Below are positions 1 to 64,000 of a DNA stretch of 64,000 nt, one piece after another. The number at the start of each line of letters is the position of its first letter. Within the stretch, counting starts at the first letter, position 1. This stretch comes from Clostridiales bacterium. Its GTDB lineage: Bacteria > Bacillota > Clostridia > TANB77 > CAG-508. The stretch lies in contig DNVW01000016.1 in the NCBI GenBank assembly GCA_003507395.1, positions 12,726-76,725 on the forward strand, read 5' to 3'. Position numbers and translations under genes: made by a program. The notes below the pieces were generated by a model that saw nothing but the letters and a program-made list of their open reading frames with translations, was not told where the DNA came from and searched no databases.

Positions 1-788
1 GCAATAGCAGATCATGATACTGTGGATGCATATAATGATGAATTATTTGAGTATGCAAAAAGTAAAAACATAAAGTTAATTAATGCAGTAGAAATTTCTA
101 CTAAAACAAAAAAAGCAGGAGTACATGTATTAGGATATAATCTGGATTTAGATAATGAAGAATTCAAAGAAAGATTAAAAAAAGTTAGAAATGCAAGACA
201 TAATTATTTACGTGATGTAGCTAAAAAACTAGAAGAACTAGAATATTATATAAATGTAGAAGAATTAGATAAGATAGAAGCTGTTACAAAAGCCCATATA
301 GCATTAAATACAATAGAAAATCCAAAGAACAAAGAAAAATTATTAGTAGAATTTGGACATATTCCAAGTAAAGGTGAATTTATAGAAACTATTATGAATG
401 AAAATTGTCCTGCATATGTAAAAAAAGAGAGTTTAACTCCAAAAGAAGCAGCAGAAATAATAAGAGCTGCAAAAGGAAAAGTTGTTTTAGCACATCCTGT
501 GGCATATGTGCACGAAGATAATTTCACAGAAGAAGATATTTTAGCTATTGTTAATGATATGAAACCAGATGGTTTAGAAGCAAATTATTTATATGTAGAT
601 AGATATAATAAAAAAATTGATGAAATAAAACAGTGGAATGAATTTGCAAAAAAAATAATTTATTTGTAACAGCTGGTTCAGATTTTCATAATAAAGATGG
701 ACTTAGACCAGAAATTGGTTTTGTAAATACAGAATTTGTTTTATCAGAAGATGTTATAGACAAGATTATTGAAAATTTGGAAAAATAA
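1..788 (+). pseudogene. PHP-domain phosphoesterase (TrpH/YciV-like). It is 5'-partial and interrupted by an apparent -1 frameshift in an A8 tract near 648-655.
   Basis: Frame 1 translates the ...AIADHDTVDAYN... PHP motif and stops at 667-669. The frame beginning at 642 continues KKNNLFVTAGSDFHNKDGLRPEIGFVN...ENLEK*, which is a typical PHP C-terminus. Inserting one A in the aaaaaaaa run restores a single ORF. Confidence 0.6.
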
Positions 789-795
789 TATCATA

Positions 796-1158
796 ATGTC
801 ATCAAAAAATACAAGAGTGAGCAAGACACAGAAAAGCTGTTTAAATATTTGTGTTGCTATAATTACCCAAGGAGGTGCTGTCGCAGCACCTATTGGTGGA
901 AAAGTTTTAGCAGAAGTATTACCATATTTGGAAGCACAAAAAGATAATATAAAAGAAGAAAATATAAAAAAAGATATAGAAGTACCAAATATAGAAGGAC
1001 TTACAATAGATGAGGCAAAGAAAAGATTAAAAGAAGTAAATTTAAATATATCAATAGAAGATATGGAAGAAAAAGAAGGTACAGAAATAATAACACAACA
1101 ATTACCTAAAGCTGGAATAAAAGTAAAAGAAGGAGTAGCCATAATTGCTTATAACTAA
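796..1158 (+). CDS. PASTA-domain protein that resembles the C-terminal fragment of a SpoVD/FtsI-type penicillin-binding protein
   Basis: ITQGGAVAAPIGGKVLAEVLPYL resembles the end of a PBP transpeptidase domain. It is followed by a PASTA-like segment (VPNIEGLTIDEAKKRLKEVNLNI...). The ORF cannot extend upstream of 727, so no N-terminal PBP domains are present. Confidence 0.45.
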   Translation: MSSKNTRVSKTQKSCLNICVAIITQGGAVAAPIGGKVLAEVLPYLEAQKDNIKEENIKKDIEVPNIEGLTIDEAKKRLKEVNLNISIEDMEEKEGTEIITQQLPKAGIKVKEGVAIIAYN

Positions 1159-1225
1159 TCTATATATACATATAATAAAAAGTATGGTATAATTTGTAAA
1201 AATAATTTGAAGGAAGGTTAGTAAT

Positions 1226-1927
1226 ATGATACACAGAATGAAGTTAAATGAAAGCCCGTTTGAGAGAATAAAAGATGGAACAAAAACTATAGAATTTCGA
1301 TTGTATGATGAAAAAAGAAGACAAATAAAGATTGGGGACCAAATAGAGTTTTCAAAATTGCCAGAGTTGCAAGAAACAATATTAGTAGATGTATTAGAAT
1401 TATACATAGAACCAACATTTGAAAAGTTATTTAAAAAATTATATACAGATGAAGAAGATATAAAAAGAAAAACAACTGCTATGTACCAATATTATTCACC
1501 AGAAAATGAGAAGGAATATGGCGTAGTAGGAATAAAAATATCACTACATAGTACTGGATTTAGATACACATATAATAAACTAGTACGAGATAAAATACCT
1601 GAAAATATAGATAGTGAACCAGGCAGGAAAAGCAAATATAGAATTCTTGATGATAAAGAGTACTTAACAGAACTAAATAAAAAGGTTATAGAAGAAGCTA
1701 ATGAGTTTATAGAAGAAAATAGTATTGAAGAACTTGGAGATTTAATGGAAGTTATAAATGCTATAATGAAATTAAAAGGTTATAAAATGGAAGAAGTATA
1801 TAAAATTATGAAGGTAAAAGAAGAAAAGAAAGGTGCTTTCTATAATAAAATTTATTTAGAGTATGTTGACGAAGAAAAAAGAAACTTAGACGAAGAAAAA
1901 GAATTGAATAAAGAATTTAGAAAGTGA
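1226..1927 (+). CDS. ASCH-domain / MazG-like nucleotide pyrophosphohydrolase fusion protein
   Basis: The N-terminus is ASCH-like (FERIKDGTKTIEFRLYDEKRR). The C-terminus is a MazG/HisE-like helical NTP-PPase (EANEFIEE...LGDLMEVINAIMKLKG). The RBS is aggaagg. Confidence 0.5.
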   Translation: MIHRMKLNESPFERIKDGTKTIEFRLYDEKRRQIKIGDQIEFSKLPELQETILVDVLELYIEPTFEKLFKKLYTDEEDIKRKTTAMYQYYSPENEKEYGVVGIKISLHSTGFRYTYNKLVRDKIPENIDSEPGRKSKYRILDDKEYLTELNKKVIEEANEFIEENSIEELGDLMEVINAIMKLKGYKMEEVYKIMKVKEEKKGAFYNKIYLEYVDEEKRNLDEEKELNKEFRK

Positions 1928-1968
1928 TACAGTACTTATGAATAAAAATGTAAGATTTGAGGTATTTT

Positions 1969-2721
1969 ATGGATAATAAAAAATATTTAGAGAAAACTCT
2001 AGAAGTAAAAATTGATAGACCTTTTGGAAGCAAACATCCGAAACATGGATTTATATATCCAGTAAATTATGGATATGTTCCGAATACAATAAGTGGTGAT
2101 GGCGAGGAATTAGATTGTTATGTCCTTGGAGTTTTTGAACCTTTGGAAACTTTTAGAGGAAAATGTATTGCTATTATACATAGGTTGGATGATAACGATG
2201 ATAAATTGATTATAGTTCCAGAAAATAAATCTTTTTCAAATCAAGAAATAAGAGCTTTAACAGAGTTTCAAGAAAGATTTTTCAAAAGTGAGATAATAAG
2301 AGACTCAAATTATTTAGAGTTCAACAAGAGTATTCCTGAACTTTCAGTTACTAATTTAGAAAATAGCCTGAAGTTTTATAAAACTATAGGTTTTAAAATT
2401 GAATATGATAGACCAGAAAATAAATTTGTGTTCATTTCTTTAGGGAAAATACAATTTATGTTACAAGAAATTTCTGATAATGATAAATGGAATATTATGG
2501 AACTTACTTATCCATTTGGAAATGGTATTAATTTTCAATTAGAAGTTAATAATGTTAATGAAATATATAAAAATTTAAAAGATAATAATTACAAAATTAC
2601 TTTTGAAATTGAAGAAAATTGGTATAGACAAGGAAATAGACTATTAGGAAATAAAGAATTTTTGATACAAGATCCAGATGGGTATTTATTAAGATTTTTT
2701 GAGGATTTGGGAGAAAAGTAA
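1969..2721 (+). CDS. Two-domain protein with an inorganic-pyrophosphatase-like N-terminus and a VOC/glyoxalase-like C-terminus
   Basis: EVKIDRPFGSKHPKHGFIYPVNYGYVPNT...DGEELDCYVLG resembles the family I PPase fold. The C-terminus (LKFYKTIGFKIEYD...LLRFFEDL) looks VOC-like. An ATG at 1969 follows a gagg RBS. Confidence 0.4.
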   Translation: MDNKKYLEKTLEVKIDRPFGSKHPKHGFIYPVNYGYVPNTISGDGEELDCYVLGVFEPLETFRGKCIAIIHRLDDNDDKLIIVPENKSFSNQEIRALTEFQERFFKSEIIRDSNYLEFNKSIPELSVTNLENSLKFYKTIGFKIEYDRPENKFVFISLGKIQFMLQEISDNDKWNIMELTYPFGNGINFQLEVNNVNEIYKNLKDNNYKITFEIEENWYRQGNRLLGNKEFLIQDPDGYLLRFFEDLGEK

Positions 2722-2859
2722 ATAATTATAAATTTTGACACATCAAGTAATAAATTCAACTATTCGCGTGATATTACCACAGAAATTAATAATTTTTAAA
2801 ATAAGAAAATGTGAAAATATAAATAGAGAAGGTATAGAAAAAATTAAAATATATAACAA

Positions 2860-2887
2860 GCAAGAACTTCGTAATTGAAGTTCTTGC
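2860..2887. terminator. Bidirectional rho-independent terminator hairpin (gcaagaacttc-gtaatt-gaagttcttgc)
   Basis: An 11-bp perfect stem lies between convergent genes. Confidence 0.6.
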
Positions 2888-3358
2888 TTATTCAATTATA
2901 CCGCAAGCAATTTTGCTTCCAGAATTGCCACTGGGTTGAGTTGTAAAATCATCTGGAGAATCATGAATAATAACAACTTTACCTAATATATCTTTTATTT
3001 TAAATTTATTTATTAAAACAGTCATATGTGCATAACCATTATTTTCAATTAGTGGTGGTAAATCCCCAATATGAAAAGGGTGAGGACAGTTTGTAGGATT
3101 TAAATGTGTTTTTGCATTTGCAAATTCGTCGCTTATAGTTCCACTACAAGAACTGCCTTCATGAATATGAAATCCAAAAAATCTACCGGTACAGCTGTCA
3201 GATGATTGAGGTAATCCATTTACTTTAGCAGTAACCAAGACACCATTTTTCACTTCTCTAAAAGTAACAACACCATTTATTTTAGGATATTTTTTTCCTC
3301 CCTTTATATTTGCTTTAGCAATATTAAAAATATTTGTAAACATATTATACATCTCCAA
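2888..3358 (-). CDS. sodC: Cu/Zn superoxide dismutase
   Basis: GFHIHEGSSC, the Cu/Zn ligand histidines and PHPFHIGDLPPL are typical of SodC. Confidence 0.85.
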   Translation of the reverse strand: MEMYNMFTNIFNIAKANIKGGKKYPKINGVVTFREVKNGVLVTAKVNGLPQSSDSCTGRFFGFHIHEGSSCSGTISDEFANAKTHLNPTNCPHPFHIGDLPPLIENNGYAHMTVLINKFKIKDILGKVVIIHDSPDDFTTQPSGNSGSKIACGIIE

Positions 3359-3581
3359 TTATTATTTATATTAATATAATATTCAAAGAAAATTGAAATG
3401 TTAAATAAGTTGTAGCTATAAAATAGATTGTATAATGAAAAAAGCAAATAAAAATTGCTAGAATTTAAAGAAACAATATTAGCATATATGTTAGAAAATG
3501 GAAAAATATTTATTTGATAAAAAAGTATTGAAAAAGAACATTAATATATGATAAACTTTTAACAAAAAAAGGAAGAATAAA

Positions 3582-4745
3582 ATGAATTATAATATAACAA
3601 ACAAAATAGAATATATAGGAGTTAATGATAAAACATTAGATTTATTTGAAAGTCAATATAATCTTCCAAATGGGGTATCATATAATTCATATATACTTAA
3701 AGATAAGAAAACAGTAGTAATGGATACAGTCGACAAAAGAGTGACAAATGAATGGCTGGAAAATATAGAAACAACTTTAAATAAAAAAAATATAGATTAT
3801 TTAGTAATTTCACATTTAGAGCCAGATCATTCTGCTAATATACAATTATTAGCACAGAAATATCCAGAGATGAAAATCATACTAAATCAAAAAGCCGAAA
3901 GCATGATGAAGCAATTTTTTGATTTAGATTTATCTAATAGATATGTTATAGTAAAAGAAGGAGATATTATAGATACAGGAGAACATAAATTACAATTTTT
4001 TATGGCTCCTATGGTACATTGGCCAGAAGTAATGGTAACATATGAACAAACAGAAAAGATTTTGTTTAGTGCAGATGGATTTGGTAAGTTTGGAACTTTA
4101 GATACTGAGGAAGATTGGACAAATGAAGCAAGGAGATATTACTTTAATATTGTAGGAAAATATGGCACACAAGTTCAACAGTTGCTAAAAAAAGTTGTGG
4201 GGTTAGACATTAAAATGATATGCCCATTACATGGACCAATTCTTAAGGAAAATTTGAATTATTATATAAATAAATATGATACATGGAGTAGCTATAAACC
4301 AGAAGATGAAGGCATATTAGTAGCATATAATTCTATTCATGGAAACACCAGAAAAGCTGTAGAAGAATTAGAAAAAATGCTAAAAGAAAATGGTGTAAAA
4401 AAAGTAGTAGTAGGTGATTTATCAAGAAATGATATGTCAGAAATAATAGCAAATGCATTTAGATATGATAAATTAATTATTGCTTCTCCAACATATGATG
4501 CAGGATTATTTCCATCAACAGAAAAATTTTTAAGAAATTTAAAACATAAAAATTATCAAAATAGAAGAATAGGAATAATAGAAAATGGATCATGGGCACC
4601 AATGGCAGCCAAATGTATGAATGATATAATAAAAGAAATGAAAAATATAGAAACATGCAATACAACAGTTACAATAAAAACAAGAATGAATGATGAATCA
4701 AAGAAAAAGATGAAAGAACTTGTTAAAGAACTTTTAAATAAATAG
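3582..4745 (+). CDS. Flavodiiron protein (FprA-type; metallo-beta-lactamase fold plus flavodoxin domain)
   Basis: There is an HxExDH-type MBL motif (ISHLEPDHSAN) and a C-terminal flavodoxin-like domain. It lies adjacent to a rubredoxin gene. Confidence 0.8.
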   Translation: MNYNITNKIEYIGVNDKTLDLFESQYNLPNGVSYNSYILKDKKTVVMDTVDKRVTNEWLENIETTLNKKNIDYLVISHLEPDHSANIQLLAQKYPEMKIILNQKAESMMKQFFDLDLSNRYVIVKEGDIIDTGEHKLQFFMAPMVHWPEVMVTYEQTEKILFSADGFGKFGTLDTEEDWTNEARRYYFNIVGKYGTQVQQLLKKVVGLDIKMICPLHGPILKENLNYYINKYDTWSSYKPEDEGILVAYNSIHGNTRKAVEELEKMLKENGVKKVVVGDLSRNDMSEIIANAFRYDKLIIASPTYDAGLFPSTEKFLRNLKHKNYQNRRIGIIENGSWAPMAAKCMNDIIKEMKNIETCNTTVTIKTRMNDESKKKMKELVKELLNK

Positions 4746-4758
4746 GAGGTGAAAAATT

Positions 4759-4896
4759 ATGAAATATGAATGTACAGTTTGTGGATATATATATGATGAA
4801 GCTGTAGAAGGAGTAAAATTTGAAGATTTACCAGAAGATTGGGTATGTCCACTATGCGGAGTAGGAAAAGAAATGTTTCAAAAAGTAGAAGAATAA
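4759..4896 (+). CDS. Rubredoxin (short, 45 aa)
   Basis: [14 protein letters not shown]...[19 protein letters not shown] has two CxxCG knuckles. The RBS is aggaggtg. This ORF is absent from the supplied ORF track because it is small. Confidence 0.85.
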
Positions 4897-4900
4897 TAAA

Positions 4901-4927
4901 AAAGAACTTCACATTGAAGTTCTTTTT
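4901..4927 (+). terminator. Rho-independent terminator (aaagaacttca-cat-tgaagttcttt followed by a T-run)
   Basis: It has a perfect stem and a T-tract. The sequence is nearly identical to the hairpin at 2860-2887. Confidence 0.65.
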
Positions 4928-5110
4928 TAATGTGAAAGTTTCGCTAAGCATTGCACAGAAAAATGCAATACAAATATTAGTAAGTAAGTTGAGCAGATAA
5001 AACATATAACAAATAAATACAGAATTTTAAAAAAATTATAAAAAATCTATACAAAAATAAAATTTCATTATATAATGACAATGAAAAAATATATAAATAA
5101 GGAGAAATTT

Positions 5111-6583
5111 ATGAAATTAAAATCTATATTAGCTGGATTGGAGAATTTAAAAGCTAAAGGAGAAATAGAATTAGATATACCTAACATAGAAAATGATTCC
5201 AGAAAAGTGCAACCAGGAGATATGTTTATTGCAATAAAAGGTTTTAAAAATGACGGAACTGAATATATAAAAGACGCAATTGCAAATGGAGCAAAAGTTA
5301 TACTTGCTCCAGATGATACAGATAAAGAAATAATAAAACAAATACCAGAAGGAGTTACAATCATACTACATCCAGATACCAGATATGCTTTAGCAATATG
5401 TTCTTGTAACTTTTACGAAAATCCTTCTAGCAAGTTTAAATTAGTAGGAGTAACAGGTACAAAAGGTAAAACTACAACTACATATATGATGAGGGAAATA
5501 CTAAAAAAACAAGGAATAAAAACAGGTTTAGTAGGAACAATAGCAATATACAGTGGAGATAAAAAACTAAAAGATAGTGATAGGACAACACCAGAAAGTT
5601 TAGAGCTACAAAGAATGTTTGCACAAATGGCTGAAGATGGATGCGAGGTTGTTATTATGGAAGTATCTTCTCAAAGTTTAAAACTTTCTAGAGTTGCAGG
5701 CTGTAATTTTGATATAGGAGTATTTACAAACTTTTCAGAAGACCATATAAGCCCAAAAGAGCATCCAGATATGGAGGATTATTTAAACTCAAAACTAAAA
5801 TTATTTAATATATGTAAAAAAGCTTTTGTAAATGTAGATAATATTTATGCTTCTAGAATTTTAAATTCAATAAAAGACTGTGACGTAAAAACATATGGCA
5901 TAGACAATGCAGCAGATTTATTAGCTAAAGATATTACAATAACCAATTCATATGTCGATTTTATGGTAAAGTTAGAAACAAGAAATGAAAGAGTAAAGGT
6001 AGGTATACCAGGCAGATTCAGTGTTTATAATGCTTTAGCAGCAATAAGCGTTTGTAAAAAGTTAGGATGCAGTTCAGAAAACATTAAAAAAGCATTAGAA
6101 GAAGTGAGAGTTCCAGGTAGAAGCGAGCTTGTGGACAATAAAAAAGGTTTAACAATAATGATAGATTATGCACATTCACCAGAAAGCTTACAAAACATCT
6201 TATATGCAGTAAAAAGTTATACAAGAGGAAGAGTAATTTCTGTATTTGGGTGTGGAGGAGATAGAGATACCACAAAAAGGGCTATAATGGGGGAAATATC
6301 AGGAAAAGCAGCAGATTATACTATAATAACATCAGATAATCCTCGTACAGAAAATCCAGAAGAAATAGTAAAACAAGTAGAAGAAGGAATAAAAAGAACA
6401 AAAGGAAAATATGTATGTATAGTAGATAGAAAAAAAGCTATAGAACATGCAATAAAAATGGCAAATAAAAATGACATAATAGTTTTAGCAGGCAAGGGAC
6501 ATGAACCATATCAAGAAATAAATGGAGAAAAAAATCCTTTTGATGAAAGAATTATAGTAAAAGATATAATAAACAAAATGTAA
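5111..6583 (+). CDS. murE: UDP-N-acetylmuramoyl-L-alanyl-D-glutamate--2,6-diaminopimelate ligase
   Basis: It shows the Mur ligase motifs (GVTGTKGKTTT, DNPR), has an aaggag RBS, and is followed by mraY. Confidence 0.9.
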   Translation: MKLKSILAGLENLKAKGEIELDIPNIENDSRKVQPGDMFIAIKGFKNDGTEYIKDAIANGAKVILAPDDTDKEIIKQIPEGVTIILHPDTRYALAICSCNFYENPSSKFKLVGVTGTKGKTTTTYMMREILKKQGIKTGLVGTIAIYSGDKKLKDSDRTTPESLELQRMFAQMAEDGCEVVIMEVSSQSLKLSRVAGCNFDIGVFTNFSEDHISPKEHPDMEDYLNSKLKLFNICKKAFVNVDNIYASRILNSIKDCDVKTYGIDNAADLLAKDITITNSYVDFMVKLETRNERVKVGIPGRFSVYNALAAISVCKKLGCSSENIKKALEEVRVPGRSELVDNKKGLTIMIDYAHSPESLQNILYAVKSYTRGRVISVFGCGGDRDTTKRAIMGEISGKAADYTIITSDNPRTENPEEIVKQVEEGIKRTKGKYVCIVDRKKAIEHAIKMANKNDIIVLAGKGHEPYQEINGEKNPFDERIIVKDIINKM

Positions 6584-6593
6584 GGAGATAATT

Positions 6594-7574
6594 ATGCAAT
6601 ACCAAATAAAAATATTATTATTGTCATTTGCAATTACAGTAATTTCATCTTTTATAATAATACCAATATTAAGAAAATTAAAAGTAGGTCAAATGGAACG
6701 AGCAGAAGGACCAGAATCTCATTTAGGAAAACAAGGTACACCAACAATGGGTGGAATAATAATGATTCTTGTAATTATGCTACTAACAAGTTTTATGTGT
6801 TATGATTATATTAAAGATGAACAAGCAGAGGTAGCACAAAACATAATACCAATAGCAGGTTTAGCAGTAGGTTTCGGATTAGTTGGTTTCATAGATGACT
6901 TTAAAAAATTAGTTTTAAAAAATACAAAAGGATTAAAACCAATTTATAAAATAATTGGATTATTAATATTTTCAGTTGCATTTGTATTATACATAACACA
7001 AATATTAAACATAGGTACAGAAATATACATGCCATTTTTTAAAACTTATATAATATTACCAATATGGTTATATATACCATTTGGAATACTAGTATTACTA
7101 GCAACTTCTAATGCAATTAATCTTACAGACGGAATTGATGGATTAGCAACAAGTGTAACAGCAATTATTTTAACTTGTTTAACAGTAATAGGAATTATAT
7201 TTGATATAAAAGAAATAGTAGTATTTGGAAGTATTGTAATAGGAACTTGTTTAGGATTTCTATTATTTAACTTAAATCCAGCAAAAATATTTATGGGAGA
7301 TACAGGTTCACTAATGCTAGGAGGAGCTGTTGCAGGCATGGCATTATATCTAAAAATGCCACTATTATTATTGATAATAGCCTTAGTACCAGTAATAGAA
7401 ACTATATCCGTAATAATCCAAGTAAGATATTTTAAAAAAACGGGAAATAGAATTTTTAAAATGACACCAATACACCACCATTTTGAACTATCTGGATGGA
7501 ATGAAAATAAAATAGTATCAGTATTTAGTATTATAACTTTAGCTTTATGCATAATAGGTTTAATAGCAATATAA
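6594..7574 (+). CDS. mraY: Phospho-N-acetylmuramoyl-pentapeptide transferase
   Basis: It is polytopic with the conserved NLTDGIDGLA and HHHFEL motifs. Confidence 0.9.
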   Translation: MQYQIKILLLSFAITVISSFIIIPILRKLKVGQMERAEGPESHLGKQGTPTMGGIIMILVIMLLTSFMCYDYIKDEQAEVAQNIIPIAGLAVGFGLVGFIDDFKKLVLKNTKGLKPIYKIIGLLIFSVAFVLYITQILNIGTEIYMPFFKTYIILPIWLYIPFGILVLLATSNAINLTDGIDGLATSVTAIILTCLTVIGIIFDIKEIVVFGSIVIGTCLGFLLFNLNPAKIFMGDTGSLMLGGAVAGMALYLKMPLLLLIIALVPVIETISVIIQVRYFKKTGNRIFKMTPIHHHFELSGWNENKIVSVFSIITLALCIIGLIAI

Positions 7575-7595
7575 TTATAAGAAAGGAGAAATCTA

Positions 7596-8744
7596 ATGAC
7601 AAAAAACAAAAAGACAGTTCCAAACTTTATAAATAATCAATTTGATTTTATACTTTTTGTAATAATTATTATATTGCTATCATTAGGAATAGTTATGGTA
7701 TTATCAGCATCTGCACCATCTGCTATTGCTGAATCGGGAAATAGTTATTCATATGTTATACAACAACTAAAAGCAGCAATATTGGGAATAATACTAATGC
7801 TAATAATATCAAAAATAGATTATAGACTTTATAAAAAGTTTTATAAAGCAATATATTGGATATCAGTATTAATATTGCTACTAGTTTTAATCCCAGGCTT
7901 AGGATTAAGCTCTAATGGAGCAACTAGGTGGATAGACTTAAAGTTTATACAATTTCAACCATCAGAGCTTACAAAAATAGGTTTAATAGTTTTTTATGCC
8001 GGATATCTTGCAGACCATAAATCAGAACTAAAAAGTTTTTGGAAAGGTTTTGTAAAGCCATTAATATATATATTACCACCAATAGCAATTTTATACTTTG
8101 TACAAAATCACTTAAGTGCTTCAGTAGTTATAGGTGCAGTAACTTGTGTAATGATGATTATGGCAGGTTGCAGATTATTATATTTTGTAATTGCAGGATT
8201 AATAGGGGCTCTTGTAATGACAGTGGGAATAATAGCTTTACAAGCTACAGGAAAAGGTGGATTCCGTATAAAAAGAATTATGTCATTTATGGATCCTTGG
8301 GCAGATGCAACAGAGGTAGGATGGCAAGCAGTACAAGGACTATATGCAATTGGCTCAGGGGGACTTTTTGGAGTAGGATTAGGAGAAAGCAAACAGAAAT
8401 ATTTGTACATACCAGAACCACACAATGATTTTATATTTTCCATTTTAGCAGAAGAATTAGGATTTGTAGGATGTGTAATAGTAATTTTATTATTTGCAAT
8501 ATTTATATGGAGAGGAATTTTAATAGCAATAAAATCTCCAGATATGTTTGGAAGTTTATTAGCAACAGGTATAACTACATTAATAGGAGTGCAAGTAATT
8601 ATAAATATTGGTGTTGTTACGTCATCAATACCAAATACAGGAATGCCATTACCATTTTTTAGCTACGGAGGAACAGCATTATTAATTTTATTATGCTCGT
8701 GTGGTGTATTACTAAATATTTCGAGAGCAGGTTCAAAGGTATAG
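7596..8744 (+). CDS. FtsW/RodA/SpoVE (SEDS) family peptidoglycan polymerase
   Basis: Conserved SEDS loops are present (PSELTKI, GGTALL). It lies between mraY and murG. Confidence 0.8.
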   Translation: MTKNKKTVPNFINNQFDFILFVIIIILLSLGIVMVLSASAPSAIAESGNSYSYVIQQLKAAILGIILMLIISKIDYRLYKKFYKAIYWISVLILLLVLIPGLGLSSNGATRWIDLKFIQFQPSELTKIGLIVFYAGYLADHKSELKSFWKGFVKPLIYILPPIAILYFVQNHLSASVVIGAVTCVMMIMAGCRLLYFVIAGLIGALVMTVGIIALQATGKGGFRIKRIMSFMDPWADATEVGWQAVQGLYAIGSGGLFGVGLGESKQKYLYIPEPHNDFIFSILAEELGFVGCVIVILLFAIFIWRGILIAIKSPDMFGSLLATGITTLIGVQVIINIGVVTSSIPNTGMPLPFFSYGGTALLILLCSCGVLLNISRAGSKV

Positions 8745-8790
8745 GAGGCGACTAGCAGTCACCAGAATAAATATAACGAGGAGGGAAAAG

Positions 8791-9909
8791 ATGAGAGTAA
8801 TCATTTCAGCAGCTGGTACAGGTGGACACATAAACCCAGGAATTGCAATTGCTAATAAAATAAAGAAAGAACAACCAGAATCACAAATAATTTTTATAGG
8901 AACTAATAGAGGCTTAGAAAACGATTTAGTACCAAGAGCTGGGTATGAACTAAAAACAATAGATGCATATGGTTTTGATAGAAAAATTTCATTAGATAAT
9001 ATAAAAAGAACATACAAAACATTCAGATCAATAGGTGAAGCAAAAAAAATAATAGAGGAATTTAAACCAGATGTAGTTATAGGTACAGGTGGATATATTT
9101 GTATTCCAGTTATACTTGCTGCAAAGTCGAAAAAAATACCAACAGCATTACATGAAAGTAATGCTTTCCCGGGAATAGCAGTAAAAATATTATCTAAAAA
9201 AGTAGATGTGGTATTAGTAGGATTTGAAGATGTTGTAAAAAGATTACCAAAGGCAAAAAAGATTGTTGTAACAGGTACTCCAACCAAATTAAAAAAAGTA
9301 TATTTAACAGAAGAAGAGAAAAGAAAAATATCGAGAGATTTAGGGTTTAATGATTATGAACCTAAAGTATTAGTTTTTGGTGGAAGCCAGGGAGCACAAA
9401 GCATAAATGATAGTATGATTGAAATTATATGCGAAAAGAAAAATAAAGAATATCAAATTATATGGGCAGCTGGACCAACACAATATGATGGCATTAAAGA
9501 AAGATTAAGTAATAAAGGAATAAATATAAACAATATACCAAATGTCAAGATAGTGCCATATATATATAACATGCAAGAATTAATGAATTATGTAGATTTA
9601 GTAGTATCAAGGAGTGGGGCAATGACAATAACAGAAGTAGCACTACTAAACAAACCTGCAATTTTTATCCCATTTCCATATGCAACTGAGAACCATCAAG
9701 AATATAATGCCAGAGTTCTAGAAAATGTATGTGCTGCCAAAATTATTTTAGATAAAAATTTAACTGGCAGTTCATTAGACCAAAATATATATAGTATAAT
9801 TTCAAATCCTGAATTATTAAAAAAGATGGGACAAAATACGACAAAAGTATCAGTAAATGATGTCGAAGAAAAAATATATGAAGAAATAATTAAAATATTA
9901 AAACAATAA
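8791..9909 (+). CDS. murG: Undecaprenyldiphospho-muramoylpentapeptide beta-N-acetylglucosaminyltransferase
   Basis: GTGGHINPGIAIA and the GGSQGA motif are present. Confidence 0.9.
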   Translation: MRVIISAAGTGGHINPGIAIANKIKKEQPESQIIFIGTNRGLENDLVPRAGYELKTIDAYGFDRKISLDNIKRTYKTFRSIGEAKKIIEEFKPDVVIGTGGYICIPVILAAKSKKIPTALHESNAFPGIAVKILSKKVDVVLVGFEDVVKRLPKAKKIVVTGTPTKLKKVYLTEEEKRKISRDLGFNDYEPKVLVFGGSQGAQSINDSMIEIICEKKNKEYQIIWAAGPTQYDGIKERLSNKGININNIPNVKIVPYIYNMQELMNYVDLVVSRSGAMTITEVALLNKPAIFIPFPYATENHQEYNARVLENVCAAKIILDKNLTGSSLDQNIYSIISNPELLKKMGQNTTKVSVNDVEEKIYEEIIKILKQ

Positions 9910-10008
9910 TTGTCGAAAAACATAAAATTCGAACGAACTAAAATGCTTGCACTTCTAAAGTAAATGATATATAGTTACATTAATAATTAACAAAGGAAGG
10001 TATATGTT

Positions 10009-10329
10009 ATGGATAGCATAAGAGAATTTTATGGAGAGACAACTATTGATGAAAAAGATTCAGAAGAATTAAATTTGGGAGAAAAAATAAAATTAGAATA
10101 CTACAAGACAATAAGCAAATTATTCATAAATGAAGGCAAAGAAACATATGGAATAGGCATAGTAAAAAAATGTAGAAACAATGGAAAAGAAAAATTTGAA
10201 AGCAGAGAAATAAACAACATATTAGTTGAAGAAAAACAAACAGAAAAATTATTAAAGATTTTAGTGGATAATAAAGTAACACCAATAGCACTAGATGATG
10301 TGTTAACAGACTTAATAAAAGTACCATAA
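10009..10329 (+). CDS. Hypothetical small protein
   Basis: An intact ORF with a downstream terminator. No recognisable motif was found. Confidence 0.35.
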   Translation: MDSIREFYGETTIDEKDSEELNLGEKIKLEYYKTISKLFINEGKETYGIGIVKKCRNNGKEKFESREINNILVEEKQTEKLLKILVDNKVTPIALDDVLTDLIKVP

Positions 10330-10330
10330 A

Positions 10331-10356
10331 AGACCGAAGTGATCGGTCTTTTTTGT
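10331..10356. terminator. Bidirectional terminator (aagaccga-agtga-tcggtctt followed by a T-run)
   Basis: An 8-bp GC-containing stem lies between convergent genes. Confidence 0.6.
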
Positions 10357-10377
10357 ATGTACTATATACAGATATAT

Positions 10378-11316
10378 CTAAATTTTTAATTTTTTTATAA
10401 TTGCAATTTCATTTTTTAATTTATCAATAACTCCTTTTCTAGTAATTACAGCTTGCCTATACTCATTTAAAACTTGAAGAAAATTATCAAAATTTTCACC
10501 GTCTTGGAATAATAACCTAATTCCCTCTTTGTAATAATTCTGCTGTTTTTCTTTTGTTGCTTTAAGCATTTTAATACTATAGCTTTCCATTAGTTCTAAT
10601 CTTTTAATTTGTGACTCTAAGTATTTAATATAATCTACTATACAAGAAATTTCATAGTTAATATCATCAATAACAACCTTGAATAACACTTTTAAAATTT
10701 TTCCGTTTATTTTGCCCATTTTTTTATTTTGATTTAATTGATCTAAAGCGACAATTACTGGGTCAGGTCTAGCATCTTTTATTAAGTCACGTAAGGTTTC
10801 AGAAATATTTATGTGTGTAGTATATCTCCTTTTCGTAACAATAGCATCATATTCATCTGCAACTCTAATGATTTGAGCACAATAAGGTATATTTTCTTTC
10901 GTAATACCATTTGGATAACCAGTACCATTTAATGCTTCGTGATGATATAATGCTCCCATGGCATAAGGCCTTAGTTCTAAATCTTTTATACACATTTCAT
11001 ATCCTAAAGTTGTATGAGTTTTCATTATTTCATATTCTTCAGGTGTTAATTGTTCAGGCTTGTTTAAAATACTTAGTGGAATAAAGATTTTACCTATATC
11101 ATGCAAATATGCACAAATTGTACAAAAAACAGTATAACTATTTTTACAATTTAAATATTGACAAATTCTACAAACAAGATTAGCTACATTTTCACTATGA
11201 CGTTTAGTAAAATAGTCTAGATTACCTAAAACATTTAGCTGATATCTCATTGTTTTATCTAAATTATACGATTTTAATGCTGTGGGACTATAAAAATCTA
11301 TTTTTGGATCCTTCAT
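10378..11316 (-). CDS. HD-GYP domain protein (putative c-di-GMP phosphodiesterase) with an uncharacterised N-terminal domain
   Basis: HD motif (YLHDIGK) and HHEALNGTGYP signature. Confidence 0.75.
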   Translation of the reverse strand: MKDPKIDFYSPTALKSYNLDKTMRYQLNVLGNLDYFTKRHSENVANLVCRICQYLNCKNSYTVFCTICAYLHDIGKIFIPLSILNKPEQLTPEEYEIMKTHTTLGYEMCIKDLELRPYAMGALYHHEALNGTGYPNGITKENIPYCAQIIRVADEYDAIVTKRRYTTHINISETLRDLIKDARPDPVIVALDQLNQNKKMGKINGKILKVLFKVVIDDINYEISCIVDYIKYLESQIKRLELMESYSIKMLKATKEKQQNYYKEGIRLLFQDGENFDNFLQVLNEYRQAVITRKGVIDKLKNEIAIIKKLKI

Positions 11317-11491
11317 ACTGAGTCATCCTTTCTGAAGATGTGAAAATATTAATATTTTACACACATTTCTCATTGGTAAATTATAAAACTATAATACTAC
11401 ATTTATTATTTTTTATCAAGAAAAATGTATTTATTTTTTACATAAAGTATTATATAATTAAAAAAATTAAAGTTGGGAAAAGAGGAATAGT

Positions 11492-12778
11492 ATGTCAGAA
11501 GTTTTAATAAAAAATGGCAAAGTTTTAATTATAAAAAATAATGATGTAATAATAGAAGAAAGAGATATTTTAATAGAAAATGATAAAATAAAAAAAATTG
11601 ACAAAAGCATAGAAAACGGTGAGGCTTATATAATTAATGCAAAAAATAAAGTTATAATGCCTGGATTAATAAATGCACACTCACATGTACCAATGAGCAT
11701 TTTTAGAGAAACAACAGAAGGGTGTAGTTTATATGAATGGTTAAATAAAAAAATATGGCCAAAGGAAAATGAATTAACAGAACAAGATATATATTGGGCA
11801 AGTATGTTATCATTTATGGAAATGATAAGAACAGGCTGTACTTGCATAAATGACCAATATTTCATGTCTGAGCAAATAAGAAAAGCAGCTGAAGAAAGCA
11901 AAATAAGATTAGTACTTACAAGAACAATTACATCAACATCAGGTGAAGAAGGAACAGATAAAAGAATAGAAGAGTTTGAAAAATTATACGAAACAAGAAA
12001 TAAAGAAGATGACTTAATAACATATACAGTAGCACCACATAGCTTTTATACCTGTTCAGATGAATGTTTAGAAAAAGTTTCTAAATTAGCTTTAAAATAT
12101 AATTTACCAGTACATGTTCACTTTCTAGAAAGCATAGATGAAATAGAAGATATAAAAAAGCAACATGGTCAAGAAGCAATATATGTTCTACAAAAATATT
12201 TTGCTAAAACACATACCATATTAGCGCATGGAGTCAAATTAAATGACAAAGATATTGAAATATTAAAAACAATGGATTGCAGTATAGTTCATAATCCTAT
12301 ATCTAATTTAAGGTTAGGATGTAAAATTGCAGATACTACAAAATATTTAAAGCAAGGACTAAATGTTGCTTTAGGTACAGATGGACAAGGTTCAGGTAGC
12401 AATTTAGATATGTTTGATGCTATGAGAACAGCTTGTTTAATACAAGGTGGAATACACGAAAATGAGGAAAGAATAACTGCAAAAGATGTTATAAAAATGG
12501 CAACAATAAATGGAGCTAAAGCTTTAAAATTAGAAGACAAAATAGGAAGTATAGAGGAAGGAAAACAAGCTGATTTAATTATAGTAGACATAGAAGAAAA
12601 ATTAGATAATATAAAAATGATTCCAAACTTAAATTATATTTCAAATTTAGTATATAATACAAGCGGTAATAATGTAGAAACAACAATAGTAAATGGAGAA
12701 ATTTTAATGGAAAATAAGGAAATAAAACACATAGATGTAGCTAGAGTGATAGAAGAATGCAAGAAAATTGCAAAATAG
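11492..12778 (+). CDS. Amidohydrolase-family deaminase (MTA/SAH deaminase / chlorohydrolase-like)
   Basis: PGLINAHSHVPMS metal-binding motif, and HxH / D of the amidohydrolase fold. Confidence 0.75.
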   Translation: MSEVLIKNGKVLIIKNNDVIIEERDILIENDKIKKIDKSIENGEAYIINAKNKVIMPGLINAHSHVPMSIFRETTEGCSLYEWLNKKIWPKENELTEQDIYWASMLSFMEMIRTGCTCINDQYFMSEQIRKAAEESKIRLVLTRTITSTSGEEGTDKRIEEFEKLYETRNKEDDLITYTVAPHSFYTCSDECLEKVSKLALKYNLPVHVHFLESIDEIEDIKKQHGQEAIYVLQKYFAKTHTILAHGVKLNDKDIEILKTMDCSIVHNPISNLRLGCKIADTTKYLKQGLNVALGTDGQGSGSNLDMFDAMRTACLIQGGIHENEERITAKDVIKMATINGAKALKLEDKIGSIEEGKQADLIIVDIEEKLDNIKMIPNLNYISNLVYNTSGNNVETTIVNGEILMENKEIKHIDVARVIEECKKIAK

Positions 12779-12796
12779 AGAATCTGTTTTATCAGT

Positions 12797-12840
12797 AGGG
12801 ACGGAGATTTTGACAATCCAGCGTGATAGTCAAAATTCCT
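12797..12840. repeat. Member of the GGGACGG(G/A)GA(A)TTTTG(G/A)CA repeat family, with a hairpin (attttgac ... gtcaaaat)
   Basis: agggacggagattttgacaa resembles the motif at 23628, 29753 and 57221. It lies immediately 3' of a gene. Confidence 0.45.
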
Positions 12841-12955
12841 ATCTATACTGAAAAAAGTTGCAAAAACTGCCAAAAGGCTGGACTTTTTAACGGTTTTGTG
12901 GTATAATTATAGTATAAGTGGGTTAAGATAAAATTATGTTTTGGAGGTACCTAAA

Positions 12956-13123
12956 ATGTTTAATGAAGAAGTTTTTAAATTTGATATAGATAATATAAAA
13001 AATGATTTAGCAATAGAAGGAATGGAAATAACAAATGAAGATGTAGACATGTACAGAAGATTTGCAAATGATGAATTAAATATGCCAGAATTAATAGAAA
13101 TAATAAAAAATCAAAGTTTATAA
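12956..13123 (+). CDS. VbhA-like antitoxin of a Fic toxin (inhibitory-helix family)
   Basis: NDLAIEGMEITNEDVDMYRRFANDELNMPELIEII resembles the VbhA xxxEG inhibitory motif plus the RY..GE..EL tail. The RBS is ggagg. Confidence 0.5.
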   Translation: MFNEEVFKFDIDNIKNDLAIEGMEITNEDVDMYRRFANDELNMPELIEIIKNQSL

Positions 13124-13140
13124 ATTTAAAATCACACAAA

Positions 13141-13171
13141 AAACTGCCAATAAATAAAAAGGCAGTTTTTG
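13141..13171 (+). terminator. Terminator (aaactgcc ... ggcagttt followed by a T-run)
   Basis: An inverted repeat followed by a T-run. Confidence 0.5.
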
Positions 13172-13278
13172 TTCTTAAATATAAAAAAATCGACTTTTGA
13201 AGAGTATCTGAAACGACGTATCTGATATAATAAGTTCTAGATAGAAGTTTAGATTGCACTAGAAGGTCTGTCCCCAGA

Positions 13279-13293
13279 GTGACAAAATGTCAC
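13279..13293. promoter_or_regulatory. Perfect 15-bp palindrome GTGACAaaaTGTCAC upstream of the Fic ATG. Candidate operator.
   Basis: Seen directly in the sequence. It is flanked by related CTGTCCCCA / CGTCCCCAAAGTGACAG motifs. Confidence 0.4.
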
Positions 13294-13332
13294 AAAAAGG
13301 AACGTCCCCAAAGTGACAGAAAGGAAAAAAGT

Positions 13333-13944
13333 ATGAGAGATATTTATGAGGTTTCACATTCTGTATATTGTTATCCTAATACAGAAGTATTAATAAATAA
13401 ATTAAATATTAAAGATATTAAAAAATTGCAAATTTATGAGGCTAAAATAACGGCAGCAAAATCTTTAGGATTAAGAAAAAAAGGAATAACAGGAGATTTT
13501 GATGTAAAACATATTAAGCAAATTCATAAATATTTATTTGAAGATATATATCCATTTGCTGGAGAATTTAGAACAGAAAATATAGCAAAAGGGGAATTTA
13601 GATTTGCACAAAGTGAATATATAGAGCCAGAATTAGAAAATCTATTAAATAAATTAAAAAAGGAAAATTATTTAGAAGGTTTAGATAAAAAAGAGTTAGC
13701 AATTAAATTAGCCTACTATTTAGCAGAACTAAACGTATTACATCCATTCAGAGAGGGAAATGGAAGAACAAACAGAGAATTTATAAGACAATTAGCATTA
13801 AAAAATGGCTATCAGTTAGACTTAAAAAAAGCCAAAGCAGAGGAAATATTAGAAGCGAGCATAGAATCAATAGTAGACACAAAAAAATTAGAAGAAATAA
13901 TCTATGAATGCCTACAATTAGGGACTGCTCCAAATTGTCCTTAG
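13333..13944 (+). CDS. Fic/Doc family protein (AMPylase-type toxin)
   Basis: Canonical Fic motif HPFREGNGRTNREF. The ATG at 13333 has an aggaaaaaag RBS. The longer track ORF from 13279 starts at GTG inside a palindrome and is unlikely. Confidence 0.8.
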   Translation: MRDIYEVSHSVYCYPNTEVLINKLNIKDIKKLQIYEAKITAAKSLGLRKKGITGDFDVKHIKQIHKYLFEDIYPFAGEFRTENIAKGEFRFAQSEYIEPELENLLNKLKKENYLEGLDKKELAIKLAYYLAELNVLHPFREGNGRTNREFIRQLALKNGYQLDLKKAKAEEILEASIESIVDTKKLEEIIYECLQLGTAPNCP

Positions 13945-13956
13945 TGACAATTTGGG

Positions 13957-13971
13957 CTGTCCCTAATTGGG
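13957..13971. repeat. CTGTCCCTAATTGGG palindromic motif (left boundary of the Rpn cassette)
   Basis: CCCTAATTGGG is a near-perfect palindrome. Related copies lie at 15089-15141. Confidence 0.5.
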
Positions 13972-14793
13972 AATATTTTCTATTTCTTGCATGGTTAATC
14001 CTGTTGCTTTAGCTATTGTTTCTTTGCTTATTTTTAACTCTAACATTTTCTTTGCAACCTCTAGTTTACCTTTTTCCAGTCCTTTAGCGTAAATCGCTTT
14101 TTCGTCCATTATTGCTTTTAGTCGTAAATCTGCTATTCTTTGCATTCTTTCGTCTTCACTTAAACTATCAAGTTTTTCTGTTGCCTCTTTTATTTCTTTG
14201 TTTTCTCCCATCTTTTCAGTCACCCTTTCCGATTTTGGATTTTCCAAAAAATATAACCAATCTAATAGTTTATCTTTTTCCTTTTCTCTTCCCTTTATTT
14301 TTGGTAACTCTATAATATCAATTTCTAACTTATCTGTCAATATTTTACCTCCTGTTTTATTATCCATTATTTTCCATACACTATGATAATCCATTTCTTT
14401 TAAATTCTTTACTTCAAAATCTGTTATTAATATTACAATTGTTTTTTCAAGTAATGAATAATCTTCTCCTATTTTTATTTGTCTTGTATACAACCTACTC
14501 CAATAATATAGTATTCTTTCTATTATATTGCTTTGATCAATTAATTGCATTTCTATATTGCATTTTTCCTTTCCATCAAGCTCTGCTAGTATGTCTAATA
14601 CTCCTAATTTGTCGTCTTTAAATTCTCTTCTTAATATCGGGTTCTTACTTAAATCTATACTTTCTATTTTTCTTTTTAATATTGTTTCTAAAAAACCTTT
14701 TGTTATTCTTTCGTTTCCTATTTCACCAAATAATGCTTGAAATACTACATCTAATTTAGGCGATAATGTTTTTGTTTCTTTGTTTTTTTCCAT
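13963..14793 (-). CDS. Rpn/YhgA-like PD-(D/E)XK nuclease family putative transposase (Transposase_31 / TIGR01784-like)
   Basis: N-terminal LSPKLDVVFQALFGE...LDILAELDGKEKCNIEMQ is typical of this family. Confidence 0.7.
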   Translation of the reverse strand: MEKNKETKTLSPKLDVVFQALFGEIGNERITKGFLETILKRKIESIDLSKNPILRREFKDDKLGVLDILAELDGKEKCNIEMQLIDQSNIIERILYYWSRLYTRQIKIGEDYSLLEKTIVILITDFEVKNLKEMDYHSVWKIMDNKTGGKILTDKLEIDIIELPKIKGREKEKDKLLDWLYFLENPKSERVTEKMGENKEIKEATEKLDSLSEDERMQRIADLRLKAIMDEKAIYAKGLEKGKLEVAKKMLELKISKETIAKATGLTMQEIENIPN

Positions 14794-15088
14794 AAAATGT
14801 TCCTTTCATTGTTAACTATTGCTTAAACAGTTTCTTAAAGTAGAACATTCACCTCCTATCATTAGATTTTATTTTCTTATTTTTTGGATTTTAATTAGAT
14901 TTTAAATTTTAGAATTAAATTATTTAAAATTTGTGTTGATTTTTGAATAAATAACTTTTTAGATTTTAATATATTTTTATAAGTTATTAGCTAATTGGTC
15001 TTCACTATTCAAGCAATGTAATTATATATAATCATAATTTACAATTTTTGTCAACTCATTTTTGTTATGTTTAAATGGTAATATTTCA

Positions 15089-15141
15089 GGGCTGTCCCCA
15101 ATTGGGCAAATGGGATAATTGGGGACTGTCCCTAATTGGGG
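15089..15141. repeat. Cluster of GTCCCCAATTGGG / GTCCCTAATTGGGG palindromic motifs, including a 10-bp-stem inverted repeat (gtccccaatt ... aattggggac)
   Basis: Seen directly in the sequence. It forms the right boundary of the Rpn cassette. Confidence 0.5.
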
Positions 15142-15209
15142 CAAAAAAAAGAGGGGGCAGATGCACCCTCCAATAAAGGTTTTCTCGAAGACCCATATAT
15201 GGGAAAACA

Positions 15210-15485
15210 TTACCTTATTTGGATGAATATGATACCATCCTGCCAGCAAAGATCGATACCAAGTTCGTACAGCTCGCCGTAAAGGGTAGCATAACCCATA
15301 TAACAAAAATTATTTAACTGGTCAATCTTTTTTCCAAGGGCGGAATCGGCGCGTATGAATGTTATCCCACGTTCACGCAGCCTCAGTATCCTTTTAGCTG
15401 CCCGTTTTACCCTTCTGGCCATCCTTTCTTGATATTTTTCCATAAGTTTCTTTTCCCTTGCTTTCTTTTTTTCTTCCTTTTTCAT
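15210..15485 (-). pseudogene. GC-rich foreign gene fragment (unidentified, basic protein) with its own terminator at 15152-15180
   Basis: G+C is visibly far above the surroundings. The 91-aa ORF has no recognisable family. A minus-strand hairpin (gaggg-N10-ccctc followed by T8) lies just downstream. Confidence 0.3.
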
Positions 15486-15650
15486 AATAAGGGGTCCTTT
15501 CTTTTACTAACATCCTATTGGATATTGTACCTTTATTATACCATATACTTCACATAAAGTCAAGAATTATGTAAAATCTGTAAAAAATATTGCGTTATTT
15601 AAAAAAATGGGATATAATTAGTTATTAAATTAAGGGGATAGTGAATAAGC

Positions 15651-18599
15651 ATGCCTAATAAAGAAACTCATAGAGCATTTAACCAGTTGTTAAATACTTT
15701 TTTAGAAATTAATAATAAAGAGGAAGAATTGGCACAAGATGGTACTAGTGGTATAAAATTAGTACCTATATTTTTGTATAATGATACAGACAAAAAGCTA
15801 AAGGTAGAATTTAAAATTGGAAACGAACAATTAACTAAGATTAATAATCTTCCAGATTTTTTTGAAAGAATGCTTAATAGAGAAAAATATAAATATAACA
15901 ATGTGCTGGAGTTTATACATGAGGAAAATGCTTTTGAAGAGCAAAGTAGGCCTTTGCTAAAATTTCTATTAAAATATGCAGAAATAATTAAATATGCAAA
16001 TGATGTAAATAATAACTATGCACATTATGGAAGAAACTTTAATGTGAATAATGTTGTATTATCAAATACAGGTTTAGATGAACTATTTGAAATATTAAAA
16101 GGAAAAACAGTAGAATTTGAAACAAAAACAGGAGAAAGAAAAATTCAATTTATAGATGAGCCAATAGATATAAAATTTATACTAGAAAAATCAGATGAAA
16201 GTACATATTGTTTAACACCTAATATAGATGTGTATGGGTATGATATATTTTATGGAAAAAATTATTCTTATTTTTTGATCGATAATAAGATGCACAAATG
16301 TTTACCAAAAGTGGAAAATAGGAACCTAGAATTGCTAGAAGTGTATAAAAAAAATTATACTCAATCAATAATATTTAACGAAAATAATTTAAGAAATTTT
16401 TTTGCAATTGTTGTACCAAAAATAAAAGATAATTTTGAAATAAAAAATATAGACAAAGAACAAATAGAAAAATACATGCCTAAAGATTTGTATGTAAAAA
16501 TATATTTGGATTATAACGAAAAAGGTTATATAATAGCAGATGTTAAATTCTGTTATGGAAATGTGGAATTTAATCCAATAAAAAACGTAAATTTGGAAAT
16601 AACAAGAAACGCTATACAGGAAAATGAAGTACTTGATACATTTGTACAAACAGGTTTTATGCTTGATAGTGCAAACGCAAGATTAGTATTAGTAAATGAT
16701 GAAAAAATATATAATTTTTTATCAAAGGAAATAGAAGATTATATGAAAAAATTTGAGGTGTTGGTTGCAGAAAACTTCAAGAAAAAGGACATAAAAAAAA
16801 TAAAAATAAAATCAATAGGAGTAAAAATAGAAAACAATTTATTAGACATAAACTTGGAAGATTTTAAATTTAATATTTACGAAATAAAAGATATTATAAA
16901 TAAATATAAACTAAAAAGAAAATTTTATAAATTAAAAGATGGAACCTATATATCATTAGAAAAAAATAACAGTTTGGATTTTTTGGAAAATGTAGTAGAT
17001 AATATAGAAATAGATTATGTAAATTCAGAGGGGGGTACAATAAAACTTCCTATATACAGAGCAATGTACCTAGAAAAATTATTTAAAGAAATGAACAATA
17101 CTAATATTCAAAAAAATGAATATTATAAAAAAATGATTAGTGAAATAGAAGATAGACATATAGATATAAATACAAAAATTCCTAAAAAATTAAATACTGA
17201 ATTAAGAACATACCAAAAAATAGGCTATAAGTGGCTTAAAACATTAGAACAGTATAAAATGGGTGGCATATTAGCAGATGATATGGGCTTAGGCAAAACT
17301 GTACAAGTTTTGACAGTTATACTTTCATATATACAAGAGAATAAAGAAAAAGCGAAAAACTCAATAATAGTATGTCCAAGCTCACTAACATTAAATTGGT
17401 ATAATGAGATACAAAAATTCACACCAACAATAAAGACATTAGTGATAAGTGGAGATTATTTAGAAAGAAAAAGAAAAATAGAAACTATCAACAATTATCA
17501 AATAGTAATAACCTCATATGATTCTTTAAAAAGAGACATAGATTTATATACACAATATAATTTTAAATATATTGTAGCAGATGAAGCACAATACATAAAA
17601 AATAATAATACTAAAAATTCAAAAGCTGTAAAATTAATTAATGCAGAAACAAAATTTGCATTAACAGGTACACCTATAGAAAATTCACTTTCAGAACTAT
17701 GGTCAATATTTGATTTTATAATGCCAGGGTATTTATATAAATACAAGAAGTTTAAAGAATTATATGAAATACCTATTATAAAAAATCAAGATGAAGAAAA
17801 AATGAATAAATTAAAAAAGCAAATAGAACCATTTATTTTAAGAAGAACCAAAAGCGAAGTATTAACAGAGCTTCCGGATAAAACAGTAACAATATTAAGT
17901 AATGAGATGAAAGAGGAACAATATTCAATATATATGTCTTATATGGCACAAGCAAGAGATGAAATAATGTATCAAATAGATATGAAAGGATTTGAAAAAA
18001 GTCAAATAAAAATATTATCACTTTTAATGAGACTAAGACAAATTTGTTGCCATCCAAAATTGTTTTTAAGCGAATATACAGGTGAAAGCAGTAAATTAAA
18101 TCAATGTATAGAAATAATACAAGATGCGGTTTTGGGAGGACACAAAATTTTACTATTTTCAAGTTATACCTCTATGTTTGAAATAATAGAAGAGCAATTA
18201 AAAAAATTGGAAATTAATTATTTAAAACTAACGGGACAAACAAAAGTAGGAGAAAGAATAAAATTAGTAGATGAATTTAACACAAATAAAAACATAAAAG
18301 TATTTTTAATTTCTTTAAAAGCAGGTGGAACAGGATTAAATCTAACGGGAGCAGATATGGTAATTCATTATGACCCATGGTGGAATTTGTCAGCAGAAAA
18401 CCAAGCAACAGACAGAACTTATAGGATAGGACAAAAGAAAAATGTACAAGTATATAAATTAATTACAAAAAATTCAATAGAGGAAAAAATATATGAATTA
18501 CAGCAGAAAAAAGCAAAATTAATAGATAATATGCTATCAACAGATGCAACCTTTATAAGCAAATTATCGAAAGACGACATAATGGCATTGTTTGAATAA
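15651..18599 (+). CDS. SNF2-family helicase with a ~500-aa uncharacterised N-terminal domain
   Basis: Motifs I (LADDMGLGKTVQ), II (DEAQYIKN), LTGTPIEN and the helicase C-terminal domain (DRTYRIGQKK) are present. Confidence 0.85.
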   Translation: MPNKETHRAFNQLLNTFLEINNKEEELAQDGTSGIKLVPIFLYNDTDKKLKVEFKIGNEQLTKINNLPDFFERMLNREKYKYNNVLEFIHEENAFEEQSRPLLKFLLKYAEIIKYANDVNNNYAHYGRNFNVNNVVLSNTGLDELFEILKGKTVEFETKTGERKIQFIDEPIDIKFILEKSDESTYCLTPNIDVYGYDIFYGKNYSYFLIDNKMHKCLPKVENRNLELLEVYKKNYTQSIIFNENNLRNFFAIVVPKIKDNFEIKNIDKEQIEKYMPKDLYVKIYLDYNEKGYIIADVKFCYGNVEFNPIKNVNLEITRNAIQENEVLDTFVQTGFMLDSANARLVLVNDEKIYNFLSKEIEDYMKKFEVLVAENFKKKDIKKIKIKSIGVKIENNLLDINLEDFKFNIYEIKDIINKYKLKRKFYKLKDGTYISLEKNNSLDFLENVVDNIEIDYVNSEGGTIKLPIYRAMYLEKLFKEMNNTNIQKNEYYKKMISEIEDRHIDINTKIPKKLNTELRTYQKIGYKWLKTLEQYKMGGILADDMGLGKTVQVLTVILSYIQENKEKAKNSIIVCPSSLTLNWYNEIQKFTPTIKTLVISGDYLERKRKIETINNYQIVITSYDSLKRDIDLYTQYNFKYIVADEAQYIKNNNTKNSKAVKLINAETKFALTGTPIENSLSELWSIFDFIMPGYLYKYKKFKELYEIPIIKNQDEEKMNKLKKQIEPFILRRTKSEVLTELPDKTVTILSNEMKEEQYSIYMSYMAQARDEIMYQIDMKGFEKSQIKILSLLMRLRQICCHPKLFLSEYTGESSKLNQCIEIIQDAVLGGHKILLFSSYTSMFEIIEEQLKKLEINYLKLTGQTKVGERIKLVDEFNTNKNIKVFLISLKAGGTGLNLTGADMVIHYDPWWNLSAENQATDRTYRIGQKKNVQVYKLITKNSIEEKIYELQQKKAKLIDNMLSTDATFISKLSKDDIMALFE

Positions 18600-18829
18600 T
18601 AAAGGACAAACATTTTATAGAGAGTGTGAATAAAGAAGTAGTAATCTAAAAGGTGGACTCTTTTTTACCGAAAATTAGCTTTATATATTGACAAATATGT
18701 TAAATATAAGGTATAATAAAACACATATGGTGATAGGAAAATAACCATGAGCGTTAATTTAGATTGGAAAAGTTACTTTTTCTTAATCCCACACGTAAAA
18801 GTGTAATTACTGAAGGGAGGGATATATAT

Positions 18830-19000
18830 ATGTCAGAGGTTAAAGTTAATAATGGAAATATAGAAGATGCCCTAAAGAGATTTAAAAGACAATGTGCAAG
18901 GAATGGAGTATTACAAGAAGTAAGAAAAAGAGAGCATTATGAAAAGCCAAGCGTTAAAAGAAAGAAAAAATCAGAGGCAGCTAGAAAAAGAAAATTTTAA
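18830..19000 (+). CDS. rpsU: 30S ribosomal protein S21
   Basis: [41 protein letters not shown]...; RBS gaagggaggg. Only a longer spurious N-terminal version appears in the ORF track. Confidence 0.85.
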
Positions 19001-19107
19001 TTTAAGTGAAGGAGGTTGAAAGTATAATAAGCTTTTGACCTCTTTATGTTTTAATACGATAAAAAGCAATTTTTATAGAGTTATTAAAAGATAAAGGAGG
19101 AGTGTAA

Positions 19108-19554
19108 ATGTTAAAAGAAAAATTATTGGAAGATTTGAAAGAGTCTATGAAGGAAAAAAATGTAATTAGAAAAAATGTAGTTCAAATGGTAAGAGCAGCA
19201 ATTTTACAAATAGAAAAAGACAAAAAAATAGAAGTTAGTGACAGCCAAATAGTAGAAATAATAGCAAAAGAAGCCAAAAAAAGAAAAGATGCATTAGAGG
19301 ATTACCAAAAAAGTGGAAGAGAAGATTTAATAGAGCAAATGAACCAAGAAATAAAAATACTAAATGAATATTTACCAAAACAATTAACAGAAGAAGAATT
19401 AACTCAAAAAATGCAAGAAATAATAACCGAATTAGGTGCAACTTCTATAAAAGATATAGGAGCTGTAATGAAAAAGGCAAAAGAAACAATAGGAGCGGCA
19501 GCAAATGGAAAGGCAATTAACGAAGTAGCTAAAAAAATATTAAATAATTGCTAA
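19108..19554 (+). CDS. yqeY: GatB/YqeY-domain protein
   Basis: The rpsU-yqeY arrangement is conserved in Firmicutes. It is a helical, K/E-rich ~148-aa protein. Confidence 0.75.
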   Translation: MLKEKLLEDLKESMKEKNVIRKNVVQMVRAAILQIEKDKKIEVSDSQIVEIIAKEAKKRKDALEDYQKSGREDLIEQMNQEIKILNEYLPKQLTEEELTQKMQEIITELGATSIKDIGAVMKKAKETIGAAANGKAINEVAKKILNNC

Positions 19555-19560
19555 ATAAAA

Positions 19561-19606
19561 ACCATATGAACTATACCAAAAAAGTAGAGTTCATATGGTT
19601 TTTTAA
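19561..19606 (+). terminator. Terminator (13-bp stem aaccatatgaact ... agttcatatggtt followed by a T-run)
   Basis: A perfect inverted repeat with a T-tract. Confidence 0.7.
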
Positions 19607-19690
19607 TAAATTATTAATATTAAACTTGTATAATTATTCTAAAGTATATTATAATAATATAAGAAAAATTTAAGAGAGGAATGGTGTAAT

Positions 19691-20953
19691 ATGAATTATA
19701 ATAAGCAAGAAGTAAAAGAAGGAATAACTTTACACCAAATAGACACAAAAAACTTTAAAACAAATTTATATGCTATATTTTTAGCAACTCCAATAACGAG
19801 AGAAAATGTAACAAGAGATGCTTTAATATCAGCAGTATTAAGAAGGGGAACAAATAAAATAAAATCACAAGAATTAATAAGTCAAGAATTGGAGGCTATG
19901 TATGGGGCAACTTTTGACTGTGGTATAGAGAAAACAGGAGACAACCATATTTTTAAATTTTATGTAGAAGCATTAAGTGATGAATTTTTACCAACAGAAG
20001 AAAATTTGGCGAAAAAAAGCTTAGAAATATTATTAGACATAGTGTTTAATCCATTGATAGAAAATAACGGTTTTAAGGCAGAATATGTGGAAGGTGAGAA
20101 GAAAAACATAAAACAAATAATAGAATCTAAAATAGATAACAAAGGACAATATTCGTTAGATAAATGTATAGAAGAAACATTCAAAGGAGAACCTTATGGT
20201 TTATATAAATATGGATATGTAGAAGATTTGGAAAAAATAACACCACAAGATTTATATAAGTATTACAAAAAAATGATATCAGAATGTAAAATTGATATAT
20301 TTTGTTCAGGAATATTAAAAAATGTAGAAAAAATTATAAAAGAAAATGAAAATATTAAAAATCTGGAAGCAAGAAAAGCAAATTATGTAATAGATAAAAA
20401 ACATGTAAATAACAATAAAGCAGTAAATTATATTCAAGAAAGCATGCAAGTGTCACAAGGTAAATTAGTAATAAGCTTAAATATAGATAGCAACATACCA
20501 AATTTAGCATATATTGCATCTATTTACAATGCTATTTTAGGTGGAGGAGCAAATTCTAGATTATTTCAAAATGTAAGGGAAAAGGAAAGCTTGGCATATA
20601 CTGCAGGATCAAATTATTTGAAACAAAAAAATGTAATATTTATAAGATGTGGAATTGAAATAGAAAACTATGAAAAAGCTTTAGAAACAATAAAAGTTCA
20701 AATAGAGAATTTGAAAAAAGGAGAGATAACAGAAGAAGACATAGAAAACGCTAAAAAATTAATAATAGCATCTGTAAAAAGTATAACTTCAGAACAAGAT
20801 ACAGAAATAACATATTACTATGGGCAAGAACTATCAGGAACATTTACAACAATAACTGATTATGAGAATAAAGTAAACTCAGTAACAAAAGAGCAAATTG
20901 TAGAAATAGCAAATAGTGTAAGCATTAATACAATATATTTTCTTAAAGATTAA
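19691..20953 (+). CDS. M16-family (pitrilysin-like) peptidase subunit, probably non-catalytic (no HxxEH)
   Basis: It has M16 fold length and architecture and is paired with a downstream HxxEH-containing paralog. Confidence 0.65.
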   Translation: MNYNKQEVKEGITLHQIDTKNFKTNLYAIFLATPITRENVTRDALISAVLRRGTNKIKSQELISQELEAMYGATFDCGIEKTGDNHIFKFYVEALSDEFLPTEENLAKKSLEILLDIVFNPLIENNGFKAEYVEGEKKNIKQIIESKIDNKGQYSLDKCIEETFKGEPYGLYKYGYVEDLEKITPQDLYKYYKKMISECKIDIFCSGILKNVEKIIKENENIKNLEARKANYVIDKKHVNNNKAVNYIQESMQVSQGKLVISLNIDSNIPNLAYIASIYNAILGGGANSRLFQNVREKESLAYTAGSNYLKQKNVIFIRCGIEIENYEKALETIKVQIENLKKGEITEEDIENAKKLIIASVKSITSEQDTEITYYYGQELSGTFTTITDYENKVNSVTKEQIVEIANSVSINTIYFLKD

Positions 20954-21051
20954 CAAATAAGGGCGTACTTTGTGCCCACTATAAAATAAAAATCACCTAT
21001 AATTATATTGTAATATTGGCTTGTGTGATGTAGAGCCGAAAAGGAGAATAA

Positions 21052-22329
21052 ATGAAAATTATTGAAAGTTTAAAGATTAAAGAAAAAGCTTATGTGGAAA
21101 CTCTAGAAAATGGACTAAAAATAATAATAGTACCTAAAAAAAATACAAATAAAAAATATATAATATGGGGCGTACATTTTGGATCTATAGACAATCACTT
21201 TATAATGCCCGGTACAGGAGAAGAAGTATATATACCAGATGGAGTAGCACACTTTTTAGAACATAAAATGTTTGAACAGCAAAATGGAACTAATAGTTTA
21301 GATACTTTAATGGCATTAGGATTAGATGCAAATGCATATACAACAAATGACCATACAGCATATTTGTTTGAGTGTACGGATAATTTTTACGAGGGATTAG
21401 ATGAACTTATGGATTATCTTCAGAATCCATATTTTACAGACGAAAACGTAGAAAAAGAAAAGGGAATAATAGGTCAAGAGATAAAAATGTATGAAGATGA
21501 CCCAGGATGGCAACTATATATGAATGCATTAGATTGTATGTATAAAGATAATCCTATAAAAATAGATATAGCAGGAACAGTAGAATCAATTTCAAAAATA
21601 ACACCAGAAATATTATATAAATGTTACAATACATTCTACAATCCTGCAAATATGACAATGGTAGTATGTGGAGACTTTGAACCAGAAAAATTATTAGAGG
21701 AAATAAAAAGAAGACTTGTAAAAAGAGAAAGTCAGGGAGAAATAAAAAGGATATATCCAAAAGCAGAAAATGAAATAAATATGCCATATAAAGAAAAGAA
21801 AATGGAGGTAAGTACGCCAGCTTTTGTAATTGGATATAAAGATATGCAAAATATAGACTATAGTGCAAAAACAGCAACAAAGAGACATATAGCGATAGAA
21901 ATATTGTTAAATATGATTATAGGCAAAAGTTCTAATTTATATAAAGAATTATATGAAAAAGGAATAATATTAGCAGAGCCAAGTATGGACTATGAGTTTA
22001 CAAAGCAATATGCACATGTTATAATATCTGGGCAATCAAATAACCCAGAAGAAATACAAAAAAGAATAAAAGAAACAGTAATGAAATTCAAAGAACAAGG
22101 AATAGAAGAACAGCACTTTGATAGAATAAGAAAAAAAGTGTATGGAGACTATGTAGTAGAATACAATAGCGTTGGAGATATAGCCAGAATGTTTTTAGCA
22201 GACAATATGAAAGAAATAAATAGCTTTGATTATATAGAAGAATATGAAACCGTAACAAAGCAATATGTAGAAGAAATATTAAAAGATGTATTTAAAGAAG
22301 AAAATATGGTATTGTCAATAATAAAATAG
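21052..22329 (+). CDS. M16-family zinc peptidase (active subunit)
   Basis: It carries the inverted zinc motif HFLEHKMF (HxxEH) and a downstream E. Confidence 0.75.
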   Translation: MKIIESLKIKEKAYVETLENGLKIIIVPKKNTNKKYIIWGVHFGSIDNHFIMPGTGEEVYIPDGVAHFLEHKMFEQQNGTNSLDTLMALGLDANAYTTNDHTAYLFECTDNFYEGLDELMDYLQNPYFTDENVEKEKGIIGQEIKMYEDDPGWQLYMNALDCMYKDNPIKIDIAGTVESISKITPEILYKCYNTFYNPANMTMVVCGDFEPEKLLEEIKRRLVKRESQGEIKRIYPKAENEINMPYKEKKMEVSTPAFVIGYKDMQNIDYSAKTATKRHIAIEILLNMIIGKSSNLYKELYEKGIILAEPSMDYEFTKQYAHVIISGQSNNPEEIQKRIKETVMKFKEQGIEEQHFDRIRKKVYGDYVVEYNSVGDIARMFLADNMKEINSFDYIEEYETVTKQYVEEILKDVFKEENMVLSIIK

Positions 22330-22390
22330 TAAACAACTATGGGACAGAGAATTAGTTATCAAAAAAATATATTTATACTCTAGAAAAGGA

Positions 22391-23206
22391 ATGAAAAAAA
22401 TGAATATAGTAAAATTTCCATTATTAAATTTAGAATTAGAAATATCGGAAGTTGCAATAAATATATTTGGATTAGGAATAAAGTGGTATGCTATAATAAT
22501 AGTTTTTTGTATTATTTTGGCACTAATATGGTGTAAATTTAAGTCAAAGAAATATGATATAGACTTTGATGAGATATTAAATTTATTTATTATATTAATA
22601 CCAACTGTAATAATTTGTGCAAGGCTTTATTATGTGATATTTAATTTAGATTATTATTTAAAATATCCAATAGAAATATTAAACATTCGAGCTGGAGGAC
22701 TTGCTATTTATGGAGGTATAATAGGAGGAATAATAGCAAGTTACATATATTGCAGAATAAGAAAAATTAATGTACTGAATTTATTAGATTGTATAGCTCC
22801 TATATTAGCACTTTCACAAGGTATAGGAAGATGGGGAAATTTCATTAATTCAGAAGCATATGGAACAGAAACAAATTTGCCTTGGAAAATGGGAATAGTT
22901 GAAAATGGAGTAGAAAAATTTGTACATCCTACGTTTTTATATGAATCTATAGGTACAGTAATTATATTTATAATATTAACAATATTGCAGAACAAAAGTA
23001 AATTTGAAGGACAAATAGCATACACGTATTTAGCTCTATATTCTCTTTTTAGGTTTTTTATAGAAGGTTTAAGAGCAGATAGTTTAATGTTATTTAATTT
23101 TAGAATATCTCAAATTTTGTCACTAATAATTTTTGTATTATCAGTAGGAATTATAGTAGAATCTATAAGTAAAAGTAAACGTATGTCGAAAAACGAAGAA
23201 GAATAG
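22391..23206 (+). CDS. lgt: Prolipoprotein diacylglyceryl transferase
   Basis: It carries the GRWGNFINSEAYG signature and is polytopic. Confidence 0.8.
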   Translation: MKKMNIVKFPLLNLELEISEVAINIFGLGIKWYAIIIVFCIILALIWCKFKSKKYDIDFDEILNLFIILIPTVIICARLYYVIFNLDYYLKYPIEILNIRAGGLAIYGGIIGGIIASYIYCRIRKINVLNLLDCIAPILALSQGIGRWGNFINSEAYGTETNLPWKMGIVENGVEKFVHPTFLYESIGTVIIFIILTILQNKSKFEGQIAYTYLALYSLFRFFIEGLRADSLMLFNFRISQILSLIIFVLSVGIIVESISKSKRMSKNEEE

Positions 23207-23331
23207 CAAAAAAAGTCACTCGAAAAATAGCTAAAAGCCTGAAAAATCAACAAAAACAGTTGACTAAGATGTAAAAATATGGTATTTTAGATATATACAA
23301 AAGAAAAAATAGAAAAAGGGAGAGTGATTGT

Positions 23332-23529
23332 ATGTTAAATGAAGAAATTTGTAAATTAAGAGAAGAGTTAAATAACAGCATTACATCCGGAAAAGATTAT
23401 AAAGAGATATACGAAATAAGTATAGAGCTGGATAGATTAATAGCTTTATATTATAGAAAAAATATAAAGGGTAAAAAGCAAAAGAAGAAAAAATTATGTA
23501 AAAAAATATTTAATTTTGTTATAGCATAA
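23332..23529 (+). CDS. Spo0E-like sporulation regulatory aspartyl-phosphate phosphatase
   Basis: A small helical protein whose IELDRLIALYY motif resembles the Spo0E family. Confidence 0.5.
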   Translation: MLNEEICKLREELNNSITSGKDYKEIYEISIELDRLIALYYRKNIKGKKQKKKKLCKKIFNFVIA

Positions 23530-23620
23530 AGATGTGAGAAATAAAAAAGTCCTAGCTAAACTGAAGTGATAAAATGAAAGTAGACACAAAAAGTCTGCTT
23601 TCATTTTTTTGTGCCAATAG

Positions 23621-23718
23621 GTGCCAATAGGGACGGGGAATTTTGGCACAAAAAATTTTAATTTAACAAAAAGCGAGTGAAAATGAAATTTCACTCGTTC
23701 TGGCGCAGATGGGCTTAA
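23621..23718. repeat. ~97-bp att-proximal repeat A. It consists of the GTGCCAATAGGGACGGGGAATTTTGGCAC hairpin, a CGAGTGAAA-ATGAAA-TTTCACTCG hairpin, and a degenerate tRNA-Leu 3' core (tggCgcagatgg at 23701-23712).
   Basis: It is ~96 percent identical to 29747-29844. It is preceded by a 10-bp tandem duplication, gtgccaatag x2. Confidence 0.7.
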
Positions 23719-23815
23719 ATTTTTACTCATCTTTTCTTACACCTTCAGGCTTTTTCAAATTTCGTATCTTTGTCCCGACATTGTCGGGAGATATTTTCTA
23801 TTCAATTATTTATTA

Positions 23816-24121
23816 TTATTCTACTTCGATTATCTTATTATTTTCTAGTAGTTTTTCATATTTCTCGTTCATCTTGTCCATATATTCTGTGTATTTATAC
23901 ATTTGTTTTTTCTGATGATAATCAAATATATCTCCATAAATATTAATTGTAGTTTGAATATTAGCATGTCCTAGAACTTTTTGCAATGTTGCTAAATCCA
24001 TACCAGCCTCAATACATCTAGTTGCAAAAGTATGCCTTAACATATGAACATGCACATCACTTGTCTTTTCATTTACATAGTGAACTCCTTTCGATTTAAG
24101 TTTGTTTTGTAAAGTTACCAT
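23816..24121 (-). pseudogene. Tyrosine recombinase/integrase, C-terminal ~100-codon remnant
   Basis: [41 protein letters not shown] aligns to the C-terminus of the integrase at 29979-31427. The N-terminal ~380 codons are missing. Confidence 0.75.
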
Positions 24122-24123
24122 CT

Positions 24124-24152
24124 ATTGACATTATTTCTTTAAAATTATATAA
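24124..24152 (+). promoter_or_regulatory. Consensus sigma-A promoter (TTGACA-17-TATAAT)
   Basis: Seen directly in the sequence. It abuts the truncated integrase and points toward the 24291 gene. Confidence 0.55.
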
Positions 24153-24290
24153 TATAGATATAGTTATAAGATACTTGATACATCTTATTGAAATAGTATA
24201 GAGACTTAGTTGTTACAACTATATATAACATATTATTATAAAAGTCAAGTAGTTTTCTAAAATTTTATAAGATTTTTTATGAGGTGTGAA

Positions 24291-25226
24291 ATGATTAGAG
24301 AAGAAAAGATTGAATTTACTGCAAAATGGTGCAAGTACAGTAAATATATAATTGAAAAGAAAGACGATAAATATTACATATTACCAGATAAAAATGCAAA
24401 ACCAAGTACATATGATCCATTTGAAGTAAAAAATCAAATATTAAAAGATTTATTAGTAATGGGTAAAGAATCAGTTGGTAATGAAATGTATAAACTTGGT
24501 AATAAGGAAGTAACAATTGAAGCACAAAGTAAAATGGAAAAATTCCAAAATTTAGTGTTTGAATTTGTAAGTAATTATGGATTACTTGGTAATTTTAGAT
24601 ATCTGCCAGAAAATTATGAATTTATGGATAATGGAGATATCCCTGTAAATTTAGGATATAATACTTCTATAAGTGCATTGGAATTTGAAAAGAAATATTT
24701 TTGGAAAGATTCAAAAATGGACTGGTCAAGTACAATGAAAGCAAACGATTATCACAGAAATACTGGTCTTAATGATGATTTTGAACAAATTGAAGGAGAT
24801 AGACTTAGTGATGTAATTTTTTCAAAAAATTATGCTGAAACTATTGCAGAAATTATTAACTTTGCAACAATTATATACAATAAAAAGCTTTTAATTTGTG
24901 CATACTTATATGATGATGTATCAGAAGATATAAGACAAGTATATCAAGAAAGTATTACTGGAGATAGCTTAAAAAAGCCAAATATTTCATATAGTGCTGA
25001 AGATGGACAAATAAAATTCAAATGGAATTTTATGTCTTTAAGTGAAATAATAGAAATTATCTTACTTTTAAATGAAACATCTGGAAGAACTGAAGTAAAA
25101 CTATGTAAGCATTGTGGTAAACCATTTATTGCTGAAAACATTAAAGCTGAATATGACACTATACAATGTAGGAATAGAGAAAATATAAACAAAAGCAGAC
25201 AAAAGAAGAATAATTATATTGAGTAA
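24291..25226 (+). CDS. Hypothetical protein with a C-terminal CxxC...C Zn-ribbon (paralog of 32549-33481)
   Basis: It is clearly homologous to the element B protein (KYxKYxI...YYIxPDK...; C-terminal CKHCxKPFIAxN...CRN). The RBS is gaggtg. It was not recognised as a named family. Confidence 0.45.
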   Translation: MIREEKIEFTAKWCKYSKYIIEKKDDKYYILPDKNAKPSTYDPFEVKNQILKDLLVMGKESVGNEMYKLGNKEVTIEAQSKMEKFQNLVFEFVSNYGLLGNFRYLPENYEFMDNGDIPVNLGYNTSISALEFEKKYFWKDSKMDWSSTMKANDYHRNTGLNDDFEQIEGDRLSDVIFSKNYAETIAEIINFATIIYNKKLLICAYLYDDVSEDIRQVYQESITGDSLKKPNISYSAEDGQIKFKWNFMSLSEIIEIILLLNETSGRTEVKLCKHCGKPFIAENIKAEYDTIQCRNRENINKSRQKKNNYIE

Positions 25227-25250
25227 ATTAAAATTATTTGGAGGTTGAAA

Positions 25251-26246
25251 ATGGAAATTAATTATCCACCATATAAAATTACTAATAAAATGTTAAACTA
25301 TGTATCAGATATAATGAAAAAAATTGGAGAAACAAATTATTTTGAAAATTTAAATAGATATCCAGAATTAAGAAGAAAATCAAGAATTAAATCAATTCAT
25401 TCTTCACTTGCTATTGAAAATAATCAATTATCATTATTTCAGGTTGAAGATGTAATAAATGGAAAACCAGTAATTGGAGAACAAAAAGATATACAAGAAG
25501 TAAAAAATGCTTATGAAGCTTATGAACAAATTGATAAAGTAAATCCATATTCTGTAGATGATTTAAAGAAAATACACGGAATATTAACTTTCTTAATTGA
25601 AAAAGATGCTGGTAAATTTAGAAATCATGGCGAAGCAGTTTATGATGGAGATATACAAATATTTATGGCTCCTCCTTACAAAATGGTTCCTACATTAATA
25701 GATAACTTATTTAACTGGATGAATGAAGTTAAAAACACAATAAATCCACTTATTTTATCGTCTATATTCCATTATGAATTTGTTTTCATACATCCTTTTC
25801 ATGATGGAAATGGTAGAACAGCAAGGATATGGCAAACTGCAATCTTATCACATTGGGAAAAAGCATTTACCTACTTACCTATTGAAAGTATGATTAGAAA
25901 AAATCAAGAAGAATATTATAAAGCTATTCAAAATTGTAACAATGCAGGAGAATCAACAGAATTTATAGAGTTTATGTTAAAAATTATTGATGACACAATA
26001 GATGAATTGATGAACTCAAAAGAAATGAGAGATAAAGCTCAATTACTACTTTCTGATAATGAAATGAAAATAATTGAATGTATTAAAAGAAATGTTTTAA
26101 TAGGTGCAAAAGAAATAATTAAAGAAACTAATATTGCTGATAGAACAGTAAGAAGAATTTTAAAAAAATTACTAGATAATAATACCATTGAAACAATTGG
26201 AAAAGGTGAAAAGGACCCTAATAAAAAATATAAAATTATTGAATAA
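25251..26246 (+). CDS. Fic-family protein with a C-terminal winged-helix DNA-binding domain
   Basis: Fic motif HPFHDGNGRTARIW. The C-terminus is wHTH-like (IIECIKRNVLIGAKEIIKETNIADRTVRRILKKL). Confidence 0.75.
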   Translation: MEINYPPYKITNKMLNYVSDIMKKIGETNYFENLNRYPELRRKSRIKSIHSSLAIENNQLSLFQVEDVINGKPVIGEQKDIQEVKNAYEAYEQIDKVNPYSVDDLKKIHGILTFLIEKDAGKFRNHGEAVYDGDIQIFMAPPYKMVPTLIDNLFNWMNEVKNTINPLILSSIFHYEFVFIHPFHDGNGRTARIWQTAILSHWEKAFTYLPIESMIRKNQEEYYKAIQNCNNAGESTEFIEFMLKIIDDTIDELMNSKEMRDKAQLLLSDNEMKIIECIKRNVLIGAKEIIKETNIADRTVRRILKKLLDNNTIETIGKGEKDPNKKYKIIE

Positions 26247-26260
26247 TGGCATAGTACTGA

Positions 26261-26458
26261 CATAGTAATGGCAGAGTTAAAAGTTATTTTTACAACTTCC
26301 CGACCATTTTTGATGAGTATATATTAGAAAATGGTCATGTAGACTTAAATCATTTCATTCGTTTTTATGAAGAAAATAAATCTAAGTATATTATCATTGA
26401 TGAATATAATACTGAATTTACTCTAGATGAGTTCTTAAGGGAAGTAAATTTAAAATAA
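26261..26458 (+). pseudogene. Start-less C-terminal ORF fragment beginning at the TAATGGCAGAG junction
   Basis: A 65-codon open frame (...YFYNFPTIFDEYILENGHVDLNHFIRFYEENKSKYIIIDEYNTEFTLDEFLREVNLK*) has no Met and a stop immediately upstream. Confidence 0.35.
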
Positions 26459-26483
26459 ATGTAATTTATAAAGAGGTTTAAAA

Positions 26484-26747
26484 ATGGAATTAAAAGATTT
26501 AGAAAAAGAAATTGAAAATATTAAAACTAGAAATAAAAAAGTTGAATTAGATAAAAAATGGGAAACGAGCTTAACTAGAAAAATATGTATTTGTATATTA
26601 ACATATATAGTTGTAATTGTCTATTCATACATAGTAAGAAATTACTCTAATATACTTTTAAGCTCACTTGTCCCTGTTATTGGTTTTACATTGTCAACAT
26701 TATCATTAAAATACATAAGAAAAATATGGGAGAAGAATATAAAATAA
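26484..26747 (+). CDS. Small two-TM membrane protein, hypothetical
   Basis: Hydrophobic segments are present. No motif was found. Confidence 0.3.
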   Translation: MELKDLEKEIENIKTRNKKVELDKKWETSLTRKICICILTYIVVIVYSYIVRNYSNILLSSLVPVIGFTLSTLSLKYIRKIWEKNIK

Positions 26748-26769
26748 ATATATTTAAGAGGTATATAAA

Positions 26770-27294
26770 ATGTTATATGTAATTAGACATGGACAAGTTG
26801 ATACAAATATAAAAAATCAGGTTAATGGCTGGAACGAGGAAAAACTTAATTCAGTAGGAATACAACAAGCTATAAATGCAGGTAATCAGCTTAAAAATAT
26901 AAAAATCGATGTAGTATTTTGTTCACCATTATTGAGAACAAAACAAACCTACAATAATTTAAATATAAAAGACATTCCAATTTTTTATGACGATAGGATA
27001 AAAGAAAGGAATTCTAATAGTATGGTTTATGCTGATGTAGAAACATTAGATAATAATATTTGGTATGATGGAACAAAAAATATTATATATAAAGATTCTG
27101 AAGGATTTAAGAGTATAATAAATAGAACTGAATCAATATTAAATGATATAAAAAATAATTATAAAGACAAAAATGTATTAATAGTCACTCACGGAGATGT
27201 TTGTAAAGCTGTTTATTTATATTTCAATCCAAATACCCAAGACATTAGTAAATTCCAACAAAATAATTGTGAAATAGTTTGTTATAAATTTTAG
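26770..27294 (+). CDS. Histidine phosphatase family protein (phosphoglycerate mutase-like)
   Basis: N-terminal catalytic RHG motif (LYVIRHGQVDTN) and the THGDV second His motif. Confidence 0.65.
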   Translation: MLYVIRHGQVDTNIKNQVNGWNEEKLNSVGIQQAINAGNQLKNIKIDVVFCSPLLRTKQTYNNLNIKDIPIFYDDRIKERNSNSMVYADVETLDNNIWYDGTKNIIYKDSEGFKSIINRTESILNDIKNNYKDKNVLIVTHGDVCKAVYLYFNPNTQDISKFQQNNCEIVCYKF

Positions 27295-27302
27295 GGGTGT
27301 TT

Positions 27303-27962
27303 ATGGGTAAAAAAAAGAATATAATTTATACAATTTTTATTATGGTATTTTCAATTATATGTGGAATAATATCAAAAGATTATTTTTTAGGAACTATAAT
27401 ACTTGCGAGTGGACTTCTTAATTCTTACTATGCAAGTGTTGGCAAAATATATAATTACATATTCGGAGCAGTTTATTGTGCTTTAAGTGGTTATGTTTGT
27501 TTGAAAACAGGTTTATATGGAATAGCCATTTTATCTTTTGCAGTTTATTTTCCATCACAAATACATGGGTATTTTAGTTGGAAAAATAAAAAGAATGAAA
27601 ATAAGGAAGTTAAAGTTAGAGGTTTTACTTTAAAAAACTCAATAATAATTATTTCTTCTTGTATTATTGGAAGTTTATTATTAGGGCTATTATTAAGTAA
27701 AATACCAACTCAACAATTAGTCTTTTTAGATTCTAGCAGCAATATTTTAAATCTATGTGGCATAATCCTTATGAATTTAAGATTTAAAGAATGCTGGGCT
27801 GTATGGTTATTTAATAATACTGTTGATTTAATAATCTGGGTTGTTAATTATATGAATAATACAGTAAATAGTACAATGATGTTATTAGTTTCAATTGGTT
27901 ATTTATTAATAAATATATATGGTTTAATAAAATGGTATAAAAAAAGTGGGTATGAAATATGA
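27303..27962 (+). CDS. pnuC: PnuC-like nicotinamide riboside transporter
   Basis: A ~220-aa polytopic protein with a terminal W..Y..K-rich tail. It lies adjacent to a nicotinamidase-like gene. The assignment is by similarity of topology and sequence feel, not a strict motif. Confidence 0.5.
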   Translation: MGKKKNIIYTIFIMVFSIICGIISKDYFLGTIILASGLLNSYYASVGKIYNYIFGAVYCALSGYVCLKTGLYGIAILSFAVYFPSQIHGYFSWKNKKNENKEVKVRGFTLKNSIIIISSCIIGSLLLGLLLSKIPTQQLVFLDSSSNILNLCGIILMNLRFKECWAVWLFNNTVDLIIWVVNYMNNTVNSTMMLLVSIGYLLINIYGLIKWYKKSGYEI

Positions 27963-28273
27963 AATATTGTATGATTGAAGTTGCCTTTGGAATTAAGAAA
28001 GAAGCAAATAAAGCAGTTGATGAATTATTAAATAAAAGATTAGTTGCAAGTTGTCAAATATTAGAAAGTAATAGCATTTGGAATTGGAAACAAAAACGAG
28101 AACAAAGCAAAGAATATATAGTTTTAATGAAAACACAGTTTTATTTACAGAATAAAATATACAATGTAATTAAAAATATACATAGTTATGAGTGTTTTGA
28201 GTTCGCTGTTTTTGAATTAAGCAGTTGTAATGAAGATTATTTAAATTGGATAGAATCAGAAACAAATAAATAA
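27959..28273 (+). CDS. cutA: CutA1-like divalent-cation tolerance protein
   Basis: VASCQIL...IWNWKQ...EYIVLMKTQ...IHSYECFEF...YLNWIESET matches the CutA signature pattern. Confidence 0.6.
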   Translation: MKYCMIEVAFGIKKEANKAVDELLNKRLVASCQILESNSIWNWKQKREQSKEYIVLMKTQFYLQNKIYNVIKNIHSYECFEFAVFELSSCNEDYLNWIESETNK

Positions 28274-28289
28274 TTGAGGAGAATAATAA

Positions 28290-28772
28290 ATGAATAGATT
28301 ATTATTAGTAATAGATGTTCAAAATGATTTTATAAATGAGCATACAAAAAATATTTTAACAAAAATAAAAGAATTAGTGGATTCAAATAAATATGATTTA
28401 ACTGCTTTTACTAGATTTATCAATGATGAAAATAGCATTTGGTATAAAAAATTAAATTATAAAGGCTGTATGACTAAAGAAGGACAAGCAATTGCTATTA
28501 ATACTAAAAACAATAAAGTATTTGATAAAAACATATATACTGCAGTAAATGATGAATTGAAAAAATATATTCAAAAAAATAATATTTCTAAAATATATTT
28601 ATGTGGCTTTGATACAGATGCTTGTGTTCAAAAAACTGCTATTGATTTATTTGAACAAAACTATGATGTATATGTTTTAAAAGATTATTGCATGAGCCAT
28701 TTAGGTAAGGAAACTCATGATTTTCATATAAATAATCTTGCAAGATTAATAGGAAAAGATAGAATTATTTAA
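28290..28772 (+). CDS. Isochorismatase-family hydrolase (nicotinamidase PncA-like)
   Basis: LLVIDVQNDF and the catalytic Cys context CGFDTDACV are present. Confidence 0.7.
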   Translation: MNRLLLVIDVQNDFINEHTKNILTKIKELVDSNKYDLTAFTRFINDENSIWYKKLNYKGCMTKEGQAIAINTKNNKVFDKNIYTAVNDELKKYIQKNNISKIYLCGFDTDACVQKTAIDLFEQNYDVYVLKDYCMSHLGKETHDFHINNLARLIGKDRII

Positions 28773-28773
28773 G

Positions 28774-28796
28774 CACTTCAAATTGAAGTGTTTTTT
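28774..28796 (+). terminator. Terminator (cacttcaa-a-ttgaagtg followed by a T6 run)
   Basis: It belongs to the same CTTCNNATTGAAG palindrome family as 2860 and 4901. Confidence 0.6.
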
Positions 28797-28830
28797 AGTT
28801 TAGATCTTCACATAATAGGAAAAGCTGAAT

Positions 28831-28859
28831 TTGCAAAAATTCACATAATGTGGTATAAT
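28831..28859 (+). promoter_or_regulatory. Consensus promoter TTGCAA-17-TGgTATAAT (extended -10)
   Basis: Seen directly in the sequence. It drives the GC-rich ORF. Confidence 0.55.
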
Positions 28860-28936
28860 TATATTGTATCACGTAAGTGAACATATCAAAAGTCCCTAAA
28901 TGGGCAATGCTTGCAATGCAAGCAAAAGGAGTCAGC

Positions 28937-29599
28937 ATGAGTAACGAAATCGCTAACAACGCATCCTTCATCTTTGCAGGTAAGAAGCCGAAATTCTTAA
29001 ATCTCGTGTACATTTCTTGTGAAGGCGACATTCAGAAACTTCCTGAAGATGTTCGGACTGCAGTTTCGCTGGAACCAGGAGGAGCAATCCGCGTAGAATC
29101 CAGAGAATATGCAAATGGAGAATTGATTCCCCTTCCTGCATACATCGCTTGGGAAAAGGAGGACAAGGACAAAGAAAGATGTCCTCATGGTTGGAATCTT
29201 TGGAACAAGGCGAATGCTTCCGCACAGCTTTCCGAAGGATTCCTCGAAGAAGTTGATGGTAAATTCCGTCAGACGAAGATAGTGCCCCTTAAAGCACAAC
29301 TCTTCACTGGTGAAATTCCCGAAATCTTTCTCGAGATGCCCCGTTTTGATGGGCAGGTAACCGTTGAAAACGGAAATCTGTTTATCAAGACTCCGTGGGG
29401 GATTTCCAATTGTAAAGCTGGTAACGGTTTTGCAATTGTATATGGTTTGGGAAATGACGCTGAAAAGCCTAAATTCTTCGGAATGCTTGATGGGAATATT
29501 CTTACCGTTGGAACAGCTTCGTTTGAAGATTACTACCACGTCACGGAGGATGGCAAGGTGATCGAAACTCTTCGCGAGTATTTTGAGAGCCTGCATTAA
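28937..29599 (+). CDS. Hypothetical protein encoded by a GC-rich (foreign-composition) cassette
   Basis: G+C and codon usage (GGC, CGC, CTG) are strikingly higher than the surroundings. The RBS is aaaggag. A long antisense ORF is typical of GC-rich DNA. No family was recognised. Confidence 0.5.
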   Translation: MSNEIANNASFIFAGKKPKFLNLVYISCEGDIQKLPEDVRTAVSLEPGGAIRVESREYANGELIPLPAYIAWEKEDKDKERCPHGWNLWNKANASAQLSEGFLEEVDGKFRQTKIVPLKAQLFTGEIPEIFLEMPRFDGQVTVENGNLFIKTPWGISNCKAGNGFAIVYGLGNDAEKPKFFGMLDGNILTVGTASFEDYYHVTEDGKVIETLREYFESLH

Positions 29600-29654
29600 A
29601 CCCCCAAATAGTCAACTGTGACTTGAGAAGATAGCTATCAACTCTAAAAACAGC

Positions 29655-29697
29655 CAAGAGCCAAGTCGTATACAAACGCTAGGCTCTTGTTTTATTT
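29655..29697 (+). terminator. Terminator (caagagcc ... ggctcttg followed by a T-run)
   Basis: An 8-bp stem and a T-tract at the end of the GC-rich block. Confidence 0.55.
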
Positions 29698-29746
29698 ATA
29701 TTTTAAGTCAGATTTAAACTTCTTTCAGATATAAAGTTAAATAATA

Positions 29747-29844
29747 TGCCAATAGGGACGGGGAATTTTGGCACAAAAATATTTTAATTTAACAAAAAGC
29801 GAGTGAAAATGAAATTTCACTCGTTCTGGTGCAGATGGACTTAA
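29747..29844. repeat. ~98-bp att-proximal repeat B (attR arm). It has the same two hairpins as repeat A and ends in a tRNA-Leu 3' core copy, tggtgcagatgg (29827-29838).
   Basis: The 12-bp core is identical to tRNA-Leu 3' end 41805-41816. Confidence 0.7.
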
Positions 29845-29894
29845 TAAAACTCCCATCTTTCTTAGTATTTCTCATAGATTTACAGCTTACCGTA

Positions 29895-29946
29895 TTTTTG
29901 GAACTTAGTTCCAAATTATTCTTATTAAATTTTTTAGTTCCAAATT
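29895..29946. repeat. TTTGGAAC / GTTCCAAATT 10-bp repeats (3 copies) just inside attR
   Basis: The same decamer recurs as direct repeats at 41645-41667, at the other end of the element. Confidence 0.45.
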
Positions 29947-29978
29947 TTCAATTTTATATCATATAAAATTCTATATTA

Positions 29979-31427
29979 TTATTTTAATTTTAAATATTCT
30001 TCTTCAAATCTTTCAAAGTTTTCTTCTAATATAGTATTTGTATCTTGCATATACTTTGTGTATTTTTGATTTAATTCCTTTTGTCTTAAATATGAGTAAA
30101 TATATCCATAAGTGTTTATAGTTGTAGTAATGTCTGCATGACCTAGAATTTTTTGTAATACTTCAATAGCAATTCCAGATTCTATACATCTTGTTGCAAA
30201 AGTATGCCTTAGCATATGAGTATGTGTATCACTTGATTTATAATTAACATAGTGTATTCCTTTTTTCTTACTAACTTTTTTATGTTTTAATGTTATAACT
30301 CTAAGTCCTGCATTTTTACATATTATTTTAAATGCTGAATTAACTTGTCCATCAGTATAAAAGTTGCCACTAGGTTTAGAAAATAATACATCATATTTAT
30401 TTTCTTTGTATTGTTCTAATGCTTTTTGTATCACTGGTACTGCTAAAGGTGTAAGATCTATTGTTCTTAATCCATTTTTAGTTTTAGTTATATCTCCAAT
30501 TACAACTTTATTGTTTATATCTTTTGTCAATGTTCTTCTAACATTAATGCTTCCAATATTTCCTACAATATTTATATCACTAGGTCTTAATGCAAGTATT
30601 TCTCCTATTCTCATTCCAGTATATAAAGCAATTAGTAATATTAGCTTATATTTTGATTTATGAGTTTTTAGATATTCTGTTAAAACATATTCTTCTTTTC
30701 TGGTAAAAGCATCAACCTTTTTATCTTCTTTAAAACTCTCTGGCTTTTTAATTCCCTCTCCAATTAAAAATGGATTTTTTTGAATAATACCATTTGCATA
30801 AGCAATAGAAAAAGCATTTTTAATTTTACTATAATATTTGTCTATTGAAGAATTAGATTTTGCTCGTTCACTTTCTAAATATTGTTTTATCTGGTTAGCT
30901 GTAACATTCTGTATTGGAATATTTGCGAATTTATAATTTCCAATTGCTTTTATAGTTTGCATATGCCTATTATAAGTGTTTGGTTTAATTTCCTTGTTTC
31001 TTACTCTTTTGGTTTCGTATGATTCACATATTGAAACAATAGTTGCATCTTTCTCTTTAGTTTTCTCAGTTTTCCCATGAATAGAAACATCTTGGATATA
31101 TTCAAGCATTTTATTTAAGGCTTCTTCTTTTGTTTTTCCATTAAATTGCATCCTATTTGTATCTTTTGTTGTGGATTTTCTGCCATTTGTTAAAAGCTCT
31201 ACTTTGAATTTGGGATAAATATAGAATTTATCGCAATGTTCTTTATCTTTACAATTATTGCAATCTTCACATTCTTTCATTTTGAATAGCTTTTTTCTAT
31301 TAGCACAAAATTCTTTGTGATTACAATTACTACAAGTAGGGCATATTGGTCTATCATTGGCTTTTCTTTTATCTTTAGTAGTATACTCGTGTACAGAATA
31401 GTCTTTGCCTTCAACTAAAGTTTTCAA
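29979..31427 (-). CDS. int: Tyrosine-type site-specific integrase with a Cys-rich N-terminal extension
   Basis: R..HxxR..Y catalytic region ([10 protein letters not shown] ... TINTYGYIY) and multiple CxxC motifs at the N-terminus. Confidence 0.85.
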   Translation of the reverse strand: MKTLVEGKDYSVHEYTTKDKRKANDRPICPTCSNCNHKEFCANRKKLFKMKECEDCNNCKDKEHCDKFYIYPKFKVELLTNGRKSTTKDTNRMQFNGKTKEEALNKMLEYIQDVSIHGKTEKTKEKDATIVSICESYETKRVRNKEIKPNTYNRHMQTIKAIGNYKFANIPIQNVTANQIKQYLESERAKSNSSIDKYYSKIKNAFSIAYANGIIQKNPFLIGEGIKKPESFKEDKKVDAFTRKEEYVLTEYLKTHKSKYKLILLIALYTGMRIGEILALRPSDINIVGNIGSINVRRTLTKDINNKVVIGDITKTKNGLRTIDLTPLAVPVIQKALEQYKENKYDVLFSKPSGNFYTDGQVNSAFKIICKNAGLRVITLKHKKVSKKKGIHYVNYKSSDTHTHMLRHTFATRCIESGIAIEVLQKILGHADITTTINTYGYIYSYLRQKELNQKYTKYMQDTNTILEENFERFEEEYLKLK

Positions 31428-31580
31428 ATTTCTTCCTCCTTTAAAAAATTTAAAGGAATACCTTGTCCGTTTTTCATCTCTTGTGATATAATCATTAAAG
31501 AGATAACGAAAAGATATCCCATCATTTCGGTCTAATCTCTGTTAGAGAATTTAGAAGTTCCTTTTCTAAGTTCTCATTTT

Positions 31581-31796
31581 TTATCTTAATGTTATAGATT
31601 TTGAATAGTCGTGTCTTTCCTTTAGAAATTCTTTAAAAGCATCTGCTTCAATCCACCAACTTCTACCAACTCTTTGAGCAGGGAATTCATTATTGTTAAA
31701 TAATTCTAGTCCTTTCTTTGGACCAATTTTTAACAACTGGCATACATCTTTTAAAGAATATACTTTCATTCCAGCAAGTTCTTGCATAAATATCAC
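31581..31796 (-). CDS. xis: Excisionase-family HTH DNA-binding protein
   Basis: KVYSLKDVCQLLKIGPKKGLELFNNNEFPAQRVGRSWWI matches the excisionase/MerR-like HTH pattern (RxWRI). Confidence 0.55.
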   Translation of the reverse strand: MIFMQELAGMKVYSLKDVCQLLKIGPKKGLELFNNNEFPAQRVGRSWWIEADAFKEFLKERHDYSKSITLR

Positions 31797-31850
31797 TCCT
31801 TTCGCTTTAAAATTTGGTGCAAAAAATACCTCATCACTAAAGATGGGGTA

Positions 31851-32300
31851 TTACCTTACTTGTTCTTTATAAAATCTTTTTACTTTTCTTTTGTATTTTT
31901 TTGGTAAAACATATGAAGTTTTTATTTTATCGTCTAATATTAAATTTCCGTCATTATCTTGTTTATAAACACTTATATTTGATTTTACAAATGCATCAGT
32001 AGAAATTCCAAAAGAATGTCTAGACATTTGCCTTGCATCACTATCTAATAAAGCCTGTAGTTTTTCGTAATCTTCTTTATCAGATTTATCTTTTTTTCTT
32101 TCATAAGTTTCTAAATATTCTTTATTATATTTAGCTTTTCTTAATTTTGCTTCTTGATGTCTTCTTTGCTTTTCTTCTGGATATCTATCATCATTTCTAA
32201 CAACTTTTGAAACATATTCGCTACTCACTTTAAAAAACTCTGCAATATCTTTTTGCTTCATATGCTCTTCAAAATACATTTTTAAGATTTCTTCTACCAT
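31851..32300 (-). CDS. Small HTH-containing protein (sigma-70 region 4-like), hypothetical regulator
   Basis: N-terminal KQKDIAEFFKVSSEYVSKV helix-turn-helix and a basic C-terminus. Confidence 0.35.
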   Translation of the reverse strand: MVEEILKMYFEEHMKQKDIAEFFKVSSEYVSKVVRNDDRYPEEKQRRHQEAKLRKAKYNKEYLETYERKKDKSDKEDYEKLQALLDSDARQMSRHSFGISTDAFVKSNISVYKQDNDGNLILDDKIKTSYVLPKKYKRKVKRFYKEQVR

Positions 32301-32548
32301 TTTTTACCTCCTTTCTTGGTTGATTTTTATACTTGCTAAATTTTAAGCATAATAATCCTATATATATTGTACTTACAAATTTTGCAAAAATTATTGCTTT
32401 TATTTACTTTATGTAGTACAATTTAAGTATGATAAAGTATCTAGCAACAATCTATGTTAATAGCTAAGCACACTAAAATAATAACATAGTAATTTTTGAA
32501 AGTCAACAACTTTTTTAAAATTTTTTAAGAAATTAGGGGGAAATTATA

Positions 32549-33481
32549 ATGATTAAGGAAAAGAATCCCAATTATAAAGGGCTTTGGGCTAAATATAAAA
32601 AATATGAAATTTTAAAAATAAATAATGAATACTATATTAGACCAGATAAAAAAGCTTCTTATGAAATCTATGATGTGTTTGATAAAGAAAAAGAACTTCT
32701 TGTAGATTTTCTTTTAATTGGTAGAGAAGCTATGAATTATGCAGATATAAATGATGCTAATTGTGATTTAATGTCTACAGAAACTAAATATCAAGATATG
32801 ATTTTAGATTTTGTAAATAAATATGGTATGTTTGGAGAACTTACATATAGATTATTAAATACTCACATAATTTCATCTGGTAAAGCACTAACTCAAGGAT
32901 ATTCTAATATTGATGAAGTGTCTGCTAGTACATATATAAAACCATATTTTATTGGTAATGAAGATATACAAAGAATAGATTTCGATCATGGAGTTAATGA
33001 AGATATATTAAAATATGTATATGGCTCTGATAATCCAAATGGAGATTTATTAAATAGCTTTGATAAAGGCGAAGATTTTAGTATTGTATTTTCTAAATGC
33101 TATACTGAAAAAATAGCTAATATTTTAGTAATGGCTAGAGCTTTATATAGAATATTTAATTCAGTAGAAAATAGCTCTTGGACTGAAAATGAAGATAAAA
33201 AAGCAATATATCAAAAATATGCAAATATGTTTAACCCTAACAATGTAGCATTTAATTTTGATTTTGCAGATGAAAAAACATTTTTAAATTGGAATTTCAA
33301 TTCTCTATTCCAAGCTATTGAGCTAATACTTGCTTTTAATGAAACAAATGAAAGAAAAGAAGTTAAAATGTGTAAACATTGTTTTAAACCATTTATTGCA
33401 AAAAATTTAAATAGTGATTATGATACAGCAAGTTGTAGAAATGTAGCAAATGTTTATAGAAGCAGAGCAAAAAATAAATAA
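32549..33481 (+). CDS. Hypothetical Zn-ribbon protein (paralog of 24291-25226)
   Basis: It is homologous throughout to the element A protein. The RBS is aggggg. Confidence 0.45.
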   Translation: MIKEKNPNYKGLWAKYKKYEILKINNEYYIRPDKKASYEIYDVFDKEKELLVDFLLIGREAMNYADINDANCDLMSTETKYQDMILDFVNKYGMFGELTYRLLNTHIISSGKALTQGYSNIDEVSASTYIKPYFIGNEDIQRIDFDHGVNEDILKYVYGSDNPNGDLLNSFDKGEDFSIVFSKCYTEKIANILVMARALYRIFNSVENSSWTENEDKKAIYQKYANMFNPNNVAFNFDFADEKTFLNWNFNSLFQAIELILAFNETNERKEVKMCKHCFKPFIAKNLNSDYDTASCRNVANVYRSRAKNK

Positions 33482-33638
33482 ACTAAAAAAGCAAATAACC
33501 TTTAGACTAAATCTAAAGGTTACTTGAAATCAACTTGACCGTCTTTCAGGTCTAAATGTCTTATTTATTGAGTGTATTTCAACTCATAACAGAATTGCTT
33601 CTGTTAATATTATTATACTCAATTTATTAAAAAAAATC

Positions 33639-33670
33639 AACAAAATGTTAAAAATTTTTAACATTTTGTT
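33639..33670. promoter_or_regulatory. Perfect 32-bp palindrome (aacaaaatgttaaaaa|tttttaacattttgtt) overlapping the -35 region. Candidate operator.
   Basis: Seen directly in the sequence. A tataat lies at 33685-33690. Confidence 0.5.
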
Positions 33671-33719
33671 AAAAAATATGTTAATATAATGCTAATTTAG
33701 CTTTTAGGAGGCATAAACT

Positions 33720-34226
33720 TTGAATATAAATGATGAATTAAACAAACTAAATACAAACCAACAACAAGAATTAGAAAAATGGTTTGCTGAACAAATATTT
33801 AAATTAAATAAAGTAAATAAAAATGAACAACTAAACTATGTGCCATATGTTACTAGAAAACAAGTTGTATGGGTGGATTTTGGAGTAAATGTTGGTCAGG
33901 AATTAAATCATTCACACCCTGCTGTTGTACTTTATTCAAGGCCAAATGTTGGTACAGTTCTTGTTGCTCCACTAACAAGTAAATCCAACACATCTGATGT
34001 TGTTATTGATATTGGAGAAATAGAAAATTTTGAAGGGTTTTCATATTGTAAGATAGACCAATTACGAGCAGTAAGTAAATTAAGAATACAAACTAAAAAG
34101 CATGAAAATAAGTACTATAATAACTACAATAGAGAAACTGGAGAATATTCTAATCCAGAATTATCTACAGAACAAATGAATTTAATAGATAAAGCTATAC
34201 AAGAATTGAAATTTAAATCGAAATAA
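33720..34226 (+). CDS. PemK/MazF-like toxin-fold protein with a ~50-aa N-terminal extension (TTG start)
   Basis: VVWVDFGVNVGQELNHSHPAVVLYSRPNVGTVLVAPLTSK resembles the MazF/PemK core. There is a strong aggagg RBS 8 nt before the TTG. Confidence 0.5.
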   Translation: MNINDELNKLNTNQQQELEKWFAEQIFKLNKVNKNEQLNYVPYVTRKQVVWVDFGVNVGQELNHSHPAVVLYSRPNVGTVLVAPLTSKSNTSDVVIDIGEIENFEGFSYCKIDQLRAVSKLRIQTKKHENKYYNNYNRETGEYSNPELSTEQMNLIDKAIQELKFKSK

Positions 34227-34347
34227 ATAATGGCAAAGTTTTGGCAGAGTAATGGCAGAGCTTTATCTTACTGCTTAGATAAAAAAGCAGTAAGTTTAGC
34301 AGTATGAAATGACAAAGTATAATTCATTAAAGGAAAGGAAGTTTTTA

Positions 34348-34821
34348 ATGGAGAATATAGTAATTAGAAAAGCAATTTTGGAAGATGTTAGCTACATCCA
34401 AAATTTAAATAACGAATTATTTAAATTGGAAAAAGAAAACTATGACACAACTTTAGTTTTGAACTGGGCTTTAACAGAAGAAGGCAAAGATTATTTCGAA
34501 GATTTAATCAAAAATCAATATGTCATAGTCGCAACATTAGAAGATAAAATTATTGGTTATCTAGCAGGTTCAATAAATGAAAAAGGTAGTTATGAAGAAA
34601 TACAATATGGTGAAATTAATAATATGTTTATAAAAGAAGATTACAGACTATATGGCATTGGCAAAAAACTAATAAATAATTTTAAAAATTATTGCAGAAA
34701 TAATAATATCAGCAATTTAAAAGTGGTTGCAAGTTCAAAAAACAAAAATGCAATAGAGTTTTATAGAAAAAATGGATTTGATGATTTTAATTTAACTTTA
34801 ACTATGAATATTGGAGATTAA
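34348..34821 (+). CDS. GNAT-family N-acetyltransferase
   Basis: Acetyl-CoA binding motif (RLYGIGKKLINNF) and GNAT fold length. Confidence 0.7.
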   Translation: MENIVIRKAILEDVSYIQNLNNELFKLEKENYDTTLVLNWALTEEGKDYFEDLIKNQYVIVATLEDKIIGYLAGSINEKGSYEEIQYGEINNMFIKEDYRLYGIGKKLINNFKNYCRNNNISNLKVVASSKNKNAIEFYRKNGFDDFNLTLTMNIGD

Positions 34822-34824
34822 GAT

Positions 34825-35622
34825 ATGGATGGATTTTATGTAGGAGATATAATTGGCAATTCATATACTCACGAAAATGAGAAATATAACTTAAAAACAA
34901 AGGATTTTGAACTATTTACAAATAGAAGTAAATTTTCAGATGATACTATTCTATCTTTTGCAACTATATATTGGCTATTGCATACACATCATGAATCTAC
35001 TGAAATGATAACAGTTTTAAAAAAATTTTACGAAGAATACCCAGATAAAATTCCAACTATCTATGGAGAATCATTTGTAAATTGGATTACAAGTGTAAAA
35101 GATGAATACAGAAAATCGTCTGGAAACGGTGGTGCAATGAGGTCTTCTGTTATCGGATGGTATGCTAAAGATATAGAAGAACTTAAAAAATTAGTATATA
35201 AAGCAATTATGCCTACTCATAACGAAGAAGGAGCAATTAAAGCATCCGAAATCGTTGCCATTTCTATATTTCTATTTAAAAATAATTATACTAAAGATGC
35301 AGTATTGAATTATATTGAAAGTAATTATAATTATGATTTACATGAAAATATAAATTCATATAAAAACTATTACACATATACATCAGATGCAAAAGAAACT
35401 GTAAGACCTGCGTTAATTGCTTTCTTTAACTCGACTGACTATGAAGATAGTATTAGAAATGCGGTATCTTTTGGTGGAGATACAGATACTATTACTACAA
35501 TAAATTCATCAATAGCAGAAGCATATTATAAAGAGATACCTAAAAATATTTTAGAAAAAGCAATAAAATACTTACCAAGAGAATTCATTAATATATTAAA
35601 TGAATTCAAAAAATATATATGA
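34825..35622 (+). CDS. ADP-ribosylglycohydrolase (ARH/DraG family)
   Basis: FSDDT, GNGGAMR and GGDTDT metal-binding motifs. Confidence 0.75.
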   Translation: MDGFYVGDIIGNSYTHENEKYNLKTKDFELFTNRSKFSDDTILSFATIYWLLHTHHESTEMITVLKKFYEEYPDKIPTIYGESFVNWITSVKDEYRKSSGNGGAMRSSVIGWYAKDIEELKKLVYKAIMPTHNEEGAIKASEIVAISIFLFKNNYTKDAVLNYIESNYNYDLHENINSYKNYYTYTSDAKETVRPALIAFFNSTDYEDSIRNAVSFGGDTDTITTINSSIAEAYYKEIPKNILEKAIKYLPREFINILNEFKKYI

Positions 35623-35644
35623 TAAAAAATGTTAAAAGGATTTT

Positions 35645-37051
35645 ATGAATATGGAAGAATTGAAACAAATAATTGATAATAAATGTGTAGAATTTAAAGG
35701 GTTAAAAATATATACTGGATGGTTTTATGATTTTGCAGAGATGCTTTTACAACAAGGGTATACTCAAGAACAAATAAGTAATATATTAGAGCAGATAATG
35801 AGTACTGATTGTATGGAAAATATGAGTGGAAAAGGTATGATGAAGTATTTTGGAAACGTACAACCTGCTATTGATAATGAAAAAGCCTTTTTTGATTATA
35901 TAAAAAGCAAATTAGATATACAAAATCCAGAATACCTTGAAAGTGGATTACAATATGCATCACAAGAAACTAAAAATGTAGGAAATTTTATTGATGCTTT
36001 TATAAAATATGTTGTAATAACCAATTTCGAAGATTTGCAACTTCAATATAAAGACCAAACAACAGAACATTGGGAGCAAATGCTTGTTAGTTGTTGTTTG
36101 GGAAATTTTAGTTTAAGTACTATGCTATGTGAAGCCGAATCAGATAAAATATATTTTGATGAACTTCATACTAGAAAAAATTTAACAGGTACTAGAATTG
36201 GTGCTGTTTTATTTAAAAAATTAATGGAAAAAATACACAATGAATTCCCTGACAGAGATTTATATACATTAAGATTAAAAAAAGATAATGAAGGTGCTAA
36301 AAGATTTTATGAAAGAATGGGTGGAACAGTATATGACTATGGAGATGAATCACAATTTGGTGTAGTCTATAAAAAAGAAGATATGGAAGAATTATTTAAA
36401 AAAGAGGTCGTTCCTCCTACTTTATATCCTACTAAAAAAGAAGAATTTTTAAATAGTTTAAAAGTTAACATTACTAATAAAGAACCAGATCCATTTCCAT
36501 CAGATGAAGATATTATTGAAAAAATGGATATTAATGATAAGTTTTATAGTTTTGACATGGATGATATTGATAAAAAAATAAAGATTCCAAAGCTAGCCAA
36601 AAATGGAGAACAGTTATATTTATATCGTAGAAGTATAAGAAATAGACAATTAGGCTCTAGTAATTCTAGAATAGATTCACAATATTTTATTTTAAATAAT
36701 TCTGGACAAATTGTTGGCAGAGTTCCTGTTTCAGTTTTAGAGCCTTATTCATTAAGTATGGATTATTGGATACGAGATGAATTTCAAGGACAAGGCATTG
36801 GGACTGTGGTTTTAGAAGAAATAGTAAAACAAATTTACGATGGAAAAGAATTCGATGGAATAGACTGTATATCAGCTAAATTTCCAGAAGCAAATAAAAC
36901 ATCAATACAAAATATTAAATTAGAAATATCAGACGATAACGAAGCTAGTATTAAAATTGCTTCAAAAAATGGATTCAAAAAAGCAGGTGAACGATATTAT
37001 TCACTAACTTTAAATAACTTTCTTGAAAGAAATCAAGAAAGAGCCAAATAA
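35645..37051 (+). CDS. Protein with two GNAT-like acetyltransferase domains plus an uncharacterised N-terminal region
   Basis: Two acetyl-CoA motifs are present: LTGTRIGAVLFKKLMEK and FQGQGIGTVVLEEIVKQ. Confidence 0.5.
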   Translation: MNMEELKQIIDNKCVEFKGLKIYTGWFYDFAEMLLQQGYTQEQISNILEQIMSTDCMENMSGKGMMKYFGNVQPAIDNEKAFFDYIKSKLDIQNPEYLESGLQYASQETKNVGNFIDAFIKYVVITNFEDLQLQYKDQTTEHWEQMLVSCCLGNFSLSTMLCEAESDKIYFDELHTRKNLTGTRIGAVLFKKLMEKIHNEFPDRDLYTLRLKKDNEGAKRFYERMGGTVYDYGDESQFGVVYKKEDMEELFKKEVVPPTLYPTKKEEFLNSLKVNITNKEPDPFPSDEDIIEKMDINDKFYSFDMDDIDKKIKIPKLAKNGEQLYLYRRSIRNRQLGSSNSRIDSQYFILNNSGQIVGRVPVSVLEPYSLSMDYWIRDEFQGQGIGTVVLEEIVKQIYDGKEFDGIDCISAKFPEANKTSIQNIKLEISDDNEASIKIASKNGFKKAGERYYSLTLNNFLERNQERAK

Positions 37052-37078
37052 ATAACTGTATTTATTCGGCTCTTTTTC
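37040..37078. terminator. Bidirectional terminator (agagccaaataaata ... tatttattcggctct)
   Basis: A 15-bp stem with one mismatch, followed by a T-run. Confidence 0.6.
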
Positions 37079-37079
37079 T

Positions 37080-37859
37080 CTAATATCCGCCATCAATTGT
37101 AAGAACTTCTCCATTAATATAAGTTGATTCTTCGCTAGATAAAAAATAGATTGTATTGGCTATTTCGCTTGGTGTAGCAAATCTGTTTAGGAATATTTTC
37201 TTATTTTCTTCTTCAATATATTCTTTTGGTAAATCTTTATTCATATCTGTATCTGCCCATCCAATAGCTATAGCATTTACTCTTATATTTGGTTTGAATT
37301 GAAATGCCAAATCCCTTGTTAAACTCTGCAATCCAACCTTGGAAATATTGTAGTCAATAGATTCTGGTGCAATAACCTTTGTTCCATTTGTTGATGATAC
37401 ATTAATAATTGAACTTCCTTTTTTCATATATTTAGAAACTTCTCTAGATACAATAAATGCACCTAAAACATTTACTCTAATTGTATTCTCAAATTCAGAT
37501 ACTGTTGCTTTATAAATATCTCTATCAAAAACTATACCTGCACAATTCACAAGTACATCTATTTTTCCAAATCTATCTATAATCTTTTTTATACCACTTA
37601 TTATTTCTGCTTCGTTTGAAACATCCATTTCTACAATCATTGTCTGAATTCCATATTGCTTTTCAACATATTCTTTTAACTTTTTAGCATCTTCTTCATT
37701 GTTAAATTCAAAATCGCCATCAACAAATTTAAGTTTTGCCTCTTTTTCACTAGATATATAATTTATAACTACATTATAACCTTTTTTTGCAAATTCAATA
37801 ATTGTTGCTCTACCAATTCCTCTTGAACTACCTGTAACTAAAACTACTTTATTTTCCAT
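37080..37859 (-). CDS. Short-chain dehydrogenase/reductase (SDR) family oxidoreductase
   Basis: TGSSRGIG Rossmann motif, the NCAG motif and the YxxxK catalytic site. Confidence 0.8.
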   Translation of the reverse strand: MENKVVLVTGSSRGIGRATIIEFAKKGYNVVINYISSEKEAKLKFVDGDFEFNNEEDAKKLKEYVEKQYGIQTMIVEMDVSNEAEIISGIKKIIDRFGKIDVLVNCAGIVFDRDIYKATVSEFENTIRVNVLGAFIVSREVSKYMKKGSSIINVSSTNGTKVIAPESIDYNISKVGLQSLTRDLAFQFKPNIRVNAIAIGWADTDMNKDLPKEYIEEENKKIFLNRFATPSEIANTIYFLSSEESTYINGEVLTIDGGY

Positions 37860-37882
37860 GTTTTCACTTCTTTCTAATACTT

Positions 37883-38413
37883 CTAATTAATTTTTTTCAT
37901 ATATAATCTTCTTAAAAATCCATTTGATAGTTTTGTTTCCTTTACAAACTCTAGTCCTATTTTTTCCAATGTTTTACAACTTGCTACATTATCAGGATGT
38001 GCCATTGAAATAATATAGTCAAAATTTAATTCTTTTGCAAGATTCATTTCAAGTGTTTGTAATTTAGTAGTAATTCCTAATCCTCTATATTCTGGCAATA
38101 CTAAATTTCCACCTAATTCACATACTTTGTACTCAGTTAAATCAAATTCCTTTTTAAAATCTTCTAACATATCTTGTGAAACATATAATTGTGCCATTCC
38201 TACAAGTTTATTACCATCATAAGCTCCATATAATGGTGCATAGTTTACTTCATCAAACATACTATCTAATTCCCATTGTTCATATGGAATAAAATGATTT
38301 TGGTCTGGTAATCCACTTAATACTATATCTATAAGTTTAAATAACTGCTCTTTGTCTTTTTCTTCAATCTTTTTATATGTTAATTCCATAAAATTGATCT
38401 CCTTTATAATCAA
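37883..38413 (-). CDS. GNAT-family N-acetyltransferase
   Basis: EYRGLGITTKLQTLE acetyl-CoA motif. Confidence 0.7.
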   Translation of the reverse strand: MIIKEINFMELTYKKIEEKDKEQLFKLIDIVLSGLPDQNHFIPYEQWELDSMFDEVNYAPLYGAYDGNKLVGMAQLYVSQDMLEDFKKEFDLTEYKVCELGGNLVLPEYRGLGITTKLQTLEMNLAKELNFDYIISMAHPDNVASCKTLEKIGLEFVKETKLSNGFLRRLYMKKIN

Positions 38414-38488
38414 AATAATTATGACTATATATTACCATTTTTTACTCTTTTTATCAAGTAACTGAGAAATACAATTACTAAAAAAATA

Positions 38489-39778
38489 TTATCTACCTCT
38501 CGATTTATCTTTTTTCTTATCTTTAACAATTTCTTTTGATTTTTCAATTTTAAGTTGATTTTTAAGCAGAATGGTTCTATTTTCAATTTCATAGCAGCCC
38601 ACGATATCTTTATTGGTTTTATTAATTAAAGCCTTTAAATTGGCAATTTCGTGTGTAATTTTCCCTTTGATTTCAGGATTTGTTTCTCTTTTTCTTTTTC
38701 TCCATAGATTTTCTCTTTTGCCTTTTAAATTTCGTACTTTCTCCTCTAAATTGAATCTATAAGATTTAAGTTCTTCTAAGTTATTAATTTTATTTTCAGA
38801 TAGTAAAATGGTTTGCTTACTTAAACTTTCTAAATGTTTTAAAGATATTTTCATTTCTTTTGTAATTGGTACTCTATAGTTTCCAATTTCAATTTTTTCA
38901 GGGAGTGGGTCAATTCTTAATAATATGCATATTAGAATATATAATGCAGGAAGTTCTCGTAATTGATGCTCTCTTTGTTTTTGCTTAAATTTATTATATT
39001 CTTCAATACTCATTTTATATTTTTTCTTTGGAATATAAACTTGACTATAAGTTTTATTTTCAATTCTATATCGTATCTTTTCTTTAGTATAATTATCTCC
39101 AAATAATTCTTGTGGTCTTACAACTTGGTAACTATTATCTCTTTCAATAATAATTCCTGTATCTTCATTTTCTGAAACATAATAGCCTTTTGCTTCTAGC
39201 TTTGATACAAACCCCTTATATGAATATGAAATAGCAATTGCATCATCTATATCTTTTTTTACTAATTGCATATATGGATTATTTTTAGCATACAGCTTAT
39301 AATAGCCTTTATTCTTCCACGGAGTTTTTATAACGCTTAATCCATTTTCTCTGCATATAAAATCAGATGTTATTCTTATAAAGTCTTTTGTTTCTCTATT
39401 ACTATAAAACTTATACCCACTTTTAAAAGAAACAGAATTTATAACAATATGGTTGTGTACATTATCTGTATTTAGATGTGTTGCAACTACAAATTGAAAG
39501 TCATCTCCAAACAGTTCTTTAGCATATTGTAATCCTAGCTCGTGGCATTTCTTTGGAGATATTTCTTTTCCATCAAATGATTGTATTAAATGGTAAGATA
39601 TTATTCCATCTTCTTTATCAAATCTTTTCTTTGTATCTTGCATTTCGTAAATTGCAGTGTCTGGTCTGCAATTTACACCAGACACATACATCATCTTTTC
39701 AGTTTTCTCGCCATTCATAATATACTTAATTATTGTGTTTAATCTTGTTTTTCTAGTCAAAAATTTTGTGACCGCCAT
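38489..39778 (-). CDS. MobA/VirD2-type relaxase (mobilization nuclease)
   Basis: HLNTDNVHNHIVINS histidine triad. The probable start is MAVTKF... at 39778. The longer track ORF adds 18 unlikely residues. Confidence 0.75.
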   Translation of the reverse strand: MAVTKFLTRKTRLNTIIKYIMNGEKTEKMMYVSGVNCRPDTAIYEMQDTKKRFDKEDGIISYHLIQSFDGKEISPKKCHELGLQYAKELFGDDFQFVVATHLNTDNVHNHIVINSVSFKSGYKFYSNRETKDFIRITSDFICRENGLSVIKTPWKNKGYYKLYAKNNPYMQLVKKDIDDAIAISYSYKGFVSKLEAKGYYVSENEDTGIIIERDNSYQVVRPQELFGDNYTKEKIRYRIENKTYSQVYIPKKKYKMSIEEYNKFKQKQREHQLRELPALYILICILLRIDPLPEKIEIGNYRVPITKEMKISLKHLESLSKQTILLSENKINNLEELKSYRFNLEEKVRNLKGKRENLWRKRKRETNPEIKGKITHEIANLKALINKTNKDIVGCYEIENRTILLKNQLKIEKSKEIVKDKKKDKSRGR

Positions 39779-40118
39779 AGTAAACTCCACCTTCTTTCTT
39801 GGTTGGGGTAAGGTAGAAGTTTTGTAAATCATCTATCATGTCATTAACTTTATTAGCAAGTGGATAATATTTATTATCATCAACATACTGATATGTGTTA
39901 GCTACTCTTGCAAGTTGATTTATATTTATTGCAATACCTCTTAAATCATTTAGTATTTTATAAAAGTTTTCATCAGGTTTTTCTTTTATTTGAGTATCAT
40001 TAATGACATGTCTAAAAAAAGCAGATTCTGATAAACCTGCTTTCAAACATTTCTTTTTTAGTAATTCATTTTCTCTACTATTAAGCCATACTTGTTTTTT
40101 TATTGATCTTGTTCGCAT
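39753..40118 (-). CDS. mobC: MobC-like relaxosome accessory protein (ribbon-helix-helix)
   Basis: RTRSIKKQVWLNSRENELLKKKCLKAGLSESAFFRHVI matches the MobC pattern. Its stop overlaps the relaxase start. Confidence 0.65.
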   Translation of the reverse strand: MRTRSIKKQVWLNSRENELLKKKCLKAGLSESAFFRHVINDTQIKEKPDENFYKILNDLRGIAININQLARVANTYQYVDDNKYYPLANKVNDMIDDLQNFYLTPTKKEGGVYYGGHKIFD

Positions 40119-40284
40119 AAATTATCATCTCCAATCTCTAATATTTTTTTATAAAACTTTTCTAAAGTTTTGTTTAAAGTATATATTTTATAATTTGTAC
40201 TTTAAGAATTGTGCGGTAGTACAAATTCATGGCTTGCTTTATACATAAAAACAACAATTGTACTACCACACGCCAGAGTTATTT

Positions 40285-40635
40285 TTACTTTAAAATGCCC
40301 ATATTTTTGAAATAAAAGTAAGCCTCATTGCCACCTAAAAAGAACAATTCTTTTGCTTCAATTTCCTTCATATTGTAAAATATTTGTACCAATTTAGATA
40401 ACATTTTACATTCATAATTGTTCAGATTTCTTCCTTCATTTTGTCCTTCTAAAACCCAATTTAAATTTTTATTTTTTCTTAATAATTCATAATATTGTTC
40501 TTGTAATTGTTTGTATTTTTCATTTTTATTTTTCAAATTTCCAATAATATCTTCTAAATATTCTTCAAACATATCTTCATATTCTTTATAAAAACTTTTG
40601 ATTTCACTCATAACATTTACCTCACTTTTAATCAT
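40285..40635 (-). CDS. Hypothetical protein (element B backbone)
   Basis: An intact ORF with no recognisable motif. Confidence 0.3.
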   Translation of the reverse strand: MIKSEVNVMSEIKSFYKEYEDMFEEYLEDIIGNLKNKNEKYKQLQEQYYELLRKNKNLNWVLEGQNEGRNLNNYECKMLSKLVQIFYNMKEIEAKELFFLGGNEAYFYFKNMGILK

Positions 40636-40679
40636 GAATTAGTTCTTTTAGTACAATTTCTTCAGCTCTATTTTTTATA

Positions 40680-41039
40680 TTATTCATCTTTCCGTACCCA
40701 TTCTAGTTGGTTATTAGCCTTTAATTCTTCAGTAACATTTTCCTTTTTAGCTAATTCTTTTATAATAGCATTTACTCTTTCTGTAGCTGTTATATCTATA
40801 TCCATTAAATGCTTTTGTAGTTTATTTTCCATTTGTAAAATCATATATTCAGCTTTCTTATTAGTCTTTAAATAGTTAAGTCTTAACCTTCCATATTTAC
40901 CTAATTTAAAATTTTTAATATTACTTGGTGCTACTATATTTGGTATATAATAATCTCCTTGTAATACATACTCAATACCAGTTTTACTATCTACAAATTT
41001 TTCTTTTAGATTTCCATTTTCATCATATCTTTCATCCAT
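40680..41039 (-). CDS. Hypothetical protein (element B backbone)
   Basis: An intact ORF with no recognisable motif. Confidence 0.3.
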   Translation of the reverse strand: MDERYDENGNLKEKFVDSKTGIEYVLQGDYYIPNIVAPSNIKNFKLGKYGRLRLNYLKTNKKAEYMILQMENKLQKHLMDIDITATERVNAIIKELAKKENVTEELKANNQLEWVRKDE

Positions 41040-41053
41040 TTTATAAATCCTCC

Positions 41054-41605
41054 TTAATCTACAAAATTAGCATATAAGCTATTTAAAAATTCTTTTGTAT
41101 ATTGCCTTTGTTCATAATTGCAATAATTTTTATTAGTTATATTAGTATTTTTATTATTAGTATAGTTAGGACGTAAATTCTCCGATTCATGAGTCGTAGA
41201 ATTTACGCTTCGTGAGTCGGAATTTTTACGAGTCAGATTATCGAATTTTTCATCGTGTACCATTTGGGCAGGGTATAAAAGTTTTGGTTTAGCTTTTCCT
41301 TGACTTTTTTCTAATAATAATTTTGCATCTACTAATTCTTTAAATGTTTTTGTACAAGTTTTATCTGAAATATGCAGTATGCTTTGTATTTCTTTTCTAG
41401 TAAATATTAAATAAATATTTCCGTTTTTATCTACCCAATTATTCTTAATAGATAGAGTTAGCCTGTCTAATAAAATACCATAAAGAAGTATTGCAGCAGG
41501 AGATAAAGAAATATATCTCTCATTTACAAAAAGTTCTTTTGGTATCATATAAAATTTGTATTGATAAATATCTTTTTGATTTATAAATTTAAAATCTTTT
41601 TCCAT
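41054..41605 (-). CDS. RepA_N-family replication initiator (N-terminal wHTH)
   Basis: FYMIPKELFVNERYISLSPAAILLYGILLDR is typical of Firmicute RepA_N initiators. Confidence 0.65.
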   Translation of the reverse strand: MEKDFKFINQKDIYQYKFYMIPKELFVNERYISLSPAAILLYGILLDRLTLSIKNNWVDKNGNIYLIFTRKEIQSILHISDKTCTKTFKELVDAKLLLEKSQGKAKPKLLYPAQMVHDEKFDNLTRKNSDSRSVNSTTHESENLRPNYTNNKNTNITNKNYCNYEQRQYTKEFLNSLYANFVD

Positions 41606-41644
41606 ATTTTGTCCTTTCCGAACTTAATATGAAATAAACTAAAA

Positions 41645-41667
41645 AATTTGGAACTTTAATTTGGAAC
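41645..41667. repeat. AATTTGGAAC direct repeats (13-bp period), putative iterons or arm sites
   Basis: Two exact copies lie upstream of repA_N. The reverse complement recurs at 29908 and 29937. Confidence 0.45.
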
Positions 41668-41804
41668 GAAATTTGATTATTTTTGAGAAACTGACAGAAA
41701 TTTGCAAAAAAGAAAAACACTTATCAAACTATATTGATAAGTGCTTTTGACGATTTTCTATTTTTATAGATTTCTCTAAATTTCTCTAGAAAATCGTAAG
41801 TGTT

Positions 41805-41892
41805 TGGTGCAGATGGCCGGAATCGAACCGGCACGGTTTATTCAACCGCAGGATTTTAAGTCCTGTGCGTCTACCAGTTCCGCCACATCTGC
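41805..41892 (-). tRNA. tRNA-Leu (anticodon UAA) with a long variable arm and encoded CCA
   Basis: The reverse complement reads GCAGATGTGGCGGAACTGGTAGACGCACAGGACTTAAAATCCTGCGGTTGAATAAACCGTGCCGGTTCGATTCCGGCCATCTGCACCA. It has a 7-bp acceptor stem and a T-arm GGTTCGATTCC. Confidence 0.85.
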
Positions 41893-42035
41893 GTAACTGA
41901 ACTGACAATTCATATTATAATACGATAAAACCACATTTGTCAATACTAAAATAAAAAAAATAAAATTCTGCAATATGTGTAGACATTTATAAGAAATTAG
42001 CTTAAAATATTAGAATAGAAAGAAGGCAAGATGGT

Positions 42036-42566
42036 ATGAATATATGGCATGAAATATCACCAGAAAGAATAAAAAAAGACGATTTTATAAGTGTAGTTGA
42101 AATAACAAAAGGTGGCAAAAACAAATATGAATTAGATAAAGAAACAGGAATGTTAAGGTTAGATAGAGTACTATATACCTCTACACACTATCCTGCAAAT
42201 TATGGATTTATTCCAAGAACATATGCAAGAGATAATGACCCCTTAGATGTATTGGTACTTTGTCAAGAAGATATTATTCCACTTACATTAGTAGAATGTT
42301 ATCCCATAGGTGTTCTAATTATGATAGATGGGGAAGAATATGATGAAAAAATAATAGCTGTAGCAAAAAAAGATCCATTTTTAAATGAATATCAAGATAT
42401 ATCAGAAGTATCTCATCAGATTTCAGCAGAAATAAAACATTTTTTTGAAGTATATAAACAATTAGAGGGTAAAACCACAACAATAGAAAAAATATTAGGA
42501 AGGGAAGAGGCAGAAAAAATAATTCAAACTTGTATAGATAGCTATAATAAAAAATTTGTTAAATAA
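42036..42566 (+). CDS. ppa: Inorganic pyrophosphatase (family I)
   Basis: DNDPLDVLVL and a YPANYGFIPRT-type active site. Confidence 0.9.
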   Translation: MNIWHEISPERIKKDDFISVVEITKGGKNKYELDKETGMLRLDRVLYTSTHYPANYGFIPRTYARDNDPLDVLVLCQEDIIPLTLVECYPIGVLIMIDGEEYDEKIIAVAKKDPFLNEYQDISEVSHQISAEIKHFFEVYKQLEGKTTTIEKILGREEAEKIIQTCIDSYNKKFVK

Positions 42567-42585
42567 ATTATTAGGGAGAAGGAGT

Positions 42586-43776
42586 ATGATATTCAAAATA
42601 ATATTTAATATATTGGCAGTTACACTATTTATAACAATGTTTTTCAAAATGATAAAGAAAAATAATACACAATATTTGTATTTGTTAGTAATTCAGTTCA
42701 TAGGAATTTTACTAAATTTTGTAGAGCTAATATTAGCAACTAGTTTTAATATAGTTTTAAAAATATTTATATATGTGTTATCAATAATAATACCGGGAAT
42801 AATACTATTATTAGAGCATAAGCAAAATATGGATTTTCCAGAAATGTTAAATATAATTTTAGCAGAATGGATGATACACTTAGGCAAAAAAGATAATGCA
42901 AAAAAGTATTTATTAATATTAATAAATAAATATCCAGAAAACTTTATGGGACATAAATTACTAGCAGAAATATATGAAAAAGAAGGAAAAATTTCTAACG
43001 CTATATCTGAATATTTAAGTACAATAGAAATAAGACCACAAAATTTTGAAATGAATTGCAAAATAGCTACATTACTGCATGTAGAGGGAAAAGATAATGA
43101 GGCTATTAACTTATTACAAGATTTGTTAAAAAAGAGACCGGAGGATTGCAAAGCAACAGAATTGCTCGGAGATATATTAATTGGACAGGAAAGATATAAA
43201 GAAGCTATATCTGTATATATGAGTTCATTAAGATATAATCCAGCAAGTTATGAGTTGTATTACAATTTGGGAATAGCTTATACAATGCTAAATGATTTTC
43301 AAAGAGCAAAGGAATTTTATGAAAAAGCAGCAGAATTAAATAGTCTATTATATCACGCAAAATTAAGTTTAGCACAGATAGCTATAATATATGGTGAATT
43401 AGATGAAGCGGAAATGTATTTATTTGAAAGCTTAAAAGAAAAAGAATTAGAATCTGGCTCATATTATTATTTAGCACAAATAGCAATGATAAAAGGTGAT
43501 GAAGATAAAGCAAAAAATTACATAAAAGTAGCAATAGAACTAGAACCAGAACTATATGAAAAAATAGAAAAAGATACAGTGTTTTTGCCAATAAAAAATA
43601 GCATAGATAAACCTGCAGAATATAAGAAAAAACAAAAAAATAAATTAACCAAAGAACAAAAAGTACAAAAGCATTTGGAAGAAACCTGTTCGATTGTAGG
43701 TAAACTAAACAATAGTGATTTGACCATGATGAAAAATATAAAAGAAAATCAAAAATATAAAGGAAGAGAAAGATAG
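42586..43776 (+). CDS. Membrane-anchored TPR-repeat protein
   Basis: Four N-terminal TM helices are followed by multiple TPR-like repeats (AISEYLSTIEIRPQNFE, AKEFYEKAAELN). Confidence 0.55.
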   Translation: MIFKIIFNILAVTLFITMFFKMIKKNNTQYLYLLVIQFIGILLNFVELILATSFNIVLKIFIYVLSIIIPGIILLLEHKQNMDFPEMLNIILAEWMIHLGKKDNAKKYLLILINKYPENFMGHKLLAEIYEKEGKISNAISEYLSTIEIRPQNFEMNCKIATLLHVEGKDNEAINLLQDLLKKRPEDCKATELLGDILIGQERYKEAISVYMSSLRYNPASYELYYNLGIAYTMLNDFQRAKEFYEKAAELNSLLYHAKLSLAQIAIIYGELDEAEMYLFESLKEKELESGSYYYLAQIAMIKGDEDKAKNYIKVAIELEPELYEKIEKDTVFLPIKNSIDKPAEYKKKQKNKLTKEQKVQKHLEETCSIVGKLNNSDLTMMKNIKENQKYKGRER

Positions 43777-43821
43777 ACATATTTTAAAAGTCCTTTTATA
43801 TAATTAATATAAAAGGAGATT

Positions 43822-44697
43822 ATGCATATGGAATTATCTATAATTGGTGGAGATTTAAGAACAGTAAAATTAATTAAATTGCTAGCACAAGATGAAAATA
43901 CCATAAAGGTATGGGGATTTGAAAATAATGAAGAAATATTAAAATTAAAAGAAACTAAAACAAAAGTTAAACTTTGTAGTGGCATAGAAGATGCTTTAGA
44001 AGGAATAGAAATAATATTGGGGCCAACACCATTTACAAAAGATAAAAAATATGTGTGTACTCAATATACAAACCAAAAGTTAAAAATAGAAGAACTAACC
44101 AAAAATCTAAAAGGTAAGTTATTATTAGCAGGTTCAATACCAAATAATGTATTAGATAAAGTAGAAGCAATAGATATATTGAAAGATGAAAATTTAGTTA
44201 TATTAAATGCAATTTCAACAGTAGAAGGGACAATAAATATTGCTATAAAAGAAACACAGAAAAATTTATATAAAAGTAATATATTAGTAATAGGATATGG
44301 TAGAATAGGTAAAATATTAGTAGATAGGCTAAATGCATTTAAAGCAAATGTGTATTGCAGTGCAAGAGGGAAAGACATTACATGGATAGACACTTTTGGA
44401 GGGAAAAGTATAAAATATGAAGATTTAAACGAACAGCTAAACAAATTTGATATAATAATAAATACTGTGCCAGTATTAATCTTAGATAAAGAAAGATTGA
44501 AGTTATTAGACAAAGATGTACTTTTGATAGATATAGCATCAGCCCCAGGAGGAATAGATTTTAATGTAGCACAAGACTTGAAAATAAAGACGATATGGGA
44601 ATTAGGCATACCAGGTAAAATAGCACCATTAAGCTCAGCAAAATATATAAAAGAAACGATATATAATATATTAAAAAGAAAGGAAGATAACAAATGA
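43822..44697 (+). CDS. Dipicolinate synthase subunit A-like NAD-binding protein (DpaA/SpoVFA family)
   Basis: N-terminal ELSIIGGDLRTVKLIKLL resembles SpoVFA (IAVIGGDARQ). A 2-hydroxyacid-dehydrogenase-like Rossmann fold is present. No DpaB partner follows. Confidence 0.5.
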   Translation: MHMELSIIGGDLRTVKLIKLLAQDENTIKVWGFENNEEILKLKETKTKVKLCSGIEDALEGIEIILGPTPFTKDKKYVCTQYTNQKLKIEELTKNLKGKLLLAGSIPNNVLDKVEAIDILKDENLVILNAISTVEGTINIAIKETQKNLYKSNILVIGYGRIGKILVDRLNAFKANVYCSARGKDITWIDTFGGKSIKYEDLNEQLNKFDIIINTVPVLILDKERLKLLDKDVLLIDIASAPGGIDFNVAQDLKIKTIWELGIPGKIAPLSSAKYIKETIYNILKRKEDNK

Positions 44698-45500
44698 CAA
44701 TAATACAAGCAATTATTTTAGGAACAGTACAAGGACTTACAGAATTTTTACCAATATCAAGTTCAGCACACTTGAATTTATTTCCTTGGCTGCTAAAATG
44801 GCAAGAGATGCCAGAATCATTTGACGTAGCTTTACATATAGGAACATTGCTAGCAATAATAGTATATTTCTTTAAAGACTGGATAAGGTTAATAGCAGGT
44901 GGATATAAACAAGTAGTAAAAAAAGAGAAAACAACAGATGGAAGAATATTCTGGTATTTAGTAATTGCTACAGTACCAGCAGGAATATTAAGTTTAATAT
45001 TAGATAAAATAGTAGATAAAATAATAGGAAATAATTTAAATTTAGAAATGATTATAATATCAATGGCATTAATAATTATGGGAATAGTTCTATATCTAGT
45101 AGACAAAAATTCGAAATCAACTATAAAATATGAAAATATAACATTAAAGCAATCTGTTTTAATAGGTATGTCACAAGCATTAGCTGCAGCATTTCCAGGA
45201 GTATCACGTTCGGGAATAACTATGACAGTTGCAAGATGGTTAGGAATAGACAGAGAAAGTGCTGCTAAATATTCATTTTTATTAGCAACACCCATAACGG
45301 CAGCAGCAGTAATATTTAGTTTAGGAGATTTAGCCTTAACAAGTTTATCATTTTGGATAGGAGTGTTAGCAAGCTTTGTTGTAGGAATTTTTGTAATAAA
45401 ATTCTTATTAAATTATTTGAAAAAAGGTAGCTTTAAAGTTTTTGCAATTTATAGAATCATAATAGGTTTGTTAATAATAGGAATAGTATTTATAAGATAA
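44694..45500 (+). CDS. uppP: Undecaprenyl-diphosphatase
   Basis: TEFLPISSSAHL and GVSRSGITM motifs. Confidence 0.85.
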   Translation: MTIIQAIILGTVQGLTEFLPISSSAHLNLFPWLLKWQEMPESFDVALHIGTLLAIIVYFFKDWIRLIAGGYKQVVKKEKTTDGRIFWYLVIATVPAGILSLILDKIVDKIIGNNLNLEMIIISMALIIMGIVLYLVDKNSKSTIKYENITLKQSVLIGMSQALAAAFPGVSRSGITMTVARWLGIDRESAAKYSFLLATPITAAAVIFSLGDLALTSLSFWIGVLASFVVGIFVIKFLLNYLKKGSFKVFAIYRIIIGLLIIGIVFIR

Positions 45501-45567
45501 ATAAAAAAGAGTTATTTAAATAAAAAGAATAGTATTATTTAGATAACTCTTAAAAAAGGAGCAAAAG

Positions 45568-46275
45568 ATGAATATATTATTATATATAACAATATTTGTA
45601 ATAGGTATGATTTTCGGAGCATTAACCACATTGCTATGTAGAATAAAATTAAAACAGAAAGTAACAATTGTAAAACCATATATATTAAGAGCAACATTAA
45701 GCGGAATAATATTTGTTTTATTTGCATTATCAATAAATTTAAATCAAAATACACTAACAAAAGATATGCTAATTTACTTTATATTTACCACTTTATATAT
45801 TAGTATACTATTTATAATTGCTACAATCGATAAAAACGAAAAAAGAGTAAATAAGATAATCTTATTATTTGGTTTTATAGTAGTAACCGTGTATATGATT
45901 TACACATATGTTACAAGTAGCGATATATCTATATCTAGATATGCAACTTATTTGTTAATAGTATGTGCATTGATTATAGCAGATACAATATATATGAAAC
46001 GAAAAGCAAAGCAAAATTATACCTTAAATGTATTACTATTATCTATGCTTATGATATTATTCACATATGAAGAAGTTTATTTTTTAACAGCTACATATGC
46101 CTTATTGATAATAGGTATTAAACTAATCCTAAACAAAATTAAAAATAGAAAAATAAAATATGTTAAATTTGATGAACATGCGAAAGCAAAAATACCAATA
46201 GCATATTATATGTGTTTAGCAAACATTATTATGTTATTAATAACAAATTATTATATATTTTACCAATATGTATAA
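45568..46275 (+). CDS. Polytopic membrane protein, hypothetical (weakly prepilin-peptidase-like)
   Basis: Multiple TM segments. The resemblance to A24 peptidases is weak and the catalytic Asp pair was not confirmed. Confidence 0.3.
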   Translation: MNILLYITIFVIGMIFGALTTLLCRIKLKQKVTIVKPYILRATLSGIIFVLFALSINLNQNTLTKDMLIYFIFTTLYISILFIIATIDKNEKRVNKIILLFGFIVVTVYMIYTYVTSSDISISRYATYLLIVCALIIADTIYMKRKAKQNYTLNVLLLSMLMILFTYEEVYFLTATYALLIIGIKLILNKIKNRKIKYVKFDEHAKAKIPIAYYMCLANIIMLLITNYYIFYQYV

Positions 46276-46335
46276 TAAATGTGTAATAATTAGAATAATT
46301 TATAACACAAAAAAATAATGAAGAGGAAAGAAAAA

Positions 46336-47226
46336 ATGAAAATAGGAATTGATATAGGTGGAAGCCATATAGCAGTGGGAATAGTAGATGGAAATAACAT
46401 TATAAATAAAAGCGAAACAGAAATAAATAAAAATAATGTTCAAGACATTGAGGAATTTATTTTAACATATATTGTGAATACTATCTCTAAACTAAAACAA
46501 AATGAAGAAATAGAATTAATAGGAATAGCAACACCAGGTAATCCTAAAAATGGAAATATTTCTACAATGGTTAACTTAGGAGTTGACGAATACAACATAA
46601 AAGAAAAGATAGAGCAATATTATAAAGTGCCTATAACAGTTCGAAATGATGCAAAATGTGCAGCACTAGCAGAAAAAAGATATGGGAGTTTGAAAGACTA
46701 TGAAGATGCGGTATTTTTATGTTTAGGTACAGGGATTGGCTCGGCAGTATTTTTAAATAATCAATTATTGGTTCCAAAAAGGAATACAGGATTTGAAATA
46801 GGGCATATGGTAATAGAAAAGCAAGGAGAAAAATGTAATTGTGGTAAGCTTGGATGTTTTGAAGCATATTGTTCTATAAAAAGATTTAGAGAAAAAATAA
46901 AAAATATATTAAAAATACCTGAGGAAATACAAGGAAAAGACTTTTTAGATATATTACATAACAATATAAGTAATATGGAAGTACAACAAGTTATAATTAT
47001 GTACATACAAGACCTTTTAGTAGGAATATCAAATATAATAGATATATTTGAACCAGAAGCAATATCAATAGGTGGTGGATTTGCATATTATAAAGATATA
47101 TTGTATAACAAGCTTTTAGAAGAGTTCTATAATAGAAAATACGTATTTAACAAAAATTCTTTACCTGAAATAAAATTGGCAAGTTTAGGAAATGACGCTG
47201 GTATTATAGGTGCTGTTATAAATTAG
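46336..47226 (+). CDS. ROK-family sugar kinase (glucokinase-like)
   Basis: GIDIGGSHIAVGIVD and the Zn motif CNCGKLGCFEAYCS. Confidence 0.75.
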   Translation: MKIGIDIGGSHIAVGIVDGNNIINKSETEINKNNVQDIEEFILTYIVNTISKLKQNEEIELIGIATPGNPKNGNISTMVNLGVDEYNIKEKIEQYYKVPITVRNDAKCAALAEKRYGSLKDYEDAVFLCLGTGIGSAVFLNNQLLVPKRNTGFEIGHMVIEKQGEKCNCGKLGCFEAYCSIKRFREKIKNILKIPEEIQGKDFLDILHNNISNMEVQQVIIMYIQDLLVGISNIIDIFEPEAISIGGGFAYYKDILYNKLLEEFYNRKYVFNKNSLPEIKLASLGNDAGIIGAVIN

Positions 47227-47234
47227 GAGGAGTA

Positions 47235-48014
47235 ATGGATTTATCAAATGAAAATATTATACATATAAAAAAAGATAATGTAGAATATATACAATTTAGA
47301 AAACTGTTAGAATATAAAAATATTACTCATTGTTATACTTTAAAAAGTGATGGGAAACTAAATTTTAGAAGTGAAAATAATGCAACAATGTTAAAAAGCT
47401 ATGAAAATATTTCAAGAGAATTGGGGTTCACAAACATTATAAAACCCAAGCAAACACATTCAGATAATATTACAATAATAGAAAATAATGAAAAAAACTT
47501 AAATGAAATAGATGGCTTAATAACAAATGAAAAAAATGTAACTTTAGGAACAACATCGGCGGATTGCATATCATTATTATTTTATGATCCTAATAAAAAC
47601 GTAATTGCAAATGTACATTCAGGATGGAGAGGAACGGAAAAAGGGATAGCAAAAAAAACAGTTCAAGAACTTATAGAAAAATTTAATTGCCAACCAAAAG
47701 ATATAATTTGCTGTATATGTCCAAGTATAAGAAAATGTCATTTTGAAGTAGATGAAGATGTAAAAGAAATATTTTATAATAAATATGGCGATCTTCCTGA
47801 AATTAATGATATAATAAGTGAAAACACAGCAAAGCATAAATACTATATAGATACTGTATTAATAAATAAATGTTTACTAAAACAGATAGGATTAAGAAAA
47901 GAGAATATTATAGATAGTAATATATGTACAGTATGTAATAGCAATTCGTTTCACTCATATAGAGTAGATAAGGAAAATTCAGGAAGAAATATGGCAATAA
48001 TAGAAATCAAATAA
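47235..48014 (+). CDS. pgeF: YfiH/PgeF family protein (purine nucleoside phosphorylase / peptidoglycan editing factor)
   Basis: Conserved H...C...H triad context and a C-terminal NSFHSYRVD...GRN. Confidence 0.75.
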
Positions 48015-48032
48015 TAGAAAGAGACGAAGAAA

Positions 48033-48578
48033 ATGTATGATAATTGGGACGATTTAAAAAAAAGTATTGCAGAATGTAAAAAATGTAGATTATGCACCAA
48101 TAGAACCAACATTGTTTTGGGAGAAGGTAATATAAATGCAAAAATAATGTTTATAGGAGAAGGACATGGTGCAGATGAAGATAAACAAGGCGTACCTTTT
48201 GTAGGGAAAGCAGGACAACTTATGAACAAAGCTTTTCAAGCATTAGGAATAAATAGAGAAGAAATATATATAGCAAATATAGTAAAATGTAGACCACCAT
48301 CAAATAGAGTTCCAGAAGAGGACGAAGCACAAGCTTGCTTGAACTATTTACGAAATCAGGTTGTCTTAATAAAACCTGAAATTATAGTTCTATTAGGTAG
48401 TACAGCCCTAAAGACCATACTAGGAAAAGAATATGGAATAACAGCAGTACGTGGAAAATGGATGGAAAAAAACGGAATTAAATATATGCCAACATGGCAT
48501 CCAGCAGCACTTCTAAGAGACGAGAACAAAAAGATAGAATTTTGGCAAGATTTAAAAGAATTAAAAAAGTATTTATAG
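48033..48578 (+). CDS. Uracil-DNA glycosylase, family 4
   Basis: ECKKCRLC 4Fe-4S cysteines and GEGHGADE (GEGPG-like) motif. Confidence 0.8.
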
Positions 48579-48589
48579 AAAGGGAAAAA

Positions 48590-49846
48590 ATGAACACAGA
48601 AATAAAAGAAAAAATAGAACAATGTTTAAATTGTAAAACAAAACCATGTACACAAGGATGTCCATTAGGAAATAATATACCAATATTTATAAAAAATGCA
48701 AAAGAAGGTAAATATAAAGAAGCATATGATATTCTTTCAGAAACTACGGTTTTACCAGCAATATGTGGAAGAATTTGTCCACATTATAAACAATGTATGG
48801 GAAAATGCATACGTGGTATAAAAGGACAACCTGTAAATATAGGAGATATAGAAAAATATATAGGAGATATATCAATAAAGGAAAAATATAATTTACCCAA
48901 ATGTGAACAAGAAAGAAAAGAAAAAATTGCCATAGTAGGTAGCGGACCGGCTGGATTAACATGTGCAGCATTCTTACGAAGGAAAGGGTTTAAAGTAACA
49001 ATATATGAAAAATATAATGAACTTGGGGGAATATTAAGAAATGGTATTCCAGAATTTAGATTAGACAAAGTTATACTAGATAATACAATACAAAAAATAT
49101 TAGATTTAGGAATTGAAGTAAAATATAGCATGACATTAGGAGAAAACTTAAATATTGAGCAATTAGATAAAGAATATGATGCTATATTTTTAGCTATAGG
49201 AGCTAATATAACAAGAAAAATGGGAATAAAGGGGGAAGAGTTAGAAGGAGTATATGGTGGAAATGAGTTACTAGAGTCAAGAAATCACCCTAATTACAAA
49301 GGGAAAAAAGTTGCAGTAATAGGTGGAGGTAATGTGGCCATTGATTGTGCAAGAACAGTAAAAAGATTAGGCGCTGAAATAGTAAACATTATATATAGAA
49401 GAGAAGAAGAGCAAATGCCAGCCGAGAAAAAAGAAATAGAAAATGCAAAAAAAGAAGGAATAGAGTTTTTGTTTAAAAATAATATTGTAAAAATTATAGG
49501 AAATAAAAAAGTAGAAAAAATAGAATGTATAAAAACAGAGCTAATGCAAAAAGAGGGAGAAATAAGAAAATCGCCAGTTGAAATAAAAGATAGTAACTAT
49601 ATAATAGATGTGGATTATGTTATAATGGCATTGGGCTCAAAAACAGATATACAGGTATTAAATAAATTAGGTATAGAGCTTACACAAGACAAATATGTAA
49701 AAGTAAACAATAAAAATCAAACAAGTAATACGAAAATATTTGCAGGGGGAGATATAAAAGGCGAAAAATCAACAGTAGCATGGGCAGCGAGAAGTGGGAG
49801 AGATACAGCCGAAAATATAGAAAGCTTTTTAAACAATAATATTTGA
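48590..49846 (+). CDS. GltD-family NAD(P)H-dependent oxidoreductase (glutamate synthase small subunit / dihydropyrimidine dehydrogenase PreT-like)
   Basis: N-terminal Fe-S cysteines and two dinucleotide-binding motifs (IAIVGSGPAGL and VAVIGGGNVAID). Confidence 0.7.
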   Translation: MNTEIKEKIEQCLNCKTKPCTQGCPLGNNIPIFIKNAKEGKYKEAYDILSETTVLPAICGRICPHYKQCMGKCIRGIKGQPVNIGDIEKYIGDISIKEKYNLPKCEQERKEKIAIVGSGPAGLTCAAFLRRKGFKVTIYEKYNELGGILRNGIPEFRLDKVILDNTIQKILDLGIEVKYSMTLGENLNIEQLDKEYDAIFLAIGANITRKMGIKGEELEGVYGGNELLESRNHPNYKGKKVAVIGGGNVAIDCARTVKRLGAEIVNIIYRREEEQMPAEKKEIENAKKEGIEFLFKNNIVKIIGNKKVEKIECIKTELMQKEGEIRKSPVEIKDSNYIIDVDYVIMALGSKTDIQVLNKLGIELTQDKYVKVNNKNQTSNTKIFAGGDIKGEKSTVAWAARSGRDTAENIESFLNNNI

Positions 49847-49902
49847 CATAAATAATATAGTTTGATATTATAAAATAAATACAAAGGATAGGAGAGATTT
49901 AT

Positions 49903-50697
49903 ATGGGAAGAGAAGAGTTCATAAGAGGTCTACAAGTACCACAAAACAAAAGACCGCAAAATAAAAGACCAAAACGAAAAATAAAATTAAATCAAGATAT
50001 AAAGTATAAAAGGAGGAGATTTGCATTAGGTGTAGGACTAACAATGGGCTTAATAGCTGCTTCTTTAGGAATAATTAAGCAAGCAAATAAAGACAATGAG
50101 GAAATGAGTTTACCAGACACTATAGTAGATATGAGAGAGCCAGAAGAAGTTAGTGAATTAACTGGAACAAACTTAGATGAAGTAAACTTAGATGAAACAA
50201 ACTCAGATGATATAAATGAAGAAAAGAAAGTGCCAAAAATGAATTATAATACAGATGAAGAAGCAACAAAAATTGCACTTAGACTAATAGCTGATAAAGT
50301 ATCAGAAGCTTTGGGATTTGAAGAAACAGCAAACCAACGATTATATACCAAAAGAGTGTCTGATGGGGAGTACCAGATTAGGTTTGAATATAATCTAAAT
50401 GGAGAAAGATTCACATCATCATTGTTTGGTTGGAAAGAAACAAAAGATTTGCTTAAATATTATACAGAAATAATGAAAGGTGGAAAAAATGCCGAAGCTA
50501 TATATAATGAATTATATTATAAATCTATAAAAATAGATAAAGATGGAAAACTGTCATTTGTAGACTCGGAAGAACCAATAAATGAAGCAGGATGGCACTT
50601 AGATACTTGGGAAGAAAAAGACCCTCTTTCAGGAATGTATACTATAACAAAAGCAAAACTGGTTTCAGAAAGAGAAATTGGTGATGAAGGAAGATAA
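49903..50697 (+). CDS. Membrane-anchored hypothetical protein with a short acidic tandem repeat (GTNLDEVNLDETNSDD)
   Basis: It has a basic N-terminus, one TM segment and an acidic repeat. Confidence 0.3.
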   Translation: MGREEFIRGLQVPQNKRPQNKRPKRKIKLNQDIKYKRRRFALGVGLTMGLIAASLGIIKQANKDNEEMSLPDTIVDMREPEEVSELTGTNLDEVNLDETNSDDINEEKKVPKMNYNTDEEATKIALRLIADKVSEALGFEETANQRLYTKRVSDGEYQIRFEYNLNGERFTSSLFGWKETKDLLKYYTEIMKGGKNAEAIYNELYYKSIKIDKDGKLSFVDSEEPINEAGWHLDTWEEKDPLSGMYTITKAKLVSEREIGDEGR

Positions 50698-50707
50698 AAA
50701 ATGAGAA

Positions 50708-50745
50708 ATCACCTCTAGATATATAAGTCTAGAGGTGATTTTGGT
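50708..50745. terminator. Bidirectional terminator (13-bp stem aatcacctctagat ... gtctagaggtgatt)
   Basis: A perfect inverted repeat between convergent genes. Confidence 0.65.
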
Positions 50746-50751
50746 GTAATA

Positions 50752-51837
50752 TTAATTCTCATTAACCCTTTTTTCTCCGCCAAAAGAGAATAAGTTTTTT
50801 AGACTATTGAAAAGTGCATGTAACTTAGAGTTATTTACAGGAACTAAAGATACATTATTTATAATTGTATCATATTTAATTTCCAAAGCTTCCATTTGCT
50901 GAACATAATAGTCATTAAAAAAGGTATAACCATCTGTAGAGCCTAAATAATTTTTGTAATTATATAACTTATATCTGTATTCATCTATATCAGCAGTTGT
51001 ATTTAATTTTTTCAATTCATTGTCAAAATATGAAGTGAAAATTACATTTTGTGTTTCAAAAAATAATTTTTTTAATTTATTTTTGTATAAAGAAATCTTT
51101 TTTCCATATCTTGCAGCTTGACTATCTGTACAAGAGATGTTAAGCAACTTGTTATTTAAATTTATTATTTTTTCTTCTGTATACAAAATTTCGTCTAAAT
51201 TATCTTGTATATAAAAGAAAACTTTTTCACCACATGCCTGTATTATATTTTCTTGAAATTGTGTTGTAGCAGAAAACATACTATCATAAAAATCATTTTC
51301 ATTTGTTATATAAACTAATTGTGAAACCAAATTACAAAGTACAGGATAGTAAGATGGCGAAGTTGTTGAAAAAGTTATATCATAATATTTAACCATTTCG
51401 TAGTTATGTCTTAGTGCTTTAGAAGTTGCAAGCTGAACAGCAGCTTCATTTAAAGCCATACCATATTCTTTAGAATTAATAAAAGCACATAATCCTAGTT
51501 TCTTCAAATTTCCTCTTCTGTCTTTTACTTCTTGTAAATAATGAATAACTTCATGTATAGCGAATTTTTCTATTTCATCAATAGAAAGACCTGCTTTAAA
51601 ATATATAGAGGAATTTTTATAAAAGTAGTTTGCTTCAGCTAAACCTTCTGGCATTTCTGCATAATACATAGGAATTCTTGAAATAGTTATAAATAATTTT
51701 TGGGCAATAAAGTGTTGATTTGGAAAAGCTCTACATAGTTTTTGGGCAATATTTTTTGCTAAAGTATTAACACTTAAAGTGTCTAACTTATTTATAACTG
51801 TAATCCCATTTTTCTTTAATTCTTTTTCTATATTCAT
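50752..51837 (-). CDS. Hypothetical protein with an HExxH zinc-metallopeptidase-like motif
   Basis: FAIHEVIHYLQE contains HEVIH. Otherwise it is unassigned. Confidence 0.35.
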   Translation of the reverse strand: MNIEKELKKNGITVINKLDTLSVNTLAKNIAQKLCRAFPNQHFIAQKLFITISRIPMYYAEMPEGLAEANYFYKNSSIYFKAGLSIDEIEKFAIHEVIHYLQEVKDRRGNLKKLGLCAFINSKEYGMALNEAAVQLATSKALRHNYEMVKYYDITFSTTSPSYYPVLCNLVSQLVYITNENDFYDSMFSATTQFQENIIQACGEKVFFYIQDNLDEILYTEEKIINLNNKLLNISCTDSQAARYGKKISLYKNKLKKLFFETQNVIFTSYFDNELKKLNTTADIDEYRYKLYNYKNYLGSTDGYTFFNDYYVQQMEALEIKYDTIINNVSLVPVNNSKLHALFNSLKNLFSFGGEKRVNEN

Positions 51838-51937
51838 TTAAATTTCTCCTTAGTACAAATTACAACACTATTATACAACAAAACATAGATAAAAATATTA
51901 CAAAACTAATACTTTTATATTACAAAAACATTACAGT

Positions 51938-54349
51938 TTATTTTACAACAATATTATATATCTTATTTTTTACATATATTTCTTTAATAACTGTCTTGTT
52001 CTGCAAATTATTTATAACTGTAGGATTAGCATGTACAAGTTCTTTTACGGTACTTTCATCAGTATCTCTTGCAATTTTTACAGTAGCTTTCAACTTTCCA
52101 TTAAATTGTATAGGTAATTCTATTTCGTCATCAATTGTCTTTTCTTCATCATAAGTAGGCCATTCTGTTTCAGCAATTGTAATACTAGCACCAATTCTTT
52201 CATAAAGTTCTTCAGTAATATGTGGTGCAAATGGATTTAATAGTTGCAAAAAGGTTTTAAATTCAGCAATATTTATTCTTTTTAATTTATAAAATTCATT
52301 AACCATTGTCATAAAAGTAGAAATACAAGTATTAAATTTCATTTCTTCAATATCTGAACTTACTTTCTTTATAGCTTTGTGCATCATTTTTTCAAATTCA
52401 GGAGAGTAAGAATTGCCCTCTATTAACATATCCTGCAAGTTCCATACTCTATCTAAAAACTTACCACAGCCACGAATACTTTCCATAGACCAAGGAGCAG
52501 TTTGATCAAATGGCCCCATAAACATTTCATAAACTCTAAAAGTATCTGCACCAAATTCTTCTATAATATCATCTGGATTAACAACATTACCCTTAGATTT
52601 AGACATTTTTTCTCCATTTGAACCTAAAATCATGCCATGTGCAGTACGTTTTTGATAAGGTTCTTTTGTAGGAACAATTCCAATATCATATAAAAACTTA
52701 TGCCAAAATCTAGAATATAATAAATGCAAAGTAGTGTGTTCCATACCTCCATTGTACCAATCAACAGGAGACCAATATTCCAAAGCTTCCTTAGAAACTA
52801 GTTCTTTATCATTATGTGGATCCATATATCTTAAATAATACCAAGAAGATCCAGCCCACTGAGGCATAGTATCTGTTTCTCTTTTAGCAGGTCCTTTACA
52901 ATGTGGACAAATAGTGTTAATCCAATCAGTCTGCTTAGCAAGAGGAGATTCACCATTTTCACTAGGTTCATAATCTTTAATATCTGGTAAAACCAAAGGT
53001 AATTCTTCTTCTGGAATTGGAACCCAACCACATTTTTCACAATATACCATTGGAATTGGTTCGCCCCAATAACGTTGTCTAGAAAATACCCAATCACGAA
53101 GTTTGTAATTCACTTTTCTTTTTCCAATACCATTTTCTTCTAAATATCCTATAACTTTTTCCATAGCATCTTTTACATTTAAGCCATTTAAAAAACCAGA
53201 ATTAACTAAAGTGCCAGAAGAAACATCTGTGAATACACTTTTTTGAACATCTTCTCCACCGCTAACAACTTCTATAATTGGCAAATTAAACTTTTTGGCG
53301 AATTCCCAGTCTCTGCTATCATGCGCAGGAACAGCCATAATAGCTCCTGTACCATATGTGATTAAAACATAATCAGAAGCCCAAATAGGAATTTCTTTAC
53401 CAGTTAAAGGATTTATTGCCTTAATTCCTTTAATCTCAACTCCACTTTTTTCTTTGTTTAATTCAGAACGTTCGAAGTCAGATTTTAAACTAGCTAATCT
53501 TTTATATTCTTCAACTTCTTCCAAATTTGTAATTCTATCTTTTAATTTATTAATAAACTCATGCTCAGGAGCAACAACCATATAAGTAGCACCAAATAAA
53601 GTATCTGGTCTTGTAGTATAAACTGTTAACTCCTCATCAGAATTAGCAATTTTAAATTTAACTTCTGCACCCTCACTTCTGCCAATCCAATTAATCTGTT
53701 GTGCTTTAATTTTATCTAAAAAATTAACTTCATCTAGGTCATCAATTAATCTTTGAGCATAATTTGTAATTTTTAACATCCATTGACTTTTTTCTTTTTG
53801 AACAACTGCACTGCCACATCTTTCACAAACACCATTTACAACTTCTTCATTTGCTAAACCAACTTTACAACCAGTACAATAATTAATAGGCATAGTTGTT
53901 TTATATGCTAACCCTTTTTTAAATAATTGAATAAAAATCCATTGAGTCCATTTGTAATAATTGGGATCTGTTGTGTTTACTTCTCTTGACCAATCAAATG
54001 AAAAGCCTAAAGATTTTAATTGTTCTCTAAAATGATTTACATTCTTCTCAGTTGTAATTTTAGGATGAACATGATTTTTTATAGCATAATTTTCAGCTGG
54101 TAAGCCAAAAGCATCAAAACCAATAGGATATAAAACATTATATCCTTCCATCCTTTTTTTTCTAGCAATAATATCTAAAGCCGTATAGCTTCTAGGATGA
54201 CCAACATGAAGACCTTGACCAGATGGATAAGGAAATTCAACTAACCCATACCATTTTTTCATGGAAGGATCATCTTTAGCAAAAAAAGTTCCTTCACTAT
54301 ACCATTTATTTTGCCATTTTTTATCTATATTTTTAAAGTCATATATCAT
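51938..54349 (-). CDS. leuS: Leucyl-tRNA synthetase
   Basis: [13 protein letters not shown] (HIGH) and KMSKSKGN motifs. It has LeuRS-specific N-terminal similarity and is 803 aa long. Confidence 0.9.
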
Positions 54350-54507
54350 AAAACTCTCTCCTCATCAATAATTTAAAACATTATATAATAATTATATTAA
54401 AAAGTAAATATTAGAAATAAATAATAAAATTTAGAAAATCTAAAAATATACAAACAAAATGTGGGAGAAAAGTTTTATAAATCAACATAAAAAGAAGATT
54501 CTAATTC

Positions 54508-54535
54508 TTGACTTTTAAATTCATTAGTATATAAT
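54508..54535 (+). promoter_or_regulatory. Candidate adhE promoter (TTGACT-16-TATAAT)
   Basis: Seen directly in the sequence, ~55 nt upstream of the adhE ATG. Confidence 0.45.
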
Positions 54536-54592
54536 AATTAATAAGTGCAAATAATATAACTAAGGAAATTTTGCCAGAAAGGATGAGATAAT

Positions 54593-57202
54593 ATGGCTAT
54601 TGAAATTACAGAAGAAGAGAAAAACAGAATAAAAGAAATGATAGATAAACTGGTAGAAAAAGCCAAAATAGCTTCAGAAGAATATATGGATTTAACTCAA
54701 GAGCAAGTCGATAATATAGTAAAACAAATGGCAATGGCAGGATTGGAGCATCATATGGAGCTTGCGAAAATGGCAGTTGAAGAAACAAATAGAGGAATTT
54801 ATGAAGACAAAATAACTAAAAATATGTTTGCAACAGAATATATATATCATAGTATAAAATATGATAAAACTGTAGGTGTAATTAACGAAAATGAAGAAGA
54901 GGGTTATGTAGAAATAGCAGAACCTGTTGGAATTATTGCAGGTGTAACACCTGTTACAAACCCAACTTCAACTACAATGTTTAAATCGATAATTGCTGCT
55001 AAAACAAGAAATGTAATAATATTTGGTTTTCACCCATCAGCTCAAAAATGTAGTGTAGCAGCAGCTAAAATATTAAGAGATGCAGCAGTAGCAGCAGGGG
55101 CACCAGAAAATTGCATTTTATGGATAGAAGAACCATCTGTTACAGCAACAAATATGCTTATGCATCATCCAGATGTGAATTTAATATTGGCAACAGGTGG
55201 CACAGGAATGGTAAAAGCAGCATATTCTTGCGGAAAGCCAGCACTAGGAGTAGGACCAGGCAATGTGCCTTGTTATATAGATAAAACAGCAAATTTAAAA
55301 ACTTCTGTTAATGATTTAGTAATGTCAAAATCATTTGATAATGGAATGATATGTGCTTCTGAACAATCTGTCATAGTAGATAAAGAAATACATGAAGAAT
55401 TTGAAAGACTTATGAAAGAAGCAGGATGCTATTTTATGTCACAAGATGAAACAAATACTTTAAGAAATAGTATGTTTATAGAAGAAAAAGGTTGTGCATT
55501 AAATGCAGATATAGTAGGAAAAAGCCCATATCAAATAGCAAAAGGTGCAGGAATAGAAGTTCCAATAGATACAAAAGTATTAGTTCTTAAAGAAAACGGA
55601 ATTGGAATAGAATATCCATTCTCAAAAGAAAAGTTAAGCCCAGTCTTAGCATACTATATTGTAGAAAATGCAGATGAAGGAATAAACATAGCAGAAAGAC
55701 TTATAGAATTTGGTGGACTTGGACATTCTGCTGTTATTCATTCAGAGAATGAGCAAACAATATTAAAATTTTCAGAAAAAGTTAAAGTAGGAAGAATAAT
55801 AGTAAATTCTCCATCTACGCACGGAGCCATAGGAGATATATATAATACAAATATGCCATCATTAACATTAGGTTGTGGAACATTTGGAGGAAATTCAACA
55901 ACAGCAAATGTATCATCTGTTAATTTAATAAATATAAAAAGAGTTGCAAAAAGAAGGGTAAATATGCAGTGGTTTAAAGTTCCAGAAAAAATTTATTTTG
56001 AAGCAGGCTCTATAGGATATTTAGAAAAAATGCCAAATATAACAAGAGCATTCATAGTAACAGATGAATCAATGGTAAAACTGGGATATGTAGATAAAAT
56101 ATTATATTACTTAAGAAAAAGAAAAGAATATGTACATTCAGAAATTTTTGCAGATGTAGAATCAGACCCATCGTTTGAAACAATTAATAAAGGCGTAGAA
56201 ATGATGAATGAATTTAAGCCAGATGTAATAATTGCATTAGGTGGAGGAAGTCCAATAGATGCTGCAAAAGGAATGTGGTTATTTTATGAGCACCCAGAGG
56301 CAGATGTCGAAGGATTAAAACTTAAATTTATGGATATAAGGAAGAGAACATATAAATTTCCTAAATTAGGTAATAAAGCCAAAATGGTAGCAATACCTAC
56401 AACTTCAGGCACAGGCTCAGAAGTAACTTCGTTTGCAGTTATTACAGATAAAAAACTTAATAAAAAGTATCCATTAGCAGATTATGAATTAACACCAGAT
56501 GTAGCAATCGTAGATCCAGATTTAGTAATGAGTTTGCCTAAGGGAATAACAGCAGATACTGGTATGGATGTTTTAACACATGCTATAGAAGCATATGTTT
56601 CTAATATGGCATCAGATTACACAGATGGACTAGCAGAAAAAGCTTTTGAATTAGTATTCAAGAATTTAAGAGAAGCGTATAACAATGGAAGTAATAAAGT
56701 GGCAAGGGAAAAAATGCATAATGCAAGTACAATAGCAGGAATGGCATTTACAAATGCATTCTTAGGAATAAATCATTCGTTAGCACATAAAATAGGAGGA
56801 GAGTTTCACTTACCACATGGAAGAATAAATGCAATTCTTCTTCCTTATGTTATTAAGTACAATAGTCAAAAGCCGACAAAGTTTGTTTCATTCCCTAAAT
56901 ATGAATATTTTATTGCGGACCAAAAATACGCGGATTTATCAAGAAAAATGAACTTTCCAGCATATACAAATGAAGAAGGAGTATGGTCATTAATAAATGA
57001 AATAAAAAGATTAAATTCAGATTTAGGAATTCCATCAAATTTTAAGGATGCAGGTATAGATGAAAAAGAATTTTTGGACAAAGTAGATATGTTAGCAGAT
57101 AGAGCTTTTGAAGACCAATGTACAACAGCAAATCCAAGATTACCACTAGTAAGTGAGTTAAAGCAAATATTATTAGATAGCTATTATGGAAATAATATAT
57201 AA
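54593..57202 (+). CDS. adhE: Bifunctional acetaldehyde-CoA / alcohol dehydrogenase
   Basis: An 869-aa protein with an N-terminal ALDH domain and a C-terminal Fe-ADH domain ([10 protein letters not shown], HxxxH). Confidence 0.9.
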
Positions 57203-57211
57203 GCAAAAATA

Positions 57212-57313
57212 GTGCCAAAGGGGACGGGGAATTTTGGCACTATTTTATTGCAAAGGAAAAAGCAATTTAATTTTCAAAATGAAATGTGCCAAAATTCCCC
57301 GTCCCCTTTGGCA
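57212..57313. repeat. Structured repeat element with 27-bp perfect inverted-repeat arms (57214-57240 and 57286-57312), each arm itself hairpin-forming. It is a member of the GGGACGGGGAATTTTGGCAC family.
   Basis: gccaaaggggacggggaattttggcac is exactly the reverse complement of gtgccaaaattccccgtcccctttggc. It lies immediately 3' of adhE. Confidence 0.7.
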
Positions 57314-57400
57314 TAAATTAAACATTTTTTAGATATAACTTGAATTTTAGTAAAAAAATATATATAATATGTTTACATATTGAAAGGAACGTGAGTATAC

Positions 57401-57688
57401 ATGAAAGTTAGTAAAGAAGAATTATTACACATTGCAAATTTAGCAAGCTTAAATTTAAAAGATGAAGAGATAGATACATATTTACTACATCTTCAAGATA
57501 TTTTGAATTTTGCTAATATTGTAGGTAAAGCACCAGTAAGTGACATGGAAGAGACAATAGGAGTAAATGAAAATTGTAATATATTTAGAAAAGATGAAAT
57601 AAAACCATTTGAAGATATAGAAGCACTATTAAAAAATGCGCCAGAACAAGAGGCAAATATGTTTAAAATACCAAAGGTAATACAATAA
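57401..57688 (+). CDS. gatC: Glutamyl-tRNA(Gln) amidotransferase subunit C
   Basis: A 95-aa protein at the conserved position upstream of gatA. Confidence 0.85.
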   Translation: MKVSKEELLHIANLASLNLKDEEIDTYLLHLQDILNFANIVGKAPVSDMEETIGVNENCNIFRKDEIKPFEDIEALLKNAPEQEANMFKIPKVIQ

Positions 57689-57748
57689 AGGTTGGAAATT
57701 AGATGTTATACATTAAATAATTAACATCAAAATTAAAGGAGGAGAACA

Positions 57749-59203
57749 ATGGATATTACAGAATTAACTGTGCATGAGTTAGTTGAAAAATTAAAAAGCA
57801 AAGAGCTTACAGTAACAGAAATAAACAAAGCATATATAGATAGAATAAATGACAGAGAAAAAGATGTACAAGCATTTATAACGCTATTAACAGAGGAGGC
57901 TTTAAAAGAAGCAGAGAGTATAGAAAAAAAAGAAAATTTATCTGAATTAGCGGGTATTCCAATAGGAATAAAAGACAATATATGTACAAAAAATATAAAA
58001 ACAACATGTGCTTCAAAAATGCTAGAAAATTTTGTATCACCATATGATGCAACAGTAATAGAAAAATTAGAAAGTAAAGGCATAATAAATTTGGGCAAAT
58101 TAAATTTAGACGAACTCGCAATGGGAGGTTCTACAGAGTACTCGGCTTTTAAAGTAACAAAAAACCCATGGAATTTAAAAAATGTTCCAGGTGGTTCTTC
58201 TGGTGGAAGTGCAGCAGCAGTTGCTGCTAATTTAGTACCTTGGGCATTGGGGTCAGATACAGGTGGTTCAATACGTCAGCCTGCATCATTTTGTGGAGTA
58301 GTGGGACTAAAACCAACATATGGATTGGTTTCAAGATATGGATTAGTAGCGTTTGCTTCATCTCTTGATCAAATAGGACCAATTACAAAAGATGTAAAAG
58401 ATGCAGCAATTTTATTAAATGTAATAGCAGGACATGATGAAAAAGATACAACCTCAGAAAAAATTAATGATAAAGATTATACAAAGTGCTTAAAAAATGA
58501 TGTTAAAGGATTAAAAATAGGTATACCAAAAGAATATTTTAGTGATGGAATAAATGTAGAGGTAAAAGCGAAGTTAGAAGAAACGATAGAAAAATATAGA
58601 CAATTAGGTGCAGAAGTAGAAGAATTTTCATTAAGTATTGCAGATTATGCTTTAGCAACTTACTATATAATAGCTTGTGCAGAAGCAAGCTCAAATTTAG
58701 GAAGATTTGATGGAATTCGTTATGGATATAGAACAAAGAATTTTTCAAATTTAAAAGATATATATAAAAATTCTAGAAGTGAGGCTTTTGGAAGTGAAGT
58801 AAAAAGGAGAATTATATTAGGTACATATGTACTTTCTTCTGGATATTATGATGCATATTATAAAAAAGCACAACAGGTTCGTACACTAGTACAAAAAGAA
58901 TTTAATGATGCATTTAAAAAATATGATATATTACTTACACCAACAGCACCAACAGCAGCATTTGAAATAGGTGCAAAATCAAATAATCCTTTAGAGATGT
59001 ATTTGGCAGATATATGTACAGTTCCAGTAAATATAGCAGGTCTTCCAGCAATATCTGTACCAGTGGGAGTAGATAATAATGGCATGCCAATAGGAATGCA
59101 ACTTATAGGAAATAAGTTTGAAGAAGAGAAAATATTAAATGCAGCATATACACTTGAACAAGAGATTAAATTTAGAGAAAATTATAAGCCTAATTTTAAA
59201 TAA
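57749..59203 (+). CDS. gatA: Glutamyl-tRNA(Gln) amidotransferase subunit A
   Basis: Amidase signature [12 protein letters not shown]. Confidence 0.9.
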
Positions 59204-59258
59204 ATTTAGACTATTATATGAGAATAATTTGTAATTAATTTAGAGGAGGAGAACAACA

Positions 59259-60704
59259 ATGGCTAGAGAAGATTATGAGGTTGTAATAGGGTTAGAAGTA
59301 CATGCAGAACTTTCAACAAAAACAAAAATATTTTGCCCATGCCCTACAGAGTTTGGAGCAGAACCCAATACACATACATGTCCAATTTGTATGGCAATGC
59401 CAGGAACATTACCAGTATTAAACGAGAAAGTAGTAGAATATGCTGTAAAAGCTGGACTGGCAACTAATTGTGAAATATCAAGAAATTGTAAAAATGATAG
59501 AAAAAATTATTTTTATCCAGATCTTCCTAAATCATATCAGATATCACAATTTGATAAACCACTTTGTGAAAGAGGGTATGTGGAGATAGAAGAAGAAAAT
59601 GGAGAAAAAAAGAAAATAAGACTTACAAGAATTCATATAGAAGAAGATGCTGGAAAGCTAAACCATAGTGAATTAAGCGGAGGAAGCTTAGTAGATTTAA
59701 ATAGGGCAGGAGTGCCTTTAATAGAGATAGTTTCAGAACCAGATTTACGTTCAAGCGAAGAAGCAGAAAAATATTTAAGAAAGTTAAAATCTATTCTAGA
59801 ATATATAGAAGTATCAGACTGCAAAATGCAAGAGGGATCTTTTAGAGCAGATGTAAATGTTTCTGTAAGAAAAAAAGGTGCAAAAGAATATGGAACACGT
59901 ACAGAGATGAAAAATATGAACTCATTTAGAGCAATTGTAAGAGGAATAGAATATGAAGTAGAAAGACAAATAGAAGTATTAGAAAATGGGGGAAAGGTAG
60001 AACAAGAAACACTAAGATGGGATGATGTATCAGGAAGAACTTTTTCAATGAGAGATAAAGAAGATGCACAAGATTATAGATATTTCCCAGAGCCAGATTT
60101 GGTAGCAATAAGATTGTCAGATGAATATATTGAAAATGTTAAAAAAACATTACCAGAATTACCAGAAAGAAGAAAGAAAAGATATTTGGAAGACTATGGG
60201 CTATCACAAAAAGATGCTACATTACTAACTGCATCTAAATATTTGTCAGACTTGTTTGAAGGAACATTAAAAATATATGGTAAACCAAAAGCAATAGCAA
60301 ATTGGATCTTATCAGATATTTCAAGGATATTAAATGAAAAAGAGATAGAAGCAACTGAAATACCATTTACTTCAAAAGAATTAGCTAAAGTAATTGAGCT
60401 AATAGATAAAGGAACAATAAGTTCAGCAATTGCAAAAAAGATAATAGAGGAATTATTTGAAAATCCAAAAAATCCAGAAGATATTATAAAAGAGAAAGGA
60501 TGGGTTCAAATCTCAGATGAAGGAGCAATTAAAGAGGTAGTGCTAAAAATATTAGATAAAAACCCACAATCTATAAGTGATTATAAATCAGGAAAAGACA
60601 GAGCATTAGGATTTTTAGTAGGACAAGCTATGAAAGAGACAAAGGGAAAGGCAAATCCACAAATACTTAATAAAATGTTTTTAGAGGAATTAAATAAAGA
60701 ATAA
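59259..60704 (+). CDS. gatB: Aspartyl/glutamyl-tRNA amidotransferase subunit B
   Basis: GatB N-terminus (VIGLEVHAEL) and a C-terminal YqeY-like domain. Confidence 0.9.
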   Translation: MAREDYEVVIGLEVHAELSTKTKIFCPCPTEFGAEPNTHTCPICMAMPGTLPVLNEKVVEYAVKAGLATNCEISRNCKNDRKNYFYPDLPKSYQISQFDKPLCERGYVEIEEENGEKKKIRLTRIHIEEDAGKLNHSELSGGSLVDLNRAGVPLIEIVSEPDLRSSEEAEKYLRKLKSILEYIEVSDCKMQEGSFRADVNVSVRKKGAKEYGTRTEMKNMNSFRAIVRGIEYEVERQIEVLENGGKVEQETLRWDDVSGRTFSMRDKEDAQDYRYFPEPDLVAIRLSDEYIENVKKTLPELPERRKKRYLEDYGLSQKDATLLTASKYLSDLFEGTLKIYGKPKAIANWILSDISRILNEKEIEATEIPFTSKELAKVIELIDKGTISSAIAKKIIEELFENPKNPEDIIKEKGWVQISDEGAIKEVVLKILDKNPQSISDYKSGKDRALGFLVGQAMKETKGKANPQILNKMFLEELNKE

Positions 60705-60708
60705 AATT

Positions 60709-60737
60709 CGGAAGCTTTTGCTTTCGAATTTTTTTAA
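60709..60737 (+). terminator. Terminator (aattcggaagc ... gctttcgaatt followed by a T-run)
   Basis: An 11-bp stem with one mismatch and a T7 run. Confidence 0.55.
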
Positions 60738-60982
60738 CATTTCAAATCTTTTTTTATGTGATTAAACACAACTCCGCACATAATAAAGGCAACTATAAAA
60801 AATAAACCAGAGCGAAATAAAGAAATTCCTATGTAATAAAATATAGGAGAAGCATAAAATTTATAAATAAGTAAAAGAAATATGGCTAATATACAAAATA
60901 AAAAACAGTATTTAACTCCGGATTTTACAGTTTTTAATATTAATTTATCAAAAGATTTTAATTCTTTCAAAACCTTATTCAT
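60734..60982 (-). CDS. Small membrane protein, hypothetical
   Basis: Two hydrophobic helices. Confidence 0.3.
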   Translation of the reverse strand: MNKVLKELKSFDKLILKTVKSGVKYCFLFCILAIFLLLIYKFYASPIFYYIGISLFRSGLFFIVAFIMCGVVFNHIKKDLKC

Positions 60983-61090
60983 ATTTACATCAACCTCTCT
61001 TAAGATGTTCTTATATTAATATTAACATAATTCTAATGTAAAAAGCAAAGGTAATATATACCAAATAAGACATTTGATATATATGTAGAA

Positions 61091-61630
61091 TTAATTTTCT
61101 TGTGTAAGTATACTTAAAATTTTTCCATATATTTTGTTGGAATTATTTTCCCAATTATTCACAATTTTTTTAGCCTGTTCTCTAGATGGAGCTGTAGTTT
61201 TCAGTTCAAAACAACATTCATTGTTTTCTATAATTTTACAGCTTACAACATAATTATTCTCACTGCGAGGGGTGTACTCAGCAATAACAGAGCTTTCATT
61301 TTTGGCAGTTGTTAATTCAGTATCTATTTGTAATTTTAAAATTCCTGGTAAAATATCCTCAGTAAGTTCTAAAACGTTTTTGCCCAAAGTTGTTATTTTA
61401 TAAATAGTATGAATACCATTATTAAAAAATTCAATATATTTATTATTAATTAAATCTAACAAAAACTGTTGAAAATAAAAATAATTCATATCATTTATAG
61501 AAAGTATAAGCTTATATAAACTTTCATTAGAAACAGGGTTAGGCAATTTATTCAAAATATATAAAATTATAACTTTACCCTCTGCTAAAGTTTCATTATC
61601 TGATGTTAATTTCACAATACTCACTCCCAT
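61091..61630 (-). CDS. Hypothetical protein (conserved clostridial-type, unknown function)
   Basis: An intact ORF. The probable start is MGVSIVKL.... No motif was found. Confidence 0.35.
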   Translation of the reverse strand: MGVSIVKLTSDNETLAEGKVIILYILNKLPNPVSNESLYKLILSINDMNYFYFQQFLLDLINNKYIEFFNNGIHTIYKITTLGKNVLELTEDILPGILKLQIDTELTTAKNESSVIAEYTPRSENNYVVSCKIIENNECCFELKTTAPSREQAKKIVNNWENNSNKIYGKILSILTQEN

Positions 61631-61782
61631 ATAAAATATATAAGTATTATAACACGTAAAAAAGCAAAATACTAGCAATAAAACAAAAATAAGTTAATTA
61701 ATAAATATTAATCAGTACTTGTATAAAATAACGTAAATAGTATATAATTTAATTATAAATTTTAAACAAAGGAGAGATATGT

Positions 61783-62862
61783 ATGGATAGAAAAGTAAAA
61801 GTTATACAATTTGGTACGGGTAAAATGGCAGTATACACAATGAGATATGTACTAGAAAAAGGGGGAGAAATTGTTGGCGCAATAGACGTAAACCCCAATG
61901 TTATAGGAAAAGATATTTCAGAAATAATGGGGATTGCTGATAAGAAAAATGTTACAGTAACAGCATTAGAAAATGCTGAAGAAATGATAAAAAATACAAA
62001 ACCAGATATAGCAATAGTAACAACTATGAGCCTAATAGAAGATGTAAAAGATGCTTTAATGTTATGTGCTAAATTAGGAGTTAATGCAATAACAACCTGT
62101 GAAGAAGCATTTTATCCACAAAACTCAAACCCAATAGCTACAAGGAATATTGATGAATTAGCAAAGAAAAATGGATGCACAATTACAGGAAGTGGATATC
62201 AAGACATATATTGGGGACAATTAATAAGCTCAATTGCAGGTTCTACACAAAAAATAACAAAAATAGTTGGAAGTTCAAGCTATAATGTAGAGGATTACGG
62301 AATAGCTTTAGCAAAAGCACATGGAGCAGGACTTACACTAGAAGAATTTGAAAAAGAAGTTGCAGCAGCAGATAATATTAGTGAAAAAGAAAGAATAGAA
62401 TTAATTAATAATGGAAAATTTTTACCATCATATATGTGGAATGTAAATGGATGGCTTTGTTCAAAATTAGGCTTGACAGAAATAGAGCAAACACAAAAAT
62501 GTGTACCACAAACTTATAAAGAGGATATTGAGTCTTCTACATTGGGTATGACAGTAAAAGCAGGACAAGCAACAGGAATGAGTGCAGTTGTTACAACACA
62601 AACAAAAGAAGGAATTATTTTAGAAACAGAATGCATAGGAAAAGTATATTCAAAAGAAGATTATGACAAAAATGAATGGACAATTTATGGAGAACCAAAT
62701 ACAACAATAGTTGTAGCGAGACCATCAACAGTAGAATTGACTTGTGCTACTGTAGTAAACAGAATACCAGATGTAATAAATGCAGAACCTGGATATGTAA
62801 CAACAGAAAAAATGGGAGAGCTAAATTATAGGGTAAAACCATTAAATGAATATGTAAAATAA
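61783..62862 (+). CDS. DapB-like NAD(P)-binding oxidoreductase (possibly a 2,4-diaminopentanoate dehydrogenase-like amine dehydrogenase)
   Basis: N-terminal Rossmann KVIQFGTGKMAVYTMRYV. The fold is dihydrodipicolinate-reductase-like. The specific function is uncertain. Confidence 0.45.
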   Translation: MDRKVKVIQFGTGKMAVYTMRYVLEKGGEIVGAIDVNPNVIGKDISEIMGIADKKNVTVTALENAEEMIKNTKPDIAIVTTMSLIEDVKDALMLCAKLGVNAITTCEEAFYPQNSNPIATRNIDELAKKNGCTITGSGYQDIYWGQLISSIAGSTQKITKIVGSSSYNVEDYGIALAKAHGAGLTLEEFEKEVAAADNISEKERIELINNGKFLPSYMWNVNGWLCSKLGLTEIEQTQKCVPQTYKEDIESSTLGMTVKAGQATGMSAVVTTQTKEGIILETECIGKVYSKEDYDKNEWTIYGEPNTTIVVARPSTVELTCATVVNRIPDVINAEPGYVTTEKMGELNYRVKPLNEYVK

Positions 62863-62953
62863 GAAGAAATTATATGTACTTAATTAAAAAATGTCCCAGA
62901 CTAATCGGATAAAACCGAAAAGTCTGGTTTTTCTTCTTATATAAATATTTAAC

Positions 62954-63454
62954 CTATTTTAAATCTGATGTACAGTTAGGGCATCTTGTTGCTTTAAAAT
63001 TGATTTCAGTATAACAAAAAGGACAAGTTTTAGTTGTTGGCTCAGGTGCAGGCTCTTCCTCTTTCTCTTTTTTCTTAAATAATTTACTTTTTTTAGATAA
63101 CTCTTCTAATTTTTCTTTGTTCTTTTTAGATATTTTTTCAAAATTACCCTTTGCGGTATCAGCCAATTTCTTATTTATTTTATTTGCTGAGCGTATTGCA
63201 ATAAAAATAGAAAAAGCTATAATTAAAAAGTCAATAATAGATGTTATAAAATTACCATATTTAATAGAAATATCACCTATTGTAAATTCTAATGTGGAAA
63301 AATCCACTTTTCCAGTAATAATAGATATTGTGGGCATAACAATATCATTAACTAAAGATGTAACTATTTTTTGAAAAGCGCCACCTATAATAATACCAAT
63401 AGCCATATCAAATATATTCCCACGAGTAGCGAACTCTTTAAATTCTTTTAACAT
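62954..63454 (-). CDS. mscL: Large-conductance mechanosensitive channel with a C-terminal Cys4 zinc-ribbon extension
   Basis: [27 protein letters not shown] matches the MscL TM1. The C-terminus [18 protein letters not shown] is atypical for MscL. Confidence 0.75.
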
Positions 63455-63608
63455 ATCAAAAATCAATCCTTTCTATAAACAATATATAACATAATATGAC
63501 AAAAATCCCAAAAAGTCAATTATAAAAATTTGAGATGTTCGCTTGTTTTTTAAAATTATATACTGTATAGTGAGTAAAGAAAAATATGTGCGGTGGAGAT
63601 GAAACAAT

Positions 63609-64000
63609 ATGGATAAAGTAGATTTCAAAATTGAAAGAAATAATGACAGAGAATATGTTTTAAATAAAGTTAAAACAGAAGGCAAATTATTAGATTTAGC
63701 AAGTGATGAACTAAAAGAGGATAAAGAACTAGTTTGGGAGGCAATAAAAAATAATGCAGAAGCTTTAGAGTTTGCAGGTACTACTTTAAAAGGAGATAAA
63801 GATATTGTTTTAGAATCGGTTAAAAAAGTTGGGTGGACCATATGCTATGCTAATGAAAAATTGCAAGATGATAAAGATATAGTTTTAGCAGCTGTACAAA
63901 AAAGTGGACAAGCATTATATTACGCTTCTCAGAGTTTAAGAGATGACAAACAAGTAGTTTTAGAGGCAGTAAAAAATAAAGGAATAATATTAAAATATGC
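63609..64000 (+). CDS. DUF4116-repeat protein (3'-partial, runs off the window)
   Basis: ~35-aa repeats of the form L..DKE.V..A.K.....L.FA are present. The ATG lies at 63609. It is absent from the ORF track because no stop lies in the window. Confidence 0.5.
   Translation, partial: MDKVDFKIERNNDREYVLNKVKTEGKLLDLASDELKEDKELVWEAIKNNAEALEFAGTTLKGDKDIVLESVKKVGWTICYANEKLQDDKDIVLAAVQKSGQALYYASQSLRDDKQVVLEAVKNKGIILKY

Follow-up and report, generated by a model that had tools for sequence, protein, structure and literature searches.

Organization of the locus

The locus belongs to an uncultured gut Clostridia bacterium of 27% G+C and was analysed within a window of 64 kb (the whole stretch of DNA under analysis, 64,000 nucleotides). 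It is composed of two genes on the forward strand, the first encoding a 55-aa protein and the second a Fic protein, and the pair is a genuine Fic enzyme/inhibitor gene pair of the known VbhT/VbhA kind. All features described for it in a first-pass annotation are present, displaced by 1-2 nt at most. They are given below by position in the window; both ribosome-binding sites and the candidate -10 of the Fic gene were read from the sequence.

12879..12907, forward strand: the small gene's own promoter, with a -35 TGGACT, a 17-nt spacer and an extended -10 TGTGGTATAAT
12943..12947, forward strand: strong Shine-Dalgarno sequence GGAGG of the small gene
12956-13123, forward strand: small ORF of 55 aa, with DLAIEG at residues 17-22 and E21 as the putative inhibitory glutamate
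13139..13176, forward strand: intrinsic-terminator-like hairpin with a 10-bp stem and a 12-nt loop (13139-13170), followed by UUUUUGUUCUU
13172..13309, forward strand: extra spacer segment of about 138 nt, lineage-specific and absent in the syntenic sister species, which has a 75-nt spacer
13223..13231, forward strand: candidate extended -10 TGATATAAT for the Fic gene, with no good -35
13270-13284 and 13304-13318, forward strand: 15-nt direct repeats GTCCCCA[G/A]AGTGACA, 34 nt apart
13279-13293, forward strand: 15-bp palindrome GTGACAaaaTGTCAC, inside the lineage-specific segment and between the direct repeats
13320..13325, forward strand: weak ribosome-binding site AAAGGA of the Fic gene
13333-13944, forward strand: Fic ORF of 203 aa, with its ATG at 13333 and its stop at 13944, carrying HPFREGNGRTNR
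13915..13969, strand not assigned: long imperfect palindrome over the Fic stop codon (inverted repeat I19, REP-like repeats)

The proteins of the pair are ordinary. The unusual point is that their genes look like separate transcription units and not one operon.

The Fic protein

The downstream gene encodes a class I Fic AMP-transferase of the FicT-like type. The full Fic motif claimed for this gene is intact, and its sequence HPFREGNGRTNR agrees with the signature HxFx(D/E)GNGRxxR. The protein matches Pfam Fic (E 3.8e-21), the NCBIfam VbhT model over the Fic domain (E 8.8e-53) and NCBIfam PRK10347, the E. coli Fic (E 8.3e-41). Residues 5-184 match the PDB structures of VbhT (3zcb/3shg, E 5e-41), and matches were also obtained to 5jff and 8wt0 of the E. 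coli / Pseudomonas type. A regular-expression search of the 203-aa protein found no [ST]xxxE[GN], which places it in class I. The closest annotated relatives are Bacillales plasmid Fic proteins with 47-57% identity. The motif HP[FY]REGNGRxxR is kept in all 57 full-length homologues, with HPY in place of HPF in 15 homologues. The ORF is intact, the identical protein is present in 54 index blocks of assemblies, and dN/dS against the sister species is 0.09-0.14. The enzyme encoded here is most likely active as an AMP-transferase. Relatives that have been characterised AMPylate GyrB and ParE; the target and toxicity of the window protein are presumed. A listed ORF that begins with a GTG at 13279 is an upstream extension in the Fic frame.

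The small protein

The product of the first gene is a divergent protein of the VbhA/FicA inhibitor (antitoxin) type, with three predicted helices. It has no functional name in any of the sources that contain it, a JGI entry calling it 'hypothetical protein', and it is assigned no Pfam domain. The 55-aa sequence alone has no significant match in Pfam, NCBIfam, PADLOC or PDB (phmmer for PDB), and a profile of the close family retrieved only chance matches from the PDB, missing VbhA. The window protein has no match to Pfam VbhA (PF18495) and does not reach its gathering score; this model matches four of 26 close family members with E-values of 0.072 or weaker, and four of 38 remote members with a best E-value of 1.1e-5. 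Comparisons by hhalign with single VbhA and Brevibacillus sequences were weak (P 1.3e-3 and 1.3e-2), and a word-index search with the Brevibacillus antitoxin returned that protein as the sole match.

Homology to antitoxins emerged only after a VbhA-type mini-profile and an extended family alignment had been built. The mini-profile consists of VbhA and six antitoxin-position proteins adjoining the nearest Bacillales plasmid Fic genes, and hhalign against it gave 92.1% (E 6e-7); with the wider family alignment, the match to VbhA-type antitoxins rose to 96.7% (E 3.6e-10). HMM likeness to Fic antitoxins, which had been set as the test of the original assignment, is thus narrowly present: profile-profile comparison detects it, but the single sequence and the close family do not. 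The alignments are gapless and place D17 on S/T, E21-G22 on E-G and E21 opposite E24 of VbhA. The inhibitory-helix-like segment noticed earlier in this ORF is upheld by the alignment of E21-G22 with the E-G of VbhA and by the invariance of E21.

The AF2 model of the protein (pLDDT 91.5) contains helices at residues 4-20, 27-37 and 43-52 with the motif ending helix 1. The published description of FicA (PMC8401265) is the same, with three helices and a motif at the C-terminus of the first. Foldseek analysis against 350,542 PDB chains ranked BiaA 5eu0_B (probability 0.98), BiaA 5nh2_B and VbhA 3shg_B in the first three places, with TM-scores of about 0.55 and E-values of 0.12-1.7 that are not significant on their own. 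Together with the Fic matches and the profile-profile comparison, this fold search supports the core of the first-pass annotation, a VbhA/VbhT-like pair with a terminator-like hairpin between its genes.

At least 210 homologues of the small protein were found, and a search of 1.84 billion proteins gave 103 clusters at 50% identity for the subfamily, the hosts of which are mostly uncultured gut Clostridia. The segment NDLAIEG is invariant across a sample of 26 homologues, and E21 is the sole invariant column among 38 diverse members of the extended family. A tblastn search of phage and plasmid collections gave no match to the small protein, and a phage or plasmid origin was rejected on this result.

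The first position of the S/TxxxEG motif is D, as had been reported, and corresponds to D17, so that the window protein departs from the S/T of (S/T)xxxE(G/N). This residue is D in 74 of 76 species-level loci and never S or T; the remaining two loci read ELEIED. In remote family members (e.g. P0161, P0208, P0215, P0217) the position is occupied by S or T, which makes the D of the window clade a within-family substitution. D17 looks like an equivalent helix-capping residue standing in for S/T. Tolerance of D at position 1 relaxes the rule for classifying Fic proteins, and tools that demand (S/T)xxxE(G/N) or Pfam VbhA will score Fic genes of this kind as lone toxins or single-gene defence candidates (PDC-S04).

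Comparison with known Fic systems

The pair resembles VbhT/VbhA of Bartonella schoenbuchensis (PDB 3shg, 3zc7, 3zcb) in its identical Fic core, HPFREGNGRT.R, in a partner of about 60 aa with three helices and an E-G ending helix 1, and in an antitoxin gene that lies upstream on the same strand. It differs in that VbhT carries an additional C-terminal BID domain whereas the window protein consists of the Fic domain only, in the motif itself (SQRLEG in VbhA, DLAIEG here), and in the arrangement of the genes, which form an operon in vbhA-vbhT but are split here by the hairpin and a 209-nt spacer. The sequences of VbhA and the window antitoxin show their likeness only when profiles are compared with profiles.

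E. coli Fic/YhfG (EcFicT/EcFicA) and Pseudomonas Fic-1/AntF share with this locus a Fic-only protein of about 200 aa and an inhibitor of about 55 aa encoded directly upstream. In both systems the inhibitory glutamate pairs with the second arginine of the Fic motif; Pseudomonas Fic-1 AMPylates GyrB, and the complex that Fic-1 forms with AntF removes the AMP. The motif of EcFicT is degenerate whereas that of the window Fic is canonical, and both systems are encoded in adjacent or overlapping operons with antitoxins that keep S/T.

The Bacillales plasmid pairs (e.g. Brevibacillus pBbsI, Cytobacillus, Terribacillus) are annotated as 'Fic family protein' and 'antitoxin VbhA family protein'. Their antitoxins align to the window protein without gaps, with AKA[ST]xx[IV]EG[LM]x[IV]T.E corresponding to IKNDLAIEGMEITNE. 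Their genes overlap by 8 nt and their motif begins with S/T. The pairs are carried on plasmids, whereas searches of the plasmid and phage collections returned no member of the window family.

PADLOC PDC-S04, a family of single-gene candidates for phage defence, also matches the window Fic end to end (E 3.1e-74; positions 9-203 of the 209 in the model align with residues 1-195). By definition this family consists of one gene and lacks a partner, the small protein has no PADLOC model, and a role in defence is that of a candidate. With this module the FicTA systems gain an antitoxin subfamily that had no annotation, and we regard the pair as a new subfamily within a known system, with its gene architecture decoupled.

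Gene order and expression signals

In 55 of 75 species a Fic gene accompanies the small gene on the same strand at a distance of no more than about 1.1 kb, and in almost all of these the distance is at most 370 nt. The order is small gene to Fic in 37 of the 75 species loci and Fic to small gene in 18; in five, the genes are on opposite strands about 1.1 kb apart. Fic is lacking from the fetched stretch in 15 loci. Five of these have a cut flank, and in about 10 species whose flanks are complete no Fic lies within 3 kb of the small gene. The antitoxin and Fic subfamilies co-vary.

The promoter of the small gene scored 10 of 12 matches plus the TG in a promoter scan. Of 76 species-level loci, 75 carry the extended -10 T[GA]TG[GA]TATAAT upstream of this ORF irrespective of gene order, and TGGACT, TGTACT or TTGATT is found 17 nt upstream of that element. 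The sequence TTTTGTGGTATAAT has one exact copy in the 64-kb window, at this promoter. The Shine-Dalgarno sequence is likewise conserved: 72 of 75 loci have GGAGG no further than 20 nt from the start codon.

The hairpin begins 15 nt past the stop codon of the small gene and is formed by the arms AAAAACUGCC and GGCAGUUUUU around the 12-nt loop. It folds at -12.1 kcal/mol (z -4.2), a stability reached by 0 of 200 shuffles. It has the features of a Rho-independent terminator, namely a stable stem-loop and a U-tract at the 3' end of a gene. A consensus terminator scan did not call it because the scan admits loops of at most 8 nt. The first-pass annotation correctly placed a terminator-like hairpin between the genes, but its description of this arrangement as unusual does not hold, since it is the usual architecture in the clade: a non-homologous hairpin with a T-run occupies the same position in about 24 of the 37 species with the order small gene to Fic. 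Equivalent hairpins had z-scores of -2.95 to -6.1 in 19 of 19 other species tested. Nearly all loci that offer at least 55 nt after the small-gene stop have a hairpin with a T-run there, and these hairpins are unrelated in sequence. No hairpin is present in species whose spacer is tight, at under 30 nt, or whose genes overlap. The hairpin of the window is conserved in the sister species, and substitutions within the lineage are confined to the loop.

The element TGATATAAT at 13223 is a candidate for an independent Fic promoter. It lies 100 nt from the start codon, within the loop of a predicted long hairpin, and reads TGATACAAT in two sister assemblies. Among relatives, a -10 and a weak GGTGA Shine-Dalgarno sequence are found upstream of Fic in reversed-order and long-spacer loci.

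A more conventional reading, in which the genes are co-transcribed as a normal ficA-ficT operon and the stem-loop does no more than stabilise the mRNA, mark a processing site or cause a weak pause, is held to be doubtful. It draws on the stem-loop, which the consensus scan does not call and which has only four G-C pairs and a long loop, so that it may be a weak terminator. The literature also calls ficA-ficT pairs operons (PMC5033356), and the sister species has only 32 nt between the hairpin and the Fic start codon, which leaves no room for a promoter, so that Fic there must rely on read-through. However, a hairpin with a U-tract is kept in about 24 species with unrelated sequences and follows the small gene even where Fic is upstream or absent, which identifies it as the 3' end signal of the small gene itself. 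A recognisable -35/-10 is present between hairpin and Fic in many long-spacer species, and the reversed-order loci indicate that the genes can be expressed independently. The best explanation of the locus is a FicTA-type module with a class I Fic, in which inhibitor and Fic appear to be separate expression units (probability roughly 0.7). A type II-like pair appears to have been split into two transcription units, by a terminator between the genes or by reversed order, across tens of species.

Proposed mechanism

By analogy with the characterised systems, the 55-aa protein would wrap around helix alpha-1 of Fic and bring E21, from the C-terminal end of its own first helix, up against the second of the Fic-motif arginines; ATP would then be held in a non-productive orientation. 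The inhibitor unit, with a near-consensus extended -10 promoter, GGAGG and its own hairpin and U-tract terminator, is expected for these reasons to be constitutive and in excess. Fic would be expressed solely through read-through of the hairpin, a weak promoter in the spacer or both, and from a weak ribosome site. The outcome would be a high ratio of inhibitor to enzyme fixed at the level of transcription, following the logic of the toxI/toxN terminator. In the type III system ToxIN, a Rho-independent terminator between antitoxin and toxin allows about 10% read-through and gives a ratio near 10:1 (PMC7781912). The regulatory logic is the same, but the components are unrelated, with an RNA antitoxin and an endoribonuclease toxin in ToxIN, so that the comparison is one of mechanism and not of family. 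If the split into two units holds once transcripts are mapped, the module would be a natural protein-protein system whose toxin-to-antitoxin ratio is controlled through transcription termination, a form of control documented so far mainly for ToxIN.

The arrangement of signals could also mean that Fic is insulated and effectively silent in this lineage, leaving the small gene as the functional survivor, for example as an orphan anti-Fic immunity protein that would act on incoming Fic toxins. The terminator, 138 extra nt and a weak ribosome-binding site do lie between the strong promoter and Fic, and in 10-15 species the small gene persists, promoter and terminator included, with no Fic inside 3 kb. 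The intact ORF and its identical protein in many assemblies, the low dN/dS and the catalytic motif intact in 57 of 57 full-length homologues speak against this, and silencing is considered highly improbable.

The function of a module with separately expressed genes may differ from that of an addiction or defence toxin-antitoxin system. The pair could be a reversible AMPylation/deAMPylation switch, in which free Fic AMPylates a target and the complex removes the AMP by means of the inhibitor glutamate; through independent promoters the cell could regulate the small gene and so set which way the reaction runs. E21 as the one invariant residue of the family, separate promoters in either gene order, and wide distribution under purifying selection in a clade of small-genome gut Clostridia are consistent with this. 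The variable chromosomal sites, the Rpn, REP-like and insert neighbours and the recombination look more like a mobile toxin-antitoxin or defence gene, however, and Fic matches the candidate defence family PDC-S04 at 3e-74; the switch is judged rather unlikely. Equally speculative, and in our view improbable, is the extended proposal that the clade has rebuilt Fic and FicA as two independently regulated units, the inhibitor with a consensus promoter and a terminator, the enzyme with a weak promoter, and the genes in either order, in which transcription sets both the ratio and the AMPylation/deAMPylation direction on a core target, e.g. gyrase. Were it true, the pair would work as a switch in physiology, or would sense phage when the strong promoter of the inhibitor is shut off, and would not be a classical autoregulated type II toxin-antitoxin operon.

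Mosaic ancestry, spacer repeats and the Fic 3' end

The module is widespread and under purifying selection across the whole clade of small-genome gut Clostridia. Its chromosomal site varies between species, with Rpn nucleases, REP-like repeats and variable inserts as neighbours, and inter-species recombination was detected at the module. The 138-nt segment falls within a block whose ancestry is divergent. Neither the sister species nor any of the 75 other species has it, and these keep the module without the segment. It is best explained as having arrived with a recombined block that extends over the 5' two-thirds of the Fic gene as well. An origin as a mobile element or MITE was rejected as unsupported: neither the window nor 100 loci contain a further copy, exact matching against JGI metagenomes yielded the same locus only, and no convincing terminal inverted repeats are visible.

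The 15-bp palindrome of the segment is present as first described, but its significance did not stand and the palindrome is no rarer than chance: the 64-kb window holds 51 perfect 6+6 palindromes with a 3-nt spacer, seven of which have at least three G/C per arm, and it was rejected as a significant feature on account of these 51 equivalents. The real repeat signal of the spacer is the direct repeat, with two matches against 0.04 expected. A search of Rfam with the spacer gave nothing at the gathering level or at E-values up to 5 apart from three chance-level matches, and a known RNA was rejected on this result.

A regulatory role for these elements, with the palindrome and the GTCCCC..GTGACA repeats as the operator of a DNA-binding regulator or as a 5'UTR RNA switch of Fic, is quite improbable. 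Three GTGACA half-sites (two direct, one inverted) lie just upstream of the Fic ribosome-binding site and are invariant in seven assemblies of the lineage. The middle TGTCAC can pair with either neighbour to give alternative hairpins, as judged from the letters alone, and the spacer RNA is more structured than its shuffles (z -3.2). Against this stand the chance-level palindrome, the absence of the whole segment from the sister species and all 75 others, the lack of an Rfam match, and the resemblance of the direct repeats to the dispersed REP-like GTCCC elements of the genome. FicA-type antitoxins are also not known to have a DNA-binding domain. The 138-nt segment is probably REP-like filler with a modulatory role at most.

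At the other end of the Fic gene, the palindrome at 13915..13969 is probably a bidirectional terminator of the convergent Fic and Rpn genes. It also encodes the C-terminal tail of Fic, LQLGTAPNCP, which is absent in more distant species and common to the sister species.

The VbhA/VbhT-like gene pair

The small ORF, the Fic ORF and the hairpin between them that were reported in the first-pass annotation are all present at the locus, which is composed of the following features:

12956–13123, + strand: small ORF of 55 aa (MFNEEVFKFDIDNIKNDLAIEGMEITNEDVDMYRRFANDELNMPELIEIIKNQSL)
13139–13170: hairpin with a 10-bp stem and 12-nt loop, followed by UUUUUGUUCUU, within a 209-nt intergenic stretch
13270 and 13304: 15-nt direct repeat GTCCCCA[G/A]AGTGACA (2 matches vs 0.04 expected)
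13279–13293: palindrome GTGACAaaaTGTCAC
13333–13944, + strand: Fic ORF of 203 aa (HPFREGNGRTNR), the ATG at 13333 being the best start and the stop lying at 13944

The 203-aa protein matches Pfam Fic (3.8e-21), the Fic-domain part of the NCBIfam VbhT model (8.8e-53) and the E. coli Fic NCBIfam model (8.3e-41). Its PDB match is VbhT (5e-41, residues 5–184), followed by other class I Fic proteins. No internal [ST]xxxE[GN] motif was found in the protein, which places it in class I of the published classification. The PADLOC candidate defence family PDC-S04 also matches it end to end (3.1e-74). The HP[FY]REGNGRxxR motif is kept in 57 of 57 full-length homologues from other species, and Fic is under purifying selection (dN/dS 0.09–0.14 against the sister species, a syntenic relative with a shorter spacer).

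The 55-aa protein is a member of a tight family. At least 210 of its proteins are in the indexed database; these carry neither a Pfam domain nor a functional name, one JGI entry being labelled 'hypothetical protein'. When 1.84 billion representatives were searched exhaustively by profile, 103 clusters were recovered. NDLAIEG is unchanged across a 26-sequence sample, and an alignment of 38 diverse members leaves E21, the putative inhibitory glutamate, as the sole invariant residue, followed by a variable position (G/N/D/K/S/H/Q). The D noted earlier at motif position 1 (D17, four residues before E21) proves to be the usual residue family-wide, but the remotest members have S or T instead (e.g. 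IKASLEVEGM and IKGTFAIEGM).

Four lines of evidence tie this family to FicA/VbhA: a structural model, a structural search, antitoxin profiles and Pfam VbhA matches. The AlphaFold2 model (pLDDT 91.5) contains helices at residues 4–20, 27–37 and 43–52, the first of which has DLAIEG at its C-terminal end; FicA antitoxins are described as having three helices, with the motif ending helix 1 (PMC8401265). The top three Foldseek hits among 350,542 PDB chains were BiaA 5eu0_B (probability 0.98), BiaA 5nh2_B and VbhA 3shg_B, with modest E-values, as expected with only 55 residues. The closest annotated Fic relatives are on Bacillales plasmids (47–57% identity), and each of the six examined is preceded by a small gene, whose product NCBI labels 'antitoxin VbhA family protein' in three cases. 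These small proteins align with that of the window without gaps (e.g. AKATLEIEGMTVTKE against IKNDLAIEGMEITNE). Searched singly, the 55-aa sequence has no match in Pfam, NCBIfam, PADLOC or a PDB sequence search; the proposed likeness to VbhA emerges from profile-profile comparison, in which the six Bacillales proteins plus VbhA reach the window family at 92.1% (E 6e-7) and the extended family at 96.7% (E 3.6e-10, 49 gapless columns). In this alignment D17 lies opposite the S/T of VbhA-type antitoxins, and E21-G22 opposite their E-G. Pfam VbhA itself is reached by 4 of the 38 remote members (best E 1.1e-5).

The two proteins make up an unannotated new subfamily within a well-known system. They go beyond plain membership in two respects: motif position 1 is D family-wide, and a decoupled architecture is predicted across the clade (intervening terminator, separate promoters, either gene order), the latter drawn from sequence conservation only.

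Gene order and expression signals

The small gene was retrieved from 75 genomes at species level, each of them a MAG or CAG genome of uncultured gut Clostridia.

Arrangement of the small gene and Fic (arrangement; species; gap)
Small gene first, Fic second, same strand; 37; −11 to 367 nt, with a single gap of 1106 nt
Fic first, small gene second, same strand; 18; 93–211 nt
Small and Fic on opposite strands; 5; about 1.1 kb
No Fic in the fetched stretch; 15; flank cut in 5 of these

Fic proteins from the species with reversed order or opposite strands form a subclade (HPY..., FIREL), and the small proteins of these species have matching changes (SISDEDV.LFKQF), showing that the partners co-evolve. 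In about ten species the small gene, together with promoter and terminator, is kept and no Fic lies within 3 kb (fetched loci L027, L031, L037, L039, L041, L042, L046, L049 and L068, small gene at about 3001); in L027 it has an HU gene on one side and a glutamyl/glutaminyl-tRNA synthetase gene on the other. Such small genes are either orphan antitoxins or have their Fic elsewhere in the genome.

The hairpin has a folding energy of −12.1 kcal/mol (z −4.2), a stability matched by 0 of 200 shuffles. A consensus terminator scan did not call it, since the loop limit of that scan is 8 nt and the loop has 12 nt. It had been considered unusual, but a hairpin is common in the clade (about 24 of the 37 small-then-Fic species). 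The sister species has the same hairpin with a 75-nt spacer, and other species have differing A-tract/stem/U-tract hairpins right after the small-gene stop (AAAAGTTGTCAAAATATTGACAACTTTT, ATATAAGACC..GGTCTTATAT, GGGATATAATTTTATATCTC; z −2.95 to −6.1 in 19 of 19 tested). Hairpins also follow the small gene where Fic is upstream or absent, and are missing only where the two genes overlap or lie <30 nt apart. A hairpin at this position is the norm for the clade.

The small gene is predicted to have its own promoter and a strong ribosome site. T[GA]TG[GA]TATAAT is found upstream in 75 of 76 loci, with TGGACT/TGTACT/TTGATT 17 nt before it and the −10 mostly ending 44–52 nt 5' of the ATG, and 72 of 75 loci have GGAGG. 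The exact TTTTGTGGTATAAT occurs once in the 64-kb window, at this promoter. The 5'UTR of about 50 nt (12908–12955; equivalents in loci L001–L097) is partly conserved (ATATGTAGGGTG.., an A-rich stretch, TTTGGAGG), and a short GTGGTG/CACCA hairpin is possible there in several species. Fic has a weaker ribosome site (GGTGA or AGGA), and its own −10 precedes it in reversed-order and long-spacer loci (e.g. TATGGTATAAT or TATAAAAT).

The simplest reading of these signals is two transcription units, an inhibitor expressed strongly and constitutively and an enzyme expressed weakly, whereas published ficA-ficT pairs are described as operons (PMC5033356). This reading parallels ToxIN, in which a terminator controls the ratio at 10:1 (PMC7781912). 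The promoter, ribosome site and terminator would keep the inhibitor in excess and, as in characterised FicTA systems, the small protein would bind Fic. Loss of inhibitor synthesis would free Fic to AMPylate a cellular target (GyrB and ParE in characterised relatives). The complex may in addition take the AMP off again, as Fic-1-AntF does (PMC13327609).

Spacer and mosaic ancestry

The 209 nt between the small gene and Fic include about 138 extra nt (13172–13309) relative to the sister species, situated after the hairpin and ahead of the ribosome-binding site of Fic. Every assembly with the identical Fic protein has this arrangement (54 index blocks listed, 24 contigs read, 8 loci shown; spacer 208–209 nt). 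There was no sign of spacer mobility, with no further copies in the window, 100 loci or JGI metagenomes.

Divergence from the sister species (segment; nt identity; dS)
Flanking genes; about 83%; 0.92 (neighbouring amidohydrolase gene)
Small gene and hairpin; 96%; 0.12
Fic 5' two-thirds; 79%; 1.38
Fic 3' third; 96%; 0.10

The extra spacer falls inside the divergent block. We interpret the locus as a recombination mosaic in which the spacer arrived with a foreign Fic 5' segment. The dS of about 0.1 at 12900–13170 and 13700–13944 relative to fetched locus L001 points to recent between-species exchange of module parts.

Within the spacer, an imperfect 77-nt hairpin has TGATATAAT in its loop (13223–13231; TGATACAAT in two assemblies), the only plausible candidate −10 for the window Fic. 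The 15-bp palindrome highlighted by the first-pass annotation is present but unremarkable, as the window holds 51 perfect 6+6 palindromes with a 3-nt spacer. The non-random repeat is the 15-nt direct repeat, and these GTCCCC..GTGACA copies resemble GC-rich REP-like repeats elsewhere in this AT-rich genome. The extra spacer is probably filler of the REP-like kind, and any regulatory role would be modulatory at most.

Surroundings of the module

Convergent to Fic is an Rpn-family PD-(D/E)XK nuclease/putative transposase gene (13963–14793, − strand; Pfam PDDEXK_2 3.5e-51; TIGR01784), flanked by GC-rich CTGTCCCYAATTGGG repeats at 13957–13971, 15092–15106 and 15126–15140 (3 copies vs 0.03 expected). 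It is found in only some syntenic relatives, making the region 3' of Fic a variable hotspot. The GC-richer segment 15146–15514 encodes a 91-aa ORF (15210–15485, − strand) with a lysine/arginine-rich N-terminus. Lying between the Rpn gene and a SNF2 helicase gene, this insert varies among strains: a different 591-nt segment takes its place in a 98.7%-identical metagenome contig (L098). The SNF2-family helicase (15651–18599, + strand; 982 aa, SNF2_assoc N-terminus) gives very strong scores with the PADLOC models DpdE (1.5e-155) and ZorD (6e-128); despite these scores its role may be housekeeping and not defence, since every close relative has it in synteny. This 27% G+C window also has four copies (23629, 29754, 57220 and 57301) of a second dispersed element of REP-like type, TGCCAAWAGGGACGGGGAATTTTGGCAC, which folds into a hairpin with CGTCCCC in the loop. 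A degenerate relative lies near 12797 (inverted repeat 12787–12856), between the amidohydrolase gene and the small-gene promoter.

What the first reader, a model, noticed from the sequence alone, without database searches (positions are those of the whole stretch)
23611..23650. Undescribed ~20-bp repeat family GGGACGG(G/A)GA(A)TTTTG(G/A)CAC found immediately 3' of genes at four loci
Copies lie at 12797-12816 (after the amidohydrolase), 23628-23648 (after the spo0E-like gene), 29753-29774 (after the GC-rich cassette) and 57221-57240 / inverted at 57290-57312 (after adhE). In three copies the motif is the loop of a GTGCCAA...TTGGCAC hairpin. The family looks like a REP/MITE-like element or a structured 3'-end RNA motif. 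Two copies are embedded in the ~97-bp arms next to the integrase genes.
Basis: seen in the sequence. Interest (0 to 1): 0.6.

Follow-up and report, generated by a model that had tools for sequence, protein, structure and literature searches.

The report
Dispersed hairpin repeat of a tyrosine transposase
The ~20-bp motif is real. It is the core of a 27-nt hairpin repeat that is scattered through the genomes of many uncultured low-GC gut Clostridia and that flanks, as inverted repeats, a RAYT/TIRYT-type single-strand-DNA transposase gene, so it is a new member of the known REP/REPIN-like class of miniature mobile repeats.

Summary
The window holds five clear copies of a 27-nt unit, TGYCAAWRGGGACGGRGAATTTTGRCA: 12787-12818+, 23619-23651+, 29744-29776+, 57210-57242+ and 57284-57316-. 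There is also a decayed inverted partner at ~12827-12852. The unit is a 6-8 bp hairpin (TGYCAA/TTGRCA) around a near-invariant G-rich loop.

An exact 19-mer search found it in at least 118 stretches from ~47 uncultured gut Clostridia assemblies. Neighbouring copies are always '+ then -' (45 against 0). Most copies lie between genes, about 10 nt after a stop codon.

In 10 related genomes a 225-250 aa Y1 (HUH) transposase gene sits among these units, and in at least 7 of them it is bracketed by inverted units. The protein has a Y-x3-NP motif, its best solved relative is E. coli TnpA-REP, and it has a weak C-terminal HTH signal. That is the REPtron/TIRtron layout of RAYT Group 1, also called TnpA-Y1 subclass 2.1 or 'TIRYT'.

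The '97-bp arms' next to the integrases are duplicated flanks of a tRNA-Leu attachment site that happen to carry one unit.

The kind is known; this is a new member. Transposition itself is inferred, not shown, and no transposase gene lies in the window.

The parts
12787..12818 (+). Repeat unit, diverged variant (TATCAGTAGGGACGGAGA-TTTTGACA, 1-nt deletion). It starts 12 nt after the amidohydrolase stop codon (12778).
   Evidence: covariance-model hit of 32.5 bits, E 9e-7.
12827..12852 (-). Decayed inverted partner of the 12787 unit. The stem arm AGTCAAAAT is kept and the loop is mutated. Together they form a degenerate doublet.
   Evidence: Read from the sequence. The DNA fold of 12785-12864 pairs the two arms, -13.7 kcal/mol, z -4.4. 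It falls below the model threshold.
22341..22352 (+). Possible loop-only remnant (GGGACAGAGAAT) 12 nt after the stop of ORF 21052-22329. Weak.
   Evidence: One-mismatch hit; 8.6 bits, E 4.8, model positions 12-23 only; sequence.
23612..23621 (+). Tandem 'stutter' copy of the outer stem arm (TGCCAATAGG), directly in front of the unit.
   Evidence: The same kind of duplication occurs in 28 of 214 units elsewhere, against 23 of 2380 random positions.
23622..23648 (+). Repeat unit TGCCAATAGGGACGGGGAATTTTGGCA. It lies after the terminator of the spo0E-like ORF and forms the outer end of att-flank arm 1.
   Evidence: 48 bits; fold -13.1 kcal/mol, z -4.7.
29747..29773 (+). Repeat unit, identical in sequence to the 23622 unit. 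It forms the outer end of att-flank arm 2 and is most likely a copy carried along in the duplicated att flank rather than an independent insertion.
   Evidence: (D6); 49.2 bits. The same arrangement is seen in L066.
57213..57239 (+). Repeat unit, left half of an inverted doublet. It starts 11 nt after the adhE stop codon (57202).
   Evidence: 49.1 bits; single-unit DNA hairpin -10 kcal/mol, z -7.1.
57240..57286 (.). 47-nt spacer of the doublet. It is locus-specific, and its first and last few bases continue the palindrome.
57287..57313 (-). Repeat unit, right half of the doublet, in inverted orientation.
   Evidence: 49.8 bits. The whole doublet folds at -42.3 kcal/mol, z -11.4.
23674..23712 (-). 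Context, not part of the repeat: a terminator hairpin (23674-23697) plus TGGCGCAGATGG (23701-23712), a copy of the 3' end of tRNA-Leu. Together these are the rest of arm 1.
29827..29838 (+). Context: second copy of the tRNA-Leu 3'-end core (TGGTGCAGATGG), in arm 2, next to the full-length integrase gene 29979-31427(-).
41805..41892 (-). Context: intact tRNA-Leu(taa). Its 3' end carries the third copy of the core, so it is the true attachment site of the integrase-bearing islands.

Best explanation
The motif is the conserved core of a 27-nt hairpin unit (about 32 nt in some genomes). This unit is the terminal-inverted-repeat, or REP-like, sequence of a RAYT/TIRYT-type Y1 (HUH) tyrosine transposase system found in a clade of low-GC, uncultured gut Clostridia.

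The window copies are non-autonomous singlets and inverted doublets (REPIN/BIME-like).

Inferred mechanism: a transposase encoded elsewhere in the genome, apparently as a single copy, recognises the folded single-stranded DNA hairpin and its invariant G-rich loop. It then cleaves and rejoins at the outer (5') side of the unit. Over time this multiplies and reshuffles the units within each genome.

The units accumulate just downstream of genes, where hairpins are tolerated. There they may secondarily act as 3'-end hairpins in mRNA.

Shown here: the unit's anatomy, its dispersion, its doublet geometry, its extragenic placement, its association with the transposase gene, and genome-specific sequence variants.

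Inferred only: catalysis by that protein, the cleavage position, and any effect on transcripts.
For: (1) Five copies in 64 kb against <0.4 expected.

(2) The exact 19-mer occurs in at least 118 8-kb stretches from about 47 Clostridia assemblies. A looser scan finds 214 units in 0.94 Mb, against about 1 per 40 shuffled loci.

(3) Eight positions that the search pattern did not fix are conserved (TGYCAAWR). They pair with TTGRCA. The variable pair is C-G in 58 and T-A in 48 of 131 distinct units, and the stem exceeds all slid-register controls.

(4) Adjacent copies are '+ then -' 45 times and '- then +' 0 times, with spacers of 4-62 nt.

(5) Units are mostly intergenic, at a median of about 10 nt after the upstream stop codon.

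(6) Unbiased clustering of all ORFs in the loci found one family lying a median 6.5 nt from the motif. It consists of 225-250 aa proteins with Pfam Y1_Tnp above threshold, invariant HxH and Y-x3-NP motifs, and E. coli TnpA-REP 4ER8 as best PDB profile match over residues 4-144, E 1e-4, with no IS608-type TnpA at E<=1.

(7) In at least 7 of the 10 loci the gene has a unit (+) about 105-140 nt upstream and a unit (-) 3-7 nt after its stop. This is the same outer-end geometry as the doublets.

(8) Each of the 10 genes is in a different assembly. Assemblies with 14-22 sampled units show 0 or 1 gene.

(9) Each genome carries its own unit variant (TA|A, CG|A, CG|G or AG|G). This indicates amplification or turnover within each genome.

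(10) The outer arm carries tandem partial duplications in 13% of units, against 1% of random sites. At one orthologous site in three species, whose flanks are 95-99% identical, the main differences lie in this stutter.

(11) Literature: RAYT-like genes flanked by long TIRs that share GGGGWSAS, with moderately abundant TIR repeat families arranged as dimers (PMC3733652). [quoted passage not shown]
Against: No transposase gene lies in the window, and the window's own genome could not be retrieved. The link to a cognate enzyme in this organism is therefore by analogy with relatives.

The protein scores 60.8 bits against NCBIfam REP_Tyr_transpos, below the curated cut-off of 80.

The canonical 5' GT[AG]G tag of REPs is absent.

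The covariation rests on few independent events, because the variants are genome-specific.

No clean filled-site versus empty-site pair was found, so no transposition event and no target site is documented.

The 19 core positions are conserved by construction of the search.

Single copies show a strand bias relative to genes (39:10). A purely selfish DNA element does not require such a bias.
Confidence: 0.85

Rival explanations
1. The unit is primarily a host cis-acting RNA element in 3' UTRs, such as a terminator, an mRNA-stabilising hairpin or a protein-binding hairpin with two GGA/GGGGA motifs in its loop. On this view it has been conserved by selection on transcripts and is not a mobile repeat.
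For: Single copies are sense to the upstream gene 39 times and antisense 10 times. They sit a median of about 10 nt after stop codons. The loop is near-invariant across about 47 genomes. T is enriched just 3' of the hairpin. In L058 and L071 a doublet occupies the place where L102 has an ordinary terminator hairpin.
Against: There is no Rfam match.

About half of all units are the antisense halves of inverted doublets.

Units bracket a transposase gene as inverted repeats.

The copies downstream of adhE are not stably orthologous: a doublet with a 47-nt spacer, a doublet with a 7-nt spacer, a partial single unit, or none.

Variants are homogenised within genomes.

At 23.6 kb the unit follows a separate, conventional terminator.

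The consensus terminator scan does not call the units, because their loops are longer than 8 nt.

The sense bias is confounded with replication direction: 34 of 36 sense copies with a clear GC-skew sign also follow that skew.
Confidence: 0.06
2. The motif is the attachment or recombination site of the neighbouring tyrosine integrases (an att core or arm-type site), and the other copies are secondary att sites.
For: Two copies lie about 200 bp from the 3' ends of two integrase genes, inside 97-bp direct repeats. In both the window and L066 the repeated arms begin exactly at the unit's outer edge.
Against: The sequence shared by all three junctions is TGGYGCAGATGG, the 3' end of tRNA-Leu(taa) (3 exact sites against 0.07 expected). 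The tRNA-proximal junction at 41805 has no unit.

In L066 the repeat extends 57 nt into the tRNA.

A homologous integrase is found in only 1 of the 118 other loci.

The units flank a different recombinase type, a Y1 transposase, in 10 loci.
Confidence: 0.02
3. It is a conventional MITE derived from a DDE-type insertion sequence, or the ends of a true IS200/IS605 insertion sequence, rather than a RAYT/TIRYT-associated repeat.
For: It has terminal inverted repeats around a transposase gene and short non-coding derivatives with the same ends. Pfam's name for the domain is 'Transposase IS200 like'.
Against: No DDE transposase family is enriched near the units.

The catalytic motif is Y-x3-NP (class 2, TnpA-REP-like), not the Y-x3-Q of IS200 TnpA (PMC6006769).

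The best PDB relative is TnpA-REP, not IS608 or ISDra2 TnpA.

One gene was found per assembly against many units.

Doublet spacers vary in length and sequence, so there is no fixed MITE body.
Confidence: 0.04

Closest known systems
TIRYT / 'TIRtron' TIR repeat families (Di Nocera, De Gregorio & Rocco 2013, PMC3733652). These correspond to TnpA-Y1 subclass 2.1 (Quentin et al. 2018, PMC6006769) and RAYT Group 1 (Bertels et al. 2017, PMC5581495).
   Same: A RAYT-like Y1 gene with HUH and Y-x3-NP motifs and a C-terminal extension with weak HTH similarity. It is flanked by inverted repeats that lack GTAG. The repeat contains a G-rich motif, GGGGACGG, against the published GGGGWSAS (7 of 8). The repeats form a moderately abundant dispersed family arranged as singlets and dimers. 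Group 1 is reported as 'also found in the Clostridia'.
   Different: Each repeat here is itself a covarying hairpin with a 12-15-nt invariant loop. Quentin et al. found no REP-like structures next to subclass 2.1 genes. The same 19-mer persists across about 47 species-level genomes. Hosts are uncultured gut Clostridia, which the REP/TIR surveys I read do not mention. Placement of the protein in subclass 2.1 was inferred from motifs and architecture, not from a tree.
REP / BIME / REPIN-RAYT systems of Proteobacteria (E. coli TnpA-REP, PDB 4ER8; Pseudomonas REPINs)
   Same: A short extragenic palindromic unit. Inverted doublets form long hairpins. Units sit mainly downstream of genes. A Y1 transposase gene, apparently single-copy, is bracketed by inverted units. 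Unit variants are genome-specific, which is consistent with co-evolution with the enzyme. TnpA-REP is the best solved relative of the protein.
   Different: There is no 5' GT[AG]G tag. The stem is short (6-8 bp) and the loop is large and conserved, whereas typical REPs have a long stem and a small loop. The protein is below the NCBIfam RAYT cut-off (60.8 against 80 bits) and carries an extra C-terminal domain. Doublet spacers are variable rather than fixed.
IS200/IS605 insertion sequences (IS608, ISDra2)
   Same: A Y1 HUH enzyme, hairpin-containing ends, and a presumed single-strand DNA mechanism. Strand bias may be related to replication direction.
   Different: Those elements have Y-x3-Q enzymes of about 130-150 aa, subterminal hairpins without terminal inverted repeats, and multiple identical IS copies. 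None of these features is seen here.

Membership tests
REP/REPIN-RAYT system | Short (20-40 nt) palindromic unit, repeated and dispersed in the genome | tested here: met
   A 27-nt hairpin unit. Five copies in 64 kb against <0.4 expected. 214 units in 0.94 Mb of related loci. DNA fold z scores of -7.1 (single) and -11.4 (doublet).
REP/REPIN-RAYT system | Predominantly extragenic, typically downstream of genes | tested here: met
   20 of 175 units or doublets fall inside long ORFs, and about half of those overlap only the ORF's last codons. The median distance from the upstream stop codon is about 10 nt.
REP/REPIN-RAYT system | Inverted doublets (REPIN/BIME) with one preferred geometry | tested here: met
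   45 '+ then -' pairs and 0 '- then +' pairs within 200 nt. Window examples: 57213-57313, and a decayed one at 12787-12852.
REP/REPIN-RAYT system | A Y1 (HUH) transposase gene flanked by the units in inverted orientation (REPtron) | tested here: met
   Met in related genomes: at least 7 of 10 genes are bracketed on both sides. It cannot be tested for the window's own genome, because no such gene lies in the window and the source contig was not found.
REP/REPIN-RAYT system | Conserved 5' GT[AG]G tetranucleotide at the foot of the hairpin | tested here: not met
   The consensus is TGYCAAWRGGGACGG... No GTAG or GTGG is conserved at either end.
REP/REPIN-RAYT system | Protein reaches the curated RAYT model (NCBIfam NF047646 REP_Tyr_transpos) | tested here: not met
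   60.8 bits against a cut-off of 80. Even so, it is the only NCBIfam hit, and 4ER8 TnpA-REP is the best PDB profile hit.
REP/REPIN-RAYT system | Transposase present at about one copy per genome, against many units | tested here: inconclusive
   The 10 genes are in 10 different assemblies, and assemblies with 14-22 sampled units show 0 or 1 gene.
TIRYT / TnpA-Y1 subclass 2.1 (RAYT Group 1) | Class-2 catalytic signature: HuH plus Y-x3-NP | tested here: met
   Invariant H60, H62, Y120, N124 and P125 in 16 aligned proteins. The middle residue of HuH is A, T or V, which is not among the residues listed for class 2 in PMC6006769.
TIRYT / TnpA-Y1 subclass 2.1 (RAYT Group 1) | C-terminal extension with HTH similarity (Bac_DnaA_C, HTH_23 or HTH_28) | tested here: inconclusive
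   An ~85-aa C-terminal extension is present in all 16 proteins. Only weak, sub-threshold hits were found, each in 4-5 of 16 members: HTH_11, HTH_23, HTH_28 and HTH_24.
TIRYT / TnpA-Y1 subclass 2.1 (RAYT Group 1) | Gene flanked by terminal inverted repeats unrelated to GTAG REPs, sharing GGGGWSAS | tested here: inconclusive
   Inverted repeats are present. The motif here is GGGGACGG (or AGGGACGG), which matches GGGGWSAS at 7 of 8 positions. The published TIR sequences are in a figure that could not be read.
TIRYT / TnpA-Y1 subclass 2.1 (RAYT Group 1) | Phylogenetic placement within subclass 2.1 | not tested
IS200/IS605 insertion sequence | TnpA with Y-x3-Q, about 130-150 aa, in multiple near-identical IS copies | tested here: not met
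   The motif is Y-x3-NP and the proteins are 225-250 aa. No IS608 or ISDra2 TnpA appears in the PDB hits at E<=1. One gene was found per assembly.
Integrase att site / integron attC | Sequence shared by all recombination junctions of the integrase-bearing element | tested here: not met
   The shared core is TGGYGCAGATGG (the tRNA-Leu 3' end) at 23701, 29827 and 41805. The 41805 junction has no unit.
Known structured RNA family (Rfam) | Match to a curated covariance model | tested here: not met
   The only Rfam hit in the window at gathering threshold is tRNA-Leu.

The most novel reading that the evidence does not exclude
The element may be more than a selfish repeat. Its 12-nt loop (GGGACGGRGAAT) is held essentially invariant across about 47 species whose transposases have diverged to as little as 44% identity. 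Single copies are strongly sense-oriented and sit about 10 nt after stop codons. The outer arm shows enzyme-like 'stutter' duplications. The edges of tRNA-Leu island repeats coincide exactly with the unit's outer edge in two genomes.

Together these features would fit a domesticated Y1-transposase/hairpin system in Firmicutes with a host function. Two candidates are a shared 3'-end RNA or protein-binding signal, or an enzyme that uses the TTGRCA arm as a base-pairing guide for TGYCAA targets and contributes to capture of flanking DNA by genomic islands.
Probability: 0.12. Interest if true: 0.65.

Novelty: new member of a known kind. Interest (0 to 1): 0.35.

Why it matters
REP/REPIN-RAYT systems have been studied almost entirely in Proteobacteria. 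For the largest RAYT group (Group 1, subclass 2.1), one survey found no associated hairpin repeats and another found only low-frequency flanking 16-mers.

This window and its relatives give a clear case, in Firmicutes, of such an enzyme paired with a well-defined hairpin repeat population. The loop is conserved across dozens of uncultured gut species, while the stems are genome-specific. That makes it a convenient system for testing what a subclass-2.1 enzyme recognises and where it cuts.

For annotation, the 27-nt unit marks gene 3' ends, assembly breakpoints and island borders in these MAGs. It should not be mistaken for an att site or a regulatory RNA.

Tried and rejected
- Rfam scan of the whole window: only tRNA-Leu.
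- Consensus terminator scan at two units: the units are not called because their loops exceed 8 nt. It did identify the separate hairpin in the integrase arm as a minus-strand terminator.
- Integrase att-site idea: rejected once the arms were seen to contain the tRNA-Leu 3' end and L066 showed the same layout.
- Search for the window's own contig through the exact lgt protein: not on record.
- Single-sequence PDB search with the transposase: no hit. A 16-sequence profile was needed.
- Search for filled-site versus empty-site pairs among the 118 loci, to define insertion boundaries and target: only orthologous filled sites and one replaced terminator were found, with no clean empty site.
- Attempt to separate gene-direction bias from replication-direction bias: only 2 discordant cases, so uninformative.
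- Integron attC, DNA-uptake sequence, CRISPR repeat and CsrA-decoy readings were considered from memory and dropped. There is no array, copy density is modest, and the association is with a Y1 transposase.
Per-genome copy numbers are therefore lower bounds, and core conservation in the retrieved set is partly by construction. By my own estimate, about 17 chance matches would be expected in 596 Gb. The three non-Clostridia hits (a Chlamydiota, an Allosphingosinicella and a Ruminococcus MAG) are single units, all three inside long ORFs, and fit that expectation.

Full report
**Observation.** GGGACGGRGA occurs at 12798+, 23630+, 29755+, 57221+ and 57296-, against 0.37 matches expected from shuffles. 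The longer pattern finds the same five sites. Reading the flanks shows that the conserved unit is longer than 20 bp: TGCCAA(T/A)(A/G)GGGACGGGGAATTTTGGCA. A covariance model built from copies in other genomes, run over the whole window with filters off, finds exactly these five (32-50 bits) and nothing else above noise. The only other traces are a loop-only remnant at 22341 and a decayed inverted partner of the 12.8-kb copy. That partner is visible by eye and in the fold.

**Anatomy.** I retrieved related copies with one scan of the species-representative genome collection, using GGGACGGRGAATTTTGRCA.
- The eight bases 5' of the query, which the search did not fix, are conserved as TG(C/T)CAA(A/T)(T/A)(G/A).
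- They pair with the 3' TTG(G/A)CA. At the one variable pair, 58 of 131 distinct units are C-G, 48 are T-A, 6 are T-G and 19 are unpaired. The given register beats every slid register: 70% of cells paired, against 25-49%.
- As single-stranded DNA, the 57.2-kb unit folds at -10 kcal/mol (z -7.1) and the whole 57.2-kb doublet at -42.3 kcal/mol (z -11.4).
- The stem variant is specific to each genome: whole assemblies are all T-A, all C-G, and so on. The covariation therefore reflects a few compensatory events, not many. The same result shows that the copies within a genome share recent ancestry or are homogenised.

**Distribution and geometry.** A looser scan finds 214 units in the 118 loci plus the window, against about one per 40 shuffled loci.
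- Neighbouring units within 200 nt are '+ then -' 45 times and '- then +' never, with spacers of 4-62 nt.
- The palindrome usually continues a few bases into the spacer. The rest of the spacer differs from locus to locus.
- Units are mostly intergenic and lie a median of about 10 nt after the stop codon of the upstream gene.
- Single copies in co-directional gene contexts are sense 39 times and antisense 10 times. This is confounded with GC-skew direction, and only two cases are discordant.
- About 47 assemblies carry the unit. All are uncultured gut Clostridia from human, mouse, rabbit, sheep and deer, including Clostridium sp. CAG:567 and CAG:452. Three single hits in unrelated phyla look like chance.

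**The associated gene.** I translated every ORF of at least 80 aa in the loci and clustered them without any prior expectation.
- One family stood out: 10 proteins in 10 loci, lying a median 6.5 nt from a unit.
- They are 225-250 aa, apart from one 165-aa ORF in L112. They match Pfam Y1_Tnp above threshold and have invariant HxH and Y-x3-NP motifs.
- As a 16-sequence profile, they match E. coli TnpA-REP (4ER8) end to end, E 1e-4, with no IS608-type enzyme at E<=1.
- NCBIfam's REP-associated tyrosine transposase model is the only NCBIfam hit, but at 60.8 bits it is below its 80-bit cut-off.
- In at least 7 of the 10 loci the gene has a unit in + orientation about 105-140 nt upstream and a unit in - orientation 3-7 nt after its stop. 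This is the same outer-end geometry as the doublets.
- All 10 genes are in different assemblies. Assemblies with 14-22 sampled units have none or one.
- The family is large, with 1509 relatives at E<=1e-5. The only name shown for any listed relative is the bare 'transposase'.
- The window itself has no such gene, and I could not retrieve its source contig.

**Comparison with the literature.**
- Di Nocera et al. (PMC3733652) described RAYT-like genes flanked not by GTAG REPs but by long terminal inverted repeats sharing GGGGWSAS. They called these 'TIRYT' and 'TIRtrons'. Some of the TIRs form moderately abundant dispersed families arranged as dimers. Their text never mentions Firmicutes or Clostridia.
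- Quentin et al. (PMC6006769) equate TIRYTs with TnpA-Y1 subclass 2.1, which has the Y-x3-NP signature and a C-terminal HTH-like extension. They map Bertels' RAYT Group 1 onto it, and they report finding no REP-like structures next to these genes.
- Bertels et al. [quoted passage not shown]
- The present proteins have the Y-x3-NP motif and an ~85-aa C-terminal extension with weak HTH_23/28/11 similarity. Their repeats carry GGGGACGG, a 7-of-8 match to GGGGWSAS.

I therefore file the element as a REP/TIR-type repeat of a RAYT/TIRYT system. It is a new member of a known kind, with four particular features: a covarying short stem, a large invariant loop, no GTAG tag, and a Firmicutes host.

**The integrase arms.**
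- ORF 23816-24121(-) is a C-terminal fragment of a tyrosine integrase. ORF 29979-31427(-) is a full-length one, followed by an HTH_17 excisionase-like gene.
- Each 97-bp arm consists of the unit, a hairpin that scans as a minus-strand terminator, and TGG(C/T)GCAGATGG.
- That 12-mer is the 3' end of tRNA-Leu(taa) at 41805-41892(-). It occurs exactly three times in the window (23701, 29827 and 41805), against 0.07 expected.
- The 29.8-41.8 kb segment carries the integrase, a MazF-like toxin, GNAT acetyltransferases, a MobA/VirD2 relaxase and a RepA_N protein. It is an integrative mobilisable element at tRNA-Leu. The 23.7-29.8 kb segment is a decayed earlier occupant.
- A related genome (L066) shows the same arrangement: unit + ~70 nt + hairpin + 57 nt of tRNA-Leu, repeated on both sides of a 3.3-kb insert.

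The two arm-embedded units are therefore one unit that lay downstream of tRNA-Leu and was duplicated with the att flank. They are not part of the integrase's core site. It is unexplained why the repeated flank begins exactly at the unit's outer edge in both genomes.

**Mechanism.** The following are shown: a hairpin unit, its dispersion, a single doublet geometry identical to that around the transposase gene, extragenic placement, genome-specific variants, and a hotspot of small tandem duplications at the outer arm. These duplications affect 28 of 214 units, against 23 of 2380 random sites. At one orthologous site shared by three species, with flanks 95-99% identical, the main differences lie in that stutter. 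The window copy at 23612-23631 has the same stutter.

The following are inferred from what is established for E. coli TnpA-REP and IS608-type enzymes. The Y1 enzyme binds the folded single strand, reads the invariant loop, and cleaves and rejoins near the outer G-run, generating new copies and doublets. Copies persist where hairpins are harmless or useful, just after genes. A secondary role as a transcript 3' hairpin is plausible. In L058 and L071 a doublet sits where L102 has an ordinary terminator, and T is enriched after the hairpin. This role is untested, and at 23.6 kb the unit follows a separate terminator.

**Limits.**
- The core 19 positions are conserved by construction in the retrieved set.
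- The scan was truncated, so copy numbers per genome are lower bounds.
- No transposition event or empty site was documented.
- The subclass assignment rests on motifs and architecture, not on a tree.
- The cognate gene in the window's own genome is assumed.

**Verdict.** The kind is known and this family is new. Interest is moderate (0.35). It is a tidy, testable example of a subclass-2.1/Group-1 RAYT with a defined hairpin repeat in gut Firmicutes.

Noticed in passing
window 29744-41892 (and 23612-29844): Two elements sit in tandem at the 3' end of tRNA-Leu(taa). The first is an integrative mobilisable element of about 12 kb. It carries a tyrosine integrase (29979-31427-), an HTH_17 excisionase-like gene (31581-31796-), a MazF-like toxin, GNAT acetyltransferases, an ADP-ribosylglycohydrolase, a MobA/VirD2 relaxase (38489-39832-) and a RepA_N protein (41054-41605-). 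The second is a decayed island of about 6 kb with an integrase fragment (23816-24121-), a Fic protein, a histidine phosphatase, a PnuC-like NMN transporter, CutA and an isochorismatase. The core TGGYGCAGATGG is present at all three junctions.
   Followed up: partly
window 23622 and 29747; L066 (reverse-complement coordinates ~4286 and ~7587): In two different genomes the direct repeat that flanks the tRNA-Leu islands begins exactly at the outer edge (TGCCAAT...) of the hairpin unit. Nothing found here explains why the duplicated att flank should end precisely there.
   Followed up: partly
window 13915-13969 and 15090-15138: A second, unrelated palindromic repeat (CAATTAGGGAC...GTCCCTAATTG) brackets a PD-(D/E)XK_2 'transposase' (Rpn/YhgA-like) gene at 13963-14793(-). 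There are 5 matches to CAATTAGGGAC with up to one mismatch, against 0.8 expected. Four of them are clustered around this gene.
   Followed up: partly
loci L002, L005, L047, L058, L089, L101, L108 and others; window 23612-23631: Tandem partial duplications (7-13 nt, sometimes triple) of the unit's outer arm occur in 13% of units. In doublets they are mirrored on both arms (L108). This suggests either cleavage and rejoining at variable points in the G-run, or re-insertion into excision footprints.
   Followed up: partly
window 28877-29599: A locally GC-richer stretch (0.316 in the 28-30 kb bin, against about 0.26 nearby) with long overlapping ORFs on both strands (240 aa on + and 199 aa on -) and no Pfam match.
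   Followed up: no
window 13279-13944 and 25245-26246: Two Fic/DOC-domain genes lie within 12 kb of each other. One (25245-26246) has a C-terminal winged-helix domain and sits inside the decayed island. The other is next to the PD-(D/E)XK_2 gene.
   Followed up: no
L026-type upstream regions of the transposase genes (e.g. L005, L064, L091): The ~105-140 nt between the upstream unit and the transposase start codon is conserved across genomes. It contains a promoter-like TTCGACA...(17-18 nt)...TGgTATAAT, which suggests the gene is expressed from its own promoter inside the inverted repeats.
   Followed up: no

Follow-up and report, generated by a model that had tools for sequence, protein, structure and literature searches.

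The 3' end of a tRNA-Leu(UAA) gene in an uncultured human-gut Clostridium very likely harbours an accretion array, in which an IME, element B, lies beside the remnants of earlier arrivals, region A (Table 1). In the window, by which the whole stretch of 64,000 nucleotides analysed is meant, tRNA-Leu(taa) at 41805-41892 (-) is the sole tRNA found by ARAGORN and Rfam, and its 3'-terminal 12 nucleotides (CCATCTGCACCA in tRNA sense) form the attL core of element B. As claimed by a preceding sequence-only reading of this DNA, these 12 nucleotides recur as an exact copy at the opposite end of element B and as a copy with one mismatch, which affects the tRNA discriminator base, at the outer edge of region A; in many strains this outermost copy reads TGGCGCAGATGA and carries two mismatches. 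The number of 12-mer matches expected at up to one mismatch is 0.07 as estimated from shuffles. Four further one-mismatch matches (4067, 7707, 48167 and 52223) are all situated within ordinary ORFs and show no added similarity to the tRNA or its flanks, and are therefore treated as coincidences of coding sequence. As the repeat is identical to the last 12 nucleotides of the tRNA, the tRNA gene is intact after insertion of B; downstream of the restored tRNA, a hairpin and T run carried by B stand in for the native terminator.

Table 1. Features of the tRNA-Leu(UAA) array, in window coordinates
Feature	Position	Strand	Remarks
Arm copy 1 (terminator and hairpin)	23622-23700	minus	adjoins chromosomal Spo0E-like and lgt genes
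Outermost att copy	23701-23712		TGGCGCAGATGG, 1 mismatch to TGGTGCAGATGG
Region A, decayed, non-autonomous, CIME-like segment	23713-29746		probably two fused remnants, break near 26277
Integrase stub, 101 aa	23816-24121	minus	PF00589 positions 121-168 of 172 only
315-aa backbone homologue and Fic/DOC + wHTH protein (SoFic-like defence gene)	24279-26246	plus	PADLOC SoFic 4.9e-49
87-aa ORF, histidine phosphatase, PnuC, CutA1, isochorismatase/nicotinamidase-like protein, 220-aa ORF (28937-29599)	26484-29599	plus
Arm copy 2, tRNA downstream flank	29747-29826	minus	intrinsic terminator (9-bp stem and U run), GTGCCAA..TTGGCAC hairpin; z = -4.6
attR core of B, also inner junction with region A	29827-29838		TGGTGCAGATGG exact
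Element B, IME	29839-41804		11,966 bp; precise empty site in sister strains
Three TTTGGAAC motifs	29897-29944		60-105 bp inside the int-proximal end of B
IntB, 482-aa tyrosine integrase, Cys-rich N-terminus	29979-31427	minus	PF00589 3.7e-23; PF13102 (SAM-like domain)
Putative excisionase, HTH_17	31581-31796	minus	PF12728 7.4e-08; immediately upstream of int
149-aa putative regulator, weak sigma-70 region-4-like HTH	31851-32300	minus	PF04545 1.8e-4, below cutoff
310-aa conserved backbone protein, C-terminal CxxC motif	32549-33481	plus	homologue of region A 315-aa protein
Cargo block of B	33720-38413		PemK/MazF-like protein, GNAT, ADP-ribosylglycohydrolase, double GNAT, SDR, GNAT
Mobilization module (relaxase and NikA/MobC)	38489-40118	minus
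MobA/VirD2-type relaxase	38489-39832	minus	PF03432 4.6e-38
NikA/MobC accessory protein	39753-40118	minus	PF21983, PF05713
DUF6664, TnpV, short (183-aa) RepA_N protein	40285-41605	minus	tRNA-proximal end of B
Two TTTGGAAC motifs	41647-41667		~140-160 bp inside the tRNA-proximal end of B
Hairpin and T run carried by B	41713-41748	minus	inverted repeat I3, 15-nt arms, 93% complementary
attL core of B, 12-bp direct repeat copy within tRNA	41805-41816		TGGTGCAGATGG exact
tRNA-Leu(UAA), intact gene	41805-41892	minus	ARAGORN; Rfam RF00005, 61.9 bits

Element B is a genuine insertion. A comparison of strains for presence and absence of each element, suggested as a check by the sequence-only reading, yielded two strain types without A and ten same-species contigs (L002-4, L010, L011, L013-17) with a precise empty site for B, which read ...CACTCGttcTGGTGCAGATGGccggaatcg..., that is arm and tRNA with a single 12-mer. 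In all contexts B abuts tRNA-Leu(taa), while its integrase end always stops precisely at the 12-mer, followed by divergence into at least four different flanks. Copies of B are 99.94-99.97% identical over 6.8-11.6 kb where the pyrophosphatase flank is only 77.8% identical, and 99.96% identical in a third context adjoining gatCAB; between strains, B diverges by up to 5%. One B-family copy shares its integrase protein, without any difference, with a deposit under the name Clostridium sp. CAG:567; for the flanking pyrophosphatase, an identical protein is on deposit under the name Clostridium sp. CAG:798. The B-type ends beside the 12-mer vary between copies (cgtaagtgtt versus cgtaaatatg), so that identity is limited to the 12-mer. 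Judged by these sequence comparisons, B is very probably still active; the one pattern for the attP junction of the excised circle that was searched in JGI metagenomes gave no match, and the short contigs examined for this junction end before any junction.

The gene content of B defines its class. IntB aligns with the integrase of a sister element, IntC, in the signature residues (Arg in TGMRIGE, H404-x-x-R407, H430 and Y440) and covers positions 10-165 of the PF00589 model as a full-length tyrosine recombinase, in agreement with the previous distinction of a full-length integrase from a truncated one in region A, which matches the C-terminal part of the model only. Its best PDB match is chain 6EMY_A ('Int protein', E 5e-16), which we take to be the Tn1549 integrase. 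The gene for the putative regulator adjoins xis in all B copies, and the 310-aa backbone protein, which has no Pfam or NCBIfam match, is 31% identical to its 315-aa homologue in region A (BLASTP, E 3e-46). No PADLOC match was obtained in the cargo block, in which the variant L133 carries TIR_2 and SLFN/HATPase in place of the PemK slot. For this element's mobilization module, distant relatives with identities all below 60% are listed in 1,478 Firmicute plasmid records, of which 1,082 are typed mobilizable. Domain assignments bear out the relaxase, MobC and RepA_N proteins named before; the replication role ascribed to the latter is weakened, as the protein has only 183 aa and short RepA_N proteins of IMEs may not be replication initiators (PMC5357655). 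Mating-pore (T4SS) and coupling-protein families are found neither among the 15 ORFs of B nor in A, and an ICE reading of either segment was rejected on these grounds; equally, capsid, terminase, portal or packaging-hijack genes have no Pfam/NCBIfam match in B or A. With its own integrase and excisionase candidate, relaxase/MobC, 12-bp repeat and empty site, and with mating-pore and phage genes absent, B is therefore an IME and not a prophage, as had been proposed. Five of the nine TTTGGAAC matches in the window cluster at the two ends of B, with 2.5 expected across the whole window, and these clustered motifs are candidate arm-type binding sites for integrase or Xis. In L101, an older element likewise carries the motif in its end.

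The segment next to the distal 12-mers had been described as a conserved arm of about 97 bp beside each integrase gene. A duplication does exist, of about 91 nucleotides (23622-23712 versus 29747-29838, differing by one 1-nt indel and one mismatch), with similarity extending weakly a few bases into the integrase-side ends. Arm copy 2 and the tRNA are, however, contiguous wherever B is absent, and the arm is the native downstream flank of the tRNA, consisting of an intrinsic terminator and a dispersed hairpin repeat, and not element DNA. The original tRNA flank is likely arm copy 1: the A-less contig L012 contains no other arm copy, an integrase end directly abuts arm copy 1 in L128, and the tRNA side of L006, which carries the element type of L012, is without any arm copy. 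Successive integrations at the same tRNA, as initially suggested, therefore account for the tandem array at the tRNA-Leu 3' end but not for the duplication of the arm, since B-type insertions create a 12-bp repeat only.

Region A lacks xis, relaxase and RepA_N, keeps a stub of 101 aa as its sole integrase sequence and has thus lost integrase and transfer genes as a CIME has; its inner 12-mer is exact, whereas the outer copy is mismatched. The A-less strains L012 and L128 are compatible with an excision or transfer of A in cis with its neighbour, though they do not establish it. The C-terminal integrase stub, recognized as such because it matches only the end of the PF00589 model, retains HxxR, H and Y and is devoid of the first Arg and the entire N-terminal two thirds. 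Against element C (L012), nucleotide identity is 92% for the stub, which corresponds to the 3' portion of the gene for a 483-aa integrase, and 89.5% for the Fic gene. On these similarities, A is a decayed relative, closer to the intact sister element C than to B (about 69%). The earlier view of two related elements, one of them decayed, consequently holds for the decay and the relationship; as a single B-like element A is not adequately described, being nearer to C and probably composite. Past approximately 26277, some 30 bp beyond Fic, no homology to C is found, and the block at 26484-29599 is presumed to be cargo of a second decayed element. The shapes of the junctions suggest that A probably unites a C-type remnant with a remnant of a second class that carried the arm copy. 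The tRNA 3' half expected between the two remnants is missing, so that a deletion must be assumed for a composite origin.

Across strains, the tRNA-Leu site accommodates at least five element types stacked in differing orders (tRNA-B-D-A; D then B; C then D remnant then B; H-A; A-E). Elements E and H are without a recognisable integrase and are flanked by a 45-nt tRNA 3' half and the arm. Defence genes (SoFic, CBASS and a TIR gene) and an anti-defence gene (Tad4) have been observed on elements at this site. A fully empty site (tRNA-arm-Spo0E) is not among the contigs read, and for this reason we infer the order of the oldest events. The species representative was not recovered from the genome collection, in which the best pyrophosphatase match is 80%, and more distant relatives say little on the ancestral layout.

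We propose that a C-type element would first have inserted at the same 12-mer and subsequently lost most of its integrase, excisionase and transfer genes, a loss that would leave a CIME-like remnant. The distal half of A together with the second arm copy would most likely derive from another element class without recognisable integrase, the attP of which would hold a copy of the tRNA 3' flank and so generate long repeats of about 91-140 bp. Element B would then have integrated into the intact tRNA, pushing the older material outward. For its movement, B may be released as a circle when IntB and Xis recombine its two 12-mers, the relaxase may nick a putative oriT, a co-resident conjugative element may supply the pore and, in the recipient, IntB would insert the circle into the tRNA-Leu 3' end. 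The array fits the published three-step model of accretion by integration, decay to a CIME and new integration (PMC5704250), and is of a kind already known.

It is conceivable, though unlikely, that A is one decayed C-type element whose attP already contained the 12-mer, terminator and hairpin, one integration duplicating the 91-nt arm. This would render the internal deletion joining two remnants unnecessary and agrees with an integrase-side arm homology that stops exactly at the 12-mer and with the lack of a tRNA fragment inside A, but the intact C-type element (L012 and L006) has a tRNA-proximal end identical to that of B and no arm. Furthermore, homology to C ends shortly after Fic, the arm beside A ends at the same base (..CCCTATTGGCAT) as the arms of E and H, which have no recognisable integrase, and the other junction of E and H is the 45-nt tRNA half, not an integrase end. 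E, H and the distal half of A each possess a 91-140-bp copy of the tRNA-Leu 3' half, terminator and hairpin, and within each copy lies the 12-mer that serves IntB and IntC as core. That they are parasites of integrase-bearing IMEs or RecA-dependent Campbell integrants is a speculative reading to which we assign a rather low probability; if true, a full landing pad would be restored with every insertion, accretion would be open-ended and the site would represent a self-renewing store of defence and anti-defence genes.

That A is ancestral chromosome, with the stub a stray relic, arm copy 2 produced by homologous recombination or by duplication of a segment, and B the sole mobile element, seems quite improbable. 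A is indeed present in nearly all same-species contigs read and looks partly metabolic (PnuC, nicotinamidase-like isochorismatase, histidine phosphatase), but it is missing between the same flanks in L012/L006 and L128. The element family to which B and C belong accounts for three of its genes, as backbone or cargo. Several strains have disrupted PnuC and isochorismatase genes, and A is more diverged from strain to strain than its flanks (identity 97.2-99.75% versus approximately 99.5%). Equally, G+C is unusually high around the 220-aa ORF (0.381 over positions 29001-30000 versus about 0.26 elsewhere), and relatives with a 73-80% identical pyrophosphatase have none of the region A genes upstream. 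Joint arrival of A and B as a composite, by cis-mobilization of a pre-formed array, is highly improbable: CIME-ICE tandem transfer is documented elsewhere (PMC5704250) and both outer att copies are kept here, the distal one with a mismatch, but many strains have A and no B, whereas L128 has a B-type element and no A. In other species B-type elements adjoin different neighbours, partner order varies, and B differs between strains while A is shared. Finally, the RepA_N protein and relaxase of B resemble those of small Firmicute plasmids, yet a prophage, phage satellite or plasmid integrated by homologous recombination can practically be dismissed with capsid, terminase and portal families in 0/15 ORFs, a precise 12-bp repeat beside a tyrosine integrase and excisionase candidate, the same site in three genomic backgrounds and no plasmid match by megablast at roughly 85% identity or above.

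The preferred history, an IME stacked onto older remnants, represents a clear but ordinary case of mobile DNA at one tRNA hotspot, which leaves the current view of IMEs and accretion unchanged. The site shows an IME family that has been mobile very recently, passing between uncultured gut Clostridia at one tRNA-Leu gene, and its accretion states form a natural series of unusual completeness, in which elements may be present, missing or stacked in varied orders; this is of use in annotating these genomes and in studying how defence islands are built. Modules of the Tn916/Tn1549 type share with B, at distant similarity, the order of regulator, xis (HTH_17) and int, with int reading outward at the element end. 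Tn916-family elements are conjugative and insert at AT-rich sites with little specificity, whereas B is tRNA site-specific and without conjugation genes.

In the ICESt1/ICESt3-CIME accretion of Streptococcus thermophilus (Guedon et al. 2017, PMC5704250), the integrases of the partners are, like here, related but non-identical; the targets are fda or ribosomal protein genes instead of tRNA-Leu in an uncultured gut Clostridium, and the remnant described here is bounded by a 91-nt and not a short repeat and is itself probably composite. Among streptococcal IMEs in the tRNA-Leu 3' end, Tyr_8 integrases are associated with short and Tyr_1 integrases with long repeats (Coluzzi et al. 2017, PMC5357655). 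Shared features are a size of about 10 kb, a terminal tyrosine integrase, a relaxase, sometimes a short RepA_N protein, frequent tandem accretion and the co-occurrence of short- and long-repeat classes at one tRNA gene (PMC5357655), a likeness by element description, not integrase sequence, with Clostridium as the host here; the relaxase family of B, PF03432, is listed in that survey for 1 of 144 IMEs (PMC5357655). Equally, the Bacteroides IME NBU1 with its tyrosine integrase (PMC5704250) resembles B, by description and across phyla: both are mobilizable, measure about 10 kb, target the tRNA-Leu 3' end through a short common core and depend, presumably in the case of B, on a helper conjugative element.

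The window holds a single tRNA gene, tRNA-Leu(taa), and the stacked array beside it, described in the sequence-only reading as successive integrations at this gene, is confirmed. Reverse-complemented to the plus strand, the tRNA 3' end (in tRNA sense C, the acceptor strand CATCTGC, the discriminator A and CCA) gives the 12-mer TGGTGCAGATGG, which recurs distally as that reading had stated, with two exact copies and a third, TGGCGCAGATGG, differing at the discriminator position only; 0.07 matches are expected by chance in shuffled sequence. In ten same-species contigs a precise empty site is found, with one 12-mer flanked by the arm, a stretch of about 91 nt duplicated in the window, on one side and by the rest of the tRNA gene on the other, so that element B, a putative integrative and mobilizable element (IME), is an 11,966-bp insertion with a 12-bp target duplication. 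Duplicated identity is confined to the 12-mer, as the tRNA-adjacent bases of B vary among its variants. The excised circle would carry the attP junction ...CGTAAGTGTT-TGGTGCAGATGG-ACTTAATAAAAC..., and excision would repair attB to ...CACTCGTTC-TGGTGCAGATGG-CCGGAATCG.... Just downstream of the rebuilt tRNA, B supplies a hairpin and a T run. Four more 12-mers with one mismatch occur in the window, all within ordinary ORFs and with no other similarity to the tRNA or its flanks; they were therefore rejected as secondary att sites and treated as coincidences, and the proximity of two of them to a TTTGGAAC motif is equally judged coincidental.

Coordinates of features at the tRNA-Leu(taa) locus (window positions unless a contig is named)
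Feature	Position (strand)	Description
tRNA-Leu(taa)	41805-41892 (-)	integration target
12-mer, exact	41805; 29827	TGGTGCAGATGG
12-mer, one mismatch	23701	TGGCGCAGATGG
12-mers near TTTGGAAC	4067-4096; 7617-7718	in ORFs 3582-4745 and 7596-8744
Element B	29839-41804	putative IME
B, tRNA-side start		short RepA_N protein, TnpV, DUF6664
B, next from tRNA side		NikA/MobC, MobA/VirD2-type relaxase
B, cargo block		GNATs, SDR, ADP-ribosylglycohydrolase, PemK-like protein
B, after cargo		310-aa protein without assigned function, small HTH protein
B, distal end		HTH_17 excisionase candidate, integrase reading outward
IntB	29979-31427 (-)	complete tyrosine recombinase
IntB Cys-rich N-terminus	31220-31427 (-)	CPxCxNCNHK..C...C..C.NC.D...CDKF
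IntC	L012:10571-12022	483-aa integrase of element C
Arm, inner and outer copy	29747-29838; 23622-23712	1 indel, 1 mismatch
GTGCCAAWAGGGACGGGGAATTTTGGCAC hairpin	23610-23650; 29747-29775; 57215-57240 (+); 57286-57311 (-)	short dispersed repeat
Region A	23713-29746	decayed segment
Integrase stub of A	23816-24121 (-)	C-terminal fifth of a tyrosine recombinase
Defence-gene slot	25245-26246; L012:14812-16354; L133:5800-7926	beside 310/315-aa backbone gene
PnuC; isochorismatase	27297-27962; 28290-28772	broken in several strains
220-aa ORF	28937-29599 (+)	in high-G+C stretch
Element D	L107:11602-19461	same contig as L008, L018
D remnants	L006:7223-9767; L118:2934-5795
Element E	L020:10427-14267	also L122, L124, L126
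Element H	L121: about 10950-16100

The gene content of B upholds its earlier designation as an IME rather than a prophage: a relaxase and MobC are present, and since no mating-pore, coupling-protein or phage structural genes were found in B, it is neither an ICE nor a prophage. The claimed replication gene is present as a RepA_N protein, its role in replication being uncertain. Of the nine TTTGGAAC motifs in the window, five lie within about 160 bp of the two ends of B, as arm-type integrase binding sites would be expected to, and are candidates for such sites. The closest solved relative of the B integrase, IntB, is PDB chain 6EMY_A ('Int protein'; E 5e-16), which we take to be the Tn1549 integrase. 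IntB shares with the 47%-identical IntC of element C, an intact element in contig L012, a Cys-rich N-terminal segment (about 70 aa), located where the arm-binding domain of such integrases is usually found and perhaps a DNA-binding module that binds zinc. The cargo gene products (PemK-like protein, GNATs, ADP-ribosylglycohydrolase and SDR) gave no PADLOC match to known defence families. In a plasmid collection, B had no megablast match at or above roughly 85% identity, and all relatives of its relaxase were below 60% identity.

About half of the contigs read carry B, with copies 94.6-99.96% identical to each other and strain flanks 99.4-99.8% identical. The identical IntB protein also turns up in other backgrounds. 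One of these has a syntenic pyrophosphatase flank only 77.8% identical to the window and a B that is 99.94-99.97% identical; in a third background, adjoining gatCAB, B is 99.96% identical. In every background tRNA-Leu(taa) adjoins B, whose integrase end always stops at CCATCTGCACCA before unrelated sequence. Near-identical copies in diverged backgrounds, always at this tRNA gene, indicate that B has been transferred horizontally very recently and is strictly site-specific. Exact protein look-up gives the name Clostridium sp. CAG:798 for the window pyrophosphatase and Clostridium sp. CAG:567 for the integrase. The attP junction pattern for B- and C-type ends had no match in JGI metagenomes, and the integrase variants that occur on short contigs only were checked for circular forms, these contigs ending before any junction.

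The conserved arm of the sequence-only reading is a real duplication, and the correction concerns what it consists of. In tRNA sense it continues from the 12-mer into a hairpin with a 9-bp stem and a U run (an intrinsic terminator), followed by a second hairpin, GTGCCAA...TTGGCAC (z = -4.6). As the arm runs straight on from the tRNA gene in the ten contigs that lack B, it is the native downstream flank of the tRNA, outside any element. At the outer arm the second hairpin, GTGCCAAWAGGGACGGGGAATTTTGGCAC, is repeated in tandem at a spacing of about 38 bp; the number of copies varies among strains from one to three, L002, L010 and L018 having three.

Equally, the reading of region A as a decayed relative of B holds for the decay; the closest intact relative is element C. 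The full-length and truncated integrases had been placed correctly beside the arm copies, and the stub is 92% DNA-identical to the 3' end of the integrase gene of C, as is the Fic gene of A, at 89.5%, to that of C. Element C has CBASS genes and shares the relaxase-to-RepA_N module of B; its neighbours are the arm on the Spo0E side and, at the other end, the tRNA side, and region A is absent. The 315-aa protein of A is a homologue of the 310-aa protein of B (31% identity, E 3e-46). The integrase of A no longer has its N-terminal part, with a match to C over only about the last 90 codons, and neither an excisionase nor any transfer gene is left. The region is dispensable, being missing from L012/L006 and from L128, where a B-type integrase end directly adjoins the outer arm. 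It also carries a broken PnuC or isochorismatase gene in several strains and diverges more than the flanks; A is therefore a decayed remnant resembling a cis-mobilizable element (CIME). Among L004, L016, L017, L020, L002, L003 and L013, several have a deleted or truncated PnuC and a split isochorismatase gene, and in L013 the 87-aa ORF is followed by two additional genes, Imp-YgjV and a Ser hydrolase; selection on this NAD-salvage-like block seems to be relaxed. The 220-aa ORF, kept in all strains with region A, overlaps long opposite-strand ORFs at a G+C content of 0.381 (29001-30000) versus about 0.26 elsewhere, without a Pfam, PADLOC or Rfam match; an RNA gene at 28877-29599 was discarded, as no Rfam RNA was found and the stretch reads as a protein gene. 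Sharing of this gene with Holdemanella biformis was dropped as well, since all six listed contexts (L121-L126) of the so-labelled RefSeq protein WP_418786069.1, a member of its 90% cluster, are Clostridium sp. CAG:798-type loci, and the label is probably due to mis-binning of a contig.

As B- and C-type elements duplicate the 12-mer only, plain stacking should leave a single arm, at the far end. A source for the second copy is suggested by two further element types at this site, E (TnpV, Mob_Pre, the anti-Thoeris protein Tad4 and a 67-aa ORF) and H (RepA_N, Mob_Pre, a 472-aa protein and a HATPase/HTH protein), both without a recognisable integrase. Their distal flank is a 45-nt tRNA-Leu 3' half, from the anticodon loop, followed by the arm, and their proximal flank an extra arm copy ending exactly at ...CCCTATTGGCAT, the same base at which the arm beside region A stops, the outer native arm continuing differently. 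Region A is thus probably a composite of two remnants: its distal half (about 26278-29746, the 87-aa to 220-aa genes) would derive from an E/H-like long-repeat element, which a deletion would have fused to a C-type remnant. The tRNA 3' half predicted between the two was not found in A, so that the fusion by deletion is a step that we infer; possibly, A is instead a single element whose attP carried the arm. The successive integrations proposed earlier are supported with three corrections, namely the native arm, the C-like and probably composite nature of A and the uncertain role of RepA_N.

The site is a hotspot. Another mobilizable element, the Tn4451-like D, encodes a 639-aa serine recombinase, Mob_Pre, TnpV and a 985-aa metallophosphatase and is inserted at the very end of this tRNA gene, with junctions from which we infer an attP palindrome TCGTTGG-CA-CCAACGA and a putative CA crossover dinucleotide. 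Relative to B, D is on the outer side in one strain and on the tRNA side in another, and array orders include tRNA-B-D-A, D then B, C then D remnant then B, H-A and A-E; this variation in order shows independent, repeated integrations. The content of the defence-gene slot varies by family member: A and C both have a SoFic-like Fic protein (PADLOC 4.9e-49), C has a CD-NTase and Cap15 (CBASS), and a B variant (L133) has TIR_2 with a SLFN/HATPase protein. A pyrophosphatase scan of a genome collection did not recover the species (best match 80%, Candidatus Merdicola, uncultured Clostridia); these relatives keep the PPase-TPR-DpaA-BacA side, and as none of the queried left-side genes was found within their flank of up to 10 kb, they say little about the ancestral layout.

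The strains provide a clean natural series of array states at one site, and they show clearly that uncultured gut Clostridia continue to exchange such elements. The locus is well accounted for by the three-step model of accretion in the literature, in which an element integrates, decays to a CIME and is followed by a new IME entering at the att site that has the gene end (PMC5704250). NBU1 of Bacteroides, like B, targets a tRNA-Leu 3' end. A parallel in several features is offered by streptococcal IMEs, which, as at this locus, reside at the tRNA-Leu 3' end, where short- and long-repeat classes coexist and accretion is frequent, and encode short RepA_N proteins of doubtful replication function (PMC5357655).
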